Source: Bacteroidota bacterium
GTDB taxonomy: Bacteria > Bacteroidota > Bacteroidia > Bacteroidales > WCHB1-69
Length of the DNA stretch: 64,000 nucleotides
Direction of reading: 5' to 3'
NCBI GenBank assembly: GCA_037130365.1
Contig: JBAXTE010000003.1
Location: 15,458 to 79,457, forward strand
How positions within the stretch are numbered: position 1 is the stretch's first letter; each line of letters begins with the position of its first letter. A program made the position numbers and the translations under genes. The notes below the pieces were generated by a model. It was not told the DNA's origin. It did not search any database and saw only the letters and a list, made by a program, of their open reading frames with translations. Shown here piece after piece: positions 1 to 64,000 of this stretch.

Positions 1-175
1 CACTTTTTTTAGTTTTACAAAAATAAAGAATTTTTTGCAAATAAATACATTAATTGCCAGTAGCTCAAAATATAATTAACCTCAAAAGATGGTATTTTGT
101 TAGAAAATTTAAAAAATCAGGAATTTTTGATGTCAATTTGATGCAATCAATGGAAATATTATTAAAGAATATGGT

Positions 176-183
176 TATATTTG
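176..183 (+). promoter_or_regulatory. Candidate Bacteroidota -7 box (TAnnTTTG, tatatttg) upstream of the nonulosonic acid operon
   Basis: Exact TAnnTTTG match, but about 180 nt upstream of the ATG at 363, which is far for this promoter type. Confidence 0.2.
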
Positions 184-362
184 CATAAAAATATATTAAT
201 GACGAATAAAAAACAGAGAATTAGTGGAGCTGATGAATTTACGAGTTCATTTATCAAAAATCTTATTTTAATGAATTTCAAATTATTTCAATTTCGCAAA
301 ATCTTCATTTACACTCTTTAATTAATATCAATATCTCATAATCAATTAATAACAGTTCAAAA

Positions 363-1514
363 ATGCATAAATTCCAACCAATTATTAACTTTATCCAACA
401 ACTTTTCAATCAACAAAAAGGCTTTATCTCTCTTCACACACCAACATTTATTGGAAATGAAAAAAAGTATTTAAACGAATGTATCGATACTACTTTTGTT
501 TCAAGTGTGGGAAAATTTGTAGATAATTTTGAACTAAAAATGGCTGAATACACTGGTGCTAAAAAAGCTGTTTCTTGTGTAAATGGAACAAATGCACTTC
601 ATTTGGCATTAAAACTAGTTGGTGTTGAACAAGGAGATGAAGTTATTACACAGCCACTTACATTTATTGCAACGTGTAATGCAATTAGCTATATTGGTGC
701 AAAGCCGGTTTTTGTAGACGTAGATCTTGAAACAATGGGGATGTCGCCAAGTGCACTAAAAGAGTGGCTAAAAGAGTGCGTAGAATTGAACGAATTGTCG
801 CAACCAATAAATAAAATTTCAGGTAAACGTGTTGCGGCTTGTGTTCCAATGCACACTTTTGGACATCCAGTAAAAATTGATGAAATAGTTTCAATTTGCA
901 ATGATTATAATATTCCTGTTATAGAAGATGCTGCTGAAAGCTTGGGTAGTTTCTACAAAGAGAAACATACTGGAACTTATGGAAAAATTGGGGTATTAAG
1001 TTTTAATGGCAATAAAATCCTTACTACGGGTGGAGGTGGTATGTTATTGTTTAACGATGATATTTTAGCTAAGAGAGCTAAACATCTTACAACACAAGCC
1101 AAAGTTCCTCACCCTTGGGAATTTGTTCATGATGAAATTGGATATAATTATCGTATGCCAAATATTAATGCAGCTATAGGACTTGCTCAACTTGAACAGA
1201 TATCACTTTTTGTAAATGCGAAAAGAAAAATTGCGCTAGAATACCAAAAATATTTTAATAACTCTGATGTAAAATATATTATAGAACCCAAAAATTCAGC
1301 TTCAAATTATTGGTTAAATTGTGTTATGTTTGAAAACAAACTAACTCGAGACGAGTTTTTGGAATTTTCTAATAAAAATGGGGTAATGTCAAGGCCAGCT
1401 TGGCAGTTAATGAATAAACTTGAGATGTTCAAAGATTGTCAATGTGGAAAATTGACAAACTCAGAATACATTGCCGATCGATTAGTCAATTTACCAAGTA
1501 GCGTCATATTATGA
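363..1514 (+). CDS. legC: LegC-family (DegT/DnrJ/EryC1) PLP aminotransferase for 4-amino-4,6-dideoxy-hexosamine
   Basis: N-terminus ISLHTPTFIGNEKKYLNECIDTTFVSSVGKFVDNFE and NGTNALHLAL...GDEVITQPLTFIATCNA match the LegC-type pattern. First gene of a NeuD-NeuB-NeuC operon with overlapping stops and starts. Confidence 0.8.
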   Translation: MHKFQPIINFIQQLFNQQKGFISLHTPTFIGNEKKYLNECIDTTFVSSVGKFVDNFELKMAEYTGAKKAVSCVNGTNALHLALKLVGVEQGDEVITQPLTFIATCNAISYIGAKPVFVDVDLETMGMSPSALKEWLKECVELNELSQPINKISGKRVAACVPMHTFGHPVKIDEIVSICNDYNIPVIEDAAESLGSFYKEKHTGTYGKIGVLSFNGNKILTTGGGGMLLFNDDILAKRAKHLTTQAKVPHPWEFVHDEIGYNYRMPNINAAIGLAQLEQISLFVNAKRKIALEYQKYFNNSDVKYIIEPKNSASNYWLNCVMFENKLTRDEFLEFSNKNGVMSRPAWQLMNKLEMFKDCQCGKLTNSEYIADRLVNLPSSVIL

Positions 1515-2146
1515 AAAAAGTTGCACTTATAGGTTATTCTGGTCATGCTTATGTAGTTGCAGATATTCTACTTGATATGGGATATTCAATTGTTGGTTAC
1601 TTCGAAAAACAAGAAGCCAAGAGCAATCCGTATAATATTCAATATTTAGGATTTGATAAAGAAATTGACTTTTCTGAATATTTAAAAAATGATATATATA
1701 TATTCCCAGCAATTGGAGATAATAAAATTAGACAAAAAGTTATTTCCTTTTTTAGAGCTAATTCTTTTCCAATGATTAACGCAATAAGTCCAAGTGCTAA
1801 TATTTCAAGCAATGTTACAATTGGGAGTGGAAGCTTAGTTTGCCAAGGTGCATGTATTAACCCATTTGCAAAAATTGCTGATGGTGTAATTATTAATACT
1901 GGCGCCATTATAGAACATGAATGCGAAGTTGAAAGTTATGCTCACATTGCCCCCGGAGCAGTATTAGCCGGAAATGTTAGAGTTGGTAAAGGGAGCTTTA
2001 TCGGAGCTAATTCATTTGTGAAACAAGGTATTTTTATTGGCAACAATGTGATTATTGGCGCTGGTTCTGTAATTATTAATAATATTTCAGAAAACGAAGT
2101 TTGGGTTGGAAACCCTGCAAAAAAAATAAAAGAAAATGATAAATAA
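1511..2146 (+). CDS. NeuD/PglD-family left-handed beta-helix sugar N-acetyltransferase (LegH-like by context)
   Basis: N-terminal Rossmann-like VALIGYSGHA plus C-terminal hexapeptide repeats (IGSGSLV, IADGVIINTGAIIEH, VGKGSFIGANS, IGNNVIIGAGSV). 4-nt overlap with the upstream gene. Confidence 0.8.
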   Translation: MKKVALIGYSGHAYVVADILLDMGYSIVGYFEKQEAKSNPYNIQYLGFDKEIDFSEYLKNDIYIFPAIGDNKIRQKVISFFRANSFPMINAISPSANISSNVTIGSGSLVCQGACINPFAKIADGVIINTGAIIEHECEVESYAHIAPGAVLAGNVRVGKGSFIGANSFVKQGIFIGNNVIIGAGSVIINNISENEVWVGNPAKKIKENDK

Positions 2147-3140
2147 AACTTTAATAATTGCTGAAGCTGGAGTAAATCATAATGGGTCTATTGATTTAGC
2201 AAAAAAACTCATAGATATTGCCGTTGATGCAGGTGCAGATGTTGTAAAATTTCAAACTTTTAAAGCCGATAAAATTGCAAGTAAGATTGCTCAAAAAGCA
2301 GATTATCAAAAGGAAAATATATCAAATAAAGATGAAACCCAGTATGAGATGATCAAAAAGCTTGAACTAGATTTTGATGCTCATAAAATTCTAATTGATT
2401 ATTGCAAAATTAAGGGAATCATCTTTCTTTCTACCCCTTTTGATTTAGATAGTATTGATTTACTGGTAACTTTAGAAATGGAAACCTTCAAAATTCCTTC
2501 TGGTGAAATTACTAATTTACCCTATTTAATGAAAGTCGCTAAATTAAATAAAAAAGTAATTATGTCAACAGGAATGTCAAGTTTAGGGGATATTGAAAAA
2601 GCACTTGATATTTTAACACATAATGGAACAGATAAAAATAATATTGTACTTTTACATGCTAATACAGAATATCCAACTCCAATTAAAGATGTTAATTTGA
2701 AATCAATGGTTACAATTGGAAATGCATTTAATGTAAAATACGGCTATTCAGACCATACCAATGGTATTGAAGTGGCAATTGCTGCAGTCGCTCTTGGCGC
2801 ATCTGTAATAGAGAAACATTTCACTTTGGATAAAACAATGGAGGGTCCAGACCATAAAGCCAGCCTTGAACCTTTAGAATTAAAAATAATGGTTCAATCA
2901 ATTAGAAATATTGAACTGGCATTAGGAGATGGAATTAAACATGCCTCTGAAAGCGAATCAAAAAACATCAATATTGCGAGAAAAAGTATAGTTGCGGCAA
3001 AAAAAATAGAAATTGGCGAGTTGTTTACTGAGGAGAATCTTACGACAAAACGTCCAGGGAATGGGATGTCCCCAATGAAATGGTTTGAGCTATTGGGAAC
3101 AAAGGCGAGCAAGTCGTATAATGAGGATGAATTAATATGA
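2136..3140 (+). CDS. neuB: N-acetylneuraminate/legionaminate synthase (NeuB/LegI family)
   Basis: IIAEAGVNHNGSIDLAKKLID...GADVVKFQTF start, SDHT motif, and a C-terminal SAF domain (ARKSIVAAKKIEIGELFT..NL..KRPG.G). Confidence 0.9.
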   Translation: MINKTLIIAEAGVNHNGSIDLAKKLIDIAVDAGADVVKFQTFKADKIASKIAQKADYQKENISNKDETQYEMIKKLELDFDAHKILIDYCKIKGIIFLSTPFDLDSIDLLVTLEMETFKIPSGEITNLPYLMKVAKLNKKVIMSTGMSSLGDIEKALDILTHNGTDKNNIVLLHANTEYPTPIKDVNLKSMVTIGNAFNVKYGYSDHTNGIEVAIAAVALGASVIEKHFTLDKTMEGPDHKASLEPLELKIMVQSIRNIELALGDGIKHASESESKNINIARKSIVAAKKIEIGELFTEENLTTKRPGNGMSPMKWFELLGTKASKSYNEDELI

Positions 3141-4291
3141 GAAAGATTTGTATTGTTACTGGGAGTAGAGCAGAATATGGCTTACTTAGTAGGTTGATGA
3201 AACTCATTGATGAAGATAATTCATTAATTCTTCAGATTATTGCTACCAATATGCACTTATCTCCCGAATTTGGGTTAACATATAAAGAAATTGAAGCTGA
3301 CGGCTTTATCATAGACAAGAAAGTGCAGATGCTTTTATCTTCAGACACACCAAATGCTACAGCAAAATCTGTGGGTTTAGCTACAATCGGTTTTGCTGAT
3401 GCTTTCGAAGATTTAAAACCTGATCTATTGCTTGTACTTGGCGACAGATACGAAATATTAGCAGCCGTTACTGCTGCAATGTTTTATAAAATTCCAGTTG
3501 CTCATTTACATGGTGGAGAAATTACCGAAGGTGCTTATGATGATGCAATTCGTCATGCTATTACAAAAATGAGTCATCTTCACTTTTCATCTTCAGAGGA
3601 ATACAGAAGTAGAGTTATTCAGCTTGGCGAAGATCCAGAAAATGTATTTAATGTAGGTTCAATTGGCATTGATAACATCAAACATCTGAAATTATTATCA
3701 CAAAATGATTTAGAAGAAAACCTAAACTTTACATTTGGAGAAAAGTGTGTGTTAGTTACTTTTCATCCTGTTACTTTAGAAAACGATACTGCAGAAGAGC
3801 AAATGCATTGTCTTCTAGAAGCATTATCCTCAATTGAAAAGCTAAAGATAATATTTACACTTCCAAACTCGGATACTGGTGGTCGAATAATTATTAAAAT
3901 GATACATAATTATGTTAGGAATAATAATCAAAAATCAATTTCAGTTTCATCCCTTGGACAACTAAAATACTTCTCATCTCTTCAATATGTTAGCGCTGTT
4001 GTTGGTAATTCATCTAGCGGATTAATAGAGGCTCCATCTTTCAACATTCCCACCTTAAATATTGGAAATCGTCAACAAGGAAGACTAAAATCAAAAACAG
4101 TAATTGATTGCGAACCAACGGTTAAAGATATTCGAGAAAAATTACTAATGATTTTAACTCCAGAGTTTAAAAAAGGATGTCAAGAAAACTCAAATCCATA
4201 TCAGAAAGCAAATACCGCTAAAGAAATTTTCTCAATTATTAAAAAGATTCCGATAAGTAATCTTATTCATAAAAGTTTTAATAATCTATAA
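3137..4291 (+). CDS. neuC: UDP-N-acetylglucosamine 2-epimerase (hydrolysing), NeuC/LegG family
   Basis: MRKICIVTGSRAEYGLL..., LGDRYE, HLHGGE, and GNSSSGLIEAP motifs typical of hydrolysing 2-epimerases. Confidence 0.9.
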   Translation: MRKICIVTGSRAEYGLLSRLMKLIDEDNSLILQIIATNMHLSPEFGLTYKEIEADGFIIDKKVQMLLSSDTPNATAKSVGLATIGFADAFEDLKPDLLLVLGDRYEILAAVTAAMFYKIPVAHLHGGEITEGAYDDAIRHAITKMSHLHFSSSEEYRSRVIQLGEDPENVFNVGSIGIDNIKHLKLLSQNDLEENLNFTFGEKCVLVTFHPVTLENDTAEEQMHCLLEALSSIEKLKIIFTLPNSDTGGRIIIKMIHNYVRNNNQKSISVSSLGQLKYFSSLQYVSAVVGNSSSGLIEAPSFNIPTLNIGNRQQGRLKSKTVIDCEPTVKDIREKLLMILTPEFKKGCQENSNPYQKANTAKEIFSIIKKIPISNLIHKSFNNL

Positions 4292-4292
4292 A

Positions 4293-5333
4293 ATGAAAAA
4301 TTACACACGTCATATTATTTCTTATAATGCAACTCTCATTGATGGATTAAATGCAATTAATAACATTACAAATGCAATTCTTTGTCTATTTGTCCTTGAT
4401 AATGATAAACGATTAGTGGGTACACTTACCGACGGTGATATACGTAGGGCTTTAATCAAAGGGTTAAACCTTAATGATAGAATTGAAATCGTTATGGAGA
4501 AAAACTTTCAATCTATCTTGATAGAAGATATTACCCCAGCTCAGATTAAAAAATTTAGAAATAAAGGAATAAAATTGCTCCCTTGTGTTGACAAAGATGG
4601 CATAATTATTAAAATGTATGATCTTGTTGCTAAAAAATCAATTCTGCCAATAGATGCTGTGCTTATGGCCGGTGGAAAAGGTGAAAGATTACGACCATTG
4701 ACAGAAAAAACTCCAAAACCTTTACTTAATGTTGGAAATAAAACAATTATTGATCATAATGTGAACAGAATGCTTCAATTTGGAATTGAGCATATTCATG
4801 TAACAACCAATTATTTAGCCGAACAAATTGAAACTCATTTTTTAAAAGAAATTGATGGAGTGAAAATTAATTGTATTAAAGAACCCAAATTCTTAGGAAC
4901 CATGGGGTCGGTTAAGTTTATCAAAAATTTTCACCACAACACCGTCTTGGTAATGAATTCTGACCTTTTTACAAATATTGATTTTGAAGACTTCTATGCG
5001 CATCACCTTCAGCATAATGCAGATATATCTGTTGCCGCAATTCCATATTCAGTTTCAGTACCTTATGGCGTTTTGGAGTTGGAAGAATCAAAAATAAAAG
5101 GATTAAGAGAAAAACCAACGTATAACTACTACGCCAATGGAGGAATTTATTTAGTTAATAGGAAGCTTTTTGATCTTATTCCAGAAGATACCTTTTTTGA
5201 TGCAACTGATTTTATTGAAAAACTAATTGCAGAAAATTATAACGTAGTTCGCTTTCCCCTTGTTGGTTATTGGATAGATATTGGAAAACATGAGGATTAT
5301 AAAAAAGCAATGGAACTTGTAAAATACATTTAA
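4293..5333 (+). CDS. CBS-domain nucleotidyltransferase (PtmE-like sugar-1-phosphate nucleotidylyltransferase)
   Basis: N-terminal CBS pair (LVGTLTDGDIRRAL) followed by the NTP-transferase signature MAGGKGERLRPLTEKTPKPLL. Confidence 0.85.
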   Translation: MKNYTRHIISYNATLIDGLNAINNITNAILCLFVLDNDKRLVGTLTDGDIRRALIKGLNLNDRIEIVMEKNFQSILIEDITPAQIKKFRNKGIKLLPCVDKDGIIIKMYDLVAKKSILPIDAVLMAGGKGERLRPLTEKTPKPLLNVGNKTIIDHNVNRMLQFGIEHIHVTTNYLAEQIETHFLKEIDGVKINCIKEPKFLGTMGSVKFIKNFHHNTVLVMNSDLFTNIDFEDFYAHHLQHNADISVAAIPYSVSVPYGVLELEESKIKGLREKPTYNYYANGGIYLVNRKLFDLIPEDTFFDATDFIEKLIAENYNVVRFPLVGYWIDIGKHEDYKKAMELVKYI

Positions 5334-5342
5334 ATATATATT

Positions 5343-6371
5343 ATGAAAGAAATTAAAATAATTGCTGAACTTGCTTGGGGTCATGATGGCGACATTAACC
5401 AAGCTATTAATTTATTGCGTGCTGCAAAAGACGCTGGTGCTGATTTATTTAGTATCCACATTACAGACATTCCAACATATATGGTTAAATATTATGGAAA
5501 TGGTGAAGGAAAAGTTTCTGCAGGTCGTGAGTCGCTCGATGTATATAACTATCTTGAAAAAATAAATATTTCTGAAGAAAATTGGTTATTGTTTTCAAGC
5601 GAGGCTAAAAAAATTGATTTACCGCTTTGCGTGATGCCTAACGATTTTAATTCATTAGCATTCTCCGAAAAGTCAATTAACCCCGAATATTATGTTGTTT
5701 CTGCTGCTTGTTTTGTTGAAGAAGAATTCTTGAGAAGCATCGCAAGAACTGGAAAGAAAACATTCTTCAGAATTGGTGGTGCTTATCTTGGTGAAATTGA
5801 AAAAGCAATTAATATTTTTAAAGAAGAAAAAAATTCTGAAATTGTATTGCTTCATGGATTCCAAAACTACCCTACTAAACTAGAGGAAACAAATCTTGCC
5901 TTTTTAACTACTTTAAAAAACCTTTTTAATCTTGAAGTTGGATTAGCTGATCATATTGACGGTGGAGATGAATTAGCAGCCGTAATTCCTATGATGTCTA
6001 TTGCTTATGGTGCTACATATATTGAAAAACATATTACTCTAGACAGAAATCAAAAAAGTGAGGATTTTGAATCTGCTTTAGATCCTCAACAATTTGCTAA
6101 AATGGTTGGTTTTATTAAATCAGCTCAAGTTGCTGTTGGTGATAATTTTATTTCGGAACTAAGCCCAGCTACCATTCGATACCGTAATGTATCTAGAAAA
6201 AGAATTGTTGCTAGTAAAAATTTAGCAAAAGGCGAAAGAATTCAATTACAAGATTTATCTTTCAAAAGATGTGATATTGGACTAACTCCAGATTGTTTAG
6301 ATAAAATTGTTGGTCGTGTACTTTTAAAAGATATTAATGCAGACGATGCAATTAATTATGAATTATTTTAA
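5343..6371 (+). CDS. Divergent second NeuB-family (N-acetylneuraminate synthase-like) protein
   Basis: IIAELAWGHDGDINQAINLLRAAKDAGADLF, ADH motif, and a C-terminal SAF-like RKRIVASKNLAKGERI. Clearly a paralog of the 2136-3140 product but with insertions. Confidence 0.75.
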   Translation: MKEIKIIAELAWGHDGDINQAINLLRAAKDAGADLFSIHITDIPTYMVKYYGNGEGKVSAGRESLDVYNYLEKINISEENWLLFSSEAKKIDLPLCVMPNDFNSLAFSEKSINPEYYVVSAACFVEEEFLRSIARTGKKTFFRIGGAYLGEIEKAINIFKEEKNSEIVLLHGFQNYPTKLEETNLAFLTTLKNLFNLEVGLADHIDGGDELAAVIPMMSIAYGATYIEKHITLDRNQKSEDFESALDPQQFAKMVGFIKSAQVAVGDNFISELSPATIRYRNVSRKRIVASKNLAKGERIQLQDLSFKRCDIGLTPDCLDKIVGRVLLKDINADDAINYELF

Positions 6372-6374
6372 ATT

Positions 6375-7130
6375 ATGAAAATAGCTTTAGTTTTATCAAT
6401 TCGTGAAAAAGCAACTCGATTGCCTGGGAAAGTACTCAAGGAATTGCACGGACAAACTCTTACCGAGCATCTTATTGATCGACTCAAGATGGCAACAAAT
6501 GCTGATATGATTGTAATTGGAACATCCGACGACCCAAGAGATGCCGTTTTTAAAAATATTGCAACAAATAAAGGCGTAAATGTCTATTTTGGTGATCAAA
6601 ACGATAAACTTCTCAGATATTATCAAATCTGTAATCATTATAATTTAGATGGTGTTGTAATTATTGATGGTGACGACATTCTCTGTTTTCCCGAAATAAT
6701 GACTAGAAATGTTGAGATACTAAAAGAAGGAAATGATGATGTAGTTTTTTGGAAAAATCTACCTCTTGGTGCTGCCTCGTCAGGTCTTACCAAAAATGCT
6801 TTAGAAAAAGTAATTGAATTAAAGGCAGAAAACGACACAGAAGTTTGGGGTGGTTATTTTTTGAATTCAAATAAATTCAAAGTAAATATCATGGAAAATC
6901 CAGACGAAAGATTAAATCACCCTGAAATCAGAATGACACTCGATTATCAAGAAGATTATGACTTTGTTAAATGCATATTTGATGATTTATATCCCAAAAA
7001 CAACAATTTTTCTTCTTATGATGTAATTAATTACATCCTTGAAAATCCTGAATTAATTGAGATGACTCAAGGTGCTCAATTAAAATATGAAGAACATTTA
7101 AAAAAAGCTAAACCTGTTAAATTCAAATAA
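6375..7130 (+). CDS. Cytidylyltransferase (CMP-NulO synthetase / SpsF-like CTP_transf_3 family)
   Basis: N-terminus IALVLSIREKATRLPGKVLKEL is typical of acylneuraminate cytidylyltransferase-like enzymes. Follows the NeuB-like gene. Confidence 0.7.
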   Translation: MKIALVLSIREKATRLPGKVLKELHGQTLTEHLIDRLKMATNADMIVIGTSDDPRDAVFKNIATNKGVNVYFGDQNDKLLRYYQICNHYNLDGVVIIDGDDILCFPEIMTRNVEILKEGNDDVVFWKNLPLGAASSGLTKNALEKVIELKAENDTEVWGGYFLNSNKFKVNIMENPDERLNHPEIRMTLDYQEDYDFVKCIFDDLYPKNNNFSSYDVINYILENPELIEMTQGAQLKYEEHLKKAKPVKFK

Positions 7131-7133
7131 ATT

Positions 7134-8120
7134 ATGACGAAATTTTTAGTATTAGGACTAGGTTCAATGGGAAAAAGAAGAGTGAGATGTCTTAAATCGC
7201 TTGGATACTCTTCAATTACAGGATTTGATTTTCGTGAGGATAGACGGCAAGAAGCAAAGGAAAAATATGGTATTGAGACCTTAGATTCTGTTGATTCCTC
7301 AACAATTTCAGCCTTCGATGTGCTTATTATTTCAACACCTCCCGATCAACATACTCATTATGCAAAATTAGCTATAGATAACTTAAAACCAGCATTTATC
7401 GAAGGAAGTGTGCTTTTAAATGAGGTTAAAGAATTAATTGCATATAACAAAAATCAAGTTTTTTTAGCACCTTCGTGTACACTGAAATTCCATCCAATAA
7501 TAAAGGATATTTCTTCGCTAATTAAAGATAAAAAATATGGTAAAGTAACAAACTTCTCATACCACTCTGGTCAATTTTTGCCTGATTGGCACCCATGGGA
7601 AAATGTGAAAGATTTTTATGTTTCAAAACGTGAAACTGGTGCTGGAAGAGAGATTGTACCCTTTGAATTAACTTGGATTGTAGATGCAATTGGGTGGCCA
7701 AATGATGTGAAAGGTGTTTTTGGTAAGACTTTAGAAGTAGGTGCGGAAATAGATGATACATATGCTTTTTTGCTAGATTATAAAACATTTTTTGGGAGTA
7801 TTATTGTTGATGTAGCTGCAAGATTTGCGACTCGTAATTTGATAATAAACTTAGAAAGAGCTCAATTACTTTGGAATTGGGAAGATGGTGTTTTAAAACT
7901 TTATGAAGCGGATTCAATGAGATGGATATCATTTCATCAACCAGAAAGTTTAGCCGCAGCAGGTTATAATAAAAATATTATTGAAAAAATGTATATTGAC
8001 GAAATCGATGCATTTATTATGGGAATTAAAAACCCAGCTAATTATCCAAATAGTTTAGAGGATGATTTAAAGGTGCTTCAAATTTTAGATAAAATTGAAA
8101 AAAGTTATGGAGGATTTTAA
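7134..8120 (+). CDS. Gfo/Idh/MocA-like NAD(P)-dependent oxidoreductase
   Basis: Rossmann start FLVLGLGSMGKRRV, size, and operon context. Confidence 0.65.
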   Translation: MTKFLVLGLGSMGKRRVRCLKSLGYSSITGFDFREDRRQEAKEKYGIETLDSVDSSTISAFDVLIISTPPDQHTHYAKLAIDNLKPAFIEGSVLLNEVKELIAYNKNQVFLAPSCTLKFHPIIKDISSLIKDKKYGKVTNFSYHSGQFLPDWHPWENVKDFYVSKRETGAGREIVPFELTWIVDAIGWPNDVKGVFGKTLEVGAEIDDTYAFLLDYKTFFGSIIVDVAARFATRNLIINLERAQLLWNWEDGVLKLYEADSMRWISFHQPESLAAAGYNKNIIEKMYIDEIDAFIMGIKNPANYPNSLEDDLKVLQILDKIEKSYGGF

Positions 8121-8121
8121 T

Positions 8122-9414
8122 ATGAATTATAGCGAAAGATTAAACAAAGCAATTCCTGGTGGTGCACATACCTATAGCAGAGGCGATGACCAATATCCAT
8201 CAAATGCTCCCCAAATATTCGAAAAAGGGGAAGGTGCTTATATTTATACACCAGAAGGCGATAAGTTTTTAGATTACGGAATGGCTCTTCGTGCAGTTAC
8301 CTTGGGTTATGGCCAAAAAGATGTTGCAGAAGCTGCTGTTAAACAAATTTACAACGGGAACAATCTCACTAGAGCATCAATAATTGAACTCGAAGCTGCC
8401 GAACTTTTAATTGATTTAATCCCTTCGGTTGATATGGTTAAATTTGCAAAAAATGGCTCTAATGTTACAACTGCAGCAGTAAAAATTGCACGAGCTTATA
8501 CTGGAAGAAAATATATTGTACGTTGTTTTGAGCATCCATTTTTCTCATTCGACGATTGGTTTATTGGCGATACTCCTCTAAAAAAAGGAATTCCTGAAGA
8601 GTTTTATAATCTAACGTTAAACTTTAAATACAACGACATTAGTTCTTTACAATTGCTTTTTGATAAATATCCAAATCAAATTGCCGGCGTTATATTAGAA
8701 CCTGCTGCTTCTGTACATCCAATTGATGGATTTTTGCATAAAGTAAAAGACTTATGCCATAAAAATGGTTCTTTGTTTATTCTTGACGAAATGATTACTG
8801 GATTTAGATGGCATTTGCAAGGTGCTCAAGTTTATTACGATATAGAATCTGACTTATGCACTTTTGGCAAAGGTATGGCAAATGGATTTTCTGTTTGTGC
8901 GTTAGCTGGGAAAAGAGAATTTATGAAAATTGGTGGTATAAAAGAGGAAGGTGCCGAAAGGGTGTTTTTAACTTCTACTACTCACGGTGCTGAAATGTGT
9001 GGACTCGGTGCATTTGTAAAATCAATTCAATTCTATAAAGAAAATAATGTTGTGGATCATTTGTGGAGTTATGGAAACAAACTTATGGATGGAATGAATC
9101 AAATTGCTAAAGATTTGAACCTTCAAGATTGCTTCGAGGCAAACGGAATTGCTTGCTCTCCTGGTTATGCTACCAAAGATCATTTAGGAAATGTTTCTCT
9201 TCCTTTCCGTACTCTGTTTTCTCAAGAAATGATTAAAAATGGCGTGTTAATGCCTTGGATTGCAATTTCTTATGCTCATACCGATAATGAATTACAATTT
9301 ACACTTGATGCGGTCCGAAAATCACTTGAAGTTTATAAATTAGCTATTAATCAAGGAGTTGAAAAATATTTAGTTGGTCCTTCAATTAAACCTGTTTTTA
9401 GACAATTTAATTAA
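8122..9414 (+). CDS. Class-III PLP aminotransferase (glutamate-1-semialdehyde 2,1-aminomutase-like)
   Basis: IPGGAHTYSRG, DEMITGFR, and the FGKGMANG lysine motif. I prefer the ATG at 8122, just after the upstream stop at 8120, over the TTG at 8095 used by the ORF track. Confidence 0.85.
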   Translation: MNYSERLNKAIPGGAHTYSRGDDQYPSNAPQIFEKGEGAYIYTPEGDKFLDYGMALRAVTLGYGQKDVAEAAVKQIYNGNNLTRASIIELEAAELLIDLIPSVDMVKFAKNGSNVTTAAVKIARAYTGRKYIVRCFEHPFFSFDDWFIGDTPLKKGIPEEFYNLTLNFKYNDISSLQLLFDKYPNQIAGVILEPAASVHPIDGFLHKVKDLCHKNGSLFILDEMITGFRWHLQGAQVYYDIESDLCTFGKGMANGFSVCALAGKREFMKIGGIKEEGAERVFLTSTTHGAEMCGLGAFVKSIQFYKENNVVDHLWSYGNKLMDGMNQIAKDLNLQDCFEANGIACSPGYATKDHLGNVSLPFRTLFSQEMIKNGVLMPWIAISYAHTDNELQFTLDAVRKSLEVYKLAINQGVEKYLVGPSIKPVFRQFN

Positions 9415-9484
9415 TGGATACCTAGCAATTTAGTGATACTAGATATTGAATTTTACACGATGCATAGTTGTTAGAAAAAAAAAT

Positions 9485-9667
9485 ATGACTATCCGTTTTT
9501 ATAACTAATTATAATATTTTATGGCGCCGCAGGTGTCAAATGTAATTAACCCCGTGCAAAGCACGGGGTTATAATGAATAGAAAGACTGATTTAGGCGGA
9601 AAAATTGTAGCGAAGCAAAACAATTTTTATGCATAAATCATAATTAGGACTCAAAACGGATAGCCAT
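9485..9667. repeat. About 180-nt structured intergenic element bracketed by a 28-nt imperfect inverted repeat, with two internal perfect hairpins
   Basis: 9485-9512 (atgactatccgtttttataactaattat) is the reverse complement of 9640-9667 at 23 of 28 positions. Internal hairpins lie at 9548-9570 and 9600-9628. Confidence 0.5.
9548..9570 (+). terminator. Perfect 10-bp stem / 3-nt loop hairpin (aaccccgtgc-aaa-gcacggggtt), possible terminator of the upstream operon
   Basis: GC-rich perfect stem 134 nt downstream of the stop at 9414. No U-tract follows, so the assignment is tentative. Confidence 0.3.
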
Positions 9668-9767
9668 AAGAATAATACATATAAAAAATAAATAACTGAA
9701 TTACAGATGTGTGTATGCAAATATTGAAAATTTATCGAACAATAATGGAAAAAATAAAAATAAATTC

Positions 9768-10568
9768 ATGAAAATTGGAATCGTTTCTTTAGAACAAGTA
9801 TGGGAAAACAAAGAGGAAAACAAATCTCTTTGCAAAAAAGAAGTAGAAAAAGCGGTTGAAGCAAACCTAGATTTAATAATTTTCCCCGAAATGACCTTAA
9901 CAGGCTTTTCGATGGATCCGTTGAAAATATCAGAAGAGCTGAAAACCTCCCCATCAATAGAGTTCTTCAAAACCCTTGCTACAAATTATAAAATCGGAAT
10001 TGTATTTGGTGTCTGTTTAATTGAACCTATTGGCAACACAAATTGTGCAATATATATATCAAACATAGGCATTGTTGAAGCCATATATCGAAAAACTCAT
10101 CCGTTTACTTTTGCTCAAGAAGATAAATATTTTTCTCCAGGAAACGAAATCGTAATGTTTCAATTAAATGGTTTTAATATCGGATTGTCCATTTGTTATG
10201 ATTTGAGATTTCCCGAGTTATATCGCTTATATACTGATAGTTGTCAGATGGTAATCAATATTGCAAATTGGCCAGAAAGGCGTGTTGACCATTGGAATAC
10301 ATTGCTTAAGGCTAGAGCTATTGAAAATCAATATATTGTTGTTGGAGTTAATAGAACAGGAATGGATGGTAATCAATTAAAATATAAAGAATCATCTAAT
10401 GTATATTTACCAGATGGCAATAATCCTGAATTACTTTTTGTCAATAATGCTTTAAAAGCGTTTGAATTGGACTCAGATGTAGTAACAAATTATAGAGAAT
10501 CTTTTCCGGTAATTCAAGATAGAAGGAAAGATTTGTATAAAAAACTTGAAGATTATGCTAGAAAATAA
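9768..10568 (+). CDS. Carbon-nitrogen hydrolase (nitrilase superfamily) protein
   Basis: MKIGIVSLEQVW..., FPEMTLTGF (catalytic Glu region) and LSICYDLRFPE (catalytic Cys). ATG at 9768 preferred over the GTG at 9711. Confidence 0.85.
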   Translation: MKIGIVSLEQVWENKEENKSLCKKEVEKAVEANLDLIIFPEMTLTGFSMDPLKISEELKTSPSIEFFKTLATNYKIGIVFGVCLIEPIGNTNCAIYISNIGIVEAIYRKTHPFTFAQEDKYFSPGNEIVMFQLNGFNIGLSICYDLRFPELYRLYTDSCQMVINIANWPERRVDHWNTLLKARAIENQYIVVGVNRTGMDGNQLKYKESSNVYLPDGNNPELLFVNNALKAFELDSDVVTNYRESFPVIQDRRKDLYKKLEDYARK

Positions 10569-11325
10569 AATTATAGTAATAACGGGAGGTGCTGGCTTAT
10601 TAGGAAAAACATTCTGTGAGAGTGTGATTTTAAACGGAGGAACTTGTATCATCGCTGATTTTAATGAGGAAGCTGGAATTCAAGTTCAAAGAAGTATACA
10701 AGAAAAACATCCAAATGCGCAGGTGCATTTCATTAATCTAGATATTAATTCAAAAGACTCCATACAGGCTCTTATTAAAAAACTACATGATGAATTTGGT
10801 CAAATTGATGCAATTGTAAATAATGCATATCCACGCAATAAAAACTATGGTAAACATTATTTTGATGTAGAATATGCTGACTTTTGTGAAAACATTAATA
10901 TTAACCTTGGAGGTTATTTTCTTGTAGGACAACAATTTGCTGAATATTTTGTTAAACAAGGTTTTGGAAATATTATCAATATTTCGTCAATTTATGGAGT
11001 TATCCCTCCAAAATTTGAAGTTTATGATAACACTAAAATGACAATGCCTGTTGAGTATGCGGTTATTAAATCAGGTCTAATTCATTTAACCAAATATATG
11101 GCGAAATACTTTAAAGGAAAAAACATTAGAGTAAATGCAATTTCCCTTGGAGGCATAGAAGATGGCCAGCCTACAGCTTTTCTTGAATCATATAAAAATT
11201 ACTGTTTATCTAAAGGGATGCTTAATCCTGAAGATATTTGCGGAACGCTTCAATTCTTATTGTCCGATCAATCTATGTTTATTAATGGACAAAATGTAAT
11301 TGTAGATGATGGATTTACGCTATAA
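10555..11325 (+). CDS. Short-chain dehydrogenase/reductase (classical SDR)
   Basis: ITGGAGLLGK glycine motif, NNA, and YAVIKSG (YxxxK). ATG at 10555 preferred over the TTG at 10546. Confidence 0.85.
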   Translation: MLENKIIVITGGAGLLGKTFCESVILNGGTCIIADFNEEAGIQVQRSIQEKHPNAQVHFINLDINSKDSIQALIKKLHDEFGQIDAIVNNAYPRNKNYGKHYFDVEYADFCENININLGGYFLVGQQFAEYFVKQGFGNIINISSIYGVIPPKFEVYDNTKMTMPVEYAVIKSGLIHLTKYMAKYFKGKNIRVNAISLGGIEDGQPTAFLESYKNYCLSKGMLNPEDICGTLQFLLSDQSMFINGQNVIVDDGFTL

Positions 11326-11360
11326 TTTTTTTCAACCGTTTTGCTATTAAAAATATATTC

Positions 11361-12056
11361 ATGAAGATTTTTTGTATTGGAGATTCTTTAGCATTGCCAG
11401 GGCATACAAATATGTATGAAGATACTTGGTTTTGCAAACTTAAAATTCACTACCCACAACATGATTTTATTAGTTTTTTTAAAAGGAAAATCACTACCGA
11501 TGTTTTGGTATCGATGGGAGGTGGTGAAAACACAGAACACGCTTTTCCCACTGGTGCGGACTGTTTAGAGTATTATATGCCCAATATAGTTATCGTTCAA
11601 TTAGGAATTGTTGACTGTGCTCCTCGTTTAATAAATGATAAGAGTATTATTTGGAAAATTGTTAGAAGAATGCCTAATGTTATTGTTAATAAATACATTA
11701 ATTACTTAAAAAAAAACACAACTCGAAATCCAAAAAATGTCATTATTTCTGAGTCCATTTTTCAATCAAATTTAATTAACTACTTTGACAGATGTAAAAA
11801 ATGGAATGTTGACAAACTGATTTATATCTCAATAGCTATTCCAAGCCAAGAAATGGTTGATAAAAACTCTACAATTATTGAAAATGTAGTAAAATTCAAC
11901 AATATTATTAAGACATTAGCAAAAAACTATAATTTTATTGATGTAATTGAACCCTTAAAAGGAGATATACTTGAAGATATTTATGAAGATGGCTATCATC
12001 CAAATCCAAAAGGCAACGACCTAGTTTTTCAAGCACTTGTGAGTCATATTTCTTAA
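11361..12056 (+). CDS. SGNH/GDSL-family hydrolase or acyl-esterase
   Basis: Block I IFCIGDSLA near the N-terminus and a C-terminal DGYHPN (DxxH) block. Confidence 0.7.
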   Translation: MKIFCIGDSLALPGHTNMYEDTWFCKLKIHYPQHDFISFFKRKITTDVLVSMGGGENTEHAFPTGADCLEYYMPNIVIVQLGIVDCAPRLINDKSIIWKIVRRMPNVIVNKYINYLKKNTTRNPKNVIISESIFQSNLINYFDRCKKWNVDKLIYISIAIPSQEMVDKNSTIIENVVKFNNIIKTLAKNYNFIDVIEPLKGDILEDIYEDGYHPNPKGNDLVFQALVSHIS

Positions 12057-12081
12057 TTAATAGCTAAAGAATATAAACGAC

Positions 12082-13068
12082 TTAAGAGTTAAATTTTCTA
12101 TCAGAATTAATGAGAGTATTGATATTTAAATCTAATTCTTCGATCGATGTTGGATATAAAATATCCGTCGAATTGAGAAAATCAATATACATTAAAGCTT
12201 TCGTTGATTCAATTTCTACAAGTTTAATCAAAGAAATACAGTTTTTAAAGGTTTTCATAGTGTTTGATGCAATTCCAATCACTAATGAATTGTGATTCAG
12301 CAATAATTCTGCAGGTATTTCTGCAGGTAATTGTTCTATATAATTTAACAACCTAGCGTTATTAGTTTTAAAATTCGGATGTTCTTTCAAGAAAAATCCA
12401 CAGTGACTTTTATTTACACTTACTAAATAATCTGTCAACTCATCAGTATATTTATAATATGCTTCCCCTTCTTCAATTAAAATAATATTTATCGCATCAA
12501 CACCGTATGCACATAGAATTTCTTTTTGATTGGAAGTAAATATATTTTCACTTTCTGGAGTTAAATTTTTATCATATTGACCTATAATATTTTTTGCTTC
12601 AATTCCAATAAAACCATATTCTCCAAAACTCAAAACATCAAACTTTACATTCAATAAACCCCTAAGCATTAGAACGTCCAATAATAATCTTCGGTATTGT
12701 TTTGTAATGATACTTTTTAGAAAAGGGAGTTTTAAATGTTCTTGAAGTTGTGAATTATAATATATTTTATTATTGTTTTTGTTCAGGCAATGGATAAAAA
12801 ATAACCCCCAATAATCATGCGAATTGTGTCCAAAAATAAAACTGCCGTTTGAGTACTTTAATGCCTCATTCGTAATGTAATTCTTATACTCTTTTAATCC
12901 AGCATAACTTTTGTCGTTATTCTCATTGATTTTTACAAAATTAATATTGCAATAATTACAAAACTTTTCAACTGGCTCATTCGAGGAAATAATTGTTAAA
13001 TCTTTCCAAAGCCAACGTTTGGCAGCAAAAGTAATAATTGACATTGAAGGTGCATATAAATATATCAT
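12082..13068 (-). CDS. Hypothetical protein; candidate nonulosonic-acid (sialyl-type) transferase
   Basis: Soluble roughly 329-aa protein immediately downstream of wzx. Contains IEEGEAY and KEHPNF strings reminiscent of the D/E-D/E-G and HP motifs of bacterial sialyltransferases. Start moved to the ATG at 13068, because the longer ORF overlaps the wzx C-terminus. Confidence 0.35.
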   Translation of the reverse strand: MIYLYAPSMSIITFAAKRWLWKDLTIISSNEPVEKFCNYCNINFVKINENNDKSYAGLKEYKNYITNEALKYSNGSFIFGHNSHDYWGLFFIHCLNKNNNKIYYNSQLQEHLKLPFLKSIITKQYRRLLLDVLMLRGLLNVKFDVLSFGEYGFIGIEAKNIIGQYDKNLTPESENIFTSNQKEILCAYGVDAINIILIEEGEAYYKYTDELTDYLVSVNKSHCGFFLKEHPNFKTNNARLLNYIEQLPAEIPAELLLNHNSLVIGIASNTMKTFKNCISLIKLVEIESTKALMYIDFLNSTDILYPTSIEELDLNINTLINSDRKFNS

Positions 13069-13069
13069 A

Positions 13070-14572
13070 TCAGCCTTTTTTGTTTTTATAAGACTTAATG
13101 CGAATATGCAGTTTATCCATAACGAGTTGTTTGATATAAAGAAATTCAGCTGTTTTAAAAATAACAGAAAGTAAAATATAAACAATAACACCAATAAAGA
13201 CTTGTAGTGTTAACACTATTAATAAACTAGAAATAGGCAGAAAGGTTATCAGGTATACAACCAATCCCATTATAGCTGAAGTAATTATTGGTTTAAAAAG
13301 CATCAAAAGATAATCAAAGATTGATACATTAATTAATTTTCCAGTAAAATAGATATCAAGGGTTAAACAAATCATGCTAATAACTACAAAAGAACAAAGG
13401 AAAGGGATTAGTCCCCAAAAAAGGCCAAAAGGCATAGATAACAAACCCAATATTTTCTTTCCTGTAGTTAACCTAAAATAAAGTTTTCCAGCACCTTTCG
13501 CTATTATTGTTTGAGAAAATAGAACTCCGAAAAAATATGCAAAACTCGAAAGTGCAATAATCTGGAATAAAGGTACAGAGGGGAGCCATTTATCGCTATA
13601 TAAAACTACAATAAATGATTTTGCAACAGCAATAAATCCAATAATAACAGGAATAAAGATGTAAGCACCTAATTTAAAAAAATGCATATGTACTCGTCTA
13701 AACTCACTATCATTATCACTCATTTTTGCAAGAACAGCAAAAGAGGTGGTACTCATTACACTAGAAAAAATTTGTTCGGGAAGTTGCTTTGTGCTTTTTG
13801 CTCTAACATAATAACCTAATTGTCCTGCTGAAAATATTTTTCCTATTAATAGGTTGTCAAGGTTATCGATTATTTGTGCAACAATTGTTGTGGCTAGTAC
13901 CTTAGAGCCAAATTGCCATAATTTCATAAAAGAGGATTTGCTAAACCTTCCGCTAGGGCGCCATTTTGAAGAAATCCATAATAATAGATTAGTTACAAAA
14001 GCTTGAGAAATTGCTTGCCCTACAATGCTATAAACGCCATAACTATTAAAAGCCATAATGGCAGATACAATTACTGAAGCAACTAATCCTATTAGATTAC
14101 AAATTGTTTGCTTTTTGAAATTAATTTCCTTAATTAAAATTGCATTTTGAATAATGCCAAACGAATTTATTAAGAAAACTAATGTTATTAATCTCGTTAA
14201 AGGAATTAGTATTGGCTCTTTATAAAATGCCGCAATCAGCGGTGCGGTAAAAAAAAATAAAAGATAAAAGGCAGTACTTACTGCAATATTGAAATAAAAA
14301 ACTGTGGAATAATCATCTAGACTAGCATCTTTGGTTCTAATAATAGCTGTTGAAAGTCCAGAGTTAATAAAAACTACTGCAATTCCTGTAAAAATTGAAA
14401 GCATCCCTGTAAGTCCAAATTCTGAAGGATCGAGCAAACGAGCTAATATTATTGATAATACAAAAGTAATCCCGTAACTTCCAATTTGTGAAATTGTAGA
14501 CCATTTTACAGCCGAAATTGCACTGCTTTTTATTGATTCTGTAGCCAAAGTAAATTGTTTTTGAGTTTGCAA
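13070..14572 (-). CDS. wzx: Wzx-type polysaccharide flippase (MOP superfamily)
   Basis: About 500 aa with a dozen or so hydrophobic helices and a typical N-terminal AISAVKWSTISQIG..ILARLL region. The start is apparently TTG; no in-frame ATG is nearby. Confidence 0.8.
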   Translation of the reverse strand: MQTQKQFTLATESIKSSAISAVKWSTISQIGSYGITFVLSIILARLLDPSEFGLTGMLSIFTGIAVVFINSGLSTAIIRTKDASLDDYSTVFYFNIAVSTAFYLLFFFTAPLIAAFYKEPILIPLTRLITLVFLINSFGIIQNAILIKEINFKKQTICNLIGLVASVIVSAIMAFNSYGVYSIVGQAISQAFVTNLLLWISSKWRPSGRFSKSSFMKLWQFGSKVLATTIVAQIIDNLDNLLIGKIFSAGQLGYYVRAKSTKQLPEQIFSSVMSTTSFAVLAKMSDNDSEFRRVHMHFFKLGAYIFIPVIIGFIAVAKSFIVVLYSDKWLPSVPLFQIIALSSFAYFFGVLFSQTIIAKGAGKLYFRLTTGKKILGLLSMPFGLFWGLIPFLCSFVVISMICLTLDIYFTGKLINVSIFDYLLMLFKPIITSAIMGLVVYLITFLPISSLLIVLTLQVFIGVIVYILLSVIFKTAEFLYIKQLVMDKLHIRIKSYKNKKG

Positions 14573-14764
14573 AATTAATTAAAATACTTGTTAATGACAA
14601 AAAAATAATCAACAAGGAAAACTGTTTGGTATAATTAGTTTTACCGTTTGATATTTAGTTCGATTAAAAGCCTTCAATTAATGACAAATTATAATGTGTT
14701 TTTTTCAAAGTAGTGCATTTTTGAGTATTGTATGGTTTGTTTAGCAAGTTTTGATTAGTTTTTG

Positions 14765-14772
14765 TAACTTTG
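14765..14772 (+). promoter_or_regulatory. Candidate -7 box TAnnTTTG (taactttg)
   Basis: Exact motif 41 nt upstream of the ATG at 14813, in the divergent wzx/epimerase intergenic region. Confidence 0.35.
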
Positions 14773-14812
14773 CCATTATTTTATTTCATGAATTTTAAAA
14801 AATATATTACAA

Positions 14813-15817
14813 ATGGATTTTTTAAATAATAAATCAATAATTGTAACAGGTGGAGCTGGTTTTATAGGAAGCACACTAGTTAAAAGTTTAGTAGCAAAAG
14901 GTGCAAAGGTTAAGGTAATTGACAACCTATGGCGTGGTAAACTTGAGAATTTGATGGTTGATGGCAAATACATTATTGATATTGAAAATGATTTTTTTTT
15001 AGCAGATGTAATGGATTATAGCAAATGCTTGGAATTAATAAAAGATGCCGATTATGTTTATCACCTAGCTGATATTGTTGCAGGTATTAATTATGTTTTT
15101 GGAAACGAGTTATTCATTTATCGCCAAAATGTAATAATAAATTCAAATGTATTATCAGCGTGTGTAATAAATAAAATACCCAATTATATATATGTTGGTA
15201 CTGCATGTAGCTTTCCCAAACATTTACAAATGGTTGACAATATTGCATATTTAAAAGAAGATCAAACATATCCTGCTGAACCAGAATCATCTTATGGTTG
15301 GAGCAAGTTAATGGGTGAATATGAGGCTGAATTAGCCATGAAGAGTGGGAAAATTAATGTGGGATTGCTGCGTTTTCATAACGTTTATGGCCCTTTTGCT
15401 AGCTACGAACCTAATCGATCTCAAGTTATTCCATCATTAATTAGAAAAGCAGTAACATATTCAGGCGATGATTTTGTAGTGTGGGGCTCGGGCGAGCAAT
15501 ATAGAGATTTTATTTATGTAGACGATGTAATAAATGCCTTACTGCTTGTTGCTGAAAAAGGAATGAATAAAGGATTAATTCAAATTGGCACTGGACTACC
15601 AATTTCAATTAAGCAAGTTGCAGAAAAGGTGGTAGAATTATCGGGTAAAAAGATTCAAATTAAATATGATTTATCTGCCCCAGAAGGTGACCGTGGCCGC
15701 GTTTCTGCTGGTACTCGTGCTTCTGATTTATTAAATTGGCATCCCGAAACTTCGTATGACGAAGGTATGAAAAATACATATAATTGGGTGAGTAGCCAAA
15801 TAAATAAAAAAGATTAA
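14813..15817 (+). CDS. NAD-dependent sugar-nucleotide epimerase/dehydratase (extended SDR)
   Basis: VTGGAGFIGS and YGWSK (YxxxK). Confidence 0.85.
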   Translation: MDFLNNKSIIVTGGAGFIGSTLVKSLVAKGAKVKVIDNLWRGKLENLMVDGKYIIDIENDFFLADVMDYSKCLELIKDADYVYHLADIVAGINYVFGNELFIYRQNVIINSNVLSACVINKIPNYIYVGTACSFPKHLQMVDNIAYLKEDQTYPAEPESSYGWSKLMGEYEAELAMKSGKINVGLLRFHNVYGPFASYEPNRSQVIPSLIRKAVTYSGDDFVVWGSGEQYRDFIYVDDVINALLLVAEKGMNKGLIQIGTGLPISIKQVAEKVVELSGKKIQIKYDLSAPEGDRGRVSAGTRASDLLNWHPETSYDEGMKNTYNWVSSQINKKD

Positions 15818-15823
15818 GAGAAA

Positions 15824-16972
15824 ATGGAACAAATTAAACGAAAAGTATATTATATTTTTCTTCAATTTCTTTTTGTTTTTTATTACTCTTTAGCTTTTGT
15901 TTTTAGCAGTTTTGTAAGAAAAACGAAAAGTGATAAAAAGAGAATCGCTGCTGTTTGGTATTGCCCTATTGGATTAACAGGAAGCAATTTAAGACTTGGA
16001 AATTGGAAACCATACTTTGAAAAAGATAATATTGTCTTTGATAATTTTTACACCTATACTTTCGATGAAATGGTTGCATTTGACGATGGATTGTGGAGCT
16101 TTAAATATCTTTTTTACATGAAGTTATTGCGTCGAAGATTTTGGCAATTTATCAAACTAAGAAATTTTGACATTGCATGGATTGATCGTGGCTTTTTACC
16201 AATGTATCCACTCAAAATGGCATTTTTCGAGCGTTGTATAAAACGAATGGGTTTAGAATGTATTATTGATACTTCTGATGGTGGTGATTATCAAAACAAC
16301 AAAGTGCTTGTGCTAGATACAATGGGTCAAGCTGATAAAATTACAGTTGCGTATAAATTTTTATTTGAATTTTATTCTGAGCGTTTTCCTAAAGTATATT
16401 GGATAAATTGGACCATACCTACCGATGGATATATTGTTAAAACTGATTATACTATAAAAGAAAAATTACCCGTTTTGGGTTGGATGGGAAGTCCAGCAAA
16501 TGGAGTACATTTAGAACAATTGTGTGATGTTTTATCCTTAGTTGCGTCTAAAAGAAAATTTATTCTTCGATATATGTGCAGAACGCCTTTAAATTTAGTA
16601 ATTCCAAATGCAATTATTGAACATCTTTCTTTTGAGAATTATTACGAAAATATTCGTAGTTTTGATATTGGACTTTGCCCTTTTTTAACAGTTGATATTA
16701 GATCAAAAGGTAAAATTGCTATGAAAAATCAAGAATATATGATGTGTGCAATTCCTCAAGTATGTTCTCATGTTGCCATTTCAGAACATTTAGTAAATGG
16801 AGAATCTGCCTTAATTGCAGAAAATAAAGATCAATGGGAAAAGTACATTTTAGAAATCATTGACAATATTGATTTAAGAGAAAAACTGGGGACTAATTCA
16901 CACAAAATCTTTAATCAATATTACCTTTATGATATTGAATATGCAAATTTAAAGAAATCATTAATAAATTAA
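15824..16972 (+). CDS. Putative membrane-anchored glycosyltransferase (GT-B-like C-terminal half)
   Basis: One N-terminal TM helix. LGWMGSPANGVHL resembles the start of the C-terminal GT1-type domain. No stronger motif recognised. Confidence 0.45.
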   Translation: MEQIKRKVYYIFLQFLFVFYYSLAFVFSSFVRKTKSDKKRIAAVWYCPIGLTGSNLRLGNWKPYFEKDNIVFDNFYTYTFDEMVAFDDGLWSFKYLFYMKLLRRRFWQFIKLRNFDIAWIDRGFLPMYPLKMAFFERCIKRMGLECIIDTSDGGDYQNNKVLVLDTMGQADKITVAYKFLFEFYSERFPKVYWINWTIPTDGYIVKTDYTIKEKLPVLGWMGSPANGVHLEQLCDVLSLVASKRKFILRYMCRTPLNLVIPNAIIEHLSFENYYENIRSFDIGLCPFLTVDIRSKGKIAMKNQEYMMCAIPQVCSHVAISEHLVNGESALIAENKDQWEKYILEIIDNIDLREKLGTNSHKIFNQYYLYDIEYANLKKSLIN

Positions 16973-16975
16973 ATT

Positions 16976-17602
16976 ATGTATAATAGAATTGTAGTTTTGG
17001 CTCCACATACAGACGATGGAGAACTTGGAGCAGGTGGCTCAATCCATCGGTTTATTAATGAGTGTAAAGAGGTATATTATGTTGCTTTTAGCACTGCAGA
17101 AGAATCAGTTCCAGCAGGTTTTCCTTCAGATATTCTTTCTAAAGAGGTAAAAGAAGCTACGCAAGTTTTAGGAATAAAATCTGAAAATCTAATTATTTTT
17201 GACTATCAGGTTAGAAAACTAAATTATGTTAGGCAAGAAATATTAGAGAGTATGGTTAAAATTAAAAGAGATATCAAACCCGATTTAATATTAATGCCAT
17301 CACTGCACGACATTCATCAAGATCATACAACAATTGCTCAAGAAGGCCTTAGAGCTTTTAAAGATACAAGTATATTAGGCTATGAATTGCTTTGGAATAA
17401 TTTATCTTTTGATACAACTTGTTTTATTAAATTAGATGAATCAAATATTGAAGCTAAATTTAATGCATTGCAAAAATATTCTTCGCAAAGTCAACGAGAT
17501 TATATGTCGCAAGAGTTTATCTATTCTCAAGCAATAACTCGTGGAGTTCAGGCAAGAGCAAAATATGCAGAAGCATTTGAAGTAGTAAGATGGATAATAT
17601 AA
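16976..17602 (+). CDS. PIG-L/LmbE-family N-acetylsugar deacetylase
   Basis: VLAPHTDDGELGAGG and HQDH metal-binding motifs. Confidence 0.85.
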   Translation: MYNRIVVLAPHTDDGELGAGGSIHRFINECKEVYYVAFSTAEESVPAGFPSDILSKEVKEATQVLGIKSENLIIFDYQVRKLNYVRQEILESMVKIKRDIKPDLILMPSLHDIHQDHTTIAQEGLRAFKDTSILGYELLWNNLSFDTTCFIKLDESNIEAKFNALQKYSSQSQRDYMSQEFIYSQAITRGVQARAKYAEAFEVVRWII

Positions 17603-17620
17603 TTATTTAGGAGTAACTAG

Positions 17621-18808
17621 ATGGACAATATTAATATAAAAAAACCAAAAATTTTATTTCTACTTGATAATCCTTTTACAAATGACAGAAGGGTATATCG
17701 TGAAGCAAAAACATTAACCGATAATGGCTATCAATTAACGCTTATTGCCGTTGGAAATAATGACTTGCCAAAAGCAGAAACAGTGGATGGAATTAGAGTA
17801 AATCGAATTCTAAATGATGACATCTTTGATCCTAAAAAATTCAATTGTTTTGATAAATATGCCTCAGAAATAACGAACAACTTTGAATTTGACATTGTGC
17901 ATGCTCATGACCAAACCATGTTGCATTTAGCTTGTAAAATCAAGAAACTCAAACCTCAGATTAAACTCATTTACGATTCACATGAACTTTTTCACGCTTG
18001 GCCTTTAAATATATCTAATTATAATAATCGTTTTATTTGGATCAAATCTTTAATTGTTAGAAAATTATTAACTATTAGGGAACGTTCTAATAGAAAAAAA
18101 ATTGATTACATAATCACTGTTAATAAATCCTTAGCAGATGATTTATCACAATATTTACATGCAAAAAAGGCTGTTACTGTAATTAGAAATATTCCAGAAA
18201 AAACAGAAATCGCTCATAAGAGCAACGTGCTAAGAGTTTTTTTTAATATCCCTGAAGAGACAAAAATATTAGTTTTTATTGGAGCAAATATATATGCAAA
18301 AACACTTAATTTAGAACAAGTAATTGATGAAATTGCAAATTGCGAAAACAAGGCATTGGTTTTTATTTGTGCTTTTAACCAAAATAGCAAACCAGTGATT
18401 GATTATGTAAAATCAAAAAATATTAATAATGTTTATTTTCATCAAATAATTTCCCCAAAAGACATTCCAACCTATCTATCTTCTGCGAATGTTGGGCTTG
18501 TTCCAACTTGGAATAATAAAGATTTATCATATTGGTATGCTTTAGATAATAAGCTTTTTGAATATATACATGCTGGAATACCCGTATTAGCAACTCAGCA
18601 ACCGGAATATGTAAATATAATTGAACCAAACCAATGTGGAATTTGTGTAAATCCAGATATTGAAAATGCGTACATCAATGGATTTGAAAAAATCCTTGAA
18701 AATCACGAACTTTATTCTGAAAAAACAAAGGAAACATCAAAACTGCTTTGCTGGGAAAATGAAGAAAAAGAACTATTAATGCTTTATAATTCGATAGAAA
18801 ATGGCTAA
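17621..18808 (+). CDS. Glycosyltransferase family 4 (GT-B)
   Basis: ILFLLDNPFTNDRRVYREAKTL N-domain and a C-terminal EYIHAGIPVLAT (E-x7-E region). Confidence 0.75.
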   Translation: MDNINIKKPKILFLLDNPFTNDRRVYREAKTLTDNGYQLTLIAVGNNDLPKAETVDGIRVNRILNDDIFDPKKFNCFDKYASEITNNFEFDIVHAHDQTMLHLACKIKKLKPQIKLIYDSHELFHAWPLNISNYNNRFIWIKSLIVRKLLTIRERSNRKKIDYIITVNKSLADDLSQYLHAKKAVTVIRNIPEKTEIAHKSNVLRVFFNIPEETKILVFIGANIYAKTLNLEQVIDEIANCENKALVFICAFNQNSKPVIDYVKSKNINNVYFHQIISPKDIPTYLSSANVGLVPTWNNKDLSYWYALDNKLFEYIHAGIPVLATQQPEYVNIIEPNQCGICVNPDIENAYINGFEKILENHELYSEKTKETSKLLCWENEEKELLMLYNSIENG

Positions 18809-19481
18809 GACATGTGCTATTCACCAACCAAATTTTTTACCTTGGCTAGGATATTTTTATAAAATAGCCAAAAGTGATGTTTTTGTAATCTTGGATACCG
18901 TTGATATTGAAATAGGTACATCAAAAGCAATAACAAATAGAACGAAAATTAAAGCTCAAACAGGAGATATTTGGATCACTATTCCCATAAAAAAAGGGGA
19001 GAGCAAATTAATCAAGGATATTGAAATCGTAAATTCTAATTGGAAAGAAAAAATGCTCAAAACCATATTTCATGAATATAGAAAAGCTATAAATTTTAAT
19101 GAAATGTACCCAATAATTGAGCAAATTATTCAATTTGATAATTATCTGTTGTCAGAATTTAATTCAAATGCAATCAAAAGTATTTCTTCTTATTTGAATT
19201 TTAATACACAAATTCATCTTGCTTCTTCACTACCAGTTTATACCGAAGATAGAAACCTTCGAATTATTGAAATATGCGAGTACTTAGGTTGTAATACTTA
19301 TTTTTCGGGAAAAGGTGGTGCAAAATATCACGATGAGCAATTATTTAATAATCACGAAATTACAATAAATTACACAGATTATATTCAGCCAACTTTTAAC
19401 CAATTACACGGTGAATTTATTTCGGGATTGAGTATAATTGATTATTTATTTGTAAGAAATTCAGCTGATAAAATATGGTAA
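18801..19481 (+). CDS. WbqC-family protein
   Basis: The N-terminus CAIHQPNFLPWLGYFYKI is the characteristic WbqC signature. Confidence 0.85.
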   Translation: MAKTCAIHQPNFLPWLGYFYKIAKSDVFVILDTVDIEIGTSKAITNRTKIKAQTGDIWITIPIKKGESKLIKDIEIVNSNWKEKMLKTIFHEYRKAINFNEMYPIIEQIIQFDNYLLSEFNSNAIKSISSYLNFNTQIHLASSLPVYTEDRNLRIIEICEYLGCNTYFSGKGGAKYHDEQLFNNHEITINYTDYIQPTFNQLHGEFISGLSIIDYLFVRNSADKIW

Positions 19482-20485
19482 GAAAAGTTAACTTTGATGC
19501 CCCTACAAATGCTAATATCTGGAACAATCTCTGTTTACTTAATGGCAATCTATTGCAATCAACATATTATGATAGTGTTCAAGATTTTTACCGACAAGAG
19601 CCAGTTTATATTGAATACTACGAAAAAGGAGAGCTTATTGCAGGTGCGAAACTATATCATTGGTATAGTAAAAAATTAAAAATTATAATTCCAAAAATTT
19701 CAAATTCTTATACTCAATTTGGAGAATTTTTGGTTCATCCAGATTGGATTATTGACGAAATAATTTTAGAAATAAACAATGGAATTAGAGCTTTTTTGAT
19801 TTCGGAAAAAGCAGTTTCCTATAGAGCATCAGGTTTTTATGGAAATCTAAACTTAATTTCTTCTTTTTCAAATAAAGCAAAAAGTAATGTAACTTATAAT
19901 GTTGCATATTTGGATTTAACCCAAAGTGAAGAGGTAATGCTTAAAGAGATGCATGTAAAACATCGGAATGTGCTAAACAAAGCAATTAAATGCCAATTGT
20001 CCTTTTCTGAATCTACTGATGTAAATGTGTTGATTGACATGATTGCAATAACTTATTCGGGACAAAAGAAAGATGCTCCAAATAGTGATTATATTAAAAA
20101 ATTGTTTCATTGTGCTATAAAAAACAACTTTGGGAAATTGTATGTTGTTAAAAATAACGAAGAAATTCTCTCAGTTGCATTTGTTCAATTCTTTGGAGTT
20201 GTTGCCGATTATACATTTGGAGGCAACAAGAAAAACAGCCTAGGTGCGGGTCAATTTTTACAATGGAATATCATTAAAAGCTTAAAAAACATTGGAATCC
20301 AAAAATATTCTCTAGGTCAGGTTGCAAAAGAGCTAGATGCTGAAAATTTGAAGTTTTCAGAAGGAATTTCAAAATATAAAATGAGATTTGGGTGTAATAC
20401 CATCGAGGCAAAATCTGTTTCATACATATTTAAACCAATTAGTTATAAATTATTTTCTCTTATGTTAAAACTGATAGTACACTAA
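19475..20485 (+). CDS. FemAB/GNAT-like (BioF2-like acetyltransferase domain) protein, possible aminoacyl or acyl transferase
   Basis: Size and layout, with KHRNVLNKAIK and YTFGGNKKNSLGAGQFLQW resembling FemAB-type peptidyl/aminoacyl transferases. Overlaps wbqC by 7 nt. Confidence 0.6.
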   Translation: MVRKVNFDAPTNANIWNNLCLLNGNLLQSTYYDSVQDFYRQEPVYIEYYEKGELIAGAKLYHWYSKKLKIIIPKISNSYTQFGEFLVHPDWIIDEIILEINNGIRAFLISEKAVSYRASGFYGNLNLISSFSNKAKSNVTYNVAYLDLTQSEEVMLKEMHVKHRNVLNKAIKCQLSFSESTDVNVLIDMIAITYSGQKKDAPNSDYIKKLFHCAIKNNFGKLYVVKNNEEILSVAFVQFFGVVADYTFGGNKKNSLGAGQFLQWNIIKSLKNIGIQKYSLGQVAKELDAENLKFSEGISKYKMRFGCNTIEAKSVSYIFKPISYKLFSLMLKLIVH

Positions 20486-20581
20486 TGGGTCTTTATGCCC
20501 ATAGTAGCTGACAAAATATTAAAACCATATATGAAACGTACTAATATAGGTATAGAATTAACAGTTTGAATTAAGAGGAGT

Positions 20582-20726
20582 TATTAACCACATAAGTGCA
20601 TCTATGCGAACTATGTGTTTTAAAAAAGAAGATTAACCACATAGGTACATAGGGAACTGAATCACATAGGTACATAAAAAAACTATATGAACTATGTGTC
20701 GTATTTAAACTATGTGAACTATGTGT
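20582..20726. repeat. Two tandem hairpin-module repeats (short copy 20582-20618, full copy 20631-20726) built from CACATAG / CTATGTG heptamers
   Basis: Each unit begins ATTAACCACATA(A/G)G and ends AACTATGTGTT. The full copy closely matches 21164-21260. Confidence 0.8.
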
Positions 20727-20748
20727 TTTTATAAGAAAAGAATATATC

Positions 20749-21156
20749 ATGACAAAAAAAGAAGTAGATGCATTAAGTTATAAGATAATTGGTTGTGCCA
20801 TTGAAGTGCATCGTTTTTTAGGTCCCGGATTGTTAGAATCGGTTTATGAAAAGTGTCTAATGCAAGAACTTGCTATCAATAGCATTAATTTCAAAACGCA
20901 GGTAAAGACAGATATTCATTATAAGGGAATAGAATTGAATACGGAATTACGCTTAGATTTATTAGTTGAAAATACAATTGTTGTGGAATTGAAAGCGGTA
21001 GAGGTTATGCACCCATTGTTTACAGCACAATTACTATCGTATATGAATATTTTGCAAAAACCAAAAGGAATTTTGATTAATTTTAACTGCGAAAATATAT
21101 TTAAGGAAGGTCAAAAGACATTGGTGAATAATCATTATGCAATGCTGGAGGATTAA
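20749..21156 (+). CDS. GxxExxY-family protein (PD-(D/E)XK-like fold)
   Basis: LGPGLLESVYEKCL contains the eponymous GxxExxY. 135 aa is the typical size. Confidence 0.9.
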   Translation: MTKKEVDALSYKIIGCAIEVHRFLGPGLLESVYEKCLMQELAINSINFKTQVKTDIHYKGIELNTELRLDLLVENTIVVELKAVEVMHPLFTAQLLSYMNILQKPKGILINFNCENIFKEGQKTLVNNHYAMLED

Positions 21157-21163
21157 GAATAAG

Positions 21164-21342
21164 ATTAAACACATAGGCAACATAGAGAACTGAACCACAT
21201 AGGTACATAGAAAAACCTATATGTTCTATGTGTTGATTTAAACTATGTGAACTATGTGTTTGAAAAAAGGAGATTAACCACTTAGGTATATAGGGAACTG
21301 AACCACATAGACACATAGAAAAACTACATGAACTATGTGTTT
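21164..21342. repeat. Two further tandem copies (21164-21260 full, 21273-21342 truncated) of the CACATAG/CTATGTG hairpin-module repeat
   Basis: Direct-orientation copies of the unit upstream of the GxxExxY gene, with the same start (ATTAA[A/C]CAC), the same GAACTGAA core and the same AACTATGTGTTTGAAAAAA end. Confidence 0.8.
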
Positions 21343-21356
21343 GAAAAAATAGAAAA

Positions 21357-22679
21357 ATGAAAAAAGTCCTAATTTTAGCTTACGATTTTCCCCCTTATGT
21401 TTCAGTTGGTGGCTTACGACCTTATGCCTGGTATAAATACTTGCATGAATTTGATGTAGAACCTATCGTTATTACTCGGCAATGGAGTAATGAACATGGT
21501 AATCATTTAGATTATATTTCGGCTAGCAAATCGAACAAAACGATAATTGAAACATCAGAAATTGGCACAATAATTAAAACGGCATATTCCCCAAATTTAG
21601 CAAACAGATTAATGCTTAGATATGGCGAATCTAGGTATAGCTTTTTCCGTAAAAGTATTTCCGCATATTATGAACTTACACAATGGTTTTGGAATATTGG
21701 CCCTAAGTCTAAACTATATTATGCTGCACGTGAATATTTAAGACAAAACAAAGTAGATACCATCATTGCTACCGGTGATCCATTTATCTTGTTTAAATAT
21801 GCCTCAAAATTGAGTCATTTATTTAACATTCCTTGGATTGCCGATTATAGAGATCCTTGGACCCAAGACAAAAGTAATAGTAGAAACATTATTTTCAAAA
21901 AACTAAATGAATTTTTTGAAAAAAAATATTTAAAAAATGTATCCCTAGTTACTACGGTATCCGAGTTTTTTACAGCTCAAATTTCTACTTTGGTGAAAAA
22001 AGAATTTATTATTATTCCCAACGGTTACAATCCAGAAGCTGTTAAAAAAATTAATGATGTTAAACCCGTGGATCTTTGTTTAAGAATAGGATTTGCAGGA
22101 ACAATTTATAAGTGGCATCCCATTGAAAGTTTTTTAAATGTTGTTTCCAATTTTTTATCTGAAAATGAAAATGCATTATTTGAAGTAAACTTTTATGGAA
22201 TAAATATACCTGACGAATTACAGGAACTACTTGAGACCCATTTCTCGAAAATTAAAAAGAACATCAATATTTACCCAAAAATATCGAATGATCTTCTTTT
22301 AATGGAATTAGCAAAAAACAATATTCTGTTATTATTTAATGACTATTCCATCATTGGTACAAAAATTTATGATTATATAGGCATCAAAAGGCCTGTTTTA
22401 CTTTGTTATGCAAATGATAAAGATGCTTTAATTCTTAAAGAAAAATACTATTCTGAAAATGAAGTTGAGGGATTTAGTCAACATTTACAAGAAGATTTAA
22501 TAATTGAAACAGAATCTGGGTATATAATACAAGACACAAATCATTTACGATTATTTTTAAATCAATTATATTTAGAATTTGTTCAAAAAGGGTTTGTTAA
22601 ATGTAATACTAAAAACAGTGAACTTTATTCAAGAAAAGAACAAACTAAGAAATTAGCAGAAATTATTACAAACATTTAA
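21357..22679 (+). CDS. Glycosyltransferase-like protein (GT-B / GT4-like), paralog 1
   Basis: The N-terminus ILAYDFPPYVSVGGLRP is typical of GT4-like N-domains. Close paralog of residues 1 to about 440 of the next ORF. Confidence 0.6.
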   Translation: MKKVLILAYDFPPYVSVGGLRPYAWYKYLHEFDVEPIVITRQWSNEHGNHLDYISASKSNKTIIETSEIGTIIKTAYSPNLANRLMLRYGESRYSFFRKSISAYYELTQWFWNIGPKSKLYYAAREYLRQNKVDTIIATGDPFILFKYASKLSHLFNIPWIADYRDPWTQDKSNSRNIIFKKLNEFFEKKYLKNVSLVTTVSEFFTAQISTLVKKEFIIIPNGYNPEAVKKINDVKPVDLCLRIGFAGTIYKWHPIESFLNVVSNFLSENENALFEVNFYGINIPDELQELLETHFSKIKKNINIYPKISNDLLLMELAKNNILLLFNDYSIIGTKIYDYIGIKRPVLLCYANDKDALILKEKYYSENEVEGFSQHLQEDLIIETESGYIIQDTNHLRLFLNQLYLEFVQKGFVKCNTKNSELYSRKEQTKKLAEIITNI

Positions 22680-22683
22680 ATCA

Positions 22684-25386
22684 ATGAAAAAAGCCCTTAT
22701 ATTAGCTTACGATTTCCCTCCTTATGTATCTGTGGGTGGGTTACGACCTTACAATTGGTATAAATATTTACATCTCTATGGAGTTGAACCTACTGTGGTT
22801 ACTCGACAATGGAGCAATGAGAATGGTAATCATTTAGATTATATTTCTAAAAGCGAAATGGATTATACGATTATTGAGAAATCCGAATTAGGTTCAATTA
22901 TTCGCACATCATACGCTCCAAATTTTGCAAATAGATTGATGTTAAAGTATGGAGAATCAAAATTTAGATTATTACGAAAGAGCGTATCGGGATATTTTGA
23001 ATTAATCCAATGGTTGAGCAACTCTGGACCTAAATCGCAACTCTATTTTGCAGCCAAAAATTATTTAAAAGAAAATAAAGTTGATGTAATAATTGCAACT
23101 GGCGACCCCTTTATTCTATTTAAATATGCTTCGAAATTAAGTAAAGAATTCGAAATTCCTTGGATAGCAGATTATAGAGACCCGTGGACCCACAATAAAA
23201 GTAATAGTAAAAATTTATTTTTAAAAATTTGGAATTATTATTTTGAAAAAAAGATAGTGAATACTTCAACAATGGTCATTACTGTCTCCGATTTTGTAAA
23301 AATAAAAATTAAGGATGTAGTTAACACTAAAAGGTTCTCAATATTACCGAATGGATACAACCCTGAAGCAATTGAAGGCGTTAATGAAGAAACACATAAA
23401 AATGACGAACTTAATATAAGTTTTGCAGGCACTAGTTATAAATGGCATCCTTTAGAAAGCTTTCTAGCAGTAATTTCAACTTTTATTTCACAAAACCCAA
23501 CGGCAAAATTGAAGTTGAATTTTTATGGAATTAATAATGCTGAAGATTTTAGAAAAATAATTAATACTCAATTTCCACAAATTAAACGAATTATTAATGT
23601 TTTTCCAAAAACACAAAATAACCTTCTTCTGAAAGAGTTAGCAAAGAGTCAACTAATGTTGCTTTTTAATGATTATTCCATAATAGGCACAAAAATATTT
23701 GATTATATTGGAATTAAAAGAGTGATATTGTTGTGTTATGCTAATGATCGTGATGCATTAAAACTAAAAGAAAAATATTATACGGTGGATGAAGTTCAAG
23801 ATATGAGCAATCATCTTCAGGAAGAGTTAATTAATCAAACAAATTCGGGGTATGTAGTTCAAGATGCAAGTCATTTGTTGAATTTGTTAAACGATCTATA
23901 TCTGGAGTTTAATCAAAACGGATTTATTAAGTGTAATACGATAAATGCAGAACAATATTCGAGAAAGGCACAGACAGGTGAATTGGCAAAAATCATAAAA
24001 GAGTTAGCGGTAGACTTAGCAGGATCGAGCGTGCAACGAAAATCCGAAGAGTTAAGTATTGAGAATGAGAGCTTGATTAATGGCGAAGAGAGCAAGGGAA
24101 GGGGTGAGCGCGAAGTTGGTCAAAAGAGTAACGGAGTGACGAATGACAAATTACAAGGTCTAAGTAGCCAATCCAGTTCTTCATTTCACGACGAATCTTC
24201 TCGAAACGAATCTTTTCACGAAAAATCTATTTGTCACACTGAACCTGTTGATGTGCACGTTTCAAGCTATCAACAATGTACTCGATGTGTTATGGATACT
24301 TCGGATGTGGATATTCGCTTTGACGAAAAAGGAGTGTGCAACCACTGTACAAATTATTTTGAACGGATTGCAAATCGGGTTTATCAGGGTGAAAAGAGTG
24401 ATGATGAACTATTACAAATAATTGCAAAAATTAAAAAATCTGGTAAGGGTAAAGAATACGATTGTGTTATTGGTGTAAGTGGAGGTATTGACAGTAGCTA
24501 CGTCGCGTATAAAGCGAAAAAACGTGGTTTAAGACCATTGTTAGTACATTTGGATAATGGTTGGAATTCTGAAATTTCGGTTAAAAATATCAAGAATTTG
24601 GCTAATATTTTGGGGTTCGATTACCAAAGTTTTGTCCTCGATTGGGAAGAATTTAGGGATATTCAATTGGCATTCCTTCGTGCTTCAATTCCAGAAATGG
24701 AAACGCCTACCGATATTGCTATACCTGGTGCATTACATCAAGTAGCAGCTAAATATGGGATTAAATATATCATCAGTGGTGGTAACTTTGCAACCGAAGG
24801 AATCTTGCCAAAAACATGGCATTATAACGCAAAGGACTTTAAATACTTTAAGCATATTCAAAAAACATTTGGGACTAAAAAAATCAAAAAATTCCCTTTC
24901 TTCGGGTGGAAAGAAGAAGCTTATTACAAGTTGGTAAAAGGCATTAAAATGGTTTACTTATTAAACTATGTACCATATAATAAACAAGAAGCCATGCAAA
25001 TACTTCAAGATGAACTTGGATGGCGCTATTATGGTGGCAAACATTACGAAAGCAAATACACTGGGTTTGTTCAATCATACATAATGCCCGAAAAATTTAA
25101 TATGGATTACCGAAGAGCAACACTTGCTACTCAAATTTGTACAGGCGAAGTCTCAAGAGAATTTGCACTTGAAGAGCTTACTCATAAATCGTATGATGCT
25201 GAGAAATCAAACGAAGAGAAAGAATATGTTTGCAAAAAACTAGGTATTACGACTCAAGAATTTGATAAAATAATGGGTGATTCTGCAAAAATTTATCGGG
25301 ATTACCCTAACGCAGAAAAAAATCTTGAGTTTATTTATAATATTTATAGAAAAACCTTTGGGAAACCAAGCTATAAAGAAGATTAA
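22684..25386 (+). CDS. Fusion protein: GT-B-like glycosyltransferase paralog 2 + low-complexity linker + N-acetyl-sugar amidotransferase (WbpG/PseA-type PP-loop)
   Basis: Residues 1 to about 440 align with the preceding ORF. The linker (nt about 24001-24265) is Ser/Glu/Gly-rich. The C-terminal part has the Zn-ribbon CTRCVMDTSD...CNHC and the PP-loop GVSGGIDSSY, paralogous to ORF 37741-38931. Confidence 0.8.
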   Translation: MKKALILAYDFPPYVSVGGLRPYNWYKYLHLYGVEPTVVTRQWSNENGNHLDYISKSEMDYTIIEKSELGSIIRTSYAPNFANRLMLKYGESKFRLLRKSVSGYFELIQWLSNSGPKSQLYFAAKNYLKENKVDVIIATGDPFILFKYASKLSKEFEIPWIADYRDPWTHNKSNSKNLFLKIWNYYFEKKIVNTSTMVITVSDFVKIKIKDVVNTKRFSILPNGYNPEAIEGVNEETHKNDELNISFAGTSYKWHPLESFLAVISTFISQNPTAKLKLNFYGINNAEDFRKIINTQFPQIKRIINVFPKTQNNLLLKELAKSQLMLLFNDYSIIGTKIFDYIGIKRVILLCYANDRDALKLKEKYYTVDEVQDMSNHLQEELINQTNSGYVVQDASHLLNLLNDLYLEFNQNGFIKCNTINAEQYSRKAQTGELAKIIKELAVDLAGSSVQRKSEELSIENESLINGEESKGRGEREVGQKSNGVTNDKLQGLSSQSSSSFHDESSRNESFHEKSICHTEPVDVHVSSYQQCTRCVMDTSDVDIRFDEKGVCNHCTNYFERIANRVYQGEKSDDELLQIIAKIKKSGKGKEYDCVIGVSGGIDSSYVAYKAKKRGLRPLLVHLDNGWNSEISVKNIKNLANILGFDYQSFVLDWEEFRDIQLAFLRASIPEMETPTDIAIPGALHQVAAKYGIKYIISGGNFATEGILPKTWHYNAKDFKYFKHIQKTFGTKKIKKFPFFGWKEEAYYKLVKGIKMVYLLNYVPYNKQEAMQILQDELGWRYYGGKHYESKYTGFVQSYIMPEKFNMDYRRATLATQICTGEVSREFALEELTHKSYDAEKSNEEKEYVCKKLGITTQEFDKIMGDSAKIYRDYPNAEKNLEFIYNIYRKTFGKPSYKED

Positions 25387-25433
25387 AAATTAAATAGCCA
25401 ATTAATACAAATTTGAAGATTTGAAAATGTGCT

Positions 25434-25476
25434 AATCCCACTAAAGCTGGACACACGCTAAAGCGTGGCAGGCAAG
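25434..25476. repeat. Dispersed short repeat (AATCCCACTAAAGCTGGACA...CGTGGCAGGCAAG), compact copy
   Basis: Reverse-complement similarity to 41733-41808 (ATCCCGCTAAAGCTGGACAAG ... CGTGGCAGGCA). A degenerate relative lies at 45968-45987. Confidence 0.55.
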
Positions 25477-26181
25477 TTGTGGTAATTAAGATAGCCAATG
25501 AGTTTGTAAAGTCTGAAAGCCGAAAGTCAAAAGTGAGATAGCGGAGATAGCAAATTGAGATAGCTGATTTGAAGATGGTTCGATTTGAATCCCGATTTAG
25601 ATTTTGTATGTTTTTTATAACAAAAAATCAACAAAAACTTTATCGGAATGAAGATTGGCGCGAAGCGTGTTTGAGAAGTTGCTTGATGCGGTGATTGAGA
25701 TGGCTAAATAAGTGTATAAAGTCCCGAAAAATAAAAATCTTTGATTTTTTAATTTTTCGTGGATCCTCGAAAAAACACGAAATTGGAAATTTCTTTTTTT
25801 TCGGGATCGAAAGTCCTTAAAGGAAGATAGCCAATTGAAATAGCAATTTTAAAAGTAGCTAAATTTCAATATTTTACTCCCCTTTTAGGGGTTGGGGGCA
25901 AAAAATATTGAAAATTTTATTTTTAAAAACAAATTGAGATAGCCCCGTTTTGCATTCCGCTTTGTCATGCTGATTCGTTAGCTAACGGAGAAGCATCTGT
26001 ATCGACAAAGCTCAAATTAAAGTGATGCTTTGTTGCCTCGCATGGAATAAAGTGAAGCATGTAGATAATCAATTAGAAAACAACTATTTATGCAACAATG
26101 TTTTCAACATTTCACCCTCGTCGAGTCGGGGCAAAAAATATTGAATATTTTCTTTAGACATTGAATAAGAAAAAATAATTT

Positions 26182-26189
26182 TATCTTTG
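26182..26189 (+). promoter_or_regulatory. Candidate -7 box TAnnTTTG (tatctttg)
   Basis: 14 nt upstream of the ATG at 26203, with a TTG 18 nt further upstream. Confidence 0.4.
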
Positions 26190-26202
26190 AAGAAAAAAAC
26201 TA

Positions 26203-28548
26203 ATGTACTCTTTTAACTTCAACAATAAAAAGCATTTATTAGTAAGCTTAATTTTGTTAATTATTGGCACATTCTTTCTCTATTTCAACACCTTTTCAGG
26301 GCATCTTCTTAATTGGGATGATACAACTTATTTGCTTAATAATAGGCTTTTTAGTCAAAATTTTAATTTAAAAAGTCTACAAAATATTTACCAAAGCGAC
26401 CATCATATCTCATTAGTGCTGATGTCGTTTTTTGCTCAAATAAAATGGTTGGGATTTAATCCATACGAATTTCATTTAGTGAATATTTTCATCCACATAT
26501 TGAATGTATTATTAGTTTTTTTCTTGTCAAAAACGCTTTTAAAGAATAATGTTTGGGCTTTAATTATTGCATTATTATTTGCCATTCATCCAATGAGAAG
26601 TGAAACGGTAGGGTGGATTTTTCAACGTAAAGATTTATTTTTTACATTTTTCTTCTTGTTAAGCTCATTAAGTTTCATTTCTTTTTTAAAGACCAAAAAT
26701 ATACTATTATTAGCCTTAGTGTTTATCTTCGGGTATTTGTCTTCGTTGAGTAAAATCCAAGCAATTACTCTCCCTCTAATTATAATTGCATTAGAATTTT
26801 ATATTCGCAAAACAGTATCTGTCAAATCACTAACAACAGCAATGATCCTGTTTGTATTTCAAATTGATGTTCTAATGAGTTTCAACCAAATAGTGTTGCT
26901 ATTGCTTATTCCATCACTAATTAGTATTTATTATAAACAATTGAGTCATCAATTTATATTAACAAGTGAGATTTTAAAAAGAAAATTTAAGAATAAAATC
27001 ATTCAAAAGCACGCATCTCAAATAAACATCGCTAACTTAATAATTCTGAGTTATATTGTCTTTTTTGTGTTTTTTAAACTCATCAACAATCTTGATTCTG
27101 ATTATTTGAAAAATGTAATATTTTCGATTATTCCATTAGTTGTTTTTTATATCTTCATTGCTCATCAACACATAACTTATAAATGGAAGAATCACCTATT
27201 AATATTGATTGCGATGGTGATTTTATCCGGAATCGTACTGTTTTTAATCGTAAAAGTTGATACTTCAATGACTAAAAATTCGACATATCCACTCATTAAG
27301 CGAATCGAGTTTGGGATTTATAGCTTTAATTACTACATACTTAAGTTTTTCTTTCCGTTTAATTTAAGTGCAATGCACCCATACCCAGATAATGCCCAAA
27401 AACCATTATCGCTATTATTTCAAATATCTCCATATTTGTTTATAACCATTTCATCAGTGGTCGGATATTTTATCGCAAAAATGAAAAATAAAGCTCTTCG
27501 CAATAATCTTATTTTCGGTATTGTGTTTTTTGTAATAAACATTTCATTGGTCCTTCATATTATTCCAATAGAGGGAAGAGTAATTGTAGCCGATAGATAC
27601 ACATATCTTGCTTATTTTGGATTATTTTTCGCCATTGTTCCGCTTATATTTTCAATTTACAACAAGTGGCGAAACAATAAATTTGCGAGCTATTTTATAA
27701 AGTCTTTTGCAATATTAATATTTATCATTTTCAGTTTTCAAACATTTTCGAGAAACAAAGTGTGGCAAAACGATGAAGTTTTTTGGACCGATGTGATAAA
27801 AAAAGACAAATCAAACCACTATGCAAATTACAGCCTAGCTCTATTTTACTACGAACAACAAGATTACGAAAGAGCCATTGGGTTCTACGATAAAGCGATT
27901 CAGAAGTTTGATAATGATTTTGAGTATTACACCAACCGAGGTGCCTGTTATGTAAAGTTAAAAGAAACCACAAAAGCCATTGACGATTTTGCTCGAGCCA
28001 TTGATTTGAATCCAAAAAATGCTTATGCATATAACAATAGAGGCTCCCTTTTTCTACAAATAGGAGATATTAGAAATGCCTTCATCGATTTTCAAATTGC
28101 AACTCAAATCGATTCTAATTATGCGGATGCTAAAGCCAATTTCGAAAAAACTAAGATGTTGCAAACAGCTATTTCAAGCACATCATCCTCAATCGATTAC
28201 AGTCCAGAAAAGTCTCAATTATTTAATGATATTGGCGTCAAAAAAGCGATGAATGGGGATATCGAAAATGCACTTCCAGATTTCAACAAAGCGGTTCTCC
28301 TCGATTCTTTAAATGTTAATGCATACAAAAACAGAGGAAATGCTTATGCCTCGCTTAAAAAATTTGATGAAGCCATGTTTGATTACAACAAAGTACTCAA
28401 ATTTAATCCTAACGATGCAGGGATCTTTATGAATATTGGGAATATTAAACATCAACAAAATGATAAATCTGCTTGCGAATATTGGCAAAAAGCAAAAAAG
28501 TTAGGGCTTAAGGATGCTCAGCAAATGCTAAATAAGTTTTGTAAATAG
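26203..28548 (+). CDS. Polytopic GT-C-like membrane protein with C-terminal TPR repeats (TMTC/PMT_2-like)
   Basis: N-terminal roughly 520 aa has many TM helices, with NWDDTTYLLNN in the first loop (a DD motif as in GT-C enzymes). C-terminal roughly 260 aa has repeated A..Y.N.G...........A..DF..A tetratricopeptide units. Confidence 0.75.
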   Translation: MYSFNFNNKKHLLVSLILLIIGTFFLYFNTFSGHLLNWDDTTYLLNNRLFSQNFNLKSLQNIYQSDHHISLVLMSFFAQIKWLGFNPYEFHLVNIFIHILNVLLVFFLSKTLLKNNVWALIIALLFAIHPMRSETVGWIFQRKDLFFTFFFLLSSLSFISFLKTKNILLLALVFIFGYLSSLSKIQAITLPLIIIALEFYIRKTVSVKSLTTAMILFVFQIDVLMSFNQIVLLLLIPSLISIYYKQLSHQFILTSEILKRKFKNKIIQKHASQINIANLIILSYIVFFVFFKLINNLDSDYLKNVIFSIIPLVVFYIFIAHQHITYKWKNHLLILIAMVILSGIVLFLIVKVDTSMTKNSTYPLIKRIEFGIYSFNYYILKFFFPFNLSAMHPYPDNAQKPLSLLFQISPYLFITISSVVGYFIAKMKNKALRNNLIFGIVFFVINISLVLHIIPIEGRVIVADRYTYLAYFGLFFAIVPLIFSIYNKWRNNKFASYFIKSFAILIFIIFSFQTFSRNKVWQNDEVFWTDVIKKDKSNHYANYSLALFYYEQQDYERAIGFYDKAIQKFDNDFEYYTNRGACYVKLKETTKAIDDFARAIDLNPKNAYAYNNRGSLFLQIGDIRNAFIDFQIATQIDSNYADAKANFEKTKMLQTAISSTSSSIDYSPEKSQLFNDIGVKKAMNGDIENALPDFNKAVLLDSLNVNAYKNRGNAYASLKKFDEAMFDYNKVLKFNPNDAGIFMNIGNIKHQQNDKSACEYWQKAKKLGLKDAQQMLNKFCK

Positions 28549-28644
28549 ACAAAATTCGAAATGATTTAAATATCATCCATTAAAAACATGAATCACCATA
28601 AAATATACTTGAGGAAGTAATAGGGTGCAATTGTTTATTTTTAA

Positions 28645-28652
28645 TACATTTG
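28645..28652 (+). promoter_or_regulatory. Candidate -7 box TAnnTTTG (tacatttg)
   Basis: 36 nt upstream of the ATG at 28688. Confidence 0.4.
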
Positions 28653-28687
28653 CAATAATAATTTCTGCAATAATCAATATTTAATTA

Positions 28688-30553
28688 ATGAAACGGATTT
28701 TAGGAATATCTGCTTTTTTTCACGATTCTTCTGCTGTTTTGCTAGAAGATGGAAAAATTATTGCAGCTGTTCAAGAAGAACGGTTTACACGCGAAAAACA
28801 CACTGAGAAATTTCCTATAAACTCCATTAAATATTGTTTGGAAGCTGGAAATATTGAACTCGATGAACTTGACGCAATTGTCTTTTACGAAAAACCGTTT
28901 CTGAAGTTTGAAAGATTGATTGAAACATATTATACTTTCGCACCAAAAGGAATTTTGTCATTTTTAAAGGCAATGCCTTCGTGGTTAAACGAAAAACTGT
29001 TTTTAAAAAAAACAATTAAAGATGAACTTAGCAAAATTGGGTTTTATGATCGCAAAAGGACGAAACTTCTTTTTTCTGAGCATCATTTATCCCATGCAGC
29101 AAGTGCATTTTTTTCGTCACCATTTAATGAGTCAGCAATACTTACGATTGATGGCGTTGGAGAATGGACTACTGCTAGCATTGCAATGGGGAGTAATAAT
29201 TCCATCAAAATATTAAAAGAGCTTCACTTTCCTCATTCTGTTGGACTTTTATACAGTGCTTTTACCTATTTTCTTGGGTTTAGTGTTAATTCTGGTGAGT
29301 ATAAACTGATGGGATTAGCTCCTTATGGCAATCCTAATCATTGCGAAACATTGAGATTTATTGATATAATTAAAAAATCATTGGTTGATATTAAAGAGGA
29401 TGGCTCAATTAGAATAAATCAAAAATATTTTACGTATGCTACTGGATTAAAAATGGTTAGATTAAATAAATGGGAACATTTATTTGGTATTAAATGCAGA
29501 AAAGCTGAAGATGAAATACTTCAAAGCCATTCAAATTTAGCATTTGCCATACAGAAAGTTACCGAAGAAATCGTGTTAAAAATGGCACAAACGGCTAAGT
29601 CTCTTACAAATTCAACTAATCTATGCTTGGCGGGTGGAGTTGCACTTAATTGTGTAGCTAACGGCGTTTTACTCAGATCTAATATTTTCAAAAATATTTT
29701 TATTCAGCCAGCTTCAGGAGATGCTGGAGGAGCTTTAGGTGCTGCATTGTCAGTGAATTTTATGTATTATGAAAATCCAAGAATATCCGATGAGCAAAAT
29801 GATATTATGCAAGGAGCATTTCTAGGTCCCGATTTTTCAAATAGAGATATCGAAAAGCTAAATCGGAAAACATTAGCAGAGTTTCAACATTTTAAAGATT
29901 TTGATGTACTATCAAAAAATGTTGCTGATTTAATTTCAATAGGAAATATCGTGGGCTGGTTTCAGGGTAGAATGGAATTCGGACCACGTGCGTTGGGTAA
30001 CAGAAGCATATTGGGTGATGCGCGAAATAATGAAATGCAAAAGAAACTAAACCTTAAAATTAAAAACAGAGAGGGTTTTCGTCCGTTTGCACCTTCAGTT
30101 CTTAGTGAAGATGCTCACATTTTTTTCGATTTGAAGGAAAAATCTCCATATATGCTTTTTGTGGCAAATATTAATAACGAAATCAAGCATGAAGTCTCCA
30201 AAGATTACGAAGATTTTGATTTTTGGAAAAAGCTTTATGTTCAACGGAGTGATGTTCCTGCAATTACTCATGTGGATTTTTCTGCGCGAGTTCAAACGGT
30301 ACATAAAGAAACTAACCCCAAATATCATCAACTGATTTCTGATTTTAAAAATCTCACGGGATGTCCGCTTATTGTAAATACAAGTTTTAATGTAAGAGGC
30401 GAACCTATTGTTTGTTCTCCCGAAGATGCCTATATCTGCTTTATGAGTACTGATATGGATTATTTGGTCATAAATGATTACCTCTATTGCAAGACGGAGC
30501 AGCCTAATTGGGAACGTAAAGATAAATGGAAAATTAAATTTAAACTAGACTAA
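28688..30553 (+). CDS. NodU/CmcH-family carbamoyltransferase
   Basis: ILGISAFFHDSSAVLL, EERFTREKH, HHLSHAASAF, GGVALNCVANG, and C-terminal VNTSFNVRGEPIVCSPEDA. Confidence 0.9.
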   Translation: MKRILGISAFFHDSSAVLLEDGKIIAAVQEERFTREKHTEKFPINSIKYCLEAGNIELDELDAIVFYEKPFLKFERLIETYYTFAPKGILSFLKAMPSWLNEKLFLKKTIKDELSKIGFYDRKRTKLLFSEHHLSHAASAFFSSPFNESAILTIDGVGEWTTASIAMGSNNSIKILKELHFPHSVGLLYSAFTYFLGFSVNSGEYKLMGLAPYGNPNHCETLRFIDIIKKSLVDIKEDGSIRINQKYFTYATGLKMVRLNKWEHLFGIKCRKAEDEILQSHSNLAFAIQKVTEEIVLKMAQTAKSLTNSTNLCLAGGVALNCVANGVLLRSNIFKNIFIQPASGDAGGALGAALSVNFMYYENPRISDEQNDIMQGAFLGPDFSNRDIEKLNRKTLAEFQHFKDFDVLSKNVADLISIGNIVGWFQGRMEFGPRALGNRSILGDARNNEMQKKLNLKIKNREGFRPFAPSVLSEDAHIFFDLKEKSPYMLFVANINNEIKHEVSKDYEDFDFWKKLYVQRSDVPAITHVDFSARVQTVHKETNPKYHQLISDFKNLTGCPLIVNTSFNVRGEPIVCSPEDAYICFMSTDMDYLVINDYLYCKTEQPNWERKDKWKIKFKLD

Positions 30554-30585
30554 TCAATAAAATAAAATTTGCTAAACGTAAGATT

Positions 30586-30735
30586 ATGGAAACATTTAAA
30601 GATCTTTGGCTATTTATGAAAGAACGGAAGAAATTCTGGCTAGCTCCCATTATTATCGTTTTACTTTTAGTAGGATTATTACTCGTATTTGGAGGAAGCA
30701 GTTCTGTTGCTCCATTTGTTTATACACTTTTTTAA
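30586..30735 (+). CDS. DUF5989-family small membrane protein (SxtK-like), 49 aa; not in the supplied ORF track
   Basis: My own translation is METFKDLWLFMKERKKFWLAPIIIVLLLVGLLLVFGGSSSVAPFVYTLF. It matches the family pattern (KERKKFWL.PII..LLL.G.L......S.VAPF.YTLF) and the canonical position after a carbamoyltransferase. Confidence 0.8.
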   Translation: METFKDLWLFMKERKKFWLAPIIIVLLLVGLLLVFGGSSSVAPFVYTLF

Positions 30736-30744
30736 ATAAAAAAC

Positions 30745-31113
30745 ATGAGTTCAAATCAGAATAATCCTGCCATTACAGTGCTAACCATTATTGTGGGATT
30801 AATTACTGTTTACATATTTACTGATATTCGTGTATTGATATATATTGCCACAGGTATTGGAATCATCAGTTTGATTTCGTCTTTTGTTCGGGAGAAAATT
30901 CATATAATTTGGTTTTTTATTATTAAAATCTTAGCTCAAATTTTTCCAAAAATCATATTATTTATAATCTTTTATGTTGTATTAACCCCTGTGGCAATAC
31001 TTTCAAAGCTATTTACAAAAAATGATATTTTGAAGCTTTCGAAAAATTACAACTCATATTTTAATCAAAGAAGTGGTTCTTTTTCTAAAATTGATTTTGA
31101 AAAAATTTGGTAA
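30745..31113 (+). CDS. SxtJ-family small membrane protein
   Basis: 122 aa with 3-4 TM helices. Position directly after the carbamoyltransferase + DUF5989 pair matches the known SxtI/SxtK/SxtJ-type neighbourhood. Confidence 0.55.
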   Translation: MSSNQNNPAITVLTIIVGLITVYIFTDIRVLIYIATGIGIISLISSFVREKIHIIWFFIIKILAQIFPKIILFIIFYVVLTPVAILSKLFTKNDILKLSKNYNSYFNQRSGSFSKIDFEKIW

Positions 31114-31124
31114 GCAGTGCCTGC

Positions 31125-31230
31125 AAGAAAACGCCAACTTTTTCGTTATTCTTGCAACGAATTTAGGTTATTTACTCATGTAAACGCCCCAAATCCGTTG
31201 CTGCGAAAGCCTTAAATTTGACGTTTTCTT
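31125..31230. repeat. About 105-nt long imperfect nested hairpin downstream of the SxtJ-like gene
   Basis: The outer arm 31125-31141 pairs with 31214-31230 at 15 of 17 positions. The inner arm 31154-31167 pairs imperfectly with 31187-31201. Confidence 0.45.
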
Positions 31231-31271
31231 ATCAATCACTGAGTTTTATATCAAGCATTAGTAATATTTAG

Positions 31272-33032
31272 ATGTATGAAATTATGAATTTTATTGTGAA
31301 TAAAAAATCTAAAACAATTATTTTAGCTTTTGCTTTAGGAATGATTGTTCTCTTCTTTTTTTATTACCTAAACAGCCTTAATTTTTATGGAAACTTTTCA
31401 ATTCAAGTATGGCAGAAAGATAAAAACATCTCAGAAAACACGAAGTTAAGAGGTGTTAGTTTTTTTAATAGAGAATATAATTTAGGCTACCAGCAAGGAA
31501 AATGGATAAATAATGACGGATGTTATAAAGAAATACAGATTACATTCACACAACCAATTATAAGCGACTCAAACAGAATAACAGTCCTTTTTACTAAAGA
31601 TGACATACATTACTCAAAAGAAATTCGACTTTCTGAAATAAAAGGCAACAGAGCTTCGATTACAAAGGTTATCATCGATGAACCCTTTTATAAAACCAGT
31701 TTAAAGTATTTTGACTTTTTAATCAAGAAGTATTCTATTAGAGGAAACAGATTAATTATCTTTTTGTCATTTGGGATTTTTGTTTTAATAGTTTTTTTTC
31801 GTCGATATAAGCATAATGGAATGATTGAAAAAGCACTATGGGGATTTCTTCTTATTAGCTTTCTTTTGGCATTCGTTCCGCTTATCGTTCTAAACAAAAC
31901 GCTTACATATACTGGTTTTTGGTTGCTATTTTTTGTTTTTTCTTCAATACTAATTTTACTCATTTTTCTCTCGAAAAAAGTCAAGTATCTAAACAAAAAT
32001 ATGATTTTGCTCTTTGCAAGTTTCTTTACAATAATCCTATGTATTGAATTATTGCTTAGATTGTTTGGCGTTAATAAATCATATTCGGAAAAGAAGGAAG
32101 GTTTTGTTCGTTTCATCTCAGAACAATCTCAATTAAATGAGTATTTTTATAATAGGAAGCCCAATCATTCATTTTTACTAAATATGTCTGGTGAATTTTC
32201 ATATCCTAGAACTACAAATTCTATTGGGTTAAGTGATATAGAAACTACTTCTAAAAAGGCAGAGAATGATTATTTAATAATGGCACTTGGAGATTCATTT
32301 ACCGAGGGCGATGGCGCTGATTCAGATTCCACTTGGATGAAATTCTTGGAACGGAAAATCGGGAAAAAGGATACTGTAAATTATAGATTTATAAATGCAG
32401 GTATTTGTGGAAGCGATCCAGTGTATGAGTATAAGCTTTTTGTAGACAAATTAATTGCTTATAAACCAAATCTTGTAATATGTGCTTATGGGTATGATTT
32501 GCAAGAGGTTATTCTTAGAGGTGGTTTCGAAAGATTTAATACTGATAATAACAAAACTCCTATTATATCCCCAAGTCTTGAGTTTCTGTATTCCATATCA
32601 TACATAAGTCGCTTGGTAATAAATGAAATACATGATTTAGATTATCAATTAATTAATTCTAAACAGTTTGAATCAGAACGACAAAATGCAATTCGTACTA
32701 TTAATAACGTAATCTTGATGTTTAAAGAACTATCATTAAAAAATGATTTTAAGCTATTATTCGTTTTTTACCCGTTAAAACATGAAGTTGAGGGTAATAA
32801 ATATGATTATTGGAATGAAGTTATTCGTTTTGCAACAAAAAACGAGATTGACGTTTTTCCTTTGTTACATTATTTTAGCGATATAGAAAAAGTAGATTCT
32901 GCAAATGTGAAGGAATACTATTGGAAAACCGATGGCCACTATAATGCGAAAGGCTATCAAGCTTTTGGCAACGGAGTTTATTGGAAATTGACGAATATGG
33001 GGTTGTTGCAAGAAAATACAATTGCAAAATAA
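31272..33032 (+). CDS. Membrane protein with N-terminal extracytoplasmic domain, TM bundle and C-terminal SGNH/GDSL hydrolase domain
   Basis: IMALGDSFTEGDGA (block I), FINAGICGSDP (block II), and C-terminal YYWKTDGHYNAKGY (DxxH block). Several TM helices lie at residues about 150-270. Confidence 0.75.
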   Translation: MYEIMNFIVNKKSKTIILAFALGMIVLFFFYYLNSLNFYGNFSIQVWQKDKNISENTKLRGVSFFNREYNLGYQQGKWINNDGCYKEIQITFTQPIISDSNRITVLFTKDDIHYSKEIRLSEIKGNRASITKVIIDEPFYKTSLKYFDFLIKKYSIRGNRLIIFLSFGIFVLIVFFRRYKHNGMIEKALWGFLLISFLLAFVPLIVLNKTLTYTGFWLLFFVFSSILILLIFLSKKVKYLNKNMILLFASFFTIILCIELLLRLFGVNKSYSEKKEGFVRFISEQSQLNEYFYNRKPNHSFLLNMSGEFSYPRTTNSIGLSDIETTSKKAENDYLIMALGDSFTEGDGADSDSTWMKFLERKIGKKDTVNYRFINAGICGSDPVYEYKLFVDKLIAYKPNLVICAYGYDLQEVILRGGFERFNTDNNKTPIISPSLEFLYSISYISRLVINEIHDLDYQLINSKQFESERQNAIRTINNVILMFKELSLKNDFKLLFVFYPLKHEVEGNKYDYWNEVIRFATKNEIDVFPLLHYFSDIEKVDSANVKEYYWKTDGHYNAKGYQAFGNGVYWKLTNMGLLQENTIAK

Positions 33033-33049
33033 GGGCTCCAAGTAACAGT

Positions 33050-34147
33050 TTATTGATAAAACTCTATGATTGTATTACAAACTTTTTCAATCTGTTCGTC
33101 CGTAATTTCGGCATACATAGGCAACGATAGGATTTTAGATTGATTTGCATATGAAATTGGGAAATCTTTAGGTGCATAATTAAATTTCTTATAACATTCC
33201 GCAAAAGGCAAAGCGGTTTTATAGTGCATGCTTGTTTGAATCTCTTTTTGTTGAAGAAATTGTTGTAATTCGTCTCTGCGATTTGCTTGAATCACATATA
33301 AATGAAAAACAGAAGTTGTATTTGGTCGAAGTTTTGGCGTGACGATTTCCTCACAATTTGAAAGTAGTAAATTATACTTCATAGCAGCGTCAAATCGCAT
33401 TTTATTCCACTCACTTATATATTTTAACTTAACCGACAAAATTGCAGCTTGGATGCCATCAAGTCTACTATTAATGCCTTCTATTTGGTGAATATTTTTT
33501 TGAAGAGATCCATGATTACAATACATTCGAATTTGATTTGCTAAATCATTATCATTTGTTACAATTGCACCGCCGTCACCATAAGCTCCTAAATTTTTTC
33601 CAGGGTAAAAGCTATACGTAGCTATATCTCCAAATGTGCCTGTGTAATTATCTCCAAATTTAGAAAAATGAGATTGAGCACAATCTTCAACCAGGAAAAG
33701 GTTATGTTTTTTGCAGATTTTTTGTATGGTATCAATTTCAACAGCTTGTCCGTACAAATGCACCGGAATTATAGCTTTAGTATTTGAGGTAATCTTAGAT
33801 TCAATTTGCTTAACATCAATTCCGTAGAAATCATCATGATCCACGAAGATCGGAGTGGCTCCACAATGAGATATTGCTTCAGATGTTGCAATAAATGTAT
33901 TTGCTGCTGTAATTACTTCATCTCCCTGTTTTATTCCCAATATTTTTAAACTAATACTCAGAGCATCAGTTCCATTGCCCACTCCGATGCAATTTTTAAT
34001 ATTTAGTTTTTTTGCAAATAAGGATTCAAATTCACTCACAAAACTACCTTGTACAAATGCATTTTGTTGAATTACTTTAGTGATGATATTGTCTATTTCG
34101 ATTTGAATTTGTTCGTATTGCTTTGATAAATCAATAAATGGAATCAT
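33050..34147 (-). CDS. DegT/DnrJ/EryC1 PLP sugar aminotransferase (WbpE-like by context)
   Basis: MIPFIDLSKQYEQI, GNGTDALSISL, GDEVITAANTFIATSEA, and FYPGKNLGAYGDGGAI (catalytic Lys). Confidence 0.9.
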   Translation of the reverse strand: MIPFIDLSKQYEQIQIEIDNIITKVIQQNAFVQGSFVSEFESLFAKKLNIKNCIGVGNGTDALSISLKILGIKQGDEVITAANTFIATSEAISHCGATPIFVDHDDFYGIDVKQIESKITSNTKAIIPVHLYGQAVEIDTIQKICKKHNLFLVEDCAQSHFSKFGDNYTGTFGDIATYSFYPGKNLGAYGDGGAIVTNDNDLANQIRMYCNHGSLQKNIHQIEGINSRLDGIQAAILSVKLKYISEWNKMRFDAAMKYNLLLSNCEEIVTPKLRPNTTSVFHLYVIQANRRDELQQFLQQKEIQTSMHYKTALPFAECYKKFNYAPKDFPISYANQSKILSLPMYAEITDEQIEKVCNTIIEFYQ

Positions 34148-34180
34148 TTGTTTTTTTTGTCAAATTTCCGATTTTTTTGA

Positions 34181-34188
34181 TACATTTG
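34181..34188 (+). promoter_or_regulatory. Candidate -7 box TAnnTTTG (tacatttg)
   Basis: 48 nt upstream of the ATG at 34236, in a divergent intergenic region. Confidence 0.35.
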
Positions 34189-34235
34189 CTAATATTTCAA
34201 ACTATTTATAAAACAAGAACTTCATTTTTACAATT

Positions 34236-35237
34236 ATGATGAATATTGGATTAGTTGGATACGGATATTGGGGACCAAATATTGCCCGAAACATTATTTA
34301 TAACAGCGGTTTTAAATTAGCTTGTATTTGCGATCACGATCAAAATCGTTTGGAGCTTGCACATAAACATTATCCATTTATACCCAAACTTTCGAATATT
34401 GATGACCTAATTTCAAACCCTGAAATTGATTGTATTGTAATAGCAACAAACCCTACTTCTCATTACACTATTGCACTAAATGCGTTAAAGAATCATAAAC
34501 ATGTTTTGGTCGAAAAACCACTTTCTACTTCTTTATCTGAAATAAATTCGCTTGAACAAATTGCAAATGAGCAAGACCTAACTTTAATGGTAGATCATAC
34601 ATTTCTTTACAATGGAGTCGTTCAAGAGATGAAGTCACTTATTGATAATCACGAAATTGGCAATATAAAGTATATTGATACCACACGAATTAATTTGGGA
34701 ATCTTTCAAAACGATGTGAATGTATTATGGGACTTAGCTACTCACGATTTATCTATCGTAAATTATCTCCTACAGAAAATGCCAAAAAGTATAATTGCCA
34801 CAGGAAAATGTCATATTAAAGCTGGAATTCAAAATATTGCATACTTAAACCTGATGTACGACGACGACACAATAGTTCACGTTCACAGTTCGTGGATGTC
34901 GCCAGTTAAAATTCGACTAATGTTGATTGGGGGTGATAAAAAAATGATGGTTTATAATGATATTGAACCTACCGAAAAACTAAAAGTTTACGACACCGGT
35001 TTGAGCTTTGACAGCAATGATAAAGATCAAATTTTAGTTGATTATAGAGTTGGAGATGTAAATATTCCAAAATATAGTACGAAAGAGCCGTTAGCATCGA
35101 TGATTCAGGATTTTGAAAAATCAATTGTTCAAAAGACTAAGCCTATTTCGGGGATAGAATCTGCAAAACAAATTGTGAAAATTCTATCGGCTGCTCAAAC
35201 ATCATTGGATATGAATGGTAAAGAAATTTTGATCTAA
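34236..35237 (+). CDS. Gfo/Idh/MocA sugar-nucleotide dehydrogenase (WbpB-like by context)
   Basis: IGLVGYGYWGPNIARN and VEKPL motifs. Divergent from the DegT aminotransferase. Confidence 0.8.
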   Translation: MMNIGLVGYGYWGPNIARNIIYNSGFKLACICDHDQNRLELAHKHYPFIPKLSNIDDLISNPEIDCIVIATNPTSHYTIALNALKNHKHVLVEKPLSTSLSEINSLEQIANEQDLTLMVDHTFLYNGVVQEMKSLIDNHEIGNIKYIDTTRINLGIFQNDVNVLWDLATHDLSIVNYLLQKMPKSIIATGKCHIKAGIQNIAYLNLMYDDDTIVHVHSSWMSPVKIRLMLIGGDKKMMVYNDIEPTEKLKVYDTGLSFDSNDKDQILVDYRVGDVNIPKYSTKEPLASMIQDFEKSIVQKTKPISGIESAKQIVKILSAAQTSLDMNGKEILI

Positions 35238-36001
35238 TGAATTTATCAACACAGTCTTGGTCTATTATTATTTTTGCGTTTAACGAAGAAAATTCGATTC
35301 AAAAAGTGATTGAAGAGAGTCTAAAGGTATTAGAGAAAATTGCCCCTTTCCAAAATGAATTAATTATTGTAGATGATGGTAGTACAGATCATACTGTTAA
35401 AATAATTGAAGATTCTATTCGCTCTGCAAAAAATGCAAAACTTGTTGTTCATCATAAGAATAAAGGAATTGGTGAAGCACTTATGACTGGCTATAAATTG
35501 GCGAAATTTGAAAATATCTGTGCAATTCCTGCCGATGGACAATTTGATATTAAGGAGCTTCTCCCCTATTCGAATATTGCAGAGCACACAGTTATTTCAT
35601 TTTACAGAGTGGTGAAAACTCGTTATTCAATTTATAGAAAGGTGTTGAGTTTTGGCAACAAAATTTTTAATCGATATTTTTTGAGTATATATATCAAAGA
35701 CGTAAACTGGGTGAAAATTTACAAAAAGCTTTTTTTTGATGAAATAAACCCTGTCTTAACAAGTTCTCTTGTCGAAAGTGAAATTTGCGCTAAAATGGTT
35801 CAAAATAACTATAAAATAATTGAAATAGAATCTAAATACAATGCCCGCCAAGGTGGAATTTCCAAAGGATCTTCACCAAAAACAATAATGAGAGCTGTTT
35901 TGGAATTATTTAAACTTTTTATTGTTATCAGATTTAATTACAAAAAGCATAACAAAAAACAACAATTGAATTCTAAGGAAAGTGTTGCAGATTCCAATTA
36001 A
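35237..36001 (+). CDS. Glycosyltransferase family 2 (polyprenyl-phosphate sugar synthase-like)
   Basis: IIIFAFNEENSI...ELIIVDDGSTDHT and a later PADGQ motif. Confidence 0.8.
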   Translation: MNLSTQSWSIIIFAFNEENSIQKVIEESLKVLEKIAPFQNELIIVDDGSTDHTVKIIEDSIRSAKNAKLVVHHKNKGIGEALMTGYKLAKFENICAIPADGQFDIKELLPYSNIAEHTVISFYRVVKTRYSIYRKVLSFGNKIFNRYFLSIYIKDVNWVKIYKKLFFDEINPVLTSSLVESEICAKMVQNNYKIIEIESKYNARQGGISKGSSPKTIMRAVLELFKLFIVIRFNYKKHNKKQQLNSKESVADSN

Positions 36002-36015
36002 TTTTCCACACTTTT

Positions 36016-36034
36016 ATCAATTTTCAAAATTGAT
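36016..36034. terminator. Palindromic hairpin (atcaatttt-c-aaaattgat) in a 36-nt gap between convergent genes; candidate bidirectional terminator
   Basis: Perfect 9-nt arms, flanked by T-rich sequence on the + side and A-rich sequence on the other. Confidence 0.35.
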
Positions 36035-36037
36035 CAA

Positions 36038-37687
36038 TTAAGAATAATCTGGGTTTTTGGTATTCCGTTTCGTCAACAAAAAGTTCCCAATTACTAAAGC
36101 ATCTAAGCCACTTCTGTAAAAACTAGCAATTGCATCTGAAGGCGATGCCACAATGGGCTCATTATTCGTATTAAAACTAGTATTCACGGAAACTGGATGT
36201 CCGGTGAGTTTTTTTAATTCGATTAAAAATTCATAGTAAATTGGGTTATTGTTTTTGGAAACGGTTTGAATTCTAGCAGTTCCGTCAGCATGAACAACTC
36301 CTGGAATAACAGCTTTCATCTCTTCCTTTACATCAAAAGTGATGTTCATAAAGGGAGAAATCGGAGCCTTGCCTATAAAATAGTTACTTGATTCTTCTTC
36401 TACCACCGATGGGCAAAAAGGACGGTACGATTCGCGGTACTTAATTTTTGCATTAATTACGTTTTTTACATCTGGCATCGCAGGATTTGCCAAAATACTT
36501 CTGGCACCCAATGCACGAGGACCAAACTCCATTCTCCCTTGAAACCAACCAATAATCTTATTTTGGGATACCAGTTCGGCTGCTGTTTTAGACGGATTCT
36601 TAATTTCTAAGTAATCCACGCCAATATCATCGAGTGTTTTTTTTATCTCTTCATTTGTGAATTCCATACCCAATAAAGCAGATGTTATAGGCTCAATTTT
36701 AAATCCGTTTTTAGAAGCTACGTACATAGCAGCACCCATGGAAATTCCTGCATCGCTAGAAGCAGGTTGAACATAAATATCGTCAATAAAATCAAGATTC
36801 ATCACTTTTTGATTTACCAAACAGTTTAGCGCAACACCTCCGGCAAAACAAATTTTTCGGATTCCTGTTTCTCGATAAAAATAATGAACCATTTCTATAA
36901 TAGTATTTTCTAGTTGAGCTTGAGTTGAAGCAGCAACATCTTTAAATCGTTGATCAAATGGTTCGTGTTTAAGTCGTTTGGAGCCAAATTCTTGCAAGAG
37001 TAAATCGCTAAAAGCCATTTCTTGACGTGTTGGCTGCGACTCACCCTTAGGAATGCTTTTCATGTATTTTTCATTTAACAACAACTCTCCATTGTCAAAA
37101 TTCAAAATATGAGACATATCGTACTTGTTTCTATTGCCATAAGCAGATAAACCCATTAACTTATACTCATCACTATCTCTACGAAATCCACAAAACTGAG
37201 TAAAAAGTGAGTAGTATATTCCAAGGCTATTCGGACGATAATATCTTTTAAACAGTTCCATCGAATTGCCTTTTCCTACTGACAGTTGTGTAGAAACACT
37301 ATCACCTGAGGCGTCAATGGATATTACCATCGCTTGATTAAATCCAGATGCATAAAAAGCACTTGATGAATGAGAATCATGATGATGAACAAATTCTAGT
37401 TTCGGGCAAAAGCCAAAAGTGTATAAAAAATAATTAGTCAACTTTTGGGCATATTCATCTCCCCAAGTTGAACCGTGAGATGCCACAATATCAATGTCTC
37501 TGATGGAAATATTTGCTTGTTTTAAACATTCCTCTATTGCAAGTTCGGGTAATTGACCGGGCGAAAATTTAATTCTATTTAGTCGCTCTTCCTCAATTGC
37601 AAACAGTACTTTTCCGTCTTTCATCAGTGTAGCCGAAATATCTTGATACCCGATACGAACACCTCCATTAACTCCTAATATATACAT
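36038..37687 (-). CDS. NodU/CmcH-family carbamoyltransferase (second copy)
   Basis: YILGVNGG, EEERLNRIK, HHHDSHSSSAF, GGVALNCLVN, and VNTSFNTNNEPIVASPSDA. Confidence 0.9.
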   Translation of the reverse strand: MYILGVNGGVRIGYQDISATLMKDGKVLFAIEEERLNRIKFSPGQLPELAIEECLKQANISIRDIDIVASHGSTWGDEYAQKLTNYFLYTFGFCPKLEFVHHHDSHSSSAFYASGFNQAMVISIDASGDSVSTQLSVGKGNSMELFKRYYRPNSLGIYYSLFTQFCGFRRDSDEYKLMGLSAYGNRNKYDMSHILNFDNGELLLNEKYMKSIPKGESQPTRQEMAFSDLLLQEFGSKRLKHEPFDQRFKDVAASTQAQLENTIIEMVHYFYRETGIRKICFAGGVALNCLVNQKVMNLDFIDDIYVQPASSDAGISMGAAMYVASKNGFKIEPITSALLGMEFTNEEIKKTLDDIGVDYLEIKNPSKTAAELVSQNKIIGWFQGRMEFGPRALGARSILANPAMPDVKNVINAKIKYRESYRPFCPSVVEEESSNYFIGKAPISPFMNITFDVKEEMKAVIPGVVHADGTARIQTVSKNNNPIYYEFLIELKKLTGHPVSVNTSFNTNNEPIVASPSDAIASFYRSGLDALVIGNFLLTKRNTKNPDYS

Positions 37688-37740
37688 TTTATATCTCTTT
37701 AATCTTACACATCTTATTGTTTATCAATATCTTAATGTTA

Positions 37741-38931
37741 TTATCCGCAGTTAAAATATTTATCATACGTTATTTTTGGCAGCAAATTTAAACGGGATAA
37801 AAACTTTATTGGATATTTCATGGCTCTAATATAAAAATAGCCAGTTTTATAATCTTTAAATGTTTTTGGTGGCAATGCTAAATACGAGTCAAATTCTGCA
37901 CGACTAATGCCTAAGCGCTTAATACAAAGGTCGATAATTTTTGGATCTTCGATAGAATATAAGCCATGGGCACGATTTAAGGCTTTTTCTCGATCGAGTT
38001 GACCAGAGCGAACCAAGGCAGAATCACTATTCATATTCATATCAATATTAAACTTAACACGATGAACATATTTAATTAAACTGTGATATAAATCATCAAA
38101 ATAATGTGCCCCTGGATAAACCCAGTCAAGTTCTTTTATGATTATTTCTTCGGCATCTTTTCTAATATAGTCATGATAGTACATCGGAGTAATTGTCTTA
38201 ATTCCCTTAATCACGGTATAATAAAAAAGCTCCTTTAAACCTAAATTAAACCCTGGATCATTAGCTGTCCAAGGGCGAAGTGGAATAGAGCTAAATTGAT
38301 TATGAACATTTCTTAAATAATCACCATCAAAAAACGACCAGGACAATGGTTTTACTCCTTCGGTTCTAAACGATTGACCAATTAATATGAACTTAATATT
38401 TTCCTTATGGGCAACTCCAAATAATGATGATGCTATTCCGATATCTGTTCCCATATTTAATTCAGGAACGGATGCTTTTAAAAAATCAATTTTTAAAGCT
38501 TTTGCTTCTCTCCAATCCGAAGTAATTGTTCGTAAATCAACACCCAGCGTTTTTACCGCTTTAATCATGTTTTCGCCAGCAACTGGATTATCAAATCCAT
38601 CATTAAAATGAACTGCTAAAGGACGAAGTCCCCATTTTTTTACTACTAAATATAGCAAATAGCAACTATCTCTACCCCCACTTACTCCAACTACACAATC
38701 GTATTTTTTGTTTTTGCCTTTACGTTTCATTTTACGAACAAACTCATCCTTCATTGCCGCACCTTTGTAGCCATTTGGAAAAGATTTTTCTAATTTATCA
38801 TGAAGGTGGCAAAAGTTACAAACATCATCCGAGTCAAATTCTATACCCGGAACAGTGCTATCCTGAACGCATCTAGAACATTGCTTATATGTTATTGATC
38901 TTGAAATTCCGTTTACTATCACAAAGCTCAT
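37741..38931 (-). CDS. N-acetyl-sugar amidotransferase (WbpG/PseA-type PP-loop ATP pyrophosphatase with Zn-ribbon)
   Basis: CSRCVQDSTVPGIEFDSDDVCNFCH, and the PP-loop VVGVSGGRDSCY. Confidence 0.85.
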   Translation of the reverse strand: MSFVIVNGISRSITYKQCSRCVQDSTVPGIEFDSDDVCNFCHLHDKLEKSFPNGYKGAAMKDEFVRKMKRKGKNKKYDCVVGVSGGRDSCYLLYLVVKKWGLRPLAVHFNDGFDNPVAGENMIKAVKTLGVDLRTITSDWREAKALKIDFLKASVPELNMGTDIGIASSLFGVAHKENIKFILIGQSFRTEGVKPLSWSFFDGDYLRNVHNQFSSIPLRPWTANDPGFNLGLKELFYYTVIKGIKTITPMYYHDYIRKDAEEIIIKELDWVYPGAHYFDDLYHSLIKYVHRVKFNIDMNMNSDSALVRSGQLDREKALNRAHGLYSIEDPKIIDLCIKRLGISRAEFDSYLALPPKTFKDYKTGYFYIRAMKYPIKFLSRLNLLPKITYDKYFNCG

Positions 38932-39241
38932 AATCTCTGAATTAATTCAACAATGAGTTAGCAAAGATATGAAACTTTGACTTAGTATTTGTGATATTTT
39001 AGAGTCGCTGAATGTCAATTCTTTTCCTTAATATTTATTTGAGATTTTATAAGTTCAATGGTTATATTCATTAACGACAGGTCGAGTGTCTCGATATAAT
39101 CAACGAGCACTTTATCACTCATCGGAAATAGATTATCTAGGACAAGTTCTTGCTCGTTTAATGTAAAATGATTTAATATTAAGTTTAGCTTTTGATTTCT
39201 GATTTTTATAATTGGGGTTCACAACTTGTTTTTATCTAATT

Positions 39242-40066
39242 TTAATGTTTTGCAGTATTAAATCGTTCACTAATTTGAGTTCCTTTTTCTTCGTTTTCGG
39301 GAACTTCTGTTTCGAACATCACAATGTCGCCTGCAAATTCATTCATCAATCCCTGAGCAATAACCACATTTTTGTTGACTGCTAATGAGCAACCTACCAT
39401 CTTTTTGCCTTCGTATGGACCGCCAACAATGTAACCGACACTTGTTGTGCTGCAAAAAATGATGTTGTATAATTCTGCAATTTCCGAAAGAGGTTTAATC
39501 CATTTGTCATTATAGGGATCTTGTTCTTCTGTTATAGAATAATCAACAGTCCAAGATGATGGAGACAAAATAATTTGTGCACCCATTTTCGCTAAAGTAT
39601 GGGCAATTGACAGACTGTTATAATAGTTATCAGCACAAATATTTACGCCAATCTTCCCAAATGGAGTATCAACAACATTCAACGTTGTTCCGACATCGTA
39701 ATAATCGTGTTCAACAACCAACAGATTTATTTTGCTGTACTTAATTATAATATTTCCTTCATTATTAATCAGTAGAGCGGTGTTAAATCTCCTATTCTCT
39801 CGTTTTTCGGTTAGACCAACACAAATAAAGATATTATTGGTTCGGGCCATTTCACAGAATATATCGCTATATTTCCCAGGAATTGGTTCGCACTCAACCT
39901 TAGCACTGGGATGTGTCCATGCAAAATCGATGGTTTCTGGTAATAGAACAACGTCGCAATTGGCTTCTGCAGCAAGATTTACTAATTTTTCAGCACGTTC
40001 AATATTCCGTTCTGGTTCTCCTCCTTCAACTAATAATTGTGCTAATGCAATTTTAATGGACTTCAT
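39242..40066 (-). CDS. Carbon-nitrogen hydrolase (nitrilase superfamily), second copy
   Basis: IALAQLLVEGGEP, LPETIDFAW (Glu), and VNICADNYY (Cys) catalytic regions. Confidence 0.85.
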   Translation of the reverse strand: MKSIKIALAQLLVEGGEPERNIERAEKLVNLAAEANCDVVLLPETIDFAWTHPSAKVECEPIPGKYSDIFCEMARTNNIFICVGLTEKRENRRFNTALLINNEGNIIIKYSKINLLVVEHDYYDVGTTLNVVDTPFGKIGVNICADNYYNSLSIAHTLAKMGAQIILSPSSWTVDYSITEEQDPYNDKWIKPLSEIAELYNIIFCSTTSVGYIVGGPYEGKKMVGCSLAVNKNVVIAQGLMNEFAGDIVMFETEVPENEEKGTQISERFNTAKH

Positions 40067-40134
40067 AAAAATCGAATTTTTTGTAAAAATAGAAAGAAAA
40101 CTTCAATTGAATATACAAAGTGCAAATTTACATG

Positions 40135-40359
40135 CTAGTTCTTATTTGTATGTTGAATAATTGTTGTATCCGTTTGCGAAATCATCGCATCAAAAACGCC
40201 CATTTGTTTAAGTTTCCATTCTACGCCTTTGGCAAAAAGGTTATACCCCTTGGCGTTATGATGACCATCTAATTTCCAATAATATTTGTCAAAATTATGT
40301 TCATTTATTCCCTCATATTTAATAAAATAATCTAATAAATTTAAAGAATGTATTGTTGT
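40135..40359 (-). pseudogene. C-terminal remnant of a third membrane-SGNH paralog
   Basis: My minus-strand translation gives ...NLLDYFIKYEGINEHNFDKYYWKLDGHHNAKGYNLFAKGVEWKLKQMG.... It aligns with the C-termini of ORFs 31272-33032 and 40528-41679. It has an in-frame stop immediately upstream and no N-terminal part. Confidence 0.6.
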
Positions 40360-40527
40360 CTAATTCGATTTTAGTATTGGTATAAGATGCTTTTTCTATT
40401 AGAAGGTTTTTGCAATGCAGACTATATTTTATCATAAAATATTTCGTTCAGAAACTCTATTTTTTTGTAAATCTATGAATTAATTTTTATTTTTACTTCA
40501 TATTTAATTATTATTTATTGAATTCTA

Positions 40528-41679
40528 ATGAAAATTAAAGTCTTTTATCGTTCACTTTTGTTAATTTGTTCATTCATTTTTGGCTATTATTTTGTACTAA
40601 AAAACCAAGGTGTTCAAATTCAATCAAAGTATATGGGATTTGTATTAATTGGATTTTCGTATTCACTTTTTTTGACTATTATTCAAAGAATTAAGACTCA
40701 ACAACTTCGATTAAAGTTAACCATTTCTTCACTCCCGATTGTTTTAGGGCTTGTCTTTTTAGAGTTTTATGACTTAAAATATTATACGAACCATGAGTAT
40801 CAGATGAATCTTTATGTGCCACCGATAAATTTATATCATGTATATAGCCCAAATTCGATAACACAATGGACAAATGAAGAATATGGACATTATAGAAAAA
40901 TAAATTCTCAAGGATTGTGTGATGAAGAACAAACGATTAAAACTGATTCTCTAACCAATACAATTATTGGATTAGGCGATTCTTTTACAGAAGGATTAGG
41001 TGCTCATTCCGACTCCACTTGGTTAAAGTTTTTAGAAAGAAAAATATTATCCCAATCTCAAACAAAGTACCAATTTATTAATGCAGGTATTTCTGGAAGT
41101 GACCCAGTTTATGAATATATTTTATTACGTGATAAGCTACTAAAGTTCAAACCAAATACTGTTATTTTAGCCTTAGGATACGAGATTAATGAGATGATTA
41201 TTCGGGGAGGATTTGAACGTTTTCAAAATGATGGGACTATTAAATATCGAGATAAACCATTTTGGTATCCTTTATATAAAATATCTGGTGTTTTCAGATT
41301 ATTTGTTCGAATCTGCTTTGCAAACGAAATGCTTTTACCTGGAAATCAAGTAAAAATCGAAGAAAAAAAGGCAATTAATGAAATACAGTCGATTATACTT
41401 CTTTTTAAACAATTGGGAGAAAAAATGAATTTCAAATTAGTTTTAACAATATATCCTTTGTATAAAGAAACTATAAATAAAAAATATGATTATTGGACAG
41501 AAACGATAAAATTTGCTCAAAAAAACCAAATAATCACCGTTGACTTACTAAAGTTTTATATCGATTCCGTTCACATGAATAAAACAAATATTTCAAATTA
41601 CTATTGGCCTATAGATGGACACTATAATGCTAAAGGATATGAGAAAATGGCTGAAGGAATTTATCAATCAATAAAATAA
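40528..41679 (+). CDS. Membrane-anchored SGNH/GDSL hydrolase (paralog of the C-terminal part of 31272-33032)
   Basis: IIGLGDSFTEGLGAHSDSTWLKFLERK, FINAGISGSDPVYEY, and YYWPIDGHYNAKGY. Confidence 0.75.
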   Translation: MKIKVFYRSLLLICSFIFGYYFVLKNQGVQIQSKYMGFVLIGFSYSLFLTIIQRIKTQQLRLKLTISSLPIVLGLVFLEFYDLKYYTNHEYQMNLYVPPINLYHVYSPNSITQWTNEEYGHYRKINSQGLCDEEQTIKTDSLTNTIIGLGDSFTEGLGAHSDSTWLKFLERKILSQSQTKYQFINAGISGSDPVYEYILLRDKLLKFKPNTVILALGYEINEMIIRGGFERFQNDGTIKYRDKPFWYPLYKISGVFRLFVRICFANEMLLPGNQVKIEEKKAINEIQSIILLFKQLGEKMNFKLVLTIYPLYKETINKKYDYWTETIKFAQKNQIITVDLLKFYIDSVHMNKTNISNYYWPIDGHYNAKGYEKMAEGIYQSIK

Positions 41680-41732
41680 TTATTCCTTCTAATACCAAAT
41701 CTTGGTATAAAATAGCCCTGGTGGGTGAGTAA

Positions 41733-41808
41733 TGCCTGCCACGACTTGGCGTGGCCGAACTCAAAGATATTTTATATGCTAGATTGGCTTGTCCAGCTTT
41801 AGCGGGAT
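41733..41808. repeat. Dispersed short repeat, expanded copy in inverted orientation relative to 25434-25476
   Basis: The reverse complement reads ATCCCGCTAAAGCTGGACAAG...(about 40 nt)...CACGCCAAGTCGTGGCAGGCA. Confidence 0.55.
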
Positions 41809-42202
41809 CTAATGCCGCTCGTAGATATAAATAGTTCATTTAAAGTTTGAAAAATGGACTATATTATATCTAAAAGCGGTATTACAAATGGAGTCACGGC
41901 TAATTTCATGTAATCAAAACGTTAATAGCAGTTTAAACGAAATAATTAATGCTGATTTGTACAGGAAAACAGAACACTGGGTATCAAATCACAATTTGCA
42001 AAAAAACACTTTCTGAAAAGGACAAAATTTGATTTCTCTCTAAATCGCAAAAAAAACTTAATTGCAGTTTAACACCTTTTATTTGGAGAATAATTTTAAA
42101 AGAGACTGACTTTTTCTGAATTTTGTTATGTTTTTAATCAGACCTTTAAAATTTAATCAACAAAATTTTGCATCTAGCATTAAAAATTCAGATTAATAAA
42201 TG

Positions 42203-42210
42203 TAAGTTTG
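42203..42210 (+). promoter_or_regulatory. Candidate -7 box TAnnTTTG (taagtttg)
   Basis: 19 nt upstream of the ATG at 42229, after a roughly 550-nt non-coding stretch. Confidence 0.4.
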
Positions 42211-42228
42211 TAGAGTAAAAAAACTTAT

Positions 42229-42828
42229 ATGATTATAGTTGGTGCAGGTTCTTCAGGTAAAGAAACCTTAGGTATGATGATACTACAATCGATTCCATTT
42301 GATGAAATTGTTTTTTTTGATGATAATTATAAAGGCTCAAACCTAATATTTGGCAAATATCAAGTTATTACGGATGTTAACAAAATGGAGTCTTACATAA
42401 ATGAATATGCGGATTTCTGTATAGCAGTTGGTAACCCACGGATTAGAGAAAAGCTATATTCAAAAATGATTTTATGGGGTGGAAAAGCAAAAAACATCAT
42501 TTCTCCAAGCTCGTATTGCATTAGTACAATAAGTGAAAACGGAACAATTATCCAACCAGGTGTTTCAATTTCTTATGATTTTCAAAGCGGGAAATCATGC
42601 ATTATTCACTCAAACAGCGTTATTGGACACAAAGTAATAATTGGAGATTTTGTTAACATAAGCCCACTGGTTTCGATTGTAGGTCCCTTAAGTATTGGAG
42701 ATTATTCTTACGTTGGGGCGGGCTCAGTAATATTGCCAAATATTAAAATTGGTAAAAACGTCTATATCTCTGCAGGTTCTGTAATTGAAAAAGATGTAGC
42801 AGATTTTGAAACAATACATAGAAAATGA
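42229..42828 (+). CDS. NeuD/PglD-family left-handed beta-helix sugar acyltransferase (paralog A)
   Basis: MIIVGAGSSGKE Rossmann-like N-domain plus hexapeptide repeats (IGHKVIIGDFVNISP, IGDYSYVGAGSVI, IGKNVYISAGSVI). Confidence 0.8.
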   Translation: MIIVGAGSSGKETLGMMILQSIPFDEIVFFDDNYKGSNLIFGKYQVITDVNKMESYINEYADFCIAVGNPRIREKLYSKMILWGGKAKNIISPSSYCISTISENGTIIQPGVSISYDFQSGKSCIIHSNSVIGHKVIIGDFVNISPLVSIVGPLSIGDYSYVGAGSVILPNIKIGKNVYISAGSVIEKDVADFETIHRK

Positions 42829-43052
42829 GGCATAGAACAAAACTTATTTTGTCACAAAACAACTTAATTTTTTCGTTCTGTTAAGTTTAATTTATTATTT
42901 CAATTAAAAAAAATCAACGACATTCGCTTCGGGAAAAATGTTTGAGTAATCTGACAAACTTGCTTTAATATATTTGGATTAAGCTATTGGTTTAGTTTCA
43001 ACTCTATAACCGCAAATTAACCTATTTGAATAATACAACAAATAAAAAAGTA

Positions 43053-43060
43053 TATCTTTG
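43053..43060 (+). promoter_or_regulatory. Candidate -7 box TAnnTTTG (tatctttg)
   Basis: 17 nt upstream of the ATG at 43077. Confidence 0.4.
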
Positions 43061-43076
43061 TGTACTTAATGTTAAT

Positions 43077-44066
43077 ATGAAAATGAAAATTTTACTCACA
43101 GGTGGTTTAGGTTTTATTGGTTTTCATACTGCTAAATTATTGGAAGAGAGCACAAATCATCATCTTCTTATTGTTGATGCATATAGAGAATATATCAAAC
43201 ACGACGTAAAATTCAATCCCTATATTCGCCGAGGTTCTATGATTCAAAAGTCGAATATTATCCAAGGGAATTGCAGTAATTTTTCATTTATTAAACAGAT
43301 TATTCAGGATTTTCAGCCCGAAATCATTATACATTTTGCCTCTTTACCCATTGTTTGGAAAGCTGAAAACTGGCCTGAATTAGCACATCAAGATATTGAA
43401 GAGAGTTTTAAATCAGTACTTGCAGGTTGTGAAGAAACATCACAGGTCCCCAAAAAAATCATTTATATCTCCTCATCTATGGTTTATGGTCATTTTATGC
43501 GCGACCAATTTCAAAATCTGATACCTGCAATTGAAAATCAAGCCATTACTCCGATAGATGTGTACGGTAGATGCAAAATGTTTTGCGAAAACATGCTTAC
43601 CGATTTTGCAAAAAAAACAAATTCAAATTATATTATTATTAGACCCTCAGCTGTTTATGGTCCAGAAGATTATAACAAAAGAGTGGTTGAGGCATTTTTA
43701 AAAAACGCGATTCAACATAAAGAAATTATAATTAGTGGAAATGGCGAATTAACGCTTGATTTCACCTATGTTGATGACCTAGCCAAAAGCATTTCACAAT
43801 GTATAGAAACGGATATTAGAAACGAAACATTTAATATAACTTTCGGACATGGATACACCATTAATGAATTGGCAAATATTGTTAAGCAATTGATTCCGAG
43901 TGCTAATATTAAGCATGGATTATTAGCTCCAAATCGACCAAATAGAACCTATTTAAACATCGAAAAGGCAAAAACTTTATTGGGTATAAATCCTCAAACA
44001 TCCTTAGAACAAGGCGTCGAAAAATATTATAAATACCTCATAGACCATCGTATTTATGAACAATGA
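43077..44066 (+). CDS. NAD-dependent sugar-nucleotide epimerase/dehydratase (extended SDR)
   Basis: ILLTGGLGFIGFH and YGRCK (YxxxK). ATG at 43077 preferred over the TTG at 43026. Confidence 0.8.
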   Translation: MKMKILLTGGLGFIGFHTAKLLEESTNHHLLIVDAYREYIKHDVKFNPYIRRGSMIQKSNIIQGNCSNFSFIKQIIQDFQPEIIIHFASLPIVWKAENWPELAHQDIEESFKSVLAGCEETSQVPKKIIYISSSMVYGHFMRDQFQNLIPAIENQAITPIDVYGRCKMFCENMLTDFAKKTNSNYIIIRPSAVYGPEDYNKRVVEAFLKNAIQHKEIIISGNGELTLDFTYVDDLAKSISQCIETDIRNETFNITFGHGYTINELANIVKQLIPSANIKHGLLAPNRPNRTYLNIEKAKTLLGINPQTSLEQGVEKYYKYLIDHRIYEQ

Positions 44067-45147
44067 AATAAAAATCCCATTTATTGATATCAGTAGGTTT
44101 AATAAGGAATTTAACACCGACATTAATCAAATTTGCTCCGACGTATACTCCTCGGGTCAACTGATGAATGGCGAACAGACCAGAAATTGTGAAGAAAAAC
44201 TTTCGGCAATTTATTCTTATCCAGAAACCGTAATGACTGGGAGTTGTACCGATGCCCTTTATTTTGCAATGAAAGCGCTTAATATTGGAGTTGGCGATGA
44301 GGTAATCGTGACAGTTTTATCGTTTATTGGCACGCTAAGCCCAATTCTTCGTGCAGGTGCCGTTCCAGTTTTTGTTGATATTAATCCAAGTGATGGATTG
44401 ATGGATATTGATCAGATTGAGTCAAAAATTGGCCCTCGTACAAAAGCAATAATTGCGGTACACCTTTATGGCAAGGTGCTGAATATGTGTAAATTGAACA
44501 AACTTGCAGAAAAGCACAATCTGCTGGTGATTGAAGATGCTGCACAGTCGATAGGTATAGTTGCAGAATATGGAAATTCAATAAAACCGGATGCAATTTG
44601 CTTAAGTTTTGATCCCACAAAGGTGATTCATGCATTTGGTAGTGCAGGTGCCGTAATATGCAGAGACCAACTTCTGGCAAAAAAAATCAGACAAATTCGG
44701 TATCATGGTAAATCGGGTAATGATTTCGAAATACTTGGGTATAATTCTCGGATAAATGAAGTGCAGGCAGCATTAGTACTCTTTCAAATGGATAAATTTG
44801 AAAAAATAATTCAAGCGCGAAAAGCTATTGCAGAAATGTATGTTGCAGAATTATCTAACGTCTCAGAAATAGTTTTACCAGCAGTAAATACTCCCTCAAA
44901 TTTTCATAAATTCGTAATTCATCATCCCAATCGGAATGAGTTAAAGAAATTTTTGGAGATAAATGGAGTACAAACCATGATTCATTACGAAAAATGTTTG
45001 AATGAATATTCAATTTATAAAACGGATGAAGTGTTTACAAATGCAAAAAGAATAAATAATAGCTGTTTAAGTTTACCCATCTATTATGGATTAAATTCTA
45101 ATGATTTACACATTATAATTAATCTGTTAAAAAGTTTTAATCACTGA
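44056..45147 (+). CDS. DegT/DnrJ/EryC1 PLP sugar aminotransferase
   Basis: IPFIDISRFNKEF, GSCTDALYFA, GDEVIVTVLSFIGT, and SFDPTKVIHAFGSAGAV (Lys). Confidence 0.85.
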   Translation: MNNEIKIPFIDISRFNKEFNTDINQICSDVYSSGQLMNGEQTRNCEEKLSAIYSYPETVMTGSCTDALYFAMKALNIGVGDEVIVTVLSFIGTLSPILRAGAVPVFVDINPSDGLMDIDQIESKIGPRTKAIIAVHLYGKVLNMCKLNKLAEKHNLLVIEDAAQSIGIVAEYGNSIKPDAICLSFDPTKVIHAFGSAGAVICRDQLLAKKIRQIRYHGKSGNDFEILGYNSRINEVQAALVLFQMDKFEKIIQARKAIAEMYVAELSNVSEIVLPAVNTPSNFHKFVIHHPNRNELKKFLEINGVQTMIHYEKCLNEYSIYKTDEVFTNAKRINNSCLSLPIYYGLNSNDLHIIINLLKSFNH

Positions 45148-45282
45148 CATTTGGTTTTTTTTTTAGTTCTGTATGATTTTGTTATTTATGAAATCAATTT
45201 GCTTTCTAAATTCGATTTTTGATAGTTTATATTTTTTACTGGATTGTGAAATTAAATTTTAATGCCAACAAAAATTATTAAC

Positions 45283-45290
45283 TACCTTTG
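45283..45290 (+). promoter_or_regulatory. Candidate -7 box TAnnTTTG (tacctttg)
   Basis: 24 nt upstream of the ATG at 45314. Confidence 0.4.
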
Positions 45291-45313
45291 TTTCATTCTT
45301 AATTTAGATTCTT

Positions 45314-45904
45314 ATGATTATTATTGGAGCAGGAAATTTAGGCAAACACATTCTAGATCAGTTGTTACAAGACAAATACACTGATGAAATTTTGTTTTTT
45401 GATGAACAAATATCCGATGATTTTATCTATGGAACATTTCGAATTATTCATGATTGGAAGACCTTTGATGAATTGATTAAAATGGATCAAAAATTCATTA
45501 TTGCAATTGGTAATTCTCGAAAAAGAGAAAAAATGTTTCTTAAGATTAAAACAGGGAACTACAGGTCGGTAATATCTACACATGCAAATTTTATTTCTAC
45601 TTTTTGCACAATTCATACTGGTACGATTATTCAACCAGGTTGTTGCATTTCTCATAATGTAATCATAGGTAATTCAGTAATTCTACATGCAAACACGTTG
45701 GTTGGTCACGACGTTACTATAGGAAATTTTGCAACAATTGGATCAAATGTAAACATACTTAAAGGAGTTAATATTGGAGAATACTCTACAATAAGCCCAA
45801 ATGTATTGATTTATCCAAATATTAAAATTGGTCGTAACGTTTTTATAGCACCCGGGGCAATTGTGAAAACAGATATTGAGGATTATAAAACTCTTTGTGA
45901 CTAG
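45314..45904 (+). CDS. NeuD/PglD-family left-handed beta-helix sugar acyltransferase (paralog B)
   Basis: MIIIGAGNLGKH plus hexapeptide repeats. Collinear similarity with the 42229-42828 product. Confidence 0.8.
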   Translation: MIIIGAGNLGKHILDQLLQDKYTDEILFFDEQISDDFIYGTFRIIHDWKTFDELIKMDQKFIIAIGNSRKREKMFLKIKTGNYRSVISTHANFISTFCTIHTGTIIQPGCCISHNVIIGNSVILHANTLVGHDVTIGNFATIGSNVNILKGVNIGEYSTISPNVLIYPNIKIGRNVFIAPGAIVKTDIEDYKTLCD

Positions 45905-46005
45905 AAATAATGCCTAATTAGTGTCTGCGAAAGAAACAAAGAAGTATACATTTTAGCTTCGCTGAGCTCTCTGCCAGCTGGCGGATCAGTTCTTGAAAGT
46001 ACTAA

Positions 46006-47118
46006 CTATTCTTTTTTAAACACCCCACCAAAATTCGTCATCCTTTGATAATTTTTAAAATTTTTGTAGGTTTCATTTTCCAGTTTTAACAATTCCTCAT
46101 CCGAAAGTTCATCAATAAAACAAGTTGGATCTTCGCCCATAATATCTCCATTGTGGTAATAAGCCATAACTCTACAGCCACCACAAGTGAAATTAAATTT
46201 GCATGAACCACATTTTCCTTTAAGCTCCGAGCGATTTACCACCGTTTTAAAGAGATTAGATTCAAACAAAATTTCACGCAAATCTTGCGTGTAAACATTT
46301 CCGCCCGATACATGGTCTAATAAAAGTGGACAAGGAGCGACTTCACCTTCCGCATTTATTCCATAAAATGAGCCCACCCAACAGCCTATAGAAGGGTTTG
46401 TTGGAACAATATTCGTATTATGATCTTGCCCTGAGTGTTTTAAATAATCGGTTTCATTTAGAAATAGAGGAACATAACTTACATATCCTCTAAAATATTT
46501 TAAAAGCGATGGATGAATTTTGTCTCTCATCGTCTCTTTGTCAATCATCAAATTTTTACAATCTGAATTTCTTGGCGAAAAAGGGATTCTATTGTATGGT
46601 AATTTTAATGAGTTTATATTAGAAATGGTAGCCTCAAAGCTATCAGAATTGAATTTCCCAACGGTAACACAAAGATTAATTGTGATGTTGTTTTTCTCCA
46701 ATAATTCGATTAATTCAAGGGTTTTCGAAATGTCAAAATCTCGAGTTTCAATGTTTTTATCATCAAAAGAATTCACCCCCAAAGAAATTAAAATATTATC
46801 TCCTAATGTGACTCTTAACTTATCAATAATTTCTTGATTCATCATTTTACCATTCGTAACAATCGATATTCTAAAGCCTATATCATTTGCTTCTTTAAGC
46901 AAAGTAAATGCATCTTTTCTCAGAAGAAACTCACCTCCCGAAAAATCTATCATTCTAGTCCCCAATTCCCAAGCTGGTTTAAAAATACGGTTTACAATAC
47001 TGAAAGTCGGAATATCTGTATACTTCTGTTTTACATTAGACTTAGTAGAGCAATATTGGCAATTTAAATTACAGTTGCGAGTAGCTTCAAAATATAGAGT
47101 GTGAAAAAGTGGTTGCAT
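46006..47118 (-). CDS. Radical SAM enzyme with C-terminal SPASM domain
   Basis: The CX3CX2C cluster is in ATRNCNLNCQYCS. The SPASM cysteines are CWVGSFYGINAEGEVAPC, CGSCKFNFTCGGC and DPTC. Start set at the ATG at 47118 (M21 of the track ORF), which has a minus-strand TAnnTTTG box 10 nt upstream. Confidence 0.85.
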   Translation of the reverse strand: MQPLFHTLYFEATRNCNLNCQYCSTKSNVKQKYTDIPTFSIVNRIFKPAWELGTRMIDFSGGEFLLRKDAFTLLKEANDIGFRISIVTNGKMMNQEIIDKLRVTLGDNILISLGVNSFDDKNIETRDFDISKTLELIELLEKNNITINLCVTVGKFNSDSFEATISNINSLKLPYNRIPFSPRNSDCKNLMIDKETMRDKIHPSLLKYFRGYVSYVPLFLNETDYLKHSGQDHNTNIVPTNPSIGCWVGSFYGINAEGEVAPCPLLLDHVSGGNVYTQDLREILFESNLFKTVVNRSELKGKCGSCKFNFTCGGCRVMAYYHNGDIMGEDPTCFIDELSDEELLKLENETYKNFKNYQRMTNFGGVFKKE

Positions 47119-47128
47119 CTTTTTTAAA

Positions 47129-47136
47129 CAAAGGTA
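47129..47136 (-). promoter_or_regulatory. Candidate -7 box TAnnTTTG (tacctttg on the minus strand) for the SPASM radical SAM gene
   Basis: Plus-strand caaaggta at 47129-47136, 10 nt upstream of the minus-strand ATG at 47118. Confidence 0.4.
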
Positions 47137-47167
47137 GAAAAAAGAAAGAAATCTTGCATTAATAATG

Positions 47168-47175
47168 TATATTTG
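47168..47175 (+). promoter_or_regulatory. Candidate -7 box TAnnTTTG (tatatttg) for the FAS-like operon
   Basis: 31 nt upstream of the ATG at 47206, back to back with the minus-strand box at 47129-47136. Confidence 0.4.
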
Positions 47176-47205
47176 CAACAGTCATTTCAAGATAATTTCG
47201 CATAA

Positions 47206-48009
47206 ATGAATTACAAAAATAACTTTTGGGCTTTTATTCTTGGTGGAACAGGTAGCTTTGGTTTAGCCACTGCAAAACTTTTAGCATCTAAAGGATTTAA
47301 TTTAATACTTGTTTATCGCGAAACAAAGGGAAATATTCAAAACCTTAATTCTGAGTTTGAGATATTGAAACAACAGTGTGATGTAATTCAGTTCAATTTA
47401 AACGCAAACGAACCCGAAAATCAAAATATTATCGTTGAAACATTACTTAAATATCCTGAAATAAAAAACAAAATATCTTTTTTGCTTCACGCCATTGCTG
47501 ATGGGAATCTCAGACCGTTATTTGCAAATAATGAGGATTCAATTGAAGAGCTAAACATAGAAGACTTTCACCATACAATTAAATCTATGGGAACAAGCTT
47601 GTATCTATGGACACAACTTTTATTTAAAAATGATTTTTTTGCAGAAAATTCTTCTGTTCTAGGGCTAACTAGTGAAGGTTCTACTCGGTTTTACAATAAT
47701 TATGCAGCGGTGGCATCTGCAAAGTCAGTAATGGAATCTAATATGCGATATATTGCAGTTGAATTAGCAAAATATGGTATTAGAGCAAATCTTTTAAATG
47801 TGGGCATTACTGATACCCCAGCGCTTAAGTCTTTTCCCGATTATAAATTATTTATTGATAGGGCAAAAGAGAGAAATCCAGCAAAGCGTCTCACAACTCC
47901 AGAGGATGTTGCAAAGGTAATTGCATTTATGGCTTCAGGTGATTCTCAATGGATAAATGGGACGATTATTACTGTTGATGGTGGAGAACAATTAATAAGT
48001 CTTTATTAA
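47206..48009 (+). CDS. FabL-like enoyl-[acyl-carrier-protein] reductase (SDR with Y-x6-K)
   Basis: LGGTGSFGLA glycine motif and YNNYAAVASAK (a Y-x6-K catalytic dyad as in FabI/FabL, not YxxxK). The C-terminal half (RYIAVELAKYGIRANLLNVG..TDTPALKSFP...NGTIITVDGGEQL) closely follows the FabL pattern as I recall it. Confidence 0.7.
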   Translation: MNYKNNFWAFILGGTGSFGLATAKLLASKGFNLILVYRETKGNIQNLNSEFEILKQQCDVIQFNLNANEPENQNIIVETLLKYPEIKNKISFLLHAIADGNLRPLFANNEDSIEELNIEDFHHTIKSMGTSLYLWTQLLFKNDFFAENSSVLGLTSEGSTRFYNNYAAVASAKSVMESNMRYIAVELAKYGIRANLLNVGITDTPALKSFPDYKLFIDRAKERNPAKRLTTPEDVAKVIAFMASGDSQWINGTIITVDGGEQLISLY

Positions 48010-48449
48010 TGGAAATATCCGATAAAATTATTCAAGCTTTGCCGTATGGTAATACTTTTCGTTTTGTAGATTCAATTGAACGAGTTGATGAGGATACCAT
48101 TATCGGCAACTATACTTATAAAGAAGATTTGCCATTTTACCATTCGCATTTTCAAGGAAATCCAATAGTCCCAGGTGTTATCATTATTGAGACTATGGGC
48201 CAAATCGGAATGGTTTGTCACCTAATTTATCTATCAAATGATTATTCATTATCCACTCTGCCATTACTTTCAAATTTGGAGGCAGAGTTTTATTGTAACG
48301 CAAATTACAATGAACCTATTAAAGTAATTGGACGAAAAATTTATTTTAGGCGAAACATTCTAAAATCATCGATTGAAATGAGAAAGCTAGACGATACTCT
48401 CATCGCCACACTAACTGCATATATATCCAAAATGCCAAAATGCCAATGA
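48009..48449 (+). CDS. FabZ/FabA-like 3-hydroxyacyl-ACP dehydratase (hot-dog fold)
   Basis: The motif YHSHFQGNPIVPGVIIIETMGQ matches the FabZ active-site region (HF...P..PGV...E...Q). Confidence 0.85.
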   Translation: MEISDKIIQALPYGNTFRFVDSIERVDEDTIIGNYTYKEDLPFYHSHFQGNPIVPGVIIIETMGQIGMVCHLIYLSNDYSLSTLPLLSNLEAEFYCNANYNEPIKVIGRKIYFRRNILKSSIEMRKLDDTLIATLTAYISKMPKCQ

Positions 48450-49723
48450 ATAAACGAGTAGTAATCACAGGGATAGGAGTTGTAGCTCCGGGAAGTGTTG
48501 GTGTTGTTGAATTTAATAACCAATTAATAAATGCAATATCGGGTATAAAAAATATTCCTGATATGAAAAACTTTAATTTTAATTGTCAGGTTGGTGGTAT
48601 TTGTGAAATTGATAGTGAAGCAATAAAAAAACAATTTCCTCAATTTCAAATACCAATCATTAGTCGAAGTACATTATTGCTAGCTCTTTCATGCAAAGAG
48701 GCACTTTTAGACTCAGGTTTAATCACTTTAAATCATGATTATTCCCAGTATTTGAATTATGACCTAATAATTGGATCAACTATAAGTTCAGCTGATATTT
48801 GGGGGGAATATATTATACCTATGGTTGATAAACAAAAGCATCTCCGATTGGGTAGTAGTGCATTCGAACAAATAATTAATTCAAGTCCTACAGCAATGAT
48901 TGCAGAGATTTATGGATTAACTGGCAGAACAATATCTACTTCATTGGCATGTGCAAGTAGTACTGAAGCGATAATTGAAGCTGCAAATAAAATTAAATAT
49001 GAAAATAAGGAAATCGTAATTGCTGGTGGAGTTGAACCGTATTCTAAATATTATTGGGGTACTATGGACGCAATGAAAATAATTAATCCAAACCATAATA
49101 ATCAACCAGATAAAGCTATTAGACCTATGAGTGAAAGTGCAAATGGATTTGTGCCTTCTGAAGGTAGCGGAATAATTATTCTTGAAGAATATAATCATGC
49201 AAAAAAGCGAAATGCAAAAATTTATGGTGAAATAATAGGAAGCCATATTAATTGCGGAGGAGGAAGAAATGGGGGAAGCATGACGGCTTCTAATAAAGAT
49301 ATGCTTAGAAAATGTATTTTTGAAACTATCCAAAACTCAAATATTAGCGCAAGTGAGATTGATTTAATATCTGGCCATTTAACTGCTACAAAAGCTGATT
49401 CTGCCGAAGTTAATGCATGGAATATTGGGCTTAATTTTCCGAAAAAATTTCCGTATATCAATTCAACGAAATCATTAATTGGTCACACATTAGGTGCTTG
49501 TGGAGTAATTGAAGTGATAGCTATAATTTTGCAAATGAAAGGGAAGTACATTCATGCATCCATAAATTGTGAGGATATTCATCCTTTAATTTCGGAAAAA
49601 ATATCTCAAAAATGTGTGCCTCAAAAAACAATTCACAATATTGATATACAGTATGCTATAAAGGCAAATTTTGGATTTGGAGATGTAAATGCCAGCTTAA
49701 TAATAAAAAACTTAAATGAATAA
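48440..49723 (+). CDS. Beta-ketoacyl-ACP synthase (FabF/FabB-like KS) 1
   Basis: RVVITGIGVV. Active-site Cys in LACASS, His in SGHLTATKAD and STKSLIGHTLGACG. C-terminal FGFGDVNASLI. Confidence 0.9.
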   Translation: MPMNKRVVITGIGVVAPGSVGVVEFNNQLINAISGIKNIPDMKNFNFNCQVGGICEIDSEAIKKQFPQFQIPIISRSTLLLALSCKEALLDSGLITLNHDYSQYLNYDLIIGSTISSADIWGEYIIPMVDKQKHLRLGSSAFEQIINSSPTAMIAEIYGLTGRTISTSLACASSTEAIIEAANKIKYENKEIVIAGGVEPYSKYYWGTMDAMKIINPNHNNQPDKAIRPMSESANGFVPSEGSGIIILEEYNHAKKRNAKIYGEIIGSHINCGGGRNGGSMTASNKDMLRKCIFETIQNSNISASEIDLISGHLTATKADSAEVNAWNIGLNFPKKFPYINSTKSLIGHTLGACGVIEVIAIILQMKGKYIHASINCEDIHPLISEKISQKCVPQKTIHNIDIQYAIKANFGFGDVNASLIIKNLNE

Positions 49724-50993
49724 TAGGGTTGTTATTACGGGAATCGGAGTCATCTCTCCTAATGGAATTGGTAAAAATTCCTTTGTAAACTCTATAAGGG
49801 GGGGGGTATCAGGAATAAGAAATATTCCTGATATGGAAAAACATAATTTACTATGTCATATCGGAGGTGTTCCCGAAATAAACTGGAATGATTATAATTC
49901 ATTTTTTGCAGAAAATGAATTGCTAGATGCCGATATTTCAATAAAGTATGGAGTCCTTTCAGGCATAGAAGCATGGAGGGATGCTGGATTAGAAATTAAT
50001 GACACCAAAAACATTGACACTCTTACTGACTGCGGGGCTATCATTGGAACTACTTTTGGTGGAATAGAGGTTTTTATTAGAAAAATATTACCCCTTGTTG
50101 ACACTGGAAACTTTAGAAAATTAGGAAGTCAAATTATGGAGCATTTTATGCCAAGTGGAACATCAGCGGCACTTTCTAAAATATTAGCATTATCAAATAT
50201 TAATTCATCAAATTCTTCAGCTTGCTCTACAGGACTAGAAGCAATATATTTTTCATATCAACACATCAAAAACAATAAAGCGAAACTTATGATGACTGGT
50301 GGTACTGATCTATATTCGTCATATTGCTGGGCAGGTTTCGACTCTATGAGAGTTTTAAATCGATCATCTAACAATAACCCATCTATTGGGAGCAGACCAA
50401 TGAGTGCCACTGCAAGTGGATTTGTGCCAGCAGCTGGCTCAAGTGTGTTAATACTTGAAGAATTAGAACATGCCATTGAACGAAACGCACCGATATATGC
50501 AGAAATTGTTGGAGCAAGTGTTAATTCTGGTGGCCAACGAAACGGTGGATCTATGACCTTCCCAAACCCTAAGCGTGTAATTGATTGCATTCAGGATTCA
50601 ATTCACCAAGCCAATATTAAAGGAGATGATATTAACCTAATTTGTGGACATTTAACTGGGACCAAGGCCGATTCAATTGAAATTAATAATTGGGTTGCAG
50701 CTTTGAATCTTAGTAATAACATTCCATATATTAATTCTTTAAAGTCGATGACAGGTCATTTAATCGGGGCTGCTGGTGCATTAGAAACTGCAGCTGCTGT
50801 TTTACAACTCCATCACGATTTTGTCCATCCATCTATTAATAGTGAAGATCTTCACCCTGAAATTGCCAAGCTTATTCCTCGCGAAAAAATCCCGCTTAAA
50901 ATTATTGAAAATGCTGGACTAAAATATATCGCAAAAGCAAGCTTTGGATTTGGTGATGTGAATTCCTGTATAATTTTGAAAAAATATGAGTAA
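49716..50993 (+). CDS. Beta-ketoacyl-ACP synthase (FabF/FabB-like KS) 2
   Basis: RVVITGIGVI. Cys retained in SACSTG, His in CGHLTGTKAD and LKSMTGHLIGAAG. It is therefore not a Cys-less chain-length-factor type. Confidence 0.9.
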   Translation: MNNRVVITGIGVISPNGIGKNSFVNSIRGGVSGIRNIPDMEKHNLLCHIGGVPEINWNDYNSFFAENELLDADISIKYGVLSGIEAWRDAGLEINDTKNIDTLTDCGAIIGTTFGGIEVFIRKILPLVDTGNFRKLGSQIMEHFMPSGTSAALSKILALSNINSSNSSACSTGLEAIYFSYQHIKNNKAKLMMTGGTDLYSSYCWAGFDSMRVLNRSSNNNPSIGSRPMSATASGFVPAAGSSVLILEELEHAIERNAPIYAEIVGASVNSGGQRNGGSMTFPNPKRVIDCIQDSIHQANIKGDDINLICGHLTGTKADSIEINNWVAALNLSNNIPYINSLKSMTGHLIGAAGALETAAAVLQLHHDFVHPSINSEDLHPEIAKLIPREKIPLKIIENAGLKYIAKASFGFGDVNSCIILKKYE

Positions 50994-51021
50994 TTTTGCT
51001 CTATCATAAATACCAAAAATT

Positions 51022-51264
51022 ATGGACGAAAATAAGAATAAAGTTATCGAGATTCTTAAAAAGTATACTTTTAATGAATCTGTTTGGGATAACTATACTG
51101 AAAACTCAAAAATCATTGTTGATTTAAAAATCAATTCTGCCCGAATTGTTGATATAATTCTAGATGTTGAGGATGAATATGGGATCGTTATTGACGATTA
51201 TTTGCTCGAAAAACTAATTACGATTAAAGATATATTGGATATTATTGAACAAAAAAGAAAATAA
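51022..51264 (+). CDS. Acyl carrier protein (phosphopantetheine-binding)
   Basis: 80 aa and acidic. DLKINSARIVDIILDVEDEYG corresponds to the DLG.DS....E helix-II region, with the Ser as the attachment site. Confidence 0.7.
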   Translation: MDENKNKVIEILKKYTFNESVWDNYTENSKIIVDLKINSARIVDIILDVEDEYGIVIDDYLLEKLITIKDILDIIEQKRK

Positions 51265-51341
51265 CGAATATTTTAAAATCGTTGTTTTACTGCATTTAAA
51301 CTACATTTTTTGTTGTCTTTTGTCTGCTAATATTAATTCGA

Positions 51342-52304
51342 ATGGGAACACCTATTTTAAGTATCGGAATCATCTCTTATAATCAAGCTGAATTTATCGA
51401 AAAAGCGATTAATTCGGTTATGGCACAGCAAACCCAATATCCTTTTGAGTTGATTATTTGTGACGATGCATCAGAAGACAATACCGACGACATTGTCAAT
51501 GGATTATTGCGAGGGGTTAGCTTTTCCACACAATATGTCAGAAACAAAACTAGAAAAGGGCCACTTTTAAACGGTAAAAACTTCATAAAACATGCTTCTG
51601 GAAAGTATCTTTGCTGGATGGATGCCGATGATTATTGGTGCTATGAAAATAAAATTCAAAAACAAATTGACTTTTTAGAATCCAATTTAGATTATAATGG
51701 TTGCTTTCATGATGCCAAAATAATCTCGGATATTGAGATAAACGAAGATCTTTCTGAGCAATTGAAGGAACAAACACATGGTAGATGGAAAAGTTATTCG
51801 CAGTTTAATACGTATCAATCCGACTTTTATCCTTGGGATGTATTACAGCGCAAAATTATTCCAACGGCTTCATTAATGATTCGGAATAGGGATTTAAACC
51901 ATTTCCTCGAAAAGCATTTAGATGTAAATTTATCTGTTAGTTGGGCATTACATTTAGAGCTAATAAAAAATAGTAAGTTTAAGTATTTCAACGAATTATG
52001 GTCGGTTTATTTTGATCATGCCAAAGGCTTTTCAAAGAGTATCGACCTAGTTACTTTTAAACTAAATAATATTCAAATTTTATTCAAATTATTAGATGAT
52101 GCGTATTATAGTGCCTTAAAAAAAGATGTTTATCGAGCCATTGCTAACGAGTACTACTTTTTACTTCATAGCGCTGAAGCACAAAAACGAAGTACTAAAG
52201 AGTATCGAGATTATTGCAAGGCCTATACAAAATGGGCTGATAAGGCTACCAAAGAAGATGTTGAAAGATTTAAAACCACTCATAAACTTAAAAACCAACA
52301 GTAA
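51342..52304 (+). CDS. Glycosyltransferase family 2
   Basis: LSIGIISYNQAEFIEKAINSV...ELIICDDASEDNT and a later DADD motif. Confidence 0.85.
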   Translation: MGTPILSIGIISYNQAEFIEKAINSVMAQQTQYPFELIICDDASEDNTDDIVNGLLRGVSFSTQYVRNKTRKGPLLNGKNFIKHASGKYLCWMDADDYWCYENKIQKQIDFLESNLDYNGCFHDAKIISDIEINEDLSEQLKEQTHGRWKSYSQFNTYQSDFYPWDVLQRKIIPTASLMIRNRDLNHFLEKHLDVNLSVSWALHLELIKNSKFKYFNELWSVYFDHAKGFSKSIDLVTFKLNNIQILFKLLDDAYYSALKKDVYRAIANEYYFLLHSAEAQKRSTKEYRDYCKAYTKWADKATKEDVERFKTTHKLKNQQ

Positions 52305-54092
52305 ATGTGTGGAATCCTCGGGAAAGTAAGTTTTAATGCACCGATTGATCAAGATGAGTTTGTTGCTCAGCGAGATACAATGACTTCTAGAGGCCCGAAT
52401 CAAGAAGGGTTGTATTTTAATTCCGCCAAAAAAATTGCTCTTGGATATCGCCGATTAAGTATCAATGATTTAAGCGAATTAGGCAATCAGCCTATTTCTA
52501 ACGAGGACTCAACAATCTTTTTAATATGTAATGGCGAAATATATAATTCACCCAAGTTAAAGGAAGAACTTATTAAATTAGGTCACCATTTTAAAAGTCG
52601 CTCAGATGCAGAAGTTATCATTCATGGATACGAAGAGTGGGGAACAGAAATTCTAAAAAGAGTTGAAGGCATGTTTGCTTTTGGAATATGGGATTCAAAA
52701 AAAGATGAACTAATCGTTGCCAGAGACAGATTTGGCATAAAACCACTTTATTTCGAAAGTAATGATGAAAGTTTCACCTTTGCATCTTCACTTAACGCTA
52801 TTATTACGGCAAAAAATCATCACAAAAAGTTAGATTTTTCATCCATTTGCGATTATCTAACGTATCGTTATGTACCTTCGCCAAAAAGTATTTATCAAGG
52901 AATCTGCAAACTCGAGCCCGCTCAATTTTTGGTATTAACTGCTCAAAAAAAGGTTCAAATTCAATATTATTGGGCAATAGAGTACAAACCTATAAAAATG
53001 TCACCCGCTGAGGTTCAGAAACAATTTGAGCATTTATTACGACAATCGGTACGCAAACATTTAATGAGCGACGTGCCCGTAGGTTCCTTTTTGAGCAGTG
53101 GCTACGATTCATCTACGTTGGCTTTATTGATGACCGAAGAAAATTATCAGCCTCAAACATTTAGTTTAGGGTTTTCTAATTGGGAAGAAAGTGAACATTT
53201 GATTGCGCAAAAAACGGCCGATATATTAAAACTCAATAATCATTCGTTGATCATTGATTTTAAGGATTTTATACCCGAAAACTTTATCGATGCATACGAT
53301 GAACCTATTGCTGATATTTCTACAATACCCACTTTTTGCATCAGTAATTTTGCGTCAAAGAAAGTTAAAACAGTTTTTTCGGGCGAAGGAGCAGACGAAC
53401 TTTTAGGCGGGTATGATTGGCATCGTAAAATAATGCAAAAGTACAATCAACGATCAATTTCTGATAGGTTATTTAGAGATTTTAATCCTACAGCAATCGA
53501 AATTTATAAGGAGTATATGGCGATGGGCAAATTTGACCGTGATGAATTACTAAAACTCTTTTCCCCAGAGCACCATTATCAAATTCCCGAAAATCCGTAT
53601 TGGTTTTTTGAGCAAAGTTTTAGAAAAGATTTGCCTTTATTAAAGGCGATTCAATATATGGATATCAGGGGCTTTATGGGGGAGTTAGTACTTAGTAAAA
53701 TTGACCGCTCAAGTATGGCACATTCCCTAGAAGTTAGAGTCCCATACTTAGACTATGACTTATTTGATTTTTTGTTTAATCTTGAGCCAGATGCTTATTT
53801 CTCGTTAGTGGAACAAAAAAAACTTCTTGTAAACCTTCTCAAACCCAAACTGCCACATGTTGTAAATCGCAAAAAACAAGGATTTGTAGGACCTAACGAA
53901 TATTACAATCGAGTAGAATTATATAAGGATATTCTTAAAAACTCTAAATTAGAAGATCTCGGTATTCTAAATAAGAAGTATTTATTACAATTATTTTCCA
54001 ACAATGATATGTGGAGAATTTGGAAATTAGTACTTTTGGAGTTATGGCTACAACATAATTTTGGCTCAAACAGTTCGTTAAAATCAAACTAA
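52305..54092 (+). CDS. asnB: Asparagine synthase (glutamine-hydrolysing) family amidotransferase
   Basis: N-terminal nucleophile MCGI, GNQP, the RGPD-like RGPNQEG, and a PP-loop-like FLSSGYDSS in the synthetase domain. Confidence 0.85.
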   Translation: MCGILGKVSFNAPIDQDEFVAQRDTMTSRGPNQEGLYFNSAKKIALGYRRLSINDLSELGNQPISNEDSTIFLICNGEIYNSPKLKEELIKLGHHFKSRSDAEVIIHGYEEWGTEILKRVEGMFAFGIWDSKKDELIVARDRFGIKPLYFESNDESFTFASSLNAIITAKNHHKKLDFSSICDYLTYRYVPSPKSIYQGICKLEPAQFLVLTAQKKVQIQYYWAIEYKPIKMSPAEVQKQFEHLLRQSVRKHLMSDVPVGSFLSSGYDSSTLALLMTEENYQPQTFSLGFSNWEESEHLIAQKTADILKLNNHSLIIDFKDFIPENFIDAYDEPIADISTIPTFCISNFASKKVKTVFSGEGADELLGGYDWHRKIMQKYNQRSISDRLFRDFNPTAIEIYKEYMAMGKFDRDELLKLFSPEHHYQIPENPYWFFEQSFRKDLPLLKAIQYMDIRGFMGELVLSKIDRSSMAHSLEVRVPYLDYDLFDFLFNLEPDAYFSLVEQKKLLVNLLKPKLPHVVNRKKQGFVGPNEYYNRVELYKDILKNSKLEDLGILNKKYLLQLFSNNDMWRIWKLVLLELWLQHNFGSNSSLKSN

Positions 54093-54138
54093 CTATGCTC
54101 AAGAAGAAACTTTGTACATCTTTATTAAGACTTGGAAT

Positions 54139-55530
54139 ATGATGAGGGCAATTCAAAAAACCATCAATAAGTTAATATTTAAATGTCGGCTTAAAGAATA
54201 CAATAAAACTAGAAATAATGGCAATGTGATCTTTTGCTATGCCCCTTCAAAAGCATTGAGATTTTCGCTTAACGGACATGCTTTTGTTTGTTGTTTTAAT
54301 AGATTAAATTCACTTGGAAGATATCCGATCAATTCAATATCAGATATTTGGAATAATTCAATTAAAGAAGATTTACATAAATCAATAAATTATAAACAAA
54401 ACAATACTCTTGGTTGCCATTATTGCTACGATACAATAATGAGTAAGAGTTTTCATCTTACGGGTGCTAGAAATTATGACAATTATAATAATGAAGTAAC
54501 AAGTAATTATCCTTTATTAATTGATTTTGAACTTAGCAATACGTGTAATCTAAAATGCATCATGTGTAATGGAGAAAACTCAAGTAGCATTCGAAGTCAG
54601 ATTGAAAACAAAGACAACTACCCCAATTATTACGATGATTACTTTTTAGAACAATTAACCGAATTTATCCCATATTTAAAAGAAACCAGATTTTCTGGAG
54701 GAGAACCATTTTTAATTGATTTATATTATGATTTATGGGATAAGATACACAGCATAAACCCTTTATGCAAAATAATAATTCAAACAAATGGTACTATTAT
54801 TAATGAAAAGATACTAGAACTCTATTCGAAATACAACTTTCATTTATCATTTTCTATCGATTCTGTGAATAAAACCACATACGAGTCCATTCGAATTGGT
54901 GCTTCATTTGAAAAAGTAATGAGCAATTTCGAAATCATACATAAGTTATCACAAAAATTAAATCGTGAAATCGGTGTAAGCATTTGTATATTAAAAAACA
55001 ATATTCGTGAATTTAGAGATTATGTAAATTACTTTAATAATTTGAACACAAAAATCACGATTCATAAAGTATTAACTCCAATTAATCATAGTATATATTC
55101 ACTATCAATTTCTGAATTAGAATCCATAAAAAAAGATTTTATCAGTTACAAGTTCACTTCTAAAAATTCTATTGAAGAGTGGAATAACAAACTTTTCAGT
55201 AGTGTAGTATTTTTTATTGAATCGGTTTTAAAGCTAAAAAAAGCAAATGATTCAAATAAGGAAATTCAAACCAGTAAAAACAGTAGAGCGGCATTTATAT
55301 CAATAATACAAAGGGTAATAAATGATAATGTTAGTGCCATTCCTAAAGAAATACTTATTGAAAAAATCGAGGAGTTAATTTTAAATATTGATAAAATTCA
55401 AAATTCAAAAGAAGTCTATGATAACATTATACATCTTCCGGATGAATACATAATATCAGAACTAAACATAAACGATATTGATCGGATTATAAGTCGAATT
55501 ACTGCAAATAAAAATCATAAGAATGATTGA
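54139..55530 (+). CDS. Radical SAM protein with N-terminal twitch/SPASM-like Cys motif (paralog 1)
   Basis: N-terminal CYAPSKALRFSLNGHAFVCC...IWNNSIKEDL...GCHYC, followed by the core SNTCNLKCIMCNG (CX3CX2C). ATG at 54139 preferred over the TTG at 54112. Confidence 0.8.
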   Translation: MMRAIQKTINKLIFKCRLKEYNKTRNNGNVIFCYAPSKALRFSLNGHAFVCCFNRLNSLGRYPINSISDIWNNSIKEDLHKSINYKQNNTLGCHYCYDTIMSKSFHLTGARNYDNYNNEVTSNYPLLIDFELSNTCNLKCIMCNGENSSSIRSQIENKDNYPNYYDDYFLEQLTEFIPYLKETRFSGGEPFLIDLYYDLWDKIHSINPLCKIIIQTNGTIINEKILELYSKYNFHLSFSIDSVNKTTYESIRIGASFEKVMSNFEIIHKLSQKLNREIGVSICILKNNIREFRDYVNYFNNLNTKITIHKVLTPINHSIYSLSISELESIKKDFISYKFTSKNSIEEWNNKLFSSVVFFIESVLKLKKANDSNKEIQTSKNSRAAFISIIQRVINDNVSAIPKEILIEKIEELILNIDKIQNSKEVYDNIIHLPDEYIISELNINDIDRIISRITANKNHKND

Positions 55531-56902
55531 AAAATTTCACAAAAATAGATTGATTACAAAATACAAAAAGATAAGAGAGCAGCCCGATGCTCCTATTTGT
55601 TTGGCCCCTTTTAATTCGCTTTTTTTTGCCCCTTACGGAAGAATTATGTCTTGTTGGTATAATAAAAGAGAGCCCTTAGGCAATTATCCAGAAAATTCGA
55701 TTCAAGAAATTTGGTTTGGAGAAAAACTTGAAAACTTAAGAAAACATTTGCTTAAATACGATTTCTCACAAGGATGTGAAGTTTGTTATGCACATTTAAA
55801 AAAGAAAAACTTTTATTCTGTAGATGCAAATAGATACGATTATTTAGCCCAAGGTGATGGCAATCATCCTTCCTCTTTTGAGTTTCAGATTAGCCACCAA
55901 TGCAACTTTGAGTGCATTATGTGCAATGGTGAACTATCTTCGGGTGTAAGGCAAAATAGGGAAATGATGGATATGTACAAAAATCCTTACGACGAAAATT
56001 TTGTGATTCAACTATTGCCATATTTGCCATATCTTAAGGATGCTGCTTTTTCGGGTGGGGAACCTTTTTTAAATAAAATATATTTTGATATTTGGGAACA
56101 TTTAGCACAATTAAATCCAGAGGTAAAAATATCATTAACCACAAACGGGAGTATATTAAATGCTAAGGTAAAAGAGTATTTGAACAAATTGAAGTTTAAT
56201 ATTTCAATCTCTATCGACTCTCTGAATGAGGAGAATTATTCCTTAATTCGAAAAAATGGTGACTTGCAAAAGATGTTGGATAATTTTCAATATTTTTTAT
56301 CATACACCCGAGAAATAGGCACTTCTATGTCTATTAAAACCTGTCCGATGAAGCAAAATATTTTTGAAATACCTCTCATTTTAGAATTTGCCAACACACA
56401 AAATGTCCCAGTTTTTTTTAACACTGTAATTTATCCTCCTAATTGCACTTTAATCAACCAAAAATCAGAGAAATTGAAGGAGCAAATTATATTTCTTAAG
56501 TCTTATACATTCGATAATTCAGAAAATAAATGTGGTAATTTTAATCGATATTTTGCTTTAATACAACAAATTGAAGGGTGGTACGAGGATTCAATAATTC
56601 GCGAGAAGAACTATAAAAATTCAGTATTGAATTATGAGTACTTTATGAAAGTAGTAATTAAGAATGTTGCTCTATTTGTCAACGAGAATTCCGATTTCCC
56701 CGCAAAAGTAAAGAACCTTAAAATTATGTATTATAAAGACTTTTTAACTGAGGTTTTTGACTTAATTGTTGAAGAGCAAACAAAACTGTCAGCAGTTAAA
56801 TACCTATCCGAAATACCAATTTTTAGATTGTTATCAGAAATTGAATTTCGAGATCCACAACGATTAGCAGACCGACTTATTTATTCAAATTATAATGATT
56901 AG
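55523..56902 (+). CDS. Radical SAM protein with N-terminal twitch/SPASM-like Cys motif (paralog 2)
   Basis: CLAPFNSLFFAPYGRIMSC...IWFGEKLENLRKHL...GCEVC, then SHQCNFECIMCNG. Collinear with the preceding ORF (FSGGEPFL, TNG.I.N, SIDS motifs shared). 8-nt overlap. Confidence 0.8.
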   Translation: MIEKFHKNRLITKYKKIREQPDAPICLAPFNSLFFAPYGRIMSCWYNKREPLGNYPENSIQEIWFGEKLENLRKHLLKYDFSQGCEVCYAHLKKKNFYSVDANRYDYLAQGDGNHPSSFEFQISHQCNFECIMCNGELSSGVRQNREMMDMYKNPYDENFVIQLLPYLPYLKDAAFSGGEPFLNKIYFDIWEHLAQLNPEVKISLTTNGSILNAKVKEYLNKLKFNISISIDSLNEENYSLIRKNGDLQKMLDNFQYFLSYTREIGTSMSIKTCPMKQNIFEIPLILEFANTQNVPVFFNTVIYPPNCTLINQKSEKLKEQIIFLKSYTFDNSENKCGNFNRYFALIQQIEGWYEDSIIREKNYKNSVLNYEYFMKVVIKNVALFVNENSDFPAKVKNLKIMYYKDFLTEVFDLIVEEQTKLSAVKYLSEIPIFRLLSEIEFRDPQRLADRLIYSNYND

Positions 56903-56940
56903 ATAGATTTTTTTACTTAAGATATTAATAATCAAAAATT

Positions 56941-58311
56941 ATGAGATTTTGTGTACTCAATATTCCAAATGATAAAAAAATTATTCGCAAATACTCATGC
57001 TCTTACTATGCCAACGGCTTTTTATATCCACCAATCGAATTATTAAGAGTTGCAACAATTATAAAAGAAAGAGTCTCCATAAATAACGAGATTTTATTTT
57101 TAGATGCAATTGCAGAGAACTTAAACGAAAAAAGATGCATTAAACAAATTATTGAATTTGCTCCTGATTATCTTATAACATTAATATCAGTTGACTTTAG
57201 TAATTCTGAAAAAAGCTTCATTGCCAATTTAAAAAAAATATTTGAGGTAAAAGTTATAGCGATTGGATATTTGCCAGATTTGTATCCTCAATGTTTTCCT
57301 GTATTTGATGTGATTTTAGGTTCTGATTTTGAAAGCAGATTTTTTAAGGTTTTAGATAAAGAAAAAAATGATGATTTTTTAAACAAGCTAAAAATTGCAA
57401 CTGAACCCAATGTGTTTAATGCTGATATTATTAAAGGATGTGACTATTCTTTTTTGAATTCAAAAAATTATTATGAATTTTTAGCCAATGGAAAAACTGC
57501 ATTTACCTATTTTTCATTTGGTTGCCCCTATAAATGCTCTTATTGTATCAGAACCTATAATTTGGACTCGGTGTTTTTTAGAAATACTAAAAGCATTTTG
57601 GATGAACTTAGTTTCTTTGACTCCAAAGGATATTCGAATGTACGAATAATGGACGATAACTGCACATTAAGTAAGTCATTATTAAACGAGATAAAAGATT
57701 ATTGTGAACAAAATATGCTCCATTTTAATTTTTATGGACTCACCCGAATTGATTTAATAGATGATGAAATTGTCGAAATTTTAAAGAAATTAAATTTTAA
57801 ACGAATTTTTATTGGGATTGAATCTTTTGATATTCATAGAATAAATGAATATCGAAAGGGTAAATATATTGATTTAAAAATTGTTAAGGATAAAATTAAT
57901 AAATTAGTTAAATCCGGGATTGAAGTAGGAGTATTTTTGCTGTTTAATCCTTTAAATGAGGATTGGACATCTGTAAAAAAATCTCTCAAAATTTTAAAAT
58001 CATTACCAATTCAACATGCTGGAATTTCGTATCTAGTCCCTTATCCTGGAACATCATATTATGAGGATAATTATGAGAACATTCGAATGGAGTTTAGTCC
58101 AGATTATTCAATAAAGTATAAAGTTAAAAATCACTCATTAAATATTCTAACTCAGTATTACTTCTATATTATGTTTTATTTATTTAATAGGAAAAGGGTT
58201 CTTAAGTCTTTTGGGCATTTATTATTCTATCCAAAACAAATAATCACGATTATAGTCAATTTGTTTTTTCGTTTTTTTAAAGGGAAAAGAGAGAGAATAG
58301 ATTTTTCATAG
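56941..58311 (+). CDS. B12-binding-domain-type radical SAM protein with hydrophobic C-terminal tail
   Basis: The N-terminal YPPIELLRVATIIKE...FLDAIAE...PDYLITLIS pattern resembles cobalamin-binding domains. The core is FSFGCPYKCSYC (CX3CX2C). The C-terminus YYFYIMFYLF...IITIIVNLFF is hydrophobic. Confidence 0.65.
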   Translation: MRFCVLNIPNDKKIIRKYSCSYYANGFLYPPIELLRVATIIKERVSINNEILFLDAIAENLNEKRCIKQIIEFAPDYLITLISVDFSNSEKSFIANLKKIFEVKVIAIGYLPDLYPQCFPVFDVILGSDFESRFFKVLDKEKNDDFLNKLKIATEPNVFNADIIKGCDYSFLNSKNYYEFLANGKTAFTYFSFGCPYKCSYCIRTYNLDSVFFRNTKSILDELSFFDSKGYSNVRIMDDNCTLSKSLLNEIKDYCEQNMLHFNFYGLTRIDLIDDEIVEILKKLNFKRIFIGIESFDIHRINEYRKGKYIDLKIVKDKINKLVKSGIEVGVFLLFNPLNEDWTSVKKSLKILKSLPIQHAGISYLVPYPGTSYYEDNYENIRMEFSPDYSIKYKVKNHSLNILTQYYFYIMFYLFNRKRVLKSFGHLLFYPKQIITIIVNLFFRFFKGKRERIDFS

Positions 58312-58315
58312 AACA

Positions 58316-59785
58316 TTATTTTTTCATATAAATTTTAATACCATAGTATTGTTCATATGAGTTTACCCAAAGTTGATCTTCATTATTAGGACTTAGTTTT
58401 ACATTGTCTGTTATTGAATAGGGTAAGTCGTAGATGGTTTCTAAAAATACTGAATCTTGCTTTTTATCTTTTGCTTCTTGTATGCTTGTGTACCTTTTAT
58501 TCATTTTATTATCATATGATTGAATTCTTCCACTGCTCCAATCCAAAATTAGGTTCATTGGCGTTGAATGTAAAAAAAACAAGAAAGAGATTGCTAGTGG
58601 AATGTAAATATTAAATGCTTTACTTGGGATGATCACATTTGTATTCAGGTATTTAGGGTGGATTTGAATAGTTTCTATAAATAATAGACCTGAGATATTT
58701 ATAATCAGATAAAATAATTGAGCAGTGTTTTGCATTCTTGTAGGGAAATTATTTAAGGTTATAGTATCATGAAACGGCAGAATATAAGTAACATTCGTAA
58801 GACAAATAGTTAATAATGAAATGGGTAATAGAACTAATGGACCCAATAAAAGAATTTTTAGACTTATTTTTTTATGAATTAATATGCTTATTAAGAAGGG
58901 TAAGAGAAACAAATATGGAGCTAACTTTATCCACTGAATCAATAAAAACAAAGAGTAATTAAACGATATGCCAATTGATTTAAGTATAATGCCGAAATCA
59001 AATAATTTATTAAAATTCATTTCTCTATCTAACCCTACTCCAGGGGATGAAATTGAAAAAATTGAGAACGAAAAACAAAAGATAAAAAGAATGATGCTGT
59101 CCATTCTTAGATGAGATTTCTTAAGCAAAAATATCGAATAAATTAAGAAAATAAATATTGTAATGTTTGTGAAAACTAAATTCATTTCATTCATCCCGAT
59201 AGAGATAATTTCCAATATGATTATTAATATTAGATAAAATAAATTGTTTTTTTGATTTGTAATAACCATTAGTCTAAAGATGGATCCAATCATTAGTAGG
59301 ATAATGGATGCGGAAAATCCATATACGATTCCACCTGGACAAAGAAACATAAAATACTTTAAATCAGGAATTATTGCTGAATAACATGCCGTAAACAATA
59401 TACTTAATTCAAAGGTCAATAGCTTGTCCGTTTTTTGAATAAGTTTAAAAATACTCGAAAAAAAGTAATAGGCAGAGCTGATAAAAAAAAACAAGAAAAA
59501 AAGTGCGGAAACAAATTGGTATTCGGGCTTAGACCATACTGGAGGAATGAAGCCATGAAGTAAATTGGTCATGTATCTACCGTCATAAATGATATATTGA
59601 TCCACAGCTGCATTAATAATTCCTGCATGTATAGATTTATTTGCTTTAAATAAATCCTCGCCGTTTGGATGAGCATAAAAGGATGTATATGCTAATAACA
59701 AAATATACAAAATAGGGATAACTAAAATTGCCAAATGTCCGTTTTTGTATAAAAAAATTGCAATGTGATTTCTTGTGTTTTTCAT
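58316..59785 (-). CDS. Polytopic membrane protein (about 12 TM), putative GT-C-type glycosyltransferase or polymerase; paralog of 60752-62803
   Basis: Shares HPNGEDL / FPNVEDL, YDGRYMTNLLHGF / FDGRYFTNFLHGL, and the C-terminal soluble tail W.SG....Y...MN.RY..I..AK with the 683-aa protein. Confidence 0.45.
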   Translation of the reverse strand: MKNTRNHIAIFLYKNGHLAILVIPILYILLLAYTSFYAHPNGEDLFKANKSIHAGIINAAVDQYIIYDGRYMTNLLHGFIPPVWSKPEYQFVSALFFLFFFISSAYYFFSSIFKLIQKTDKLLTFELSILFTACYSAIIPDLKYFMFLCPGGIVYGFSASIILLMIGSIFRLMVITNQKNNLFYLILIIILEIISIGMNEMNLVFTNITIFIFLIYSIFLLKKSHLRMDSIILFIFCFSFSIFSISSPGVGLDREMNFNKLFDFGIILKSIGISFNYSLFLLIQWIKLAPYLFLLPFLISILIHKKISLKILLLGPLVLLPISLLTICLTNVTYILPFHDTITLNNFPTRMQNTAQLFYLIINISGLLFIETIQIHPKYLNTNVIIPSKAFNIYIPLAISFLFFLHSTPMNLILDWSSGRIQSYDNKMNKRYTSIQEAKDKKQDSVFLETIYDLPYSITDNVKLSPNNEDQLWVNSYEQYYGIKIYMKK

Positions 59786-60201
59786 TAATCTGTTGTTATC
59801 ATAAAATTGGAATATGTTGAGTCTGTTGATATTAAACTAAAGTATCTACGAATATTGGTTTTTTTATCGCAAATTACAACTCCATAGTGAATCTGTCCGT
59901 TTTCGTAACCTATTCCTGAAAAATAATAAAATCCATACTTAAAAGCTTCTCCAATTTCCTTAATTGAATACGATTGTTTGGGCTCTAAATATTGTGACCC
60001 ATTAAAAAAAGCATGGATTTGCTCAACCTTTTCATGATTTGGTTTTATGGTGTCATTGTTCATTGAGTCAGATGTTTGTTTCAAATAAAACCGAATTTCA
60101 TAGTTCTTAATTGCAATATGACTAGCCCAAAAAAACAGGACAATTGATAATACTAATAATAGGTATTTTGTTTTAATAATAATTCCATTCCTTAGTTCCA
60201 T
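59785..60201 (-). CDS. Small membrane-anchored hypothetical protein
   Basis: Single N-terminal TM (YLLLVLSIVLFFWASHIAI). Its stop overlaps the start of the downstream gene. Confidence 0.5.
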   Translation of the reverse strand: MELRNGIIIKTKYLLLVLSIVLFFWASHIAIKNYEIRFYLKQTSDSMNNDTIKPNHEKVEQIHAFFNGSQYLEPKQSYSIKEIGEAFKYGFYYFSGIGYENGQIHYGVVICDKKTNIRRYFSLISTDSTYSNFMITTD

Positions 60202-60240
60202 GATGTAAATTATATGTATTTATACTTATTTCATTATTAA

Positions 60241-60765
60241 TCAGATGAATATACTAGTTGGACGAATAATTGGGCTTATTTTTTTAAAAAATTCACCAAT
60301 TCCAAAAATTCTACGAATTAATACATTTTCGTCATTGATAATTATTTCGAATGTTATTACAATGTTGTGTGAACAGGATAGTAAAATTGAAAAATTTTCA
60401 GTATTTGACAAATTGTTTATTGAATAAAAAGAGGTAGGGAAAAGCTTAATAGTGTTGAAAATAAAAAATAAAAAATTATTCAATTCAATTTTATTAGGAG
60501 TTTTCGATGTAAAGAAAAGATTTGTGCATGATGAATCAACTTCATTTTTCTTAAATTCTTCAATTATGTTATAATACAACAAAGTAGTATCATCAATAAT
60601 GGATAAATCATCAGGGTTGTTACACGTTAATATTTTAGACATTAAGGAGTTTATATGGTTAAATGAAGTTGATACTTTTTTCACATATAATGAAAGGCAA
60701 ATTAAACAACAAGTTGCTAAAACAGTATAGATAATTGTGAAAATACAAAATTTATTTCTTGACAT
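60241..60765 (-). CDS. Small membrane-anchored hypothetical protein
   Basis: Single N-terminal TM (FCIFTIIYTVLATCCLICLSL). Its start overlaps the stop of the upstream 683-aa ORF. Confidence 0.5.
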   Translation of the reverse strand: MSRNKFCIFTIIYTVLATCCLICLSLYVKKVSTSFNHINSLMSKILTCNNPDDLSIIDDTTLLYYNIIEEFKKNEVDSSCTNLFFTSKTPNKIELNNFLFFIFNTIKLFPTSFYSINNLSNTENFSILLSCSHNIVITFEIIINDENVLIRRIFGIGEFFKKISPIIRPTSIFI

Positions 60766-62803
60766 ATTTCAAAATTGAATTTATTTTACAGATTGTATCA
60801 TTTTTGATTTTTATTTCATCAACATTAAAATAATTTTCATATGCAATATTCCAAAACTCCTCAAATCTATTCGGCTCAATGTCTGGTTTGGTATATATTG
60901 TAGTGGGTTTGTGTTTAATGCTTTCGAGTTCAACAGAACTCCAAATTGTGTTTTGTTTAGCTTTTAATATTGCTGAATACCTATTGTTCATTTCAGTTTT
61001 ATACCCGTCAAATTCACCAGATGACCATTCTGTTATTATTGTTTTGAAGTTGTTTTTATAAAAAGCGAGATGACACAGAACTAATAAAGATGATAACGTT
61101 ATTGCTATTGCTCTATGATTTTTAGTAATAATCCTTATGTTTTTGACTTTTTTTATAATGAATATTGGTAATAAAATAAATATTGCTACCTGAAAAATCC
61201 AATTCATAAAATTATAAATCCGCTCAGGGTAGTATTCAACACCCATTGGAATAAAAAAAGAAAACGGTAAAAGAAAAATCAACAGGAAGCAACATAAAAA
61301 AAGAGATATGATACTTCGATTTGAAAATCTCAGAAATGGATTAATGTCTTTGTGAAATATACTTGTAAAGATTATGAAGAGTGGAATAGTGAAAATATTA
61401 CTGAACAACCAGTCGTAAGTTGTTTTTAGTGTATAAATTGACCCTGAATTAATAACATCAATATAATAATTCAAATTTCTTGAAACACCTGAATTAATAC
61501 GATATTGAATACCCGGTGAGCTGATGAATATATAAATGCAACATAAAGAAATAAAAACAAAGGGAATAATATCAATTATACTCGATTTATGGTATCTCCA
61601 TGTGTAAATTATAAAATAGAATAATGCTATAGAATTTATAATAATCATCATTTCATTTATTCCATAACTGAATATTAGAAATGCAAAAGCTGAAATAAAA
61701 TAAAGGAATTTGTAACCATATTTTTTTTCATTTATCATTAATTTCAAAAAGCTTGTCCAAATTAACAAAAAATTCCATGCCCAAAGATAAACGAAACTAC
61801 TGGCCATCCAATAAATATCATGAACGATTGAAGGTGTAATCGCAAAATGTATAGTGATAAATAATGAAGGAAAAATAATAATAGACCAACTTTTCTTTGT
61901 AAAAAAAGAAAATGAAAAAACAAAAAAAATATGTGATAAATATGTTAGAATAATTGAAAAAATTAAAACAAATTTGTAGGATTCTAATCCCCAATAGACT
62001 ATTGGGGATAAACCGTGAAGAAAGTTTGTAAAATATCTGCCATCAAAAGTAGCTAAAGTCTGAACAGTGCCATTAATTATAGTTGTCTTCATTGCAACAA
62101 CGACTAAGGATAAGTCCTCTACATTAGGAAAGCTGAAAAAGGTAGGTAATATTATACAAAATAGCCCAAAAACTAAAATAACAACAAGCGCATATTTGTT
62201 AAAAATTGCCAGAATATGTAATCTAATTATTAGATATGCCAGACTTAGGACTAACGCAATCAGAAAAAATATTTTGAAATGTTCAATATTTGTTTTCAAT
62301 ACAGAAAATATTTTATTAACAAGATTGTTCTGTCCGATATTATTTCCAACAATAATTATGGACGTATCAGACAGGTTAGATTTAAGTGAATAGTTTTCTG
62401 TTGAATTTAGATTTTTAACATTAATTTGTAGCGGATGATTTTCAATAATGTTAACATTTGACTTTACTATAATTTCTTTATAATAGCCGCTGTTAATTTT
62501 CCAAGCATTTGAATTTGAATCAAATGGGATTAATACTTCTTTACATAAAGGCTCAATTCCAATAACAAAAAAATTGTTTTTTTTTTCTTTGTCTATGGTA
62601 TTAATAGTTATACAAATTGGCTCATAAATCGTTATCCTAGATAAATAGAGGAAAGTCAATAATGATGTGATTAAAAAAAATGTGGCAGAAAAGAAATAAA
62701 TTTGCTTTTTAGAGCACTTTTGTCTCGACAAAATATAATTGGCAATTCCCTTATTTGCCAAATATTCAATTATTGTTTTTTGAAAAGCAGTTAATTTATG
62801 CAT
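60752..62803 (-). CDS. Polytopic membrane protein with extra N-terminal extracytoplasmic domain; putative GT-C-type glycosyltransferase or polymerase
   Basis: See the paralog at 58316-59785. The N-terminal roughly 190 aa (TM + domain with WKINSGYYKEI) resembles the N-terminus of the SGNH protein at 31272. Confidence 0.45.
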   Translation of the reverse strand: MHKLTAFQKTIIEYLANKGIANYILSRQKCSKKQIYFFSATFFLITSLLTFLYLSRITIYEPICITINTIDKEKKNNFFVIGIEPLCKEVLIPFDSNSNAWKINSGYYKEIIVKSNVNIIENHPLQINVKNLNSTENYSLKSNLSDTSIIIVGNNIGQNNLVNKIFSVLKTNIEHFKIFFLIALVLSLAYLIIRLHILAIFNKYALVVILVFGLFCIILPTFFSFPNVEDLSLVVVAMKTTIINGTVQTLATFDGRYFTNFLHGLSPIVYWGLESYKFVLIFSIILTYLSHIFFVFSFSFFTKKSWSIIIFPSLFITIHFAITPSIVHDIYWMASSFVYLWAWNFLLIWTSFLKLMINEKKYGYKFLYFISAFAFLIFSYGINEMMIIINSIALFYFIIYTWRYHKSSIIDIIPFVFISLCCIYIFISSPGIQYRINSGVSRNLNYYIDVINSGSIYTLKTTYDWLFSNIFTIPLFIIFTSIFHKDINPFLRFSNRSIISLFLCCFLLIFLLPFSFFIPMGVEYYPERIYNFMNWIFQVAIFILLPIFIIKKVKNIRIITKNHRAIAITLSSLLVLCHLAFYKNNFKTIITEWSSGEFDGYKTEMNNRYSAILKAKQNTIWSSVELESIKHKPTTIYTKPDIEPNRFEEFWNIAYENYFNVDEIKIKNDTICKINSILKYVKK

Positions 62804-62827
62804 CTTTAAAAAAATCTATATTAAGAT

Positions 62828-64000
62828 TTAACATCTATCAATTTGTAATAATATTTCTTGAATTTGCTTGTATATTATGTCGGGATGTAATTTTTTCATA
62901 CAAAGATTATCTTGACAGGGCGAAAAACGATGATTAAAAACATTAACACAAGGGCTACATGCCAGATTAGCATATATAATATGAGTATTAGTACTGATAG
63001 GTGCAAATAATATTGGAGTTTCTGGTCCAAAAAGCACAATGTTATGAATATCCGTTAACGAAGCAAAATGTCCAGGACCACTGTCGTTTGTAATTAAAAT
63101 ATTCGACATAGAATACAATGTAAGTAATTCTTTAAGACTTAATTCTCCAGCTAAACTAATGATATTATTTGATTTATAAGGCTTCATCAATTCATTAATT
63201 TTTGGAATATCGCTATGTAAACCAGTCAATATTATGAGCGTTTCTGGAATTTCATTAATAATATTTCTAATAAGAATTTCGAAATTTTGTGATGGCCATT
63301 TTCTATTTGGTATTAAATCACTAGCATTTGGATTCAATATTATTAAATATTTGTATGGTGTTGAGTTCAAATTTTGAATTTTTTTAGAAATAAAATTTTT
63401 ATCTTCGGTTGTTGCTTCAAATTTCGGAATTGAATTTTTAGAATGCAAATACTCAATTTTAGGTAAGGGTTGTGTTAGTGATTCAAAGATTGAAGTTTCC
63501 AATAACAAATTATAAGCATAAGCCATGTGTATATATGGATTGTATTGAATTCTATGAGTAAACAAATCGCCACGATATGAATATTCACTATTGAAACGAT
63601 GATAACCGATACGTTTTTTAGCACCAGATAAATAGCATATAATGGCAGACGCTCGGGAAAAAAACTCCATATCGATTACTGTGTCGATTTTAAGGAATCT
63701 GATTTTAGATAATATTTTAATCAAACGATATGCTGTAGAAAAAAAATTCTTGTTTTCTAATTCAATAATATTCTCTTTGGAAATTAAATTAAGAATATCA
63801 AGAATTGGGCGATTTTCTTTTAAAACAAAAATAAATACATTATCAGAACCATACTGTTTAAGAGCTTTTAAAAAAGTATTGGCAGCTATTACCGAAGCTC
63901 CTTGCTCTATTAATTTTACAAAAAGAATCCTTTGCGTTTTTGCTATTGGGGATTTTCGGTTAAATGAAAAAAAAGCAAAACATCGTCTGAATAAGGTTAA
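62828..64000 (-). CDS. Glycosyltransferase family 9 (heptosyltransferase-like), 5' end beyond the window
   Basis: C-terminal ITNDSGPGHFASL and GPETP motifs. The minus-strand frame stays open upstream of the track's TTG start through to position 64000 (...RILFVKLIEQGASVIAANTFLKAL...). Confidence 0.8.
   Translation of the reverse strand, partial: LTLFRRCFAFFSFNRKSPIAKTQRILFVKLIEQGASVIAANTFLKALKQYGSDNVFIFVLKENRPILDILNLISKENIIELENKNFFSTAYRLIKILSKIRFLKIDTVIDMEFFSRASAIICYLSGAKKRIGYHRFNSEYSYRGDLFTHRIQYNPYIHMAYAYNLLLETSIFESLTQPLPKIEYLHSKNSIPKFEATTEDKNFISKKIQNLNSTPYKYLIILNPNASDLIPNRKWPSQNFEILIRNIINEIPETLIILTGLHSDIPKINELMKPYKSNNIISLAGELSLKELLTLYSMSNILITNDSGPGHFASLTDIHNIVLFGPETPILFAPISTNTHIIYANLACSPCVNVFNHRFSPCQDNLCMKKLHPDIIYKQIQEILLQIDRC

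Follow-up and report, generated by a model that had tools for sequence, protein, structure and literature searches.

A microprotein ending in a shuttle tyrosine motif suggests carbamoylation of an exported surface glycan by a four-gene module in Bacteroidota

Carbamoyltransferases and acyl-tyrosine shuttles

TobZ-type O-carbamoyltransferases use carbamoyl phosphate and ATP to form carbamoyl-AMP. TobZ, GdmN, and NovN are stand-alone, soluble enzymes with antibiotic substrates, and they carbamoylate their final acceptors directly. In the saxitoxin cluster, the acceptor is a small soluble alkaloid. That cluster contains the block sxtI-sxtJ-sxtK-sxtL, which encodes an O-carbamoyltransferase with a GPRALGxRS motif, an SxtJ-family membrane protein, a DUF5989 protein of ~50 residues, and a GDSL/SGNH protein, from genes of 1839, 405, 165, and 1281 bp (PMC2679770). 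GPRALGxRS is cited as the putative catalytic site of SxtI (bioRxiv 10.64898/2026.06.11.731795), and the GDSL lipase SxtL has been suggested to cleave off the carbamoyl group (PMC2885083; PMC2679770). SxtJ and SxtK have been without an assigned function since the cluster was described in 2008 and are said to work “in conjunction” with SxtI (PMC2679770; PMC2885083; bioRxiv 10.64898/2026.06.11.731795).

The Dlt (DltB, DltX, and DltD) and PatA-PatB systems draw on an activated acyl donor in the cytoplasm and move D-alanyl or acetyl groups by means of an MBOAT protein (DltB) and a membrane-anchored SGNH partner (DltD); DltX is a single-pass protein with an extracytoplasmic FxYxxF (PMC12148441). FxYxxF is the acyl-shuttle motif of both DltX and bacterial MBOAT C-termini, and PatB and DltD act as transferases despite their esterase-like folds (PMC12148441). 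A further point of comparison is the crocagin cluster, which encodes the carbamoyltransferase CgnI together with CgnD, a soluble protein reported to be a slow leader peptidase/hydrolase. Other crocagin-like clusters carry a glycosyltransferase where crocagin has the carbamoyltransferase.

A four-gene set within a glycan locus

We analyzed a 64,000-nucleotide stretch of DNA (the window) from an uncultured freshwater Bacteroidota bacterium, in which the same four gene types as in the sxtI-sxtJ-sxtK-sxtL block sit in a sugar-coat (surface glycan) gene cluster. The original prediction had placed here a carbamoyltransferase (CT), a 49-residue DUF5989/SxtK-like protein (K), an SxtJ-like membrane protein (J), and a large membrane protein with an SGNH domain, embedded in a glycan locus. 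All four reading frames were found at the predicted positions on the forward strand (Table 1), profile searches returned the expected families for CT, K, and the SGNH protein, and the surrounding genes do form a Wzx-type glycan locus, with GT2, GT4, and GT9 enzymes, sugar aminotransferases, amidotransferases, and a Wzx flippase. These neighbors, which are glycan-synthesis genes rather than a saxitoxin cluster, include no visible core toxin genes, and no MBOAT turned up in the window. The genes run in the order CT-K-J-SGNH, whereas three non-toxin cyanobacterial loci (L187, L188, and L190) follow the sxtI-J-K-L order of CT, J (134-168 residues), K (54 residues), and SGNH (421-422 residues).

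Table 1 Features of the locus, in window coordinates
Feature	Coordinates	Strand	Length	Remarks
O-carbamoyltransferase CT, SxtI/NodU/TobZ type	28688..30553	+	621 aa	
K, DUF5989/SxtK-type microprotein	30586..30735	+	49 aa	
J, divergent SxtJ-family membrane protein	30745..31113	+	122 aa	
REP/MITE-like palindromic dispersed repeat	31116..31247	.		fills J-SGNH spacer; not module-specific
Membrane SGNH protein	31272..33032	+	586 aa	
Shorter SGNH paralogue	40528..41679	+	383 aa	phmmer 3.3e-72; GDSL_2 match

CT covers the full models of the Kae1-like N-terminal domain (PF02543, 7.6e-97) and the YrdC-like C-terminal domain (PF16861, 5.1e-73), and it aligns over its whole length, both domains included, with the solved enzymes GdmN, NovN, and TobZ (1.6e-92 to 5e-77). 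It retains the HxxxH metal site (HHLSH, at about residue 133) and the GPRALGxRS motif (GPRALGNRS, at residue 432). By domain content and motifs, we therefore assign CT to the NodU/CmcH/TobZ-type O-carbamoyltransferases. It is predicted to be soluble, with no hydrophobic or transmembrane segment. Unlike TobZ, GdmN, and NovN, however, CT belongs to a clade tied to two membrane proteins, K and J, with which it co-occurs. Residues 86-113 form a conserved, clade-specific insertion that is missing from the 549-residue paralogue in the window, with which the comparison was made.

K matches DUF5989 (PF19451) across model positions 1-49 of 49 (5.5e-25; 87.6 bits against a cut-off of 27). Divergence among 100 orthologues is 0.37, 0.16, and 0.65 at the three codon positions, so K is protein-coding and under purifying selection. 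The protein has a basic N-terminus, predicted to be cytoplasmic, one transmembrane helix, and an uncharged outer tail, an N-in, C-out arrangement according to the positive-inside rule. Its last six residues, FVYTLF (codons 30715-30732), conform to FxYxxF, which forms the extreme C-terminus in 142/142 K members, with Phe41, Tyr43, and Phe46 invariant. K is the only protein in the window with such an end; elsewhere in the same genome, FxYxxF terminates four MBOAT-sized reading frames and 9 short, probably spurious ones. In motif and architecture, K thus appears to follow the DltX design, in which a short protein spans the membrane once and ends, outside the cytoplasm, in FxYxxF with an invariant tyrosine. 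No DltX family came up when 41 K sequences were matched against Pfam (E up to 10), a search in which kinship between such very short proteins could escape.

J contains about four hydrophobic helices and ends in a tail rich in Lys and Arg. Its own match to SxtJ (PF19588; residues 32-91 to model positions 35-94) has an E value of 0.37 and, at 12 bits, does not reach the gathering cut-off of 24.4; in this direct sense the SxtJ-like label fails, and J has diverged from SxtJ past the Pfam threshold. The label holds through relatives. phmmer matches of J (down to 4.7e-23) are reading frames that adjoin K in other genomes, of 30 such frames, 29 hit PF19588 at E<=1 (8.6e-14 at best), and the nearest Atlas clusters of J are SxtJ, at 0.92. 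Homology to bona fide members and its place beside K and CT thus identify J as a probable SxtJ-family protein. The family is large, with ~18,000 representative clusters at 50% identity; its only near-invariant positions are Trp56, Leu72, and Pro82, and no catalytic His, Ser, or Asp conserved across the family was found.

The SGNH protein is predicted to consist of a first transmembrane helix, an extracytoplasmic domain of ~120 residues, four further helices, and a periplasmic SGNH domain (GDSL_2, 4.7e-08). Compared with sxtL-type proteins, it has ~260 extra N-terminal residues and four more transmembrane helices. The catalytic residues are intact: Ser342 in block I and Asn375 in block III are conserved in 100% of the family, His556 in 97%, and block V contains the D-x-H (Asp554-x-His556). 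A structure model of residues 185-586 (pLDDT 81) resembles SGNH structures with Z scores of 15-23, and this modeled fold, together with the Ser, Asn, and Asp/His residues, places the protein in the SGNH/GDSL superfamily. The closest solved structure is CgnD (PDB 8a2n; Z 22.8, rmsd 3.2 Å over 240 residues, 17% identity to the window domain), well ahead of the next match at 17.1; most of the fold matches are esterases. The protein has no Pfam match to the DltD family.

In AlgX and AlgJ, the catalytic Asp-His precedes the Ser. The suggestion that the SGNH protein is an AlgX/AlgJ-like periplasmic enzyme stands as a functional analogy but not as a family assignment, since its SGNH domain is of canonical order and not permuted. 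The protein has no ALGX match (PF16822), and its relatives fall below or near the threshold. Profile alignment pairs its C-terminal half, up to the D-x-H, with AlgX residues 67-175, which fits a canonical, Ser-first order. Genome-wide, the family has only two members, both in this locus, and the tie of the shorter paralogue to the four-gene module is uncertain. The genome that contains the window has ~15 copies of the repeat between J and the SGNH gene, at 75-93% identity. In three metagenomes, depth spikes at the repeat, where there are also many loose ends.

Co-occurrence and gene neighborhoods

The link of the triad to the SxtI/SxtJ/SxtK association, already drawn in the original prediction, extends very widely, and the genes co-occur far beyond chance. 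Among 401 Bacteroidota genomes, 144 have both K and J, 4 have K only (three at contig ends and one with a weak match), and 2 have J only; a J profile built from the K-adjacent set accordingly finds J in 146/401 genomes, matching those of K. Every K/J genome encodes a CT at least ~48% identical to that of the window. In three genomes (G300, G198, and G013), CT, K, and J lie at separate sites and all three are retained. About a third of the Bacteroidota genomes sampled carry the module, as do about a sixth of the cyanobacterial ones.

Among 121 loci, drawn from over 12 phyla, SGNH genes are the only recurrent neighbors besides CT and J, found near the triad in 49 loci by clustering and in 44 within 300 bp, so that an adjacent SGNH gene is present in only ~36-40% of loci. 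They adjoin K 31 times, CT 20 times, and J 11 times, and are sometimes inserted between the triad genes. Most of the SGNH partners carry an N-terminal hydrophobic anchor (52/55 and 13/14). By genome, SGNH matches (E<=1e-8) occur in ~138/147 K/J-positive and ~88/254 K/J-negative genomes, counts in which generic SGNH proteins cross-match. The conserved module includes the SGNH gene, which matches sxtL in position, a parallel that the original prediction had not drawn; by position and literature, its product is a putative SxtL counterpart.

Gene fusions and variant loci add to this picture. CT and J are naturally fused in one locus (L122). One genome without K and J encodes a CT of the same clade fused to an SGNH domain, as a soluble protein of 951 residues with no transmembrane helix, and another has a row of SGNH-MBOAT-SGNH-CT genes, with a CT of the same clade and an MBOAT that ends in PFIYFQF; each is a single example. 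The recurrent neighbors of the module in other genomes include sugar-nucleotide enzymes and glycosyltransferases, and no MBOAT is among them.

A candidate carbamoyl relay and its alternatives

Because K ends in a shuttle tyrosine motif, the probable role of the four-gene set is to decorate an exported surface polysaccharide with carbamoyl groups. FxYxxF also gives concrete form to the earlier idea of a modification made at the membrane. In the reading we prefer, to which we give about an even chance, the four genes constitute one envelope-modifying module that O-carbamoylates the glycan by a trans-membrane relay. Soluble CT would make the activated carbamoyl in the cytoplasm and dock on J; the carbamoyl would then be placed on the invariant tyrosine of the K tail at the outer face of the membrane, be taken over by the catalytic serine of the anchored periplasmic SGNH domain, and be handed to a hydroxyl group on a sugar of the polymer that the Wzx-type locus around the module produces. 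Such a relay would follow the DltB-DltX-DltD and PatA-PatB systems, in which acyl groups are shuttled on tyrosine, except that CT and J would replace the MBOAT and the group moved would be a carbamoyl.

The predicted topology fits such a relay, with CT lacking transmembrane segments, K oriented N-in/C-out, and the SGNH protein anchored. It is further favored by the near-perfect co-occurrence of K and J, by their retention when scattered, by SGNH as the sole additional recurrent neighbor and most often beside K, and by the CT-J fusion, the SGNH-CT fusion, and the MBOAT-SGNH-CT row, although the last two weigh less as single examples. Against it count the lack of an MBOAT or AT3 protein in the module, the lack of a Pfam match between K and DltX, and the route by which a cytoplasmic CT reaches a tyrosine on the outer face, for which the relay does not account. 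The soluble acceptor of the saxitoxin cluster also speaks against it.

The direct transfer catalyzed by TobZ, GdmN, and NovN is a further difficulty for the relay, and CT is a complete enzyme of that type. It favors the main alternative, that J and K do nothing but hold CT at the inner face of the membrane, where the undecaprenyl-linked repeat unit would be carbamoylated before it is flipped, with the SGNH protein as a separate periplasmic esterase or O-acetyltransferase that acts on the same glycan and has no part in carbamoyl transfer. The absence of catalytic residues in J also counts for tethering and against the relay, as does the SGNH linkage, which is enriched but not clean by genome and leaves ~60% of loci with no adjacent gene; SGNH enzymes are common in glycan loci, and the CT-J fusion shows docking and nothing beyond. 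We nevertheless consider this alternative unlikely, since anchoring alone leaves the invariance of the outer FxYxxF across many phyla unaccounted for, and explains neither the SGNH genes that are inserted within the triad and favor the K side nor the fusion of CT to a soluble SGNH domain where K and J are absent.

The SGNH reaction could also run the other way. Ape1, an esterase, is thought to trim or edit peptidoglycan O-acetylation. By the same logic, CT, J, and K would add the carbamoyl and the SGNH protein would be a carbamate esterase that trims or edits it, as proposed for SxtL. The predominance of esterases among the fold matches is consistent with such a decarbamoylase, as is the slow hydrolase CgnD, the closest structure, whose cluster also encodes a carbamoyltransferase. 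The role of SxtL is itself putative, however, an esterase-like fold does not prevent PatB and DltD from acting as transferases, and an eraser has no need of the fusion to the writer that is observed. The tyrosine tail of K would again be left unaccounted for, and we regard this reading as improbable. It is scarcely credible that the target is instead a small secondary metabolite of the saxitoxin or crocagin kind, given the glycan-synthesis genes of the window, its lack of visible core toxin genes, and the recurrent sugar-related neighbors elsewhere, even though sxt clusters contain the same gene set and CgnD comes from a RiPP cluster.

The relay has a broader form, which we put forward tentatively and with less than even confidence. 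CT, SxtJ, and SxtK may be a minimal trans-membrane acyl-transfer device that, with neither MBOAT nor AT3, loads carbamoyl onto a microprotein tyrosine for an outer SGNH transferase, and so would represent a third class of envelope acylation. The last carbamoylation of saxitoxin would then happen at the membrane or outside it, and SxtL would be a transferase and not a decarbamoylase.

If the relay is correct, the principle by which Dlt and PatAB shuttle acyl groups on tyrosine extends to carbamoyl groups and to MBOAT-free systems, and O-carbamoylation would be a common but overlooked decoration of bacterial surface glycans. The tyrosine-shuttle reading would also give SxtJ and SxtK, both widespread families, a role that can be addressed experimentally.

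The module genes and their locus

The source organism is an uncultured freshwater member of the class Bacteroidia. The original prediction placed an SxtI-type O-carbamoyltransferase (CT), a 49-aa DUF5989/SxtK-type protein (K), an SxtJ-type membrane protein (J), and a membrane protein with a C-terminal SGNH domain in a glycan locus, and all four open reading frames lie on the + strand exactly at the positions claimed. The CT stop and the K start are separated by 32 nt, K and J by nine nt, and J and the SGNH gene by 158 nt. The glycan context is borne out by neighbors that include GT4, GT2, and GT9 enzymes, a WbuX-type amidotransferase, and a DegT aminotransferase, together with a Gfo/Idh/MocA oxidoreductase, a TPR membrane protein, and a Wzx-type flippase. 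The TPR membrane protein (26203-28548) lies directly upstream of CT. No sigma-70-type promoter or intrinsic terminator scored above shuffled controls at the locus.

Module genes and carbamoyltransferase paralogues in the window's own genome (G000)
Feature	Position	Strand	Size	Annotation
CT	28688-30553	+	621 aa	Carbamoyltransferase; PF02543 (7.6e-97) and PF16861 (5.1e-73), both Pfam domains complete
K	30586-30735	+	49 aa	DUF5989 (5.5e-25) over the whole model
J	30745-31113	+	122 aa	~4 hydrophobic helices, Lys/Arg-rich tail
SGNH gene	31272-33032	+	586 aa	Five predicted TM helices, C-terminal SGNH domain
CT paralogue	36038-37687	-	549 aa	Same contig; no adjacent K or J
CT paralogue	G000:C54:91648-92676		~579 aa	Same contig; no adjacent K or J

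CT is homologous along its entire length to three O-carbamoyltransferases of known structure, GdmN, NovN, and TobZ (1.6e-92 to 5e-77), carries HHLSH and GPRALGNRS motifs, and contains no hydrophobic segment. It is one of three CT genes in its genome and the only one accompanied by K and J. The 549-aa paralogue lacks an insertion (residues 86-113) that is conserved in the K/J-linked CT clade.

A dispersed palindromic repeat of ~132 nt (31116-31247), visible as a long nested hairpin 3' of J, sits as an insertion between J and the SGNH gene, a position particular to the window; the repeat itself is not specific to the module. About 15 copies with 75-93% identity occur in the same genome, and in three metagenomes the depth over the repeat is ~2.5- to 20-fold that of its flanks, with numerous loose ends. 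The X3 contig, from a close relative, has 46 other letters at 31144/31145. Related populations, represented by ~97% identical contigs from two other studies, show a 1-nt deletion at 30582 in the CT-K spacer and a +1/-1 indel pair, four bases apart, at 32881-32885 near the C-terminus of the SGNH gene; no frame-breaking changes in K or J are listed for them. No RNA data set is listed as containing the stretch. One metatranscriptome of the probable source sample contains a single 178-nt contig identical to the SGNH gene (31491-31668), for which DNA carry-over is possible, and nothing over K, which carries no weight either way on expression.

Conservation and co-occurrence of K, J, and the carbamoyltransferase

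Across 100 K orthologues from many phyla, divergence at codon positions 1, 2, and 3 is 0.37, 0.16, and 0.65, respectively. This pattern is that of a translated gene under purifying selection, and the 49-aa reading frame is thus the genuine gene it was proposed to be. An alignment of 41 sequences from the phylum is gap-free with a mean column identity of 73%, and the stop codon always coincides with the end of the conserved region.

The family assignments in the original prediction hold directly for CT and K, which Pfam recognizes. Direct assignment of J by Pfam and NCBIfam failed, with a match to the Pfam SxtJ family (PF19588) at E 0.37, under the threshold, and J is placed through its relatives instead. 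Phmmer relates it (down to 5e-23) to ORFs adjoining K in other genomes, 29 of 30 of which reach E 1 or lower against PF19588 (best 8.6e-14), and the nearest protein-atlas clusters are SxtJ. A profile of the J set matches 18,074 representative clusters in a library of 1.84 billion proteins, which makes J a divergent representative of a very large family; querying a word index with J itself yielded only 4 near relatives. A dedicated search for longer, fused forms of J found none, which is weak evidence.

Of 401 genomes sampled phylum-wide, 148 carry K and 146 carry J, almost always as a single copy. Comparison of the two lists yields 144 genomes with both, four with K only (three hits at contig ends and one weak hit), and two with J only (one a weak hit), a co-occurrence far beyond chance. 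Every K/J genome encodes a CT at least ~48% identical to that of the window, and a comparably close CT occurs without K and J in only three genomes (G367, G275, and G343). In G300, G198, and G013, CT, K, and J occupy three separate places, with K beside unrelated housekeeping genes (lolCE-like permeases, parA, rpiA). The triad is therefore more than a co-travelling operon.

Several Bacteroidota families contain loci in which K lies alone amid housekeeping genes, with J and CT elsewhere in the same genome (L049, L050, L054, L056, L058, L060, L062, L064, L065, and L073; K at ~8000-8300). The neighbors there include lolCE-like MacB/FtsX permeases, parA, rpiA, and thymidine phosphorylase.

Beyond the phylum, the association extends to 80 loci from Cyanobacteria, Acidobacteriota, Gemmatimonadota, Nitrospirota, Actinomycetota, Pseudomonadota, Planctomycetota, and other phyla, where K has J beside it in 74 and CT in ~68; a number of the loci that deviate are cut off by the end of a contig. 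Since the link between CT, J, and K has been known from the saxitoxin cluster papers onward and both small proteins have Pfam families, the window adds a further example of a very common module.

The SGNH protein as a member of the module

Clustering of all neighbors in 121 loci recovered CT (88 loci), J (73 loci), and two SGNH forms as the recurrent families, and no others. The short anchored SGNH form (~340-460 aa) occurs in 30 of these loci, both window copies included, and an anchored SGNH-TPR form (~650 aa) in 19; sugar-nucleotide dehydratases and GT2 enzymes are far less frequent. Forty-five of 68 SGNH hits, in 44 loci, fall less than 300 bp from a triad gene. The SGNH gene has K as its neighbor in 31 cases, CT in 20, and J in 11, and it frequently separates CT from K or J from K. 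Because the only two members of the family in the window's genome both reside at this locus, chance adjacency is negligible. The SGNH gene belongs to the module. Presence or absence at the genome level shows only a rough enrichment, since generic SGNH proteins cross-hit and the SGNH-TPR form is detected less sensitively. The second paralogue in the window lies 7.5 kb downstream of the first.

The search for sxt clusters covered K in 351 cyanobacterial genomes, 60 of which carry it, and 20 inspected loci. Three loci (L187, L188, and L190) show the order CT, J, K, SGNH (421-422 aa), matching the published order and sizes of sxtI, sxtJ, sxtK, and sxtL. SxtL is described in the saxitoxin cluster literature as a GDSL lipase. 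The putative equivalence of our SGNH gene with sxtL is one of position, and a homologue search from a cyanobacterial SGNH protein gave none named SxtL among the 120 matches listed. L174 has similar gene sizes and was rejected as an sxt-like cluster for its housekeeping context (MnmA, transglutaminase). The module in L187 (4757-11587) is flanked by an AT3 acyltransferase gene and a PMT_2 (ArnT-like GT-C) gene.

The family conserves Ser342 (in G-D/G-S), Asn375, Asp409, and a D-x-His556 block. Folding the full-length 586-aa protein from its sequence alone gave no usable model (pLDDT 41), so an alignment-based model of residues 185-586 was used (pLDDT 81, pTM 0.78). Its best solved match is CgnD from crocagin biosynthesis (Z 22.8; next 17.1), a slow hydrolase whose own cluster also encodes a carbamoyltransferase. 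Other crocagin-like clusters lack a carbamoyltransferase, and we treat this link to carbamoylation as a lead only. The remaining matches are ordinary SGNH esterases. AlgX, AlgJ, and PatB1 give only a partial profile match, which fits the canonical Ser-first order seen here, unlike theirs. Among triad-linked SGNH proteins, 52 of 55 carry a hydrophobic anchor at the N-terminus, as do 13 of 14 from cyanobacteria, and the positive-inside rule predicts a periplasmic SGNH domain.

Other features particular to the window are its divergent J, the second SGNH paralogue, the two additional CT genes that lack K and J, and the unusual size of the SGNH partner, which has four additional helices and an added domain at its N-terminus. 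An extra N-terminal module (residues 1-190; 31272-31850) precedes the family-shared part; it opens with a TM helix, continues with a beta-rich extracytoplasmic domain of ~120 aa, closes with a second TM helix, and is absent from the 383-aa paralogue and most relatives.

A candidate carbamoyl relay across the membrane

All 142 K sequences end in FxYxxF (FVYTLF in the window), with F41, Y43, and F46 invariant. The window's genome has 16,972 ORFs, only 14 of which share this ending: K itself, four proteins of MBOAT size (474-479 aa; ending in PFIYFRF or QFIYFQF), and nine short ORFs that are probably spurious. A 47-aa ORF ending in FIYFAF (contig C109) was discarded as spurious because a 415-aa gene on the opposite strand runs across it. 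FxYxxF also marks DltX and the C-termini of bacterial MBOAT proteins as acyl shuttles, and its tyrosine hands the acyl group to the serine of an SGNH partner (PMC12148441). K resembles the shuttle protein DltX in size and predicted N-in/C-out topology; no sequence match of K to a DltX family was found, and the similarity is in design rather than in demonstrated descent.

The reading we favor, at roughly an even chance, is a trans-membrane carbamoyl relay by the four genes onto a glycan. The cytoplasmic CT would dock on J, the K tyrosine would receive the carbamoyl group as carbamoyl-Tyr, the periplasmic SGNH serine would take it from K, and a glycan hydroxyl would be the final acceptor. Docking at the cytoplasmic face is argued from a natural fusion in a gammaproteobacterial MAG (L122:243-2486, + strand), where a 747-aa protein joins CT (4-601) to J (639-741) and K follows directly 3'. 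L107 may hold a second CT-J fusion, broken by a frame change.

The relay has several weak points. The CT active site is cytoplasmic, whereas the K tyrosine is predicted to lie at the outer face. TobZ-type enzymes usually transfer straight to the acceptor, which in the sxt pathway is a small molecule. No membrane protein with MBOAT- or AT3-like catalysis belongs to the module, J has no conserved catalytic residues, and in most loci no SGNH gene adjoins the triad. The main rival, in which CT is simply tethered and the SGNH enzyme is unrelated to it, is rather unlikely and leaves the invariant outer tail of K unexplained. A writer-eraser pair, in which the SGNH protein would act as a decarbamoylase as proposed for SxtL, leaves the same tail unaccounted for and is improbable.

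Our literature search found no papers mentioning DUF5989, and the interpretation that the four genes run an acyl-tyrosine shuttle adapted to carbamoyl groups appears to be unpublished. Two of the genomes with a close CT and neither K nor J bear on this relay. G275, a Nonlabens MAG, encodes a 951-aa SGNH-CT fusion (L194:5313-8168, - strand) with an N-terminal SGNH domain (GDS motif near residue 62), a complete CT of the same clade, and no TM segment. MacB/FtsX-type permease genes flank it. G367 carries a row (L195:208-6873) of SGNH (378 aa), MBOAT (470 aa, ending in PFIYFQF), SGNH-like (358 aa), and CT (618 aa) genes. This row continues with a 123-aa ORF and a polysaccharide deacetylase. Each genome, as one of two cases and not a rule, fits the idea that K and J are required only when the carbamoyl group must cross the membrane to an SGNH partner without an MBOAT shuttle.

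Follow-up and report, generated by a model that had tools for sequence, protein, structure and literature searches.

Within the 64-kb stretch of DNA analysed here (the window), a sugar-coat gene cluster of Bacteroidota-like character, a nitrilase-superfamily hydrolase (CN#1) and an N-acetyl sugar amidotransferase (NASAT#1) are encoded side by side and probably represent a new variant of glutamine amidotransferase. The identity of both genes is clear, their catalytic motifs are intact, and their linkage is conserved at other loci, with HisH and HisF excluded. Since CN#1 is a conserved neighbour of the NASAT in the place of HisH/HisF, it probably represents a subunit of a new kind that supplies the ammonia. 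Judging from the sequences, we regard it as fairly likely that CN#1 and NASAT#1 are two subunits of one sugar amidotransferase, which would depend on glutamine or another amide. Amidotransferases are textbook examples of ammonia generation and channelling.

The hydrolase and amidotransferase genes and their surroundings

All features listed in the preliminary description, two CN hydrolase genes and two WbuX/NASAT amidotransferases, are present in the window. As described there, the first hydrolase gene lies upstream of the first amidotransferase gene on the same strand, and both are surrounded by the following features:

33050-34147, minus strand: DegT aminotransferase (Pfam)
34236-35237, plus strand: GFO/WbpB-like oxidoreductase (Pfam)
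35237-36001, plus strand: GT2 (Pfam)
36038-37687, minus strand: NodU/CmcH-type carbamoyltransferase (PF16861, 226 bits; PF02543, 158 bits)
37741-38931, minus strand: WbuX/WbpG-type N-acetyl sugar amidotransferase #1 (NASAT#1, also termed WbuX#1), a PP-loop ATP pyrophosphatase of 396 aa (TIGR03573)
38932-39241, minus strand: intergenic spacer between CN#1 and NASAT#1, with 310 bp unusually long for the pair (-14 to +179 bp at other loci)
39242-40066, minus strand: CN hydrolase #1 (CN#1), 274 aa, nitrilase superfamily (PF00795)
40528-41679, plus strand: GDSL/SGNH hydrolase (PF13472), divergent from CN#1

A Pfam profile search placed CN#1 in the nitrilase superfamily (PF00795, E 3e-32, 112.4 bits at a curated cutoff of 23.2). 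The Glu and Cys catalytic regions are retained in both hydrolases of the window, as had been claimed, with LPETID (Glu44) and NICADNYY (Cys144) in CN#1 and FPEMTL and ICYDLRFPE in the second hydrolase, CN#2. The triad Glu44/Lys112/Cys144 of CN#1 is invariant in two sets of orthologs (n = 32 and n = 30). CN#1 of the window also has the second catalytic Glu (E119), and 9 of 30 orthologs have another residue there or the Glu at a shifted position. Every NCBIfam match of CN#1 scored far below the respective cutoff, and the protein is thus a member of no named family. The proteins of this large and well conserved family are currently annotated merely as 'carbon-nitrogen hydrolase family protein'.

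An AF2 model of CN#1 (pLDDT 83, pTM 0.88) was used for a Foldseek search. The best matches were the omega-amidase Nit2 (2w1v) and Pyrococcus amidases (TM 0.79), and the values for 2w1v, 3ivz and 6ypa (TM 0.78-0.79, E about 1e-19 to 1e-20) are those of a nitrilase-superfamily fold. A Pyrococcus amidase with bound glutaramide followed close behind Nit2, and a formamidase and an N-carbamoylputrescine amidohydrolase reached near-equal scores. According to the model, the closest structures are amidases acting on small or glutamine-like amides. The preliminary description had considered the hydrolase and its partner as a split NadE-like enzyme, but descent from NadE was not borne out. NAD+ synthase models of NCBIfam gave 52 bits with CN#1 at a cutoff of 479, a sequence search of the PDB returned NadE (5kha) at rank 24 with E 5.5e-6, where the Pyrococcus enzymes reached 6e-18, and the top 50 Foldseek matches included no NadE. 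By sequence and model, CN#1 appears no closer to the glutaminase domains of NadE than to other branches, which points to a recruitment independent of NadE.

C-terminal motifs of CN#1 (SPSSWTV..., VGYIVGGPYEGKK) were considered as a surface for docking to the NASAT and rejected, as they are common to unlinked outgroup hydrolases of 31-39% identity. The comparison of these motifs with the outgroup hydrolases identified no clade-specific docking feature. The nearest outgroup hydrolases (P0366, P0374) are located on short contigs, and their sole neighbour has no match to any window protein.

NASAT#1 belongs to the WbuX family (TIGR03573, 216.0 bits at a cutoff of 203.2) and has no match in Pfam. 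Both elements of the NASAT motif definition, a PP-loop SGGxDS and CxxC...CxxC (PMC10607449), are found in the protein, with SGGRDS at residues 84-89 and a Zn-type tetracysteine motif C18xxC21...C38xxC41. The four Cys residues as well as S84, G85, G86 and D88 are invariant in 30/30 orthologs, and S89 is present in 29/30. The top Foldseek match of the AF2 model (pLDDT 93.5) was chain B of 8WEX (LpNASAT; E 1.6e-14, TM 0.61).

No terminator-like site was found in the spacer between the two genes, and sigma-70-like sites were not above shuffles. The sequence TATCTTTG at 38969-38962 on the minus strand of the spacer resembles the Bacteroidetes -7 box. Several neighbours of the pair recur at other loci. 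About every second locus has an ortholog of the carbamoyltransferase (46-50% identity) following its WbuX#1 ortholog, which makes this enzyme a frequent third member of the cluster. DegT, GFO and GT2 orthologs recur beside the pair elsewhere (L014, L016, L017, L020, L031, L036, L039-L041, L103), and the GDSL/SGNH hydrolase is likewise a recurrent neighbour (L001, L009, L014, L016, L017). The DegT aminotransferase, the GFO/WbpB-like oxidoreductase and the GT2 probably represent the amino-sugar pathway context of the pair. A hexapeptide acetyltransferase is also encoded near the WbpB/WbpE-like oxidoreductase and aminotransferase at the window locus.

Distribution of the pair and of HisH/HisF2

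The preliminary description stated that HisH/HisF-like genes do not occur in the 64 kb, and this holds true. None of the 49 window ORFs of at least 150 aa has a Pfam match to a class-I (HisH-type) glutaminase or to His_biosynth, and the sole glutamine-amidotransferase domains in the window are GATase_6/7 of an AsnB-type protein (52305-54092). A tblastn search of the window with 54 HisH/HisF2 proteins gave nothing better than E = 0.02. HisH/HisF genes just outside the window, which according to the description would speak against its proposal, were not found on the contigs of the same organism either (about 7 kb to the right and 1.7 kb to the left).

In six of eight genomes a CN#1 ortholog (59-67% identity) directly adjoins a WbuX#1 ortholog (57-73% identity; L008, L009, L010, L011, L013, L014). 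The distance between the two orthologs is 3.3 kb in Acidiluteibacter (L005), and at L012/L103 they share a contig but lie about 36 kb from each other; in some relatives the distance is 10-36 kb. Both genes co-occur even when they are unlinked.

A metagenome survey covered 80 WbuX loci. Those whose NASAT shares 51% identity or more with WbuX#1, and whose upstream flank is usable, were regarded as informative (n = 28). A CN#1 ortholog is present on the same strand as the NASAT in 27 of these 28, and none was found at the 49 loci with NASATs of at most 46% identity to WbuX#1. Hydrolase and NASAT are directly adjacent at 25 metagenome loci, with gaps between -14 and +179 bp, and at 14 loci the reading frames overlap or are separated by at most 1 bp. 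HisH (TIGR01855, 241 bits) and/or AglZ/HisF2/WbuZ (NF038364, 338 bits) are encoded at 33 of the 49 loci with distant NASATs and are absent from all 28 informative loci; no metagenome WbuX locus combines a CN#1 ortholog with HisH/HisF2. The association between CN#1 and the NASAT clade is strong (Fisher p = 6e-20, uncorrected for relatedness), and the distance matrices of CN#1 and NASAT are correlated (r = 0.63, reached by 0 of 2000 permutations). Judged from the conservation at other loci, the adjacency of the first pair is far beyond chance. The pair is conserved across a deep clade, is often predicted to be translationally coupled, and is mutually exclusive with the HisH/HisF2 of the sister clades. 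A replacement of the ammonia-supplying subunits by the hydrolase would produce just such a pattern.

L021 is the one locus without a hydrolase within 8 kb. Judged from their translations, the genes around it seem to encode a LOG-like protein, a protein of the outer membrane and an inserted Fic protein, and a third kind of glutaminase was not seen among them. A natural fusion of CN hydrolase and NASAT was not found among the 150 best representatives. The candidates P0378 and P0448 were rejected due to their non-NASAT N-termini, and further long matches turned out to be CN hydrolases in tandem or a fusion with RsmI.

A mere genomic hitch-hiking of CN#1, which would then have an unrelated housekeeping role, is very improbable. 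Indeed, CN#1 orthologs share 62-96% identity across orders, an unusual conservation for a gene of a glycan locus, and some relatives have the ortholog beside housekeeping genes. Nevertheless, the adjacency persists among orthologs that have diverged to as little as 53% identity, with coupled reading frames and in a variety of surroundings, and the co-occurrence of unlinked orthologs likewise argues against hitch-hiking.

CN#1 might also act on the sugar itself, as an N-deacylase, N-carbamoyl hydrolase or amidine hydrolase, while the NASAT takes free ammonia. The nitrilase superfamily includes N-carbamoyl hydrolases, which match CN#1 with comparable scores (aguB, E 9e-17; MtCPA in Foldseek), a carbamoyltransferase is often a neighbour, and single-domain NadE enzymes use free ammonia (PMC3376133). 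We nevertheless consider such a role unlikely. The conserved core consists of hydrolase and NASAT, about half of the loci being without the carbamoyltransferase. Furthermore, the hydrolase is found precisely at the loci that lack HisH/HisF2 and at no others, which a function in sugar tailoring does not predict, and overlaps between stop and start codons are a typical feature of genes for stoichiometric subunits.

The second hydrolase and the second amidotransferase domain

The preliminary description had paired hydrolases with amidotransferases twice. Support was found for the first pair, in the metagenome loci and the genomes, but not for the second, whose hydrolase is part of a legionaminic-acid block. 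The features concerned are:

7134-8120, plus strand: PtmF-like GFO oxidoreductase (Pfam/NCBIfam), first gene of the conserved block 7134-11325
8095-9414, plus strand: class-III aminotransferase (Pfam/NCBIfam), same block
9768-10568, plus strand: CN hydrolase #2 (CN#2), YafV/omega-amidase-like (PF00795, E 1.5e-35, 123.3 bits, cutoff 23.2)
10546-11325, plus strand: PtmA-like SDR (Pfam/NCBIfam), same block
24271-25275, plus strand: NASAT domain #2, aa 530-864 of a GT4-NASAT fusion of 900 aa (22684-25386; TIGR03573, 290.1 bits, cutoff 203.2)

The mechanical ORF of CN#2 begins with a GTG at 9711. Homologs are about 260 aa long and their alignments set in at residue 20-22, so that translation probably begins with the ATG at 9768, as in the preliminary description. 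The best PDB match is 3p8k (E 1.5e-36). The order PtmF-like protein, aminotransferase, CN#2, PtmA-like protein is conserved with overlapping stops and starts at L096-L098, including Sulfurimonas denitrificans (L098).

A function of CN#2 as glutaminase for the NASAT domain of 22684-25386 is hardly to be expected. Both are encoded at the same 64-kb locus, and NASAT domain #2, which is 44-48% identical to NASATs adjoining HisH/HisF2 and by sequence belongs to the HisH/HisF-associated clade, is without such a partner in the window. However, the two genes are separated by 13.7 kb, and CN#2 orthologs are fixed in the aminotransferase-CN-SDR block of legionaminic-acid operons, with no NASAT within 9 kb at L097 and in S. 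denitrificans. At L096 a NASAT lies 5 kb downstream of the block and keeps its own HisH and HisF. In addition, P0244 is a natural fusion of CN#2 with the PtmA SDR, and a CN#2-like gene occurs at none of the 49 loci with NASATs of the HisH/HisF clade. According to these comparisons CN#2 is assigned to the legionaminic-acid precursor block, a different pathway, and not to an amidotransferase.

Independent of our proposal for CN#1 and NASAT#1, CN#2 could be an omega-amidase, a reading to which we give slightly less than an even chance. The enzyme would remove 2-oxoglutaramate formed by the adjacent class-III aminotransferase with glutamine as amino donor, and would thereby pull a transamination of the legionaminic-acid precursor branch that is reversible by itself. 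Homologs of CN#2 are named 'omega-amidase' by the sources, and its best NCBIfam match is the YafV-type amidohydrolase NF007757 (143.3 bits), albeit under the cutoff of 249. Coupling to a transaminase is suggested by linkage, as a class-III aminotransferase is adjacent in the window and at L096-L098; the order aminotransferase-CN-SDR is conserved, with shared stop and start codons at L098.

Proposed function and known systems

Ammonia production, glutamine as donor, a physical complex and the sugar substrate are all parts of the model that we infer for CN#1 and NASAT#1. The Glu-Lys-Cys site of CN#1 would hydrolyse the amide of glutamine to release ammonia, while NASAT#1, with ATP bound at the PP-loop, would adenylate an N-acetyl group of a sugar on its carbonyl oxygen. 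This sugar is most likely an amino sugar, such as a 3-acetamido uronic sugar, provided by the neighbouring WbpB/WbpE-like enzymes. Displacement of AMP by ammonia would then yield an acetamidino group. In the NASAT#1 clade one nitrilase-type protein would thus assume the role of HisH (glutaminase) as well as that of HisF2/WbuZ, a non-orthologous displacement. The logic of such a pair would match that of glutamine-dependent NAD synthetase, with a hydrolase recruited independently of NadE, and by this analogy it is plausible that CN#1 works like NadE.

More tentatively, CN#1 and NASAT may form an obligate heteromer with an ammonia path between the subunits, and may represent another family of nitrilase-type (class IV) glutamine amidotransferases, the second one and of independent evolutionary origin. 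Such a family would occur widely in Bacteroidota and in some further phyla, where it would stand in for HisH/HisF2 in the synthesis of acetamidino sugars. As a bolder extension, the NASAT could cooperate with the carbamoyltransferase, whose gene is tightly linked, and amidate an N-carbamoyl group, resulting in a guanidino sugar.

If our interpretation is true, a second PP-loop family would have a nitrilase-type glutaminase, in a clean non-orthologous displacement of HisH/HisF2, and a new system would be available to study ammonia delivery. It would allow a large, well conserved protein family to be named and assigned a role, improve the prediction of acetamidino or amidated sugars in surface glycans of Bacteroidota, and correct the expectation that WbpG/WbuX-type genes require hisH2/hisF2 alongside.

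Nitrilase-type glutaminases have so far been described only for NAD synthetase (PMC3376133). In Thermus thermophilus the PP-loop NAD synthetase TTC1538 and the stand-alone nitrilase-like glutaminase TTC1539 bind each other tightly at a ratio of about 1:1, and their complex uses glutamine (PMC3376133). As in this two-gene operon, the gene for a nitrilase-superfamily hydrolase with a Glu-Lys-Cys site lies here beside the gene for an ammonia-needing PP-loop ATP pyrophosphatase, and the same combination of hydrolase and PP-loop enzyme is found in the fused form of NadE that many bacteria and eukaryotes have. Unlike in the NadE systems, the partner is a NASAT (TIGR03573, Zn tetracysteine, 8WEX fold).

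Nit2/YafV omega-amidases, which act together with glutamine transaminases, are the best functional analogue of CN#2, likewise a small CN hydrolase beside an aminotransferase; unlike them, CN#2 scores under the YafV cutoff and is located in a nonulosonic-acid operon. In the structural comparison Nit2 also came first for CN#1, which is linked to a PP-loop enzyme and not to a transaminase.

The systems WbpG-HisH2-HisF2 of P. aeruginosa O5, WbuX-WbuY-WbuZ of E. coli O145 and AglZ/HisF2 share with the pair the amidotransferase family and the type of glycan locus. The interaction of HisF2 with WbpG is supported by co-immunoprecipitation/pull-down. In the WbpG/WbuX systems as well as in the window, WbpB/WbpE-like enzymes and a hexapeptide acetyltransferase are encoded nearby, and the partner gene lies immediately beside the NASAT gene. 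Unlike in those systems, one CN hydrolase takes the place of HisH and HisF2, in the window and in 28/28 informative loci.

Genes of the surface-glycan locus

The window (G+C content 30.9%) is a single very large surface-glycan locus, and the nearest homologs of its proteins are found in Bacteroidota genomes and MAGs. Profile matches identified the stretch at 0.4-11.3 kb as a legionaminic-acid-type operon encoding DegT, a PglD-like acetyltransferase, NeuB, a 2-epimerase, a CBS-nucleotidyltransferase, a second NeuB-like protein, a cytidylyltransferase, a GFO oxidoreductase, a class-III aminotransferase, a CN hydrolase and a PtmA-like SDR. The second NeuB-like synthase (5343-6371; PF03102, E 2e-43) is divergent, lies beside the canonical NeuB (2136-3140) and is 78% identical to its counterpart in the homologous locus L097. 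Elsewhere in the window lie genes for flippase-type (Polysacc_synt) transport and for glycosyltransferases, two carbamoyltransferase genes, WbpB/WbpE-like genes, an AsnB-type amidotransferase gene, and radical-SAM and ketosynthase genes. The region 46006-58311, which may encode an unusual pathway for acyl or alkyl modification, contains four radical-SAM genes (one with an N-terminal SPASM domain), two ketosynthase genes, an SDR gene and the AsnB-type asparagine synthase gene; on the contig of a close relative (L001) a FabA-like dehydratase gene is located between SDR and ketosynthase.

All features named in the preliminary description are present at their coordinates. Those considered here are:
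37741-38931 (-), N-acetyl sugar amidotransferase NASAT#1
39242-40066 (-), CN hydrolase CN#1
9768-10568 (+), CN hydrolase CN#2 of the legionaminic-acid-type operon
22684-25386 (+), 900-aa GT4 fusion with NASAT#2 as its C-terminal half (aa 530-864; about 24271-25275)

NASAT#1 scored 216.0 bits against TIGR03573 (WbuX, N-acetyl sugar amidotransferase; curated cutoff 203.2) and had no Pfam match. Both motifs by which the family is defined (PMC10607449), the PP-loop (here SGGRDS) and CxxC...CxxC, are present. The AF2 model of NASAT#1 (pLDDT 93.5) matched best the crystal structure of Legionella NASAT (8WEX; E 1.6e-14, TM 0.61), followed by TtuA and NH3-dependent NAD synthetases. CN#1 matched PF00795 (E 3e-32), while no NCBIfam model came close to its cutoff. 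It belongs to a tight family: the best 120 matches listed are 62-96% identical, 264-309 aa long and all single-domain, and carry at most the source names "predicted amidohydrolase" or "carbon-nitrogen hydrolase family protein". Glu44, Lys112 and Cys144 are invariant across this family; a second Glu (E119) is kept in CN#1 itself and is replaced or shifted in 9 of 30 orthologs. The conserved C-terminal motifs of CN#1 were considered as a NASAT-specific feature and rejected, as they are not confined to the NASAT-linked clade, and no natural CN#1-NASAT fusion was found among the 150 best representatives.

The AF2 model of CN#1 (pLDDT 83, pTM 0.88) is nearest to mouse Nit2, an omega-amidase, and to Pyrococcus amidases (TM 0.78-0.79), one of the Pyrococcus structures containing bound glutaramide. 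The substrates of these enzymes are terminal amides of five-carbon acids resembling glutamine. Formamidase and N-carbamoylputrescine amidohydrolase scored almost equally against the model; the neighbours are suggestive of a glutamine-like amide substrate for CN#1 but not decisive. Sequence profiles, PDB sequences and structure comparison revealed no specific relationship of CN#1 to NadE glutaminase domains. Thus, if CN#1 works like NadE, it would have been recruited independently.

Conservation of the CN#1-NASAT#1 gene pair

Comparison of gene neighbourhoods showed the pair to be conserved in genomes and metagenomes. Orthologs of CN#1 and NASAT#1 are directly adjacent in six MAGs (L008-L011, L013, L014), five of them from Bacteroidota (three Chitinophagales/Chitinophaga, one unclassified Bacteroidetes, one Lishizhenia) and one labelled Omnitrophota. 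They are 3.3 kb apart in Acidiluteibacter ferrifornacis (L005) and about 36 kb apart on one contig of a Chitinophagales MAG (L012/L103). A NASAT alignment used to scan metagenome contigs retrieved 80 loci, all ORFs of which were then clustered; identity of their NASATs to NASAT#1 ranges from 72% to 38%. In 30 loci this identity was at least 51%; two of these begin at a contig edge and are uninformative, and 27 of the remaining 28 contain a CN#1 ortholog (53-67% identity) on the same strand as the NASAT. In the exception, L021, no hydrolase ortholog was found within 8 kb of the NASAT. The two genes are directly adjacent in 25 of the 27 loci, with the hydrolase preceding the NASAT in 24 and estimated gaps of -14 to +179 bp; in 14 loci the gap is at most 1 bp or the genes overlap. 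Overlapping or near-zero gene gaps are typical of subunits produced in a fixed ratio. The hydrolase and NASAT distance matrices are correlated (r = 0.63), consistent with inheritance as one unit.

Within the window, TATCTTTG (38962-38969, -), which ends 31 bp and begins 38 bp ahead of the start of NASAT#1, resembles a Bacteroidetes -7 promoter box; in DNA as rich in A+T as this, one match of the kind is expected in roughly every 1.3 kb, so that it argues weakly for a promoter of its own within the 310-bp spacer. Adjacency of NASAT#1 to the carbamoyltransferase gene at 36038-37687 is as conserved as that of hydrolase and NASAT in the clade of at least 60% identity (L008, L009, L016, L017, L019, L020, L101, L103), in some loci with stop/start overlap. 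In two relatives with proteins 83-84% identical, L003 (474-1289) and L101 (8001-9194), the hydrolase gene and the NASAT-carbamoyltransferase pair appear on either side of one and the same housekeeping block of about 10 kb (cytochrome bd, UvrC, GldH, OmpA, RNase H), an arrangement deduced across two different assemblies. Such a position places these genes in the core chromosome and not in a variable O-antigen island.

Distribution of HisH and HisF2

The reported lack of HisH/HisF in the 64 kb held up: Pfam searches of all 49 ORFs of at least 150 aa detected none, and tblastn of the window with 54 HisH/HisF2 proteins gave a best E of only 0.02. Nor were such genes present just outside, on contigs of the same organism reaching about 7 kb past the right end and 1.7 kb past the left. 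In the 49 metagenome loci whose NASAT is at most 46% identical to NASAT#1 the picture is reversed. None has a CN#1-type hydrolase, whereas 33 carry a HisH homolog (TIGR01855, 241 bits) and/or an AglZ/HisF2/WbuZ member (NF038364, 338 bits) at or near the NASAT. No locus among those compared combines the hydrolase with HisH/HisF2 (Fisher p = 6e-20, which overstates independence as the loci are related to one another). Co-immunoprecipitation and pull-down support an interaction of HisF2 with WbpG, which fits ammonia delivery via HisH2/HisF2 (PMC11445079). Judging from these gene contents, the whole deep NASAT clade has probably exchanged the HisH/HisF2 ammonia-delivery pair for one nitrilase-type protein.

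In a subgroup of six loci (L057, L069, L075, L079, L080, L086) the genes run carbamoyltransferase, HisF2-like, NASAT, GFO, and the flanks at hand contain no HisH, which suggests yet another partner arrangement. Behind NASAT-HisH-HisF2 there is regularly a fourth conserved gene, whose product has about 358 aa and no NCBIfam match (cluster c6; L054, L063, L066, L070, L077, L082, L084, L087, L091 and others).

CN#2, NASAT#2 and comparison with NAD synthetase

The preliminary description had proposed hydrolases as ammonia-generating partners of both NASATs. Comparative genomics supports this for the genes at 37741-40066 but not for CN#2 and NASAT#2. CN#2 (PF00795, E 1.5e-35) is only distantly related to CN#1 (about 22-29% identity over some 160 residues); its homologs have about 260 aa, so that ATG 9768 is the probable start and not GTG 9711. 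It is most similar to the YafV/omega-amidase type (NF007757, 143 bits, under its cutoff; 3p8k, E 1.5e-36), and some homologs bear the source name omega-amidase. Its orthologs belong to a block of constant gene order (GFO oxidoreductase, class-III aminotransferase, CN hydrolase, PtmA-like SDR) with shared stop/start codons, found within the legionaminic-acid operons of three organisms, one of them Sulfurimonas denitrificans. In two of the three loci a NASAT is absent for at least 9 kb; the third has one 5 kb downstream, with a HisH and a HisF of its own behind it. In P0244 (496 aa; L097 9001-10491), also encoded within a legionaminic-acid operon, a CN#2 ortholog and the PtmA-like SDR are naturally fused. 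The simplest reading is that CN#2 would act as an omega-amidase removing the 2-oxoglutaramate that a glutamine-using transaminase would form, a coupling established for Nit2 according to references cited in PMC3223725.

NASAT#2 falls into the HisH/HisF2-associated clade (44-48% identity to such NASATs), but no HisH/HisF partner for it was found within the window or its known flanks. Its ammonia may come from a borrowed CN#1, from housekeeping HisH/HisF or from free ammonia. Comparable GT-NASAT fusions in L063, L067, L082 and L084 adjoin HisH/HisF2.

For CN#1 and NASAT#1 we consider it reasonably likely that a putative nitrilase-type subunit supplies ammonia to a PP-loop amidotransferase other than NadE, displacing HisH/HisF2; for this pair we infer the amide donor, the sugar substrate, the complex and any tunnel. 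Full-text literature searches retrieved no paper in which a nitrilase or CN hydrolase is mentioned along with acetamidino sugars, an N-acetyl sugar amidotransferase, WbuX or PseA, so the pairing is regarded as undescribed within the literature searched; the LpNASAT structure paper mentions neither glutamine nor HisH. The nitrilase-like glutaminase of NAD synthetase is classed separately, as class IV (De Ingeniis et al., PMC3376133). The same study showed for T. thermophilus that the nitrilase-like subunit, here a stand-alone protein, shares an operon with the PP-loop synthetase and binds it in a tight, glutamine-using complex.

Follow-up and report, generated by a model that had tools for sequence, protein, structure and literature searches.

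Does a block of amino-sugar genes, fatty-acid-synthase-like (FAS) genes and four radical SAM genes, found in a Bacteroidota MAG within a surface-glycan locus of 64 kb, encode one pathway, and what would its product be? To address this question we analysed the whole stretch of 64,000 nucleotides (hereafter the window), and in particular positions 42229-58311, for which a first-pass annotation had proposed that an acyl chain is built, transferred to an amino sugar and then tailored by the radical SAM enzymes and amidated by AsnB. The best overall explanation, to which we give an even chance of being right in full, is that the block, conserved in uncultured Bacteroidota, is a cassette for glycan decoration made of two separable modules. 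Judged from genes, motifs and synteny, the most probable role of this cassette is to equip an amino sugar of a surface polysaccharide with a purpose-built acyl chain.

The block and its surroundings

All 15 genes of 42229-58311 are intact and follow the order first described, as family searches and separate gene calls on the source contig concur. The surface-glycan setting was likewise confirmed: family searches across the window identified nonulosonic-acid genes, a Wzx flippase, glycosyltransferases, carbamoyltransferases and WbqC. To the left of the block lies a GDSL-family esterase/acyltransferase-like gene (40528-41679, + strand; gene call Lipase_GDSL), homologs of which (33-41% identity) occur in 17 loci bearing the cassette or twitch-type radical SAM genes, frequently adjoining the acyltransferase and DegT genes. 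To the right, on the opposite strand and convergent (58316-63724), family matches identified a 489-aa polytopic membrane protein, two small proteins, a DUF6056 polytopic membrane protein and a GT9 glycosyltransferase, the two polytopic proteins having ~11 TM-like segments each. In one related locus, L004, the cassette is similarly trailed by the 489-aa protein (50%), a 138-aa protein (45%) and GT9 (56%).

Counterparts of the cassette, with 35-77% protein identity, are present in at least 40 loci from metagenomes or MAGs, and the acyltransferase, DegT, dehydratase, ketosynthase and acyl carrier protein genes (35-75% identity) are kept together across these loci. Seven of the carriers are genome loci (L003, L004, L014, L036, L040, L069 and L079), and ~30 metagenome loci with orthologs of the SPASM radical SAM enzyme at 52% identity or more also bear it; the carriers are MAGs or metagenomes throughout. 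Recurrence in so many independent loci shows that these genes have not come together by chance.

Amino-sugar and acyl-chain genes

Module A (42229-51264) comprises amino-sugar genes, PglD-type acyltransferase(s), a SPASM radical SAM gene and a private set of enoyl-ACP reductase (ER), dehydratase (DH), one or two ketosynthases (KS) and acyl carrier protein (ACP). The two acyltransferases, AT1 (42229-42828, +) and AT2 (45314-45904, +), are 40% identical and belong to the PglD/NeuD family of left-handed beta-helix (LbH) N-acyltransferases: they match PglD_N (48.7 and 42.4 bits) and Hexapep (57.4 and 61.1 bits) and score just under the TIGR03570 cut-off of 160.8 (146.5 and 135.1, respectively). 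AT1-type orthologs (50-56%) adjoin DegT in many cassette loci; AT2 adjoins the SPASM gene, as do its orthologs (47-64%) in L003, L036 and L085-L089. The extended SDR gene (43083-44066, +; likely true start 43083, within a mechanical ORF from a TTG at 43026) encodes an epimerase-like protein (Epimerase, 117 bits) with the 6ZL6 family, GalE and UDP-GlcA decarboxylases as closest PDB entries; it carries SSSMVYG, as opposed to the TDEVYG motif of 4,6-dehydratases, and its orthologs adjoin DegT/SPASM genes in L102, L111 and L121. The DegT/DnrJ/EryC1 aminotransferase (44056-45147, +; PF01041, 291.5 bits) has PseC and WecE-type enzymes as top NCBIfam models, all under cut-off, and 7B0D ("glutamine--scyllo-inositol transaminase"), QdtB, WbpE and NtdA as closest PDB entries; the two sets of matches disagree as to a 4- or a 3-aminotransferase. 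Together, the SDR and DegT enzymes would supply a nucleotide-linked amino sugar with its amine at C3 or C4.

The SPASM enzyme is, as always in the cassette, encoded divergently between the acyltransferase and FAS genes (46006-47118, -; the likely start at 47118, within a mechanical ORF to 47178, is predicted from the ortholog alignment and the gene call). It is AhbD/NirJ-like (Radical_SAM 71 bits, SPASM 28.4 bits), although its top NCBIfam models, AhbD (132.9) and NirJ2 (116.5), are both far under cut-off. In an alignment of six orthologs (mean column identity 69%) the CNLNCQYC motif and seven C-terminal Cys are invariant. Orthologs at 52% identity or more lie nearly always within the cassette and homologs at 43% or less outside it; in a few loci (L100, L107) the gene stands amid unrelated genes.

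The FAS-like genes open with a FabL-like ER (47206-48009, +), an SDR with a Y-x6-K motif whose best NCBIfam model is FabL (134 bits, cut-off 328) and whose best PDB match is B. subtilis FabL (3OIC, E 2.5e-23; NYAAVASAK aligned to NYTTVGVSK); it is missing from many two-KS variants of the cassette. The FabZ-like hotdog DH (48009-48449, +; FabA/FabZ family PF07977, 38.9 bits), kept in nearly all cassette loci, matches FabZ models at E 3e-11, under cut-off, as well as ApeI-like models weakly, and retains the His/Glu motif HFxxxPxxPGV...E (HFQGNPIVPGVIIIETMGQ). Two FabF-like ketosynthases follow, KS1 (48440-49723, +; ketoacyl-synt N and C domains) and KS2 (49716-50993, +; FabF model 263.7 bits, cut-off 493.75), and as initially claimed the Cys-His-His residues are intact in both (Cys171/His313/His349, together with Lys344). 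KS2 is the conserved enzyme, orthologous (46-62%) to the single KS of most relatives; KS1 is an extra one, with orthologs (56-60%) only in two-KS loci (L069, L088, L093-95, L098-101, L103). The private ACP (51022-51264, +) was recognized by NCBIfam ACP models only (E 3e-9, under cut-off) and had no Pfam match in the domain search; its Ser lies within DLKINSARIVD, its placement after the KS is conserved (51-75% identity), and an ACPS-type PPTase gene stands beside it in L003, L069, L079, L104 and L106. The set had been called a private FAS-II. Its ER, DH, KS and ACP components are indeed present, but no ketoreductase, FabD or FabH was found in this cassette or in any relative's cassette, so that the chain chemistry would rest on borrowed housekeeping enzymes.

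All chemical steps in this account are inferred, as are how long the chain is and that its product sits at the surface. The ER, the DH and one or two KS would assemble, on the private ACP, an acyl chain other than acetyl, with malonyl loading and keto-reduction borrowed from the housekeeping FabD and FabG and probably one defined condensation per KS. One PglD-family transferase is predicted to N-acylate the sugar amine from acyl-ACP, and the other probably N-acetylates; the SPASM enzyme would act by radical chemistry on the amino sugar, with or without its acyl group, and need not touch the chain itself. The transfer of an ACP-built chain to an amino sugar by an LbH acyltransferase, already put forward in the first-pass annotation, is well supported by the conserved synteny and intact motifs. 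It is also the logic proposed for the Flavobacterium psychrophilum O-polysaccharide, in which wfpC and wfpE (KS), wfpD (ACP), wfpF (ketoreductase) and wfpG (a PglD homolog) would place a 3,5-dihydroxyhexanoyl group on Qui2NAc4N (PMC6519341); the earlier statement that no comparable pathway is known was therefore too strong for the FAS and PglD part.

The FAS gene set occurs in three main forms (ER+DH+KS, DH+KS+KS and ER+DH+KS+KS). In L165, whose DNA is ~95% identical on both flanks, a different single KS and ACP replace 48486-51106 (KS1-KS2-ACP), and KS1 is absent. The three forms and this swap between near-identical strains fit, and suggest, a variable acyl epitope. Alternatively, the chain might be long: a private KS might extend a housekeeping acyl group once onto the private ACP, LbH N-acylation then yielding a glycolipid or the lipid anchor of an exported polysaccharide instead of a short antigenic side group. 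Pairing of a DH with a KS, the ER being optional, is reminiscent of the FabA/FabB and FabN/FabO pairs at the branch point of unsaturated fatty-acid synthesis; in addition, the best PDB match of AT2 is the acyl-ACP-dependent LpxA, with LpxD also listed, many related loci have Wzm/Wzt export, and genes for GT9 and polytopic membrane proteins lie just beyond the block. We nevertheless consider such a long chain rather unlikely, as the LpxA and LpxD matches are repeat-driven and no stronger than those to PerB or PglD (VioB being matched as well), two-KS loci without ER and the two-to-one KS swap fit defined short chains better, and the sole precedent is a C6 group (PMC6519341).

GT2, amidotransferase and twitch radical SAM genes

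Module B (51342-58311), which is separate from module A, consists of a GT2 glycosyltransferase, a glutamine-dependent AsnB and N-terminal-twitch radical SAM enzymes. The GT2 (51342-52304, +; PF00535, 83.5 bits) is soluble, no TM-like segment being found in it, and is always immediately upstream of AsnB in relatives. AsnB (52305-54092, +) scores 422.7 bits with TIGR01536, over the cut-off of 267.1, and 432.8 with the EPS-associated TIGR03108, under the cut-off of 816.9; its N-terminus, MCGI, keeps the glutaminase Cys. The two twitch enzymes, Tw1 (54139-55530, +; likely true start 54139, within a mechanical ORF from 54112; 463 aa in the gene call) and Tw2 (55523-56902, +), are 36% identical and score 141.6 and 149.4 bits with NF033640 (cut-off 170). 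Tw2, which belongs to a family of 1021 50%-identity clusters at E<=1e-30, has a SPASM Pfam match at residues 26-88, and C26/C44/C85/C88 and C127x3Cx2C134 are invariant in the alignment. A search with its AF2 model (pLDDT 93) returned generic radical SAM cores only (TM about 0.34). Its N-terminal domain aligns, over only ~75 residues, with the twitch of BtrN, including the auxiliary-cluster ligands C169/C187/C232/C235. The last gene (56941-58311, +) had been annotated as a B12-type radical SAM enzyme. It is a radical SAM protein (Radical_SAM, 54.3 bits only), but no B12-binding Pfam match was found in it; it is best described as class-B-like, matching the BchE, HpnR, HpnJ and AprD4 models at E 1e-14 to 1e-10, far under cut-off, with AprD4 (6FD2, E 4e-5) as sole PDB match. 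A 57% ortholog adjoins Tw2 in L007.

Sugars are more likely than the acyl chain to be the substrates of the radical SAM enzymes and AsnB. BtrN matches the twitch domain Cys for Cys, and AprD4 is the nearest match of the third radical SAM enzyme. The GT2 would add a residue and AsnB would amidate a carboxyl, converting a uronic acid to a uronamide by analogy with WbpS-type enzymes; the twitch pair, most likely by BtrN-like oxidation of a secondary alcohol, and the AprD4/BchE-like enzyme would tailor sugar residues by radical chemistry. Three uncharacterised radical SAM enzyme families stand beside a probable acyl-amino-sugar cassette.

These assignments bear on the single linear pathway, in which all four radical SAM enzymes would modify a sugar-bound chain (C-methylation, desaturation, C-C chemistry) and AsnB would amidate it. 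The genes of 47206-58311 are tightly packed on one strand, operon-like, and the full ER/DH/KS/ACP-GT2-AsnB-Tw-Tw set recurs as a whole in L003, L004, L036, L040, L069, L079 and L165. However, among 78 genome loci found via the twitch radical SAM genes (arrays of 1-7 per locus; AsnB in 19), FAS genes are present in 7 and absent from 71: module B is far commoner without them, in Wzm/Wzt-type glycan loci with GT1/GT2/GT32-like transferases, UbiA, AsnB, GDSL proteins and methyl-, sulfo- and carbamoyl-transferases, and L013, L015 and L037 have FAS-free GT2-AsnB-twitch units. Moreover, the SPASM gene accompanies the extended SDR, DegT and acyltransferase genes alone, without FAS genes, in L111 and L121, the third radical SAM enzyme is not constant in the cassette, and the nearest solved relatives of the twitch domain and of that third enzyme, BtrN and AprD4, have amino-sugar or cyclitol rings as their substrates. 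The claim that these enzymes tailor the acyl chain was thus not upheld, and we regard the single linear pathway as unlikely. The G+C content changes stepwise at ~54 kb, in keeping with a separate origin of the module B part.

It is highly improbable that the block makes a diffusible type II polyketide, aryl-polyene-like lipid or RiPP and merely sits in a glycan locus: despite the weak ApeI/ApeP-like matches of the DH, lasso-cyclase and sactipeptide models among weak matches, and the frequency of radical SAM/SPASM and AsnB homologs in RiPP clusters, (i) the active-site Cys kept in both KS leaves no chain-length-factor partner, (ii) the 64 kb hold no ketoreductase, thioesterase, MMPL/LolA-type exporter or Ape-type methyltransferase, (iii) the intergenic gaps, below 80 bp, leave no room for precursor peptides, (iv) the SPASM enzyme begins straight at its radical SAM core, without an N-terminal peptide-recognition domain in the ortholog alignment, (v) AsnB has its glutaminase Cys and scores over the asparagine-synthase cut-off, and (vi) in ~110 related loci the neighbours are glycan genes.

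The divergent promoter region

The region between the SPASM and ER genes (47119-47205) contains the two back-to-back TAnnTTTG boxes noted at the outset, TACCTTTG at 47129-47136 (-) and TATATTTG at 47168-47175 (+), and TAAGTTTG lies 26 bp upstream of AT1. Across the window TAnnTTTG shows no overall enrichment (109 matches, 115 expected); its enrichment is positional: of 54 genes, 13 have a copy in sense within the 5-70 bp before their start, compared to 2.6 expected.

Gene content of the 42229-58311 block

Gene calls made independently on the source contig (ENA ERZ4201038 NODE_48, 166 kb) matched an ORF list in giving 15 genes at 42229-58311, and the families named for them in the first-pass annotation were each borne out by Pfam and NCBIfam scans. 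The left part of the block (Module A, 42229-51264) comprises two PglD_N-plus-hexapeptide transferases (AT1 and AT2, of the PglD/NeuD family and 40% identical to one another), an extended SDR (extSDR) and a DegT aminotransferase, then a Radical_SAM plus SPASM protein encoded on the minus strand (46006-47118), and finally the acyl-building genes: an SDR for which FabL is the best model (ER), a FabA/FabZ hotdog protein that keeps the FabZ His/Glu motif (DH), two FabF-like ketosynthases (KS1 and KS2) and a small ACP-like protein with a Ser in 'DLKINSARIVD'. The active sites of both ketosynthases are intact, as had been claimed, with Cys171, His313, Lys344 and His349 kept in each. The ER aligned to Bacillus subtilis FabL (PDB 3OIC) with an E-value of 2.5e-23 and its 'NYAAVASAK' falls on the Y-x6-K of FabL; because of this alignment and motif match, an enoyl reductase is better supported than a ketoreductase, in agreement with the initial call. 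The HMM scores of the ACP are under the cut-off; its position is kept among relatives, in some of which a PPTase gene adjoins it.

The right part of the block (Module B, 51342-58311) encodes a soluble GT2, which is the upstream partner of a glutamine-dependent AsnB, followed by two radical SAM enzymes with an N-terminal twitch domain (Tw1 and Tw2) and a third radical SAM protein (56941-58311) with weak matches to models of the BchE/HpnR/HpnJ/AprD4 type. In the NCBIfam scan, AsnB was the sole block protein above a curated equivalog cut-off (TIGR01536, 422.7 bits for a cut-off of 267.1) and, with its N-terminal MCGI carrying the nucleophile Cys, it is by these matches a genuine glutamine-dependent amidotransferase. 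The best model for Tw1 and Tw2, NF033640, aligns along most of its length with both proteins at 141.6 and 149.4 bits, below its cut-off of 170; judged by these alignments, they are close relatives just beyond the curated threshold.

The back-to-back TAnnTTTG boxes noticed at the divergent SPASM gene are present, at 47129-47136 on the minus strand and 47168-47175 on the plus strand. The motif is not enriched over the window as a whole (109 matches, 115 expected). In sense orientation and 5-70 bp upstream of a start codon, it precedes 13 of 54 genes (2.6 expected), including AT1, extSDR, AT2, SPASM and ER.

Conservation, modularity and variation of the cassette

Relatives of the block were collected from two independent starting points, the twitch radical SAM end and the SPASM end. 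At the twitch end, an alignment of 31 family members was used to scan one genome per species, which yielded 78 loci; all block proteins were compared with these loci by tblastn and gene maps were drawn. The full cassette was found in L003, L004, L014, L036, L040, L069 and L079, with protein identities of 33-77% and the shared order DegT, PglD-type AT, divergent SPASM, (ER) DH KS (KS) ACP (PPTase), GT2, AsnB, twitch enzymes. The company of the FAS set and the twitch enzymes, first noticed in the window alone, recurs in seven genome loci. At the SPASM end, an alignment of six orthologs was used to scan metagenome contigs, giving 80 loci. In 38 of the 80 the SPASM protein is at least 52% identical to that of the block, and cassette neighbours are almost always present where the contig is long enough, whereas the 42 loci with at most 43% identity have cassette neighbours in no case. 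Because the neighbours split between these two identity classes, the SPASM protein is an orthogroup tied to the cassette. Its conservation is unusually high, with a mean column identity of 69%, versus 35-60% for its neighbours. Judged by this conservation of order and company, the block is a genuine conserved system. A second SPASM radical SAM family (L123-L164), common in metagenomes of soil, peat and sediment, is 39-43% identical to the cassette enzyme and lacks cassette neighbours.

The seven genome loci with the cassette are all of MAG or metagenome origin, as are the named matches in the 120 best SPASM homologs and every twitch homolog of more than 35% identity. The single cultured-isolate record, Ruegeria sp. 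HKCCD8929 (L071), has a twitch homolog of 34% identity and no FAS cassette. As nearly all carriers are MAGs or metagenome contigs, there is no known glycan structure to match.

The two ends of the cassette also occur apart. GT2-AsnB-twitch units without any FAS genes are found in L013, L015 and L037, and FAS genes are absent from 71 of the 78 twitch loci. To survey the neighbours, all ORFs around the twitch loci were clustered and the recurrent clusters annotated. The most frequent companions were a soluble protein of ~410 aa (26 loci), UbiA-type prenyltransferases (22), AsnB (19), GDSL proteins and PhyH dioxygenases (17 each), methyltransferases (15), B12-binding radical SAM enzymes (14), Gly_transf_sug proteins (13), Wzm/Wzt ABC exporters (11 and 10) and DegT (10); GT1, GT2, carbamoyltransferases and sulfotransferases are further neighbours. 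By this company, the twitch radical SAM loci are glycan loci. In L111 and L121 the SPASM gene is accompanied only by extSDR-DegT-AT, from which it follows, on the evidence of synteny, that the SPASM enzyme goes with the amino-sugar genes. A 1411-aa protein that takes the place of the FAS genes beside SPASM in these two loci, encoded divergently, was considered as a type I PKS and proved to be an unrelated glycogen synthase/phosphorylase fusion. The independence of the modules contradicts the first-pass proposal, which assigned tailoring of the acyl chain to the radical SAM enzymes and AsnB.

The acyl-building set itself varies. Among loci it takes the forms ER+DH+KS, DH+KS+KS and DH+KS, and the window has the maximal form, ER+DH+KS1+KS2. 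Most loci have a single KS, to which KS2 is orthologous, and KS1 is an old second KS common to L069, L088 and others. Contig L165 shares ~95% DNA identity with the window over 44185-48486 and 51106-56910; the counterpart of the intervening 48486-51106 (L165:4262-5583) encodes one divergent KS, 54% identical to KS2 at the amino acid level, and an ACP. With KS1-KS2-ACP in one and a single KS plus ACP in the other of two ~95% identical contigs, acyl-building genes have been swapped as one unit between near-identical strains, as would be expected if they determined a variable epitope on the surface. Genes for a ketoreductase, FabD or FabH were found neither in this cassette nor in that of any relative and, because the cassette is without them, the private KS/DH/ER/ACP set must borrow KR, FabD and FabH from primary metabolism.

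A predicted route to an N-acylated amino sugar

The idea that an O-polysaccharide locus combines a private type II FAS with a PglD homolog has been published before and is not unprecedented. In Flavobacterium psychrophilum, wfpC and wfpE (KS), wfpD (ACP), wfpF (KR) and wfpG (PglD homolog) have been proposed, by annotation-based assignment, as the genes for the R-group of the O-polysaccharide, a 3,5-dihydroxyhexanoyl amide on Qui2NAc4N, and radical SAM genes receive no mention for the wfp locus (PMC6519341). Compared by gene descriptions, the two systems are alike in having a private ACP, two KS and a PglD homolog beside an aminotransferase within a Bacteroidota O-polysaccharide or glycan locus, and they share a logic in which the chain is built on the ACP and a nucleotide amino sugar is then N-acylated. 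Both wfp-type features are found in the cassette: the PglD-family N-acyltransferase stands beside a DegT-type aminotransferase in a glycan locus, and the dedicated ACP and the ketosynthases lie in one locus. However, wfp has a KR and no DH or ER, whereas the cassette has a DH, usually an ER, and no KR: it contains no wfpF-like ketoreductase, the sole SDR of its FAS set having the Y-x6-K of FabL/FabI, and a KR-like SDR is absent from every cassette locus compared. With a DH, usually an ER and no KR, the chain would be reduced or unsaturated, not dihydroxy. Unlike wfp, the cassette also includes its own specific SPASM radical SAM enzyme and is linked to the GT2-AsnB-twitch module. The earlier statement that no comparable pathway is known thus goes too far for the FAS and PglD idea, which had been published for wfpC-G. 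Full-text searches on O-antigen and capsule loci that combine FAS-type and radical SAM genes brought up PMC6519341 as the only relevant paper, and radical SAM, twitch or SPASM proteins in such loci are treated in none, a weak negative as coverage was incomplete; a Tenacibaculum O-antigen paper makes no mention of radical SAM, twitch, SPASM or such FAS-type genes.

Two other origins of the acyl-building genes were weighed. An aryl-polyene or flexirubin type II PKS would be in line with the ApeI-like matches of the DH, which are weak only. Both KS keep the Cys, so that there is no chain-length-factor partner, and no KR, Ape-type export, thioesterase or methyltransferase genes are present in the 64 kb; the block is not such a cluster. 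Housekeeping type II FAS genes are rejected by the NCBIfam equivalog models, all scores being far under the cut-offs (FabF 237 and 264 for 493.75, FabZ 43 for 113-155, FabL 134 for 328, ACP 37 for 71).

Module A would then be a route to an N-acylated amino sugar, in which each KS would be responsible for a single defined condensation onto the private ACP, and a PglD-type transferase would pass the finished chain to the sugar amine. This part of the first-pass annotation is well supported by synteny and has the wfp precedent, so that the earlier interpretation as a whole was half right; every step of the cassette's chemistry is one that we infer. Either AT type can be the sole transferase in relatives, so that AT1 and AT2 are both candidates for the user of the acyl-ACP. 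The best solved relatives of extSDR are the family of 6ZL6 (which we take to be a UDP-glucuronate 4-epimerase), GalE and the UDP-glucuronate decarboxylases. At the site of the 4,6-dehydratase motif, where 4,6-dehydratases read 'TDEVYG', it has 'SSSMVYG', and by these features an epimerase or decarboxylase type is a better fit than a 4,6-dehydratase. For DegT, the NCBIfam ranking, with the 4-aminotransferase models PseC and WecE-type on top, would predict a 4-amino product, whereas the closest solved proteins, 'glutamine--scyllo-inositol transaminase' and the 3-aminotransferases QdtB, WbpE and NtdA, would predict a 3-amino product; the two predictions disagree.

The constant pairing of AsnB with a soluble GT2 suggests the carboxyl of the residue added by GT2 as the site of amidation, and AsnB may, by analogy with the uronamide-forming WbpS/WbtH-type amidotransferases of polysaccharide loci, amidate this group. 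AsnB resembles the EPS-associated amidotransferase of TIGR03108 in its strong partial match, N-terminal Cys and glycan locus, and differs from it in scoring under its cut-off and in its constant pairing with GT2 and twitch enzymes.

Bacteroidota surface glycans serve as major antigens and phage receptors and in interactions with the host. To our knowledge, their unusual N-acyl groups are known chemically and hardly at all genetically. The cassette provides a defined, conserved and testable gene set for custom acyl decoration, whose one-KS and two-KS forms differ even between 95% identical strains.

Three radical SAM families and the surroundings of the block

The twitch family (1021 clusters at 50% identity, E-value of 1e-30 or better), with one to seven paralogs per locus in arrays, has a CX3CX2C core and an invariant four-Cys auxiliary-cluster (twitch) domain. 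These features are shared with BtrN, the butirosin 2-deoxy-scyllo-inosamine dehydrogenase and founding twitch-domain radical SAM enzyme: the family-invariant C26, C44, C85 and C88 fall on C169, C187, C232 and C235 of BtrN (domain E-value 2e-8). The partner of BtrN, which acts on an amino-cyclitol, is a DegT-family aminotransferase, and a DegT gene is also present in this locus. However, the twitch domain is N-terminal in the Tw family and C-terminal in BtrN, and the Tw family has in addition a C-terminal helical domain of ~120 residues, seen in the Tw2 model (pLDDT 93), and forms paralog arrays in glycan loci. Foldseek searches with the Tw2 model returned generic radical SAM cores only (viperin, MoaA, BlsE, SkfB; TM about 0.34), and BtrN was not in the top 50 matches; the likeness of the Tw2 fold to any solved radical SAM enzyme is generic and offers no clue to its function.

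Arrays of four to seven twitch genes are found at L003:13618-20853, L062, L049 and L069:9929-18803, often followed by genes for a Gly_transf_sug protein and for a ~410-aa soluble protein that has a GT-A-like 'YLDSD' motif. A 773-aa fusion of a sulfotransferase-like region to a twitch radical SAM enzyme is encoded at L005:11413-13734. Four family members (P0241, P0242, P0251 and P0270; ~870-980 aa) have two matched twitch radical SAM stretches each, and such two-unit fusions suggest that the paralogs work together.

The third radical SAM enzyme (56941-58311) had been called 'B12-type', a label that Pfam does not support: Radical_SAM is the only Pfam match, and the N-terminal B12-binding domain (PF02310) of class B enzymes was not detected. 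A related neighbourhood family that does carry PF02310 (cl7) shares just ~25% identity with it across the core. The enzyme has a radical SAM core, and its best family models are BchE, HpnR, HpnJ and AprD4, with scores far under the family cut-offs. Among solved structures, AprD4 alone proved related to it; AprD4 is a radical diol dehydratase whose substrate is an aminoglycoside sugar. As BtrN and AprD4 both act on amino-sugar or cyclitol rings, these relationships point to radical chemistry on sugars, as a lead only. We know of such chemistry so far only from antibiotic pathways, e.g. BtrN, AprD4 and DesII.

Of the named families, AhbD (133 bits) and NirJ (117 bits) come closest to the SPASM enzyme, at scores far under the cut-offs of 500; both are oxidative decarboxylases of carboxyalkyl groups. 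The SPASM enzyme is like them in its radical SAM core, its seven-Cys SPASM domain and the absence of a peptide-recognition domain, and unlike them in its context of amino-sugar and acyl genes instead of tetrapyrrole genes and in forming a separate, cassette-tied orthogroup. RiPP maturases are rejected for these enzymes, as (i) the intergenic spaces of less than 80 bp leave no room for a precursor peptide, and (ii) the SPASM protein begins at the core and the N-terminal domain of the Tw proteins is a twitch, not a peptide-recognition, domain.

We tentatively propose, as a possibility that we consider rather unlikely than likely, that the three radical SAM families form a toolkit for the tailoring of cell-surface glycans, a role so far undescribed. 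The N-terminal-twitch family would be circularly permuted BtrN-like enzymes for the oxidation or epimerisation of sugar hydroxyls in polysaccharide precursors, and could for example provide keto-sugars for DegT aminotransferases without an NAD-dependent dehydrogenase. The SPASM enzyme would act on the N-acyl amino sugar by radical chemistry, for instance an oxidative decarboxylation of the AhbD kind. If this proposal were true, uncultured Bacteroidia would carry acylated and amidated sugars of a new class. The analysis places three uncharacterised radical SAM families, one with about 1000 sequence clusters, in glycan loci; if even one of them could be given a reaction, many hundreds of environmental and gut Bacteroidota genes would gain an annotation, which makes the cassette attractive for enzymology and for the annotation of environmental Bacteroidota genes.

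The assignment of the region to a surface-glycan locus agrees with the rest of the window, which holds nonulosonic-acid genes, a Wzx-type flippase, GT4, GT2, WbqC and two carbamoyltransferases. The nonulosonic-acid (legionaminic/pseudaminic-type) set at 363-9414 has two NeuB paralogs and consists of DegT, a PglD-like transferase, NeuB, a NeuC-like 2-epimerase, an NTP-transferase with a CBS domain, the second NeuB with SAF, a CMP-transferase, a GFO/IDH oxidoreductase and a class-III aminotransferase. A PD-(D/E)XK nuclease family gene (PDDEXK_3, 132 bits) lies amid glycosyltransferase genes at 20749-21156. Genes left of the block, at 33050-41679, are also found in twitch radical SAM loci of other MAGs: a GFO/IDH oxidoreductase, GT2, a carbamoyltransferase, a 396-aa protein (70% identical to one of L082), a CN-hydrolase (66% identical to one of L049) and a GDSL protein (17 loci). 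Owing to this recurrence, the functional neighbourhood probably reaches left of 42229. Directly upstream of the block are 550 bp without an ORF (41680-42228); an Rfam scan of the entire window found no RNA family.

The G+C content drops from 0.33-0.34 to 0.25-0.29 over 54000-64000, from the AsnB/Tw1 border onward, which suggests a different origin of the twitch radical SAM and downstream membrane-protein genes; the step at the border (0.34 to 0.28) fits a separate history of that part. Downstream of the block, 58316-62803 on the minus strand encodes a 489-aa protein without a family match and a 683-aa protein with DUF6056, both of them polytopic membrane proteins of ~11 TM-like segments. Both of these proteins and a GT9 are kept downstream of the cassette in L004, and the membrane proteins are candidates for a polymerase, a ligase or a GT-C enzyme.
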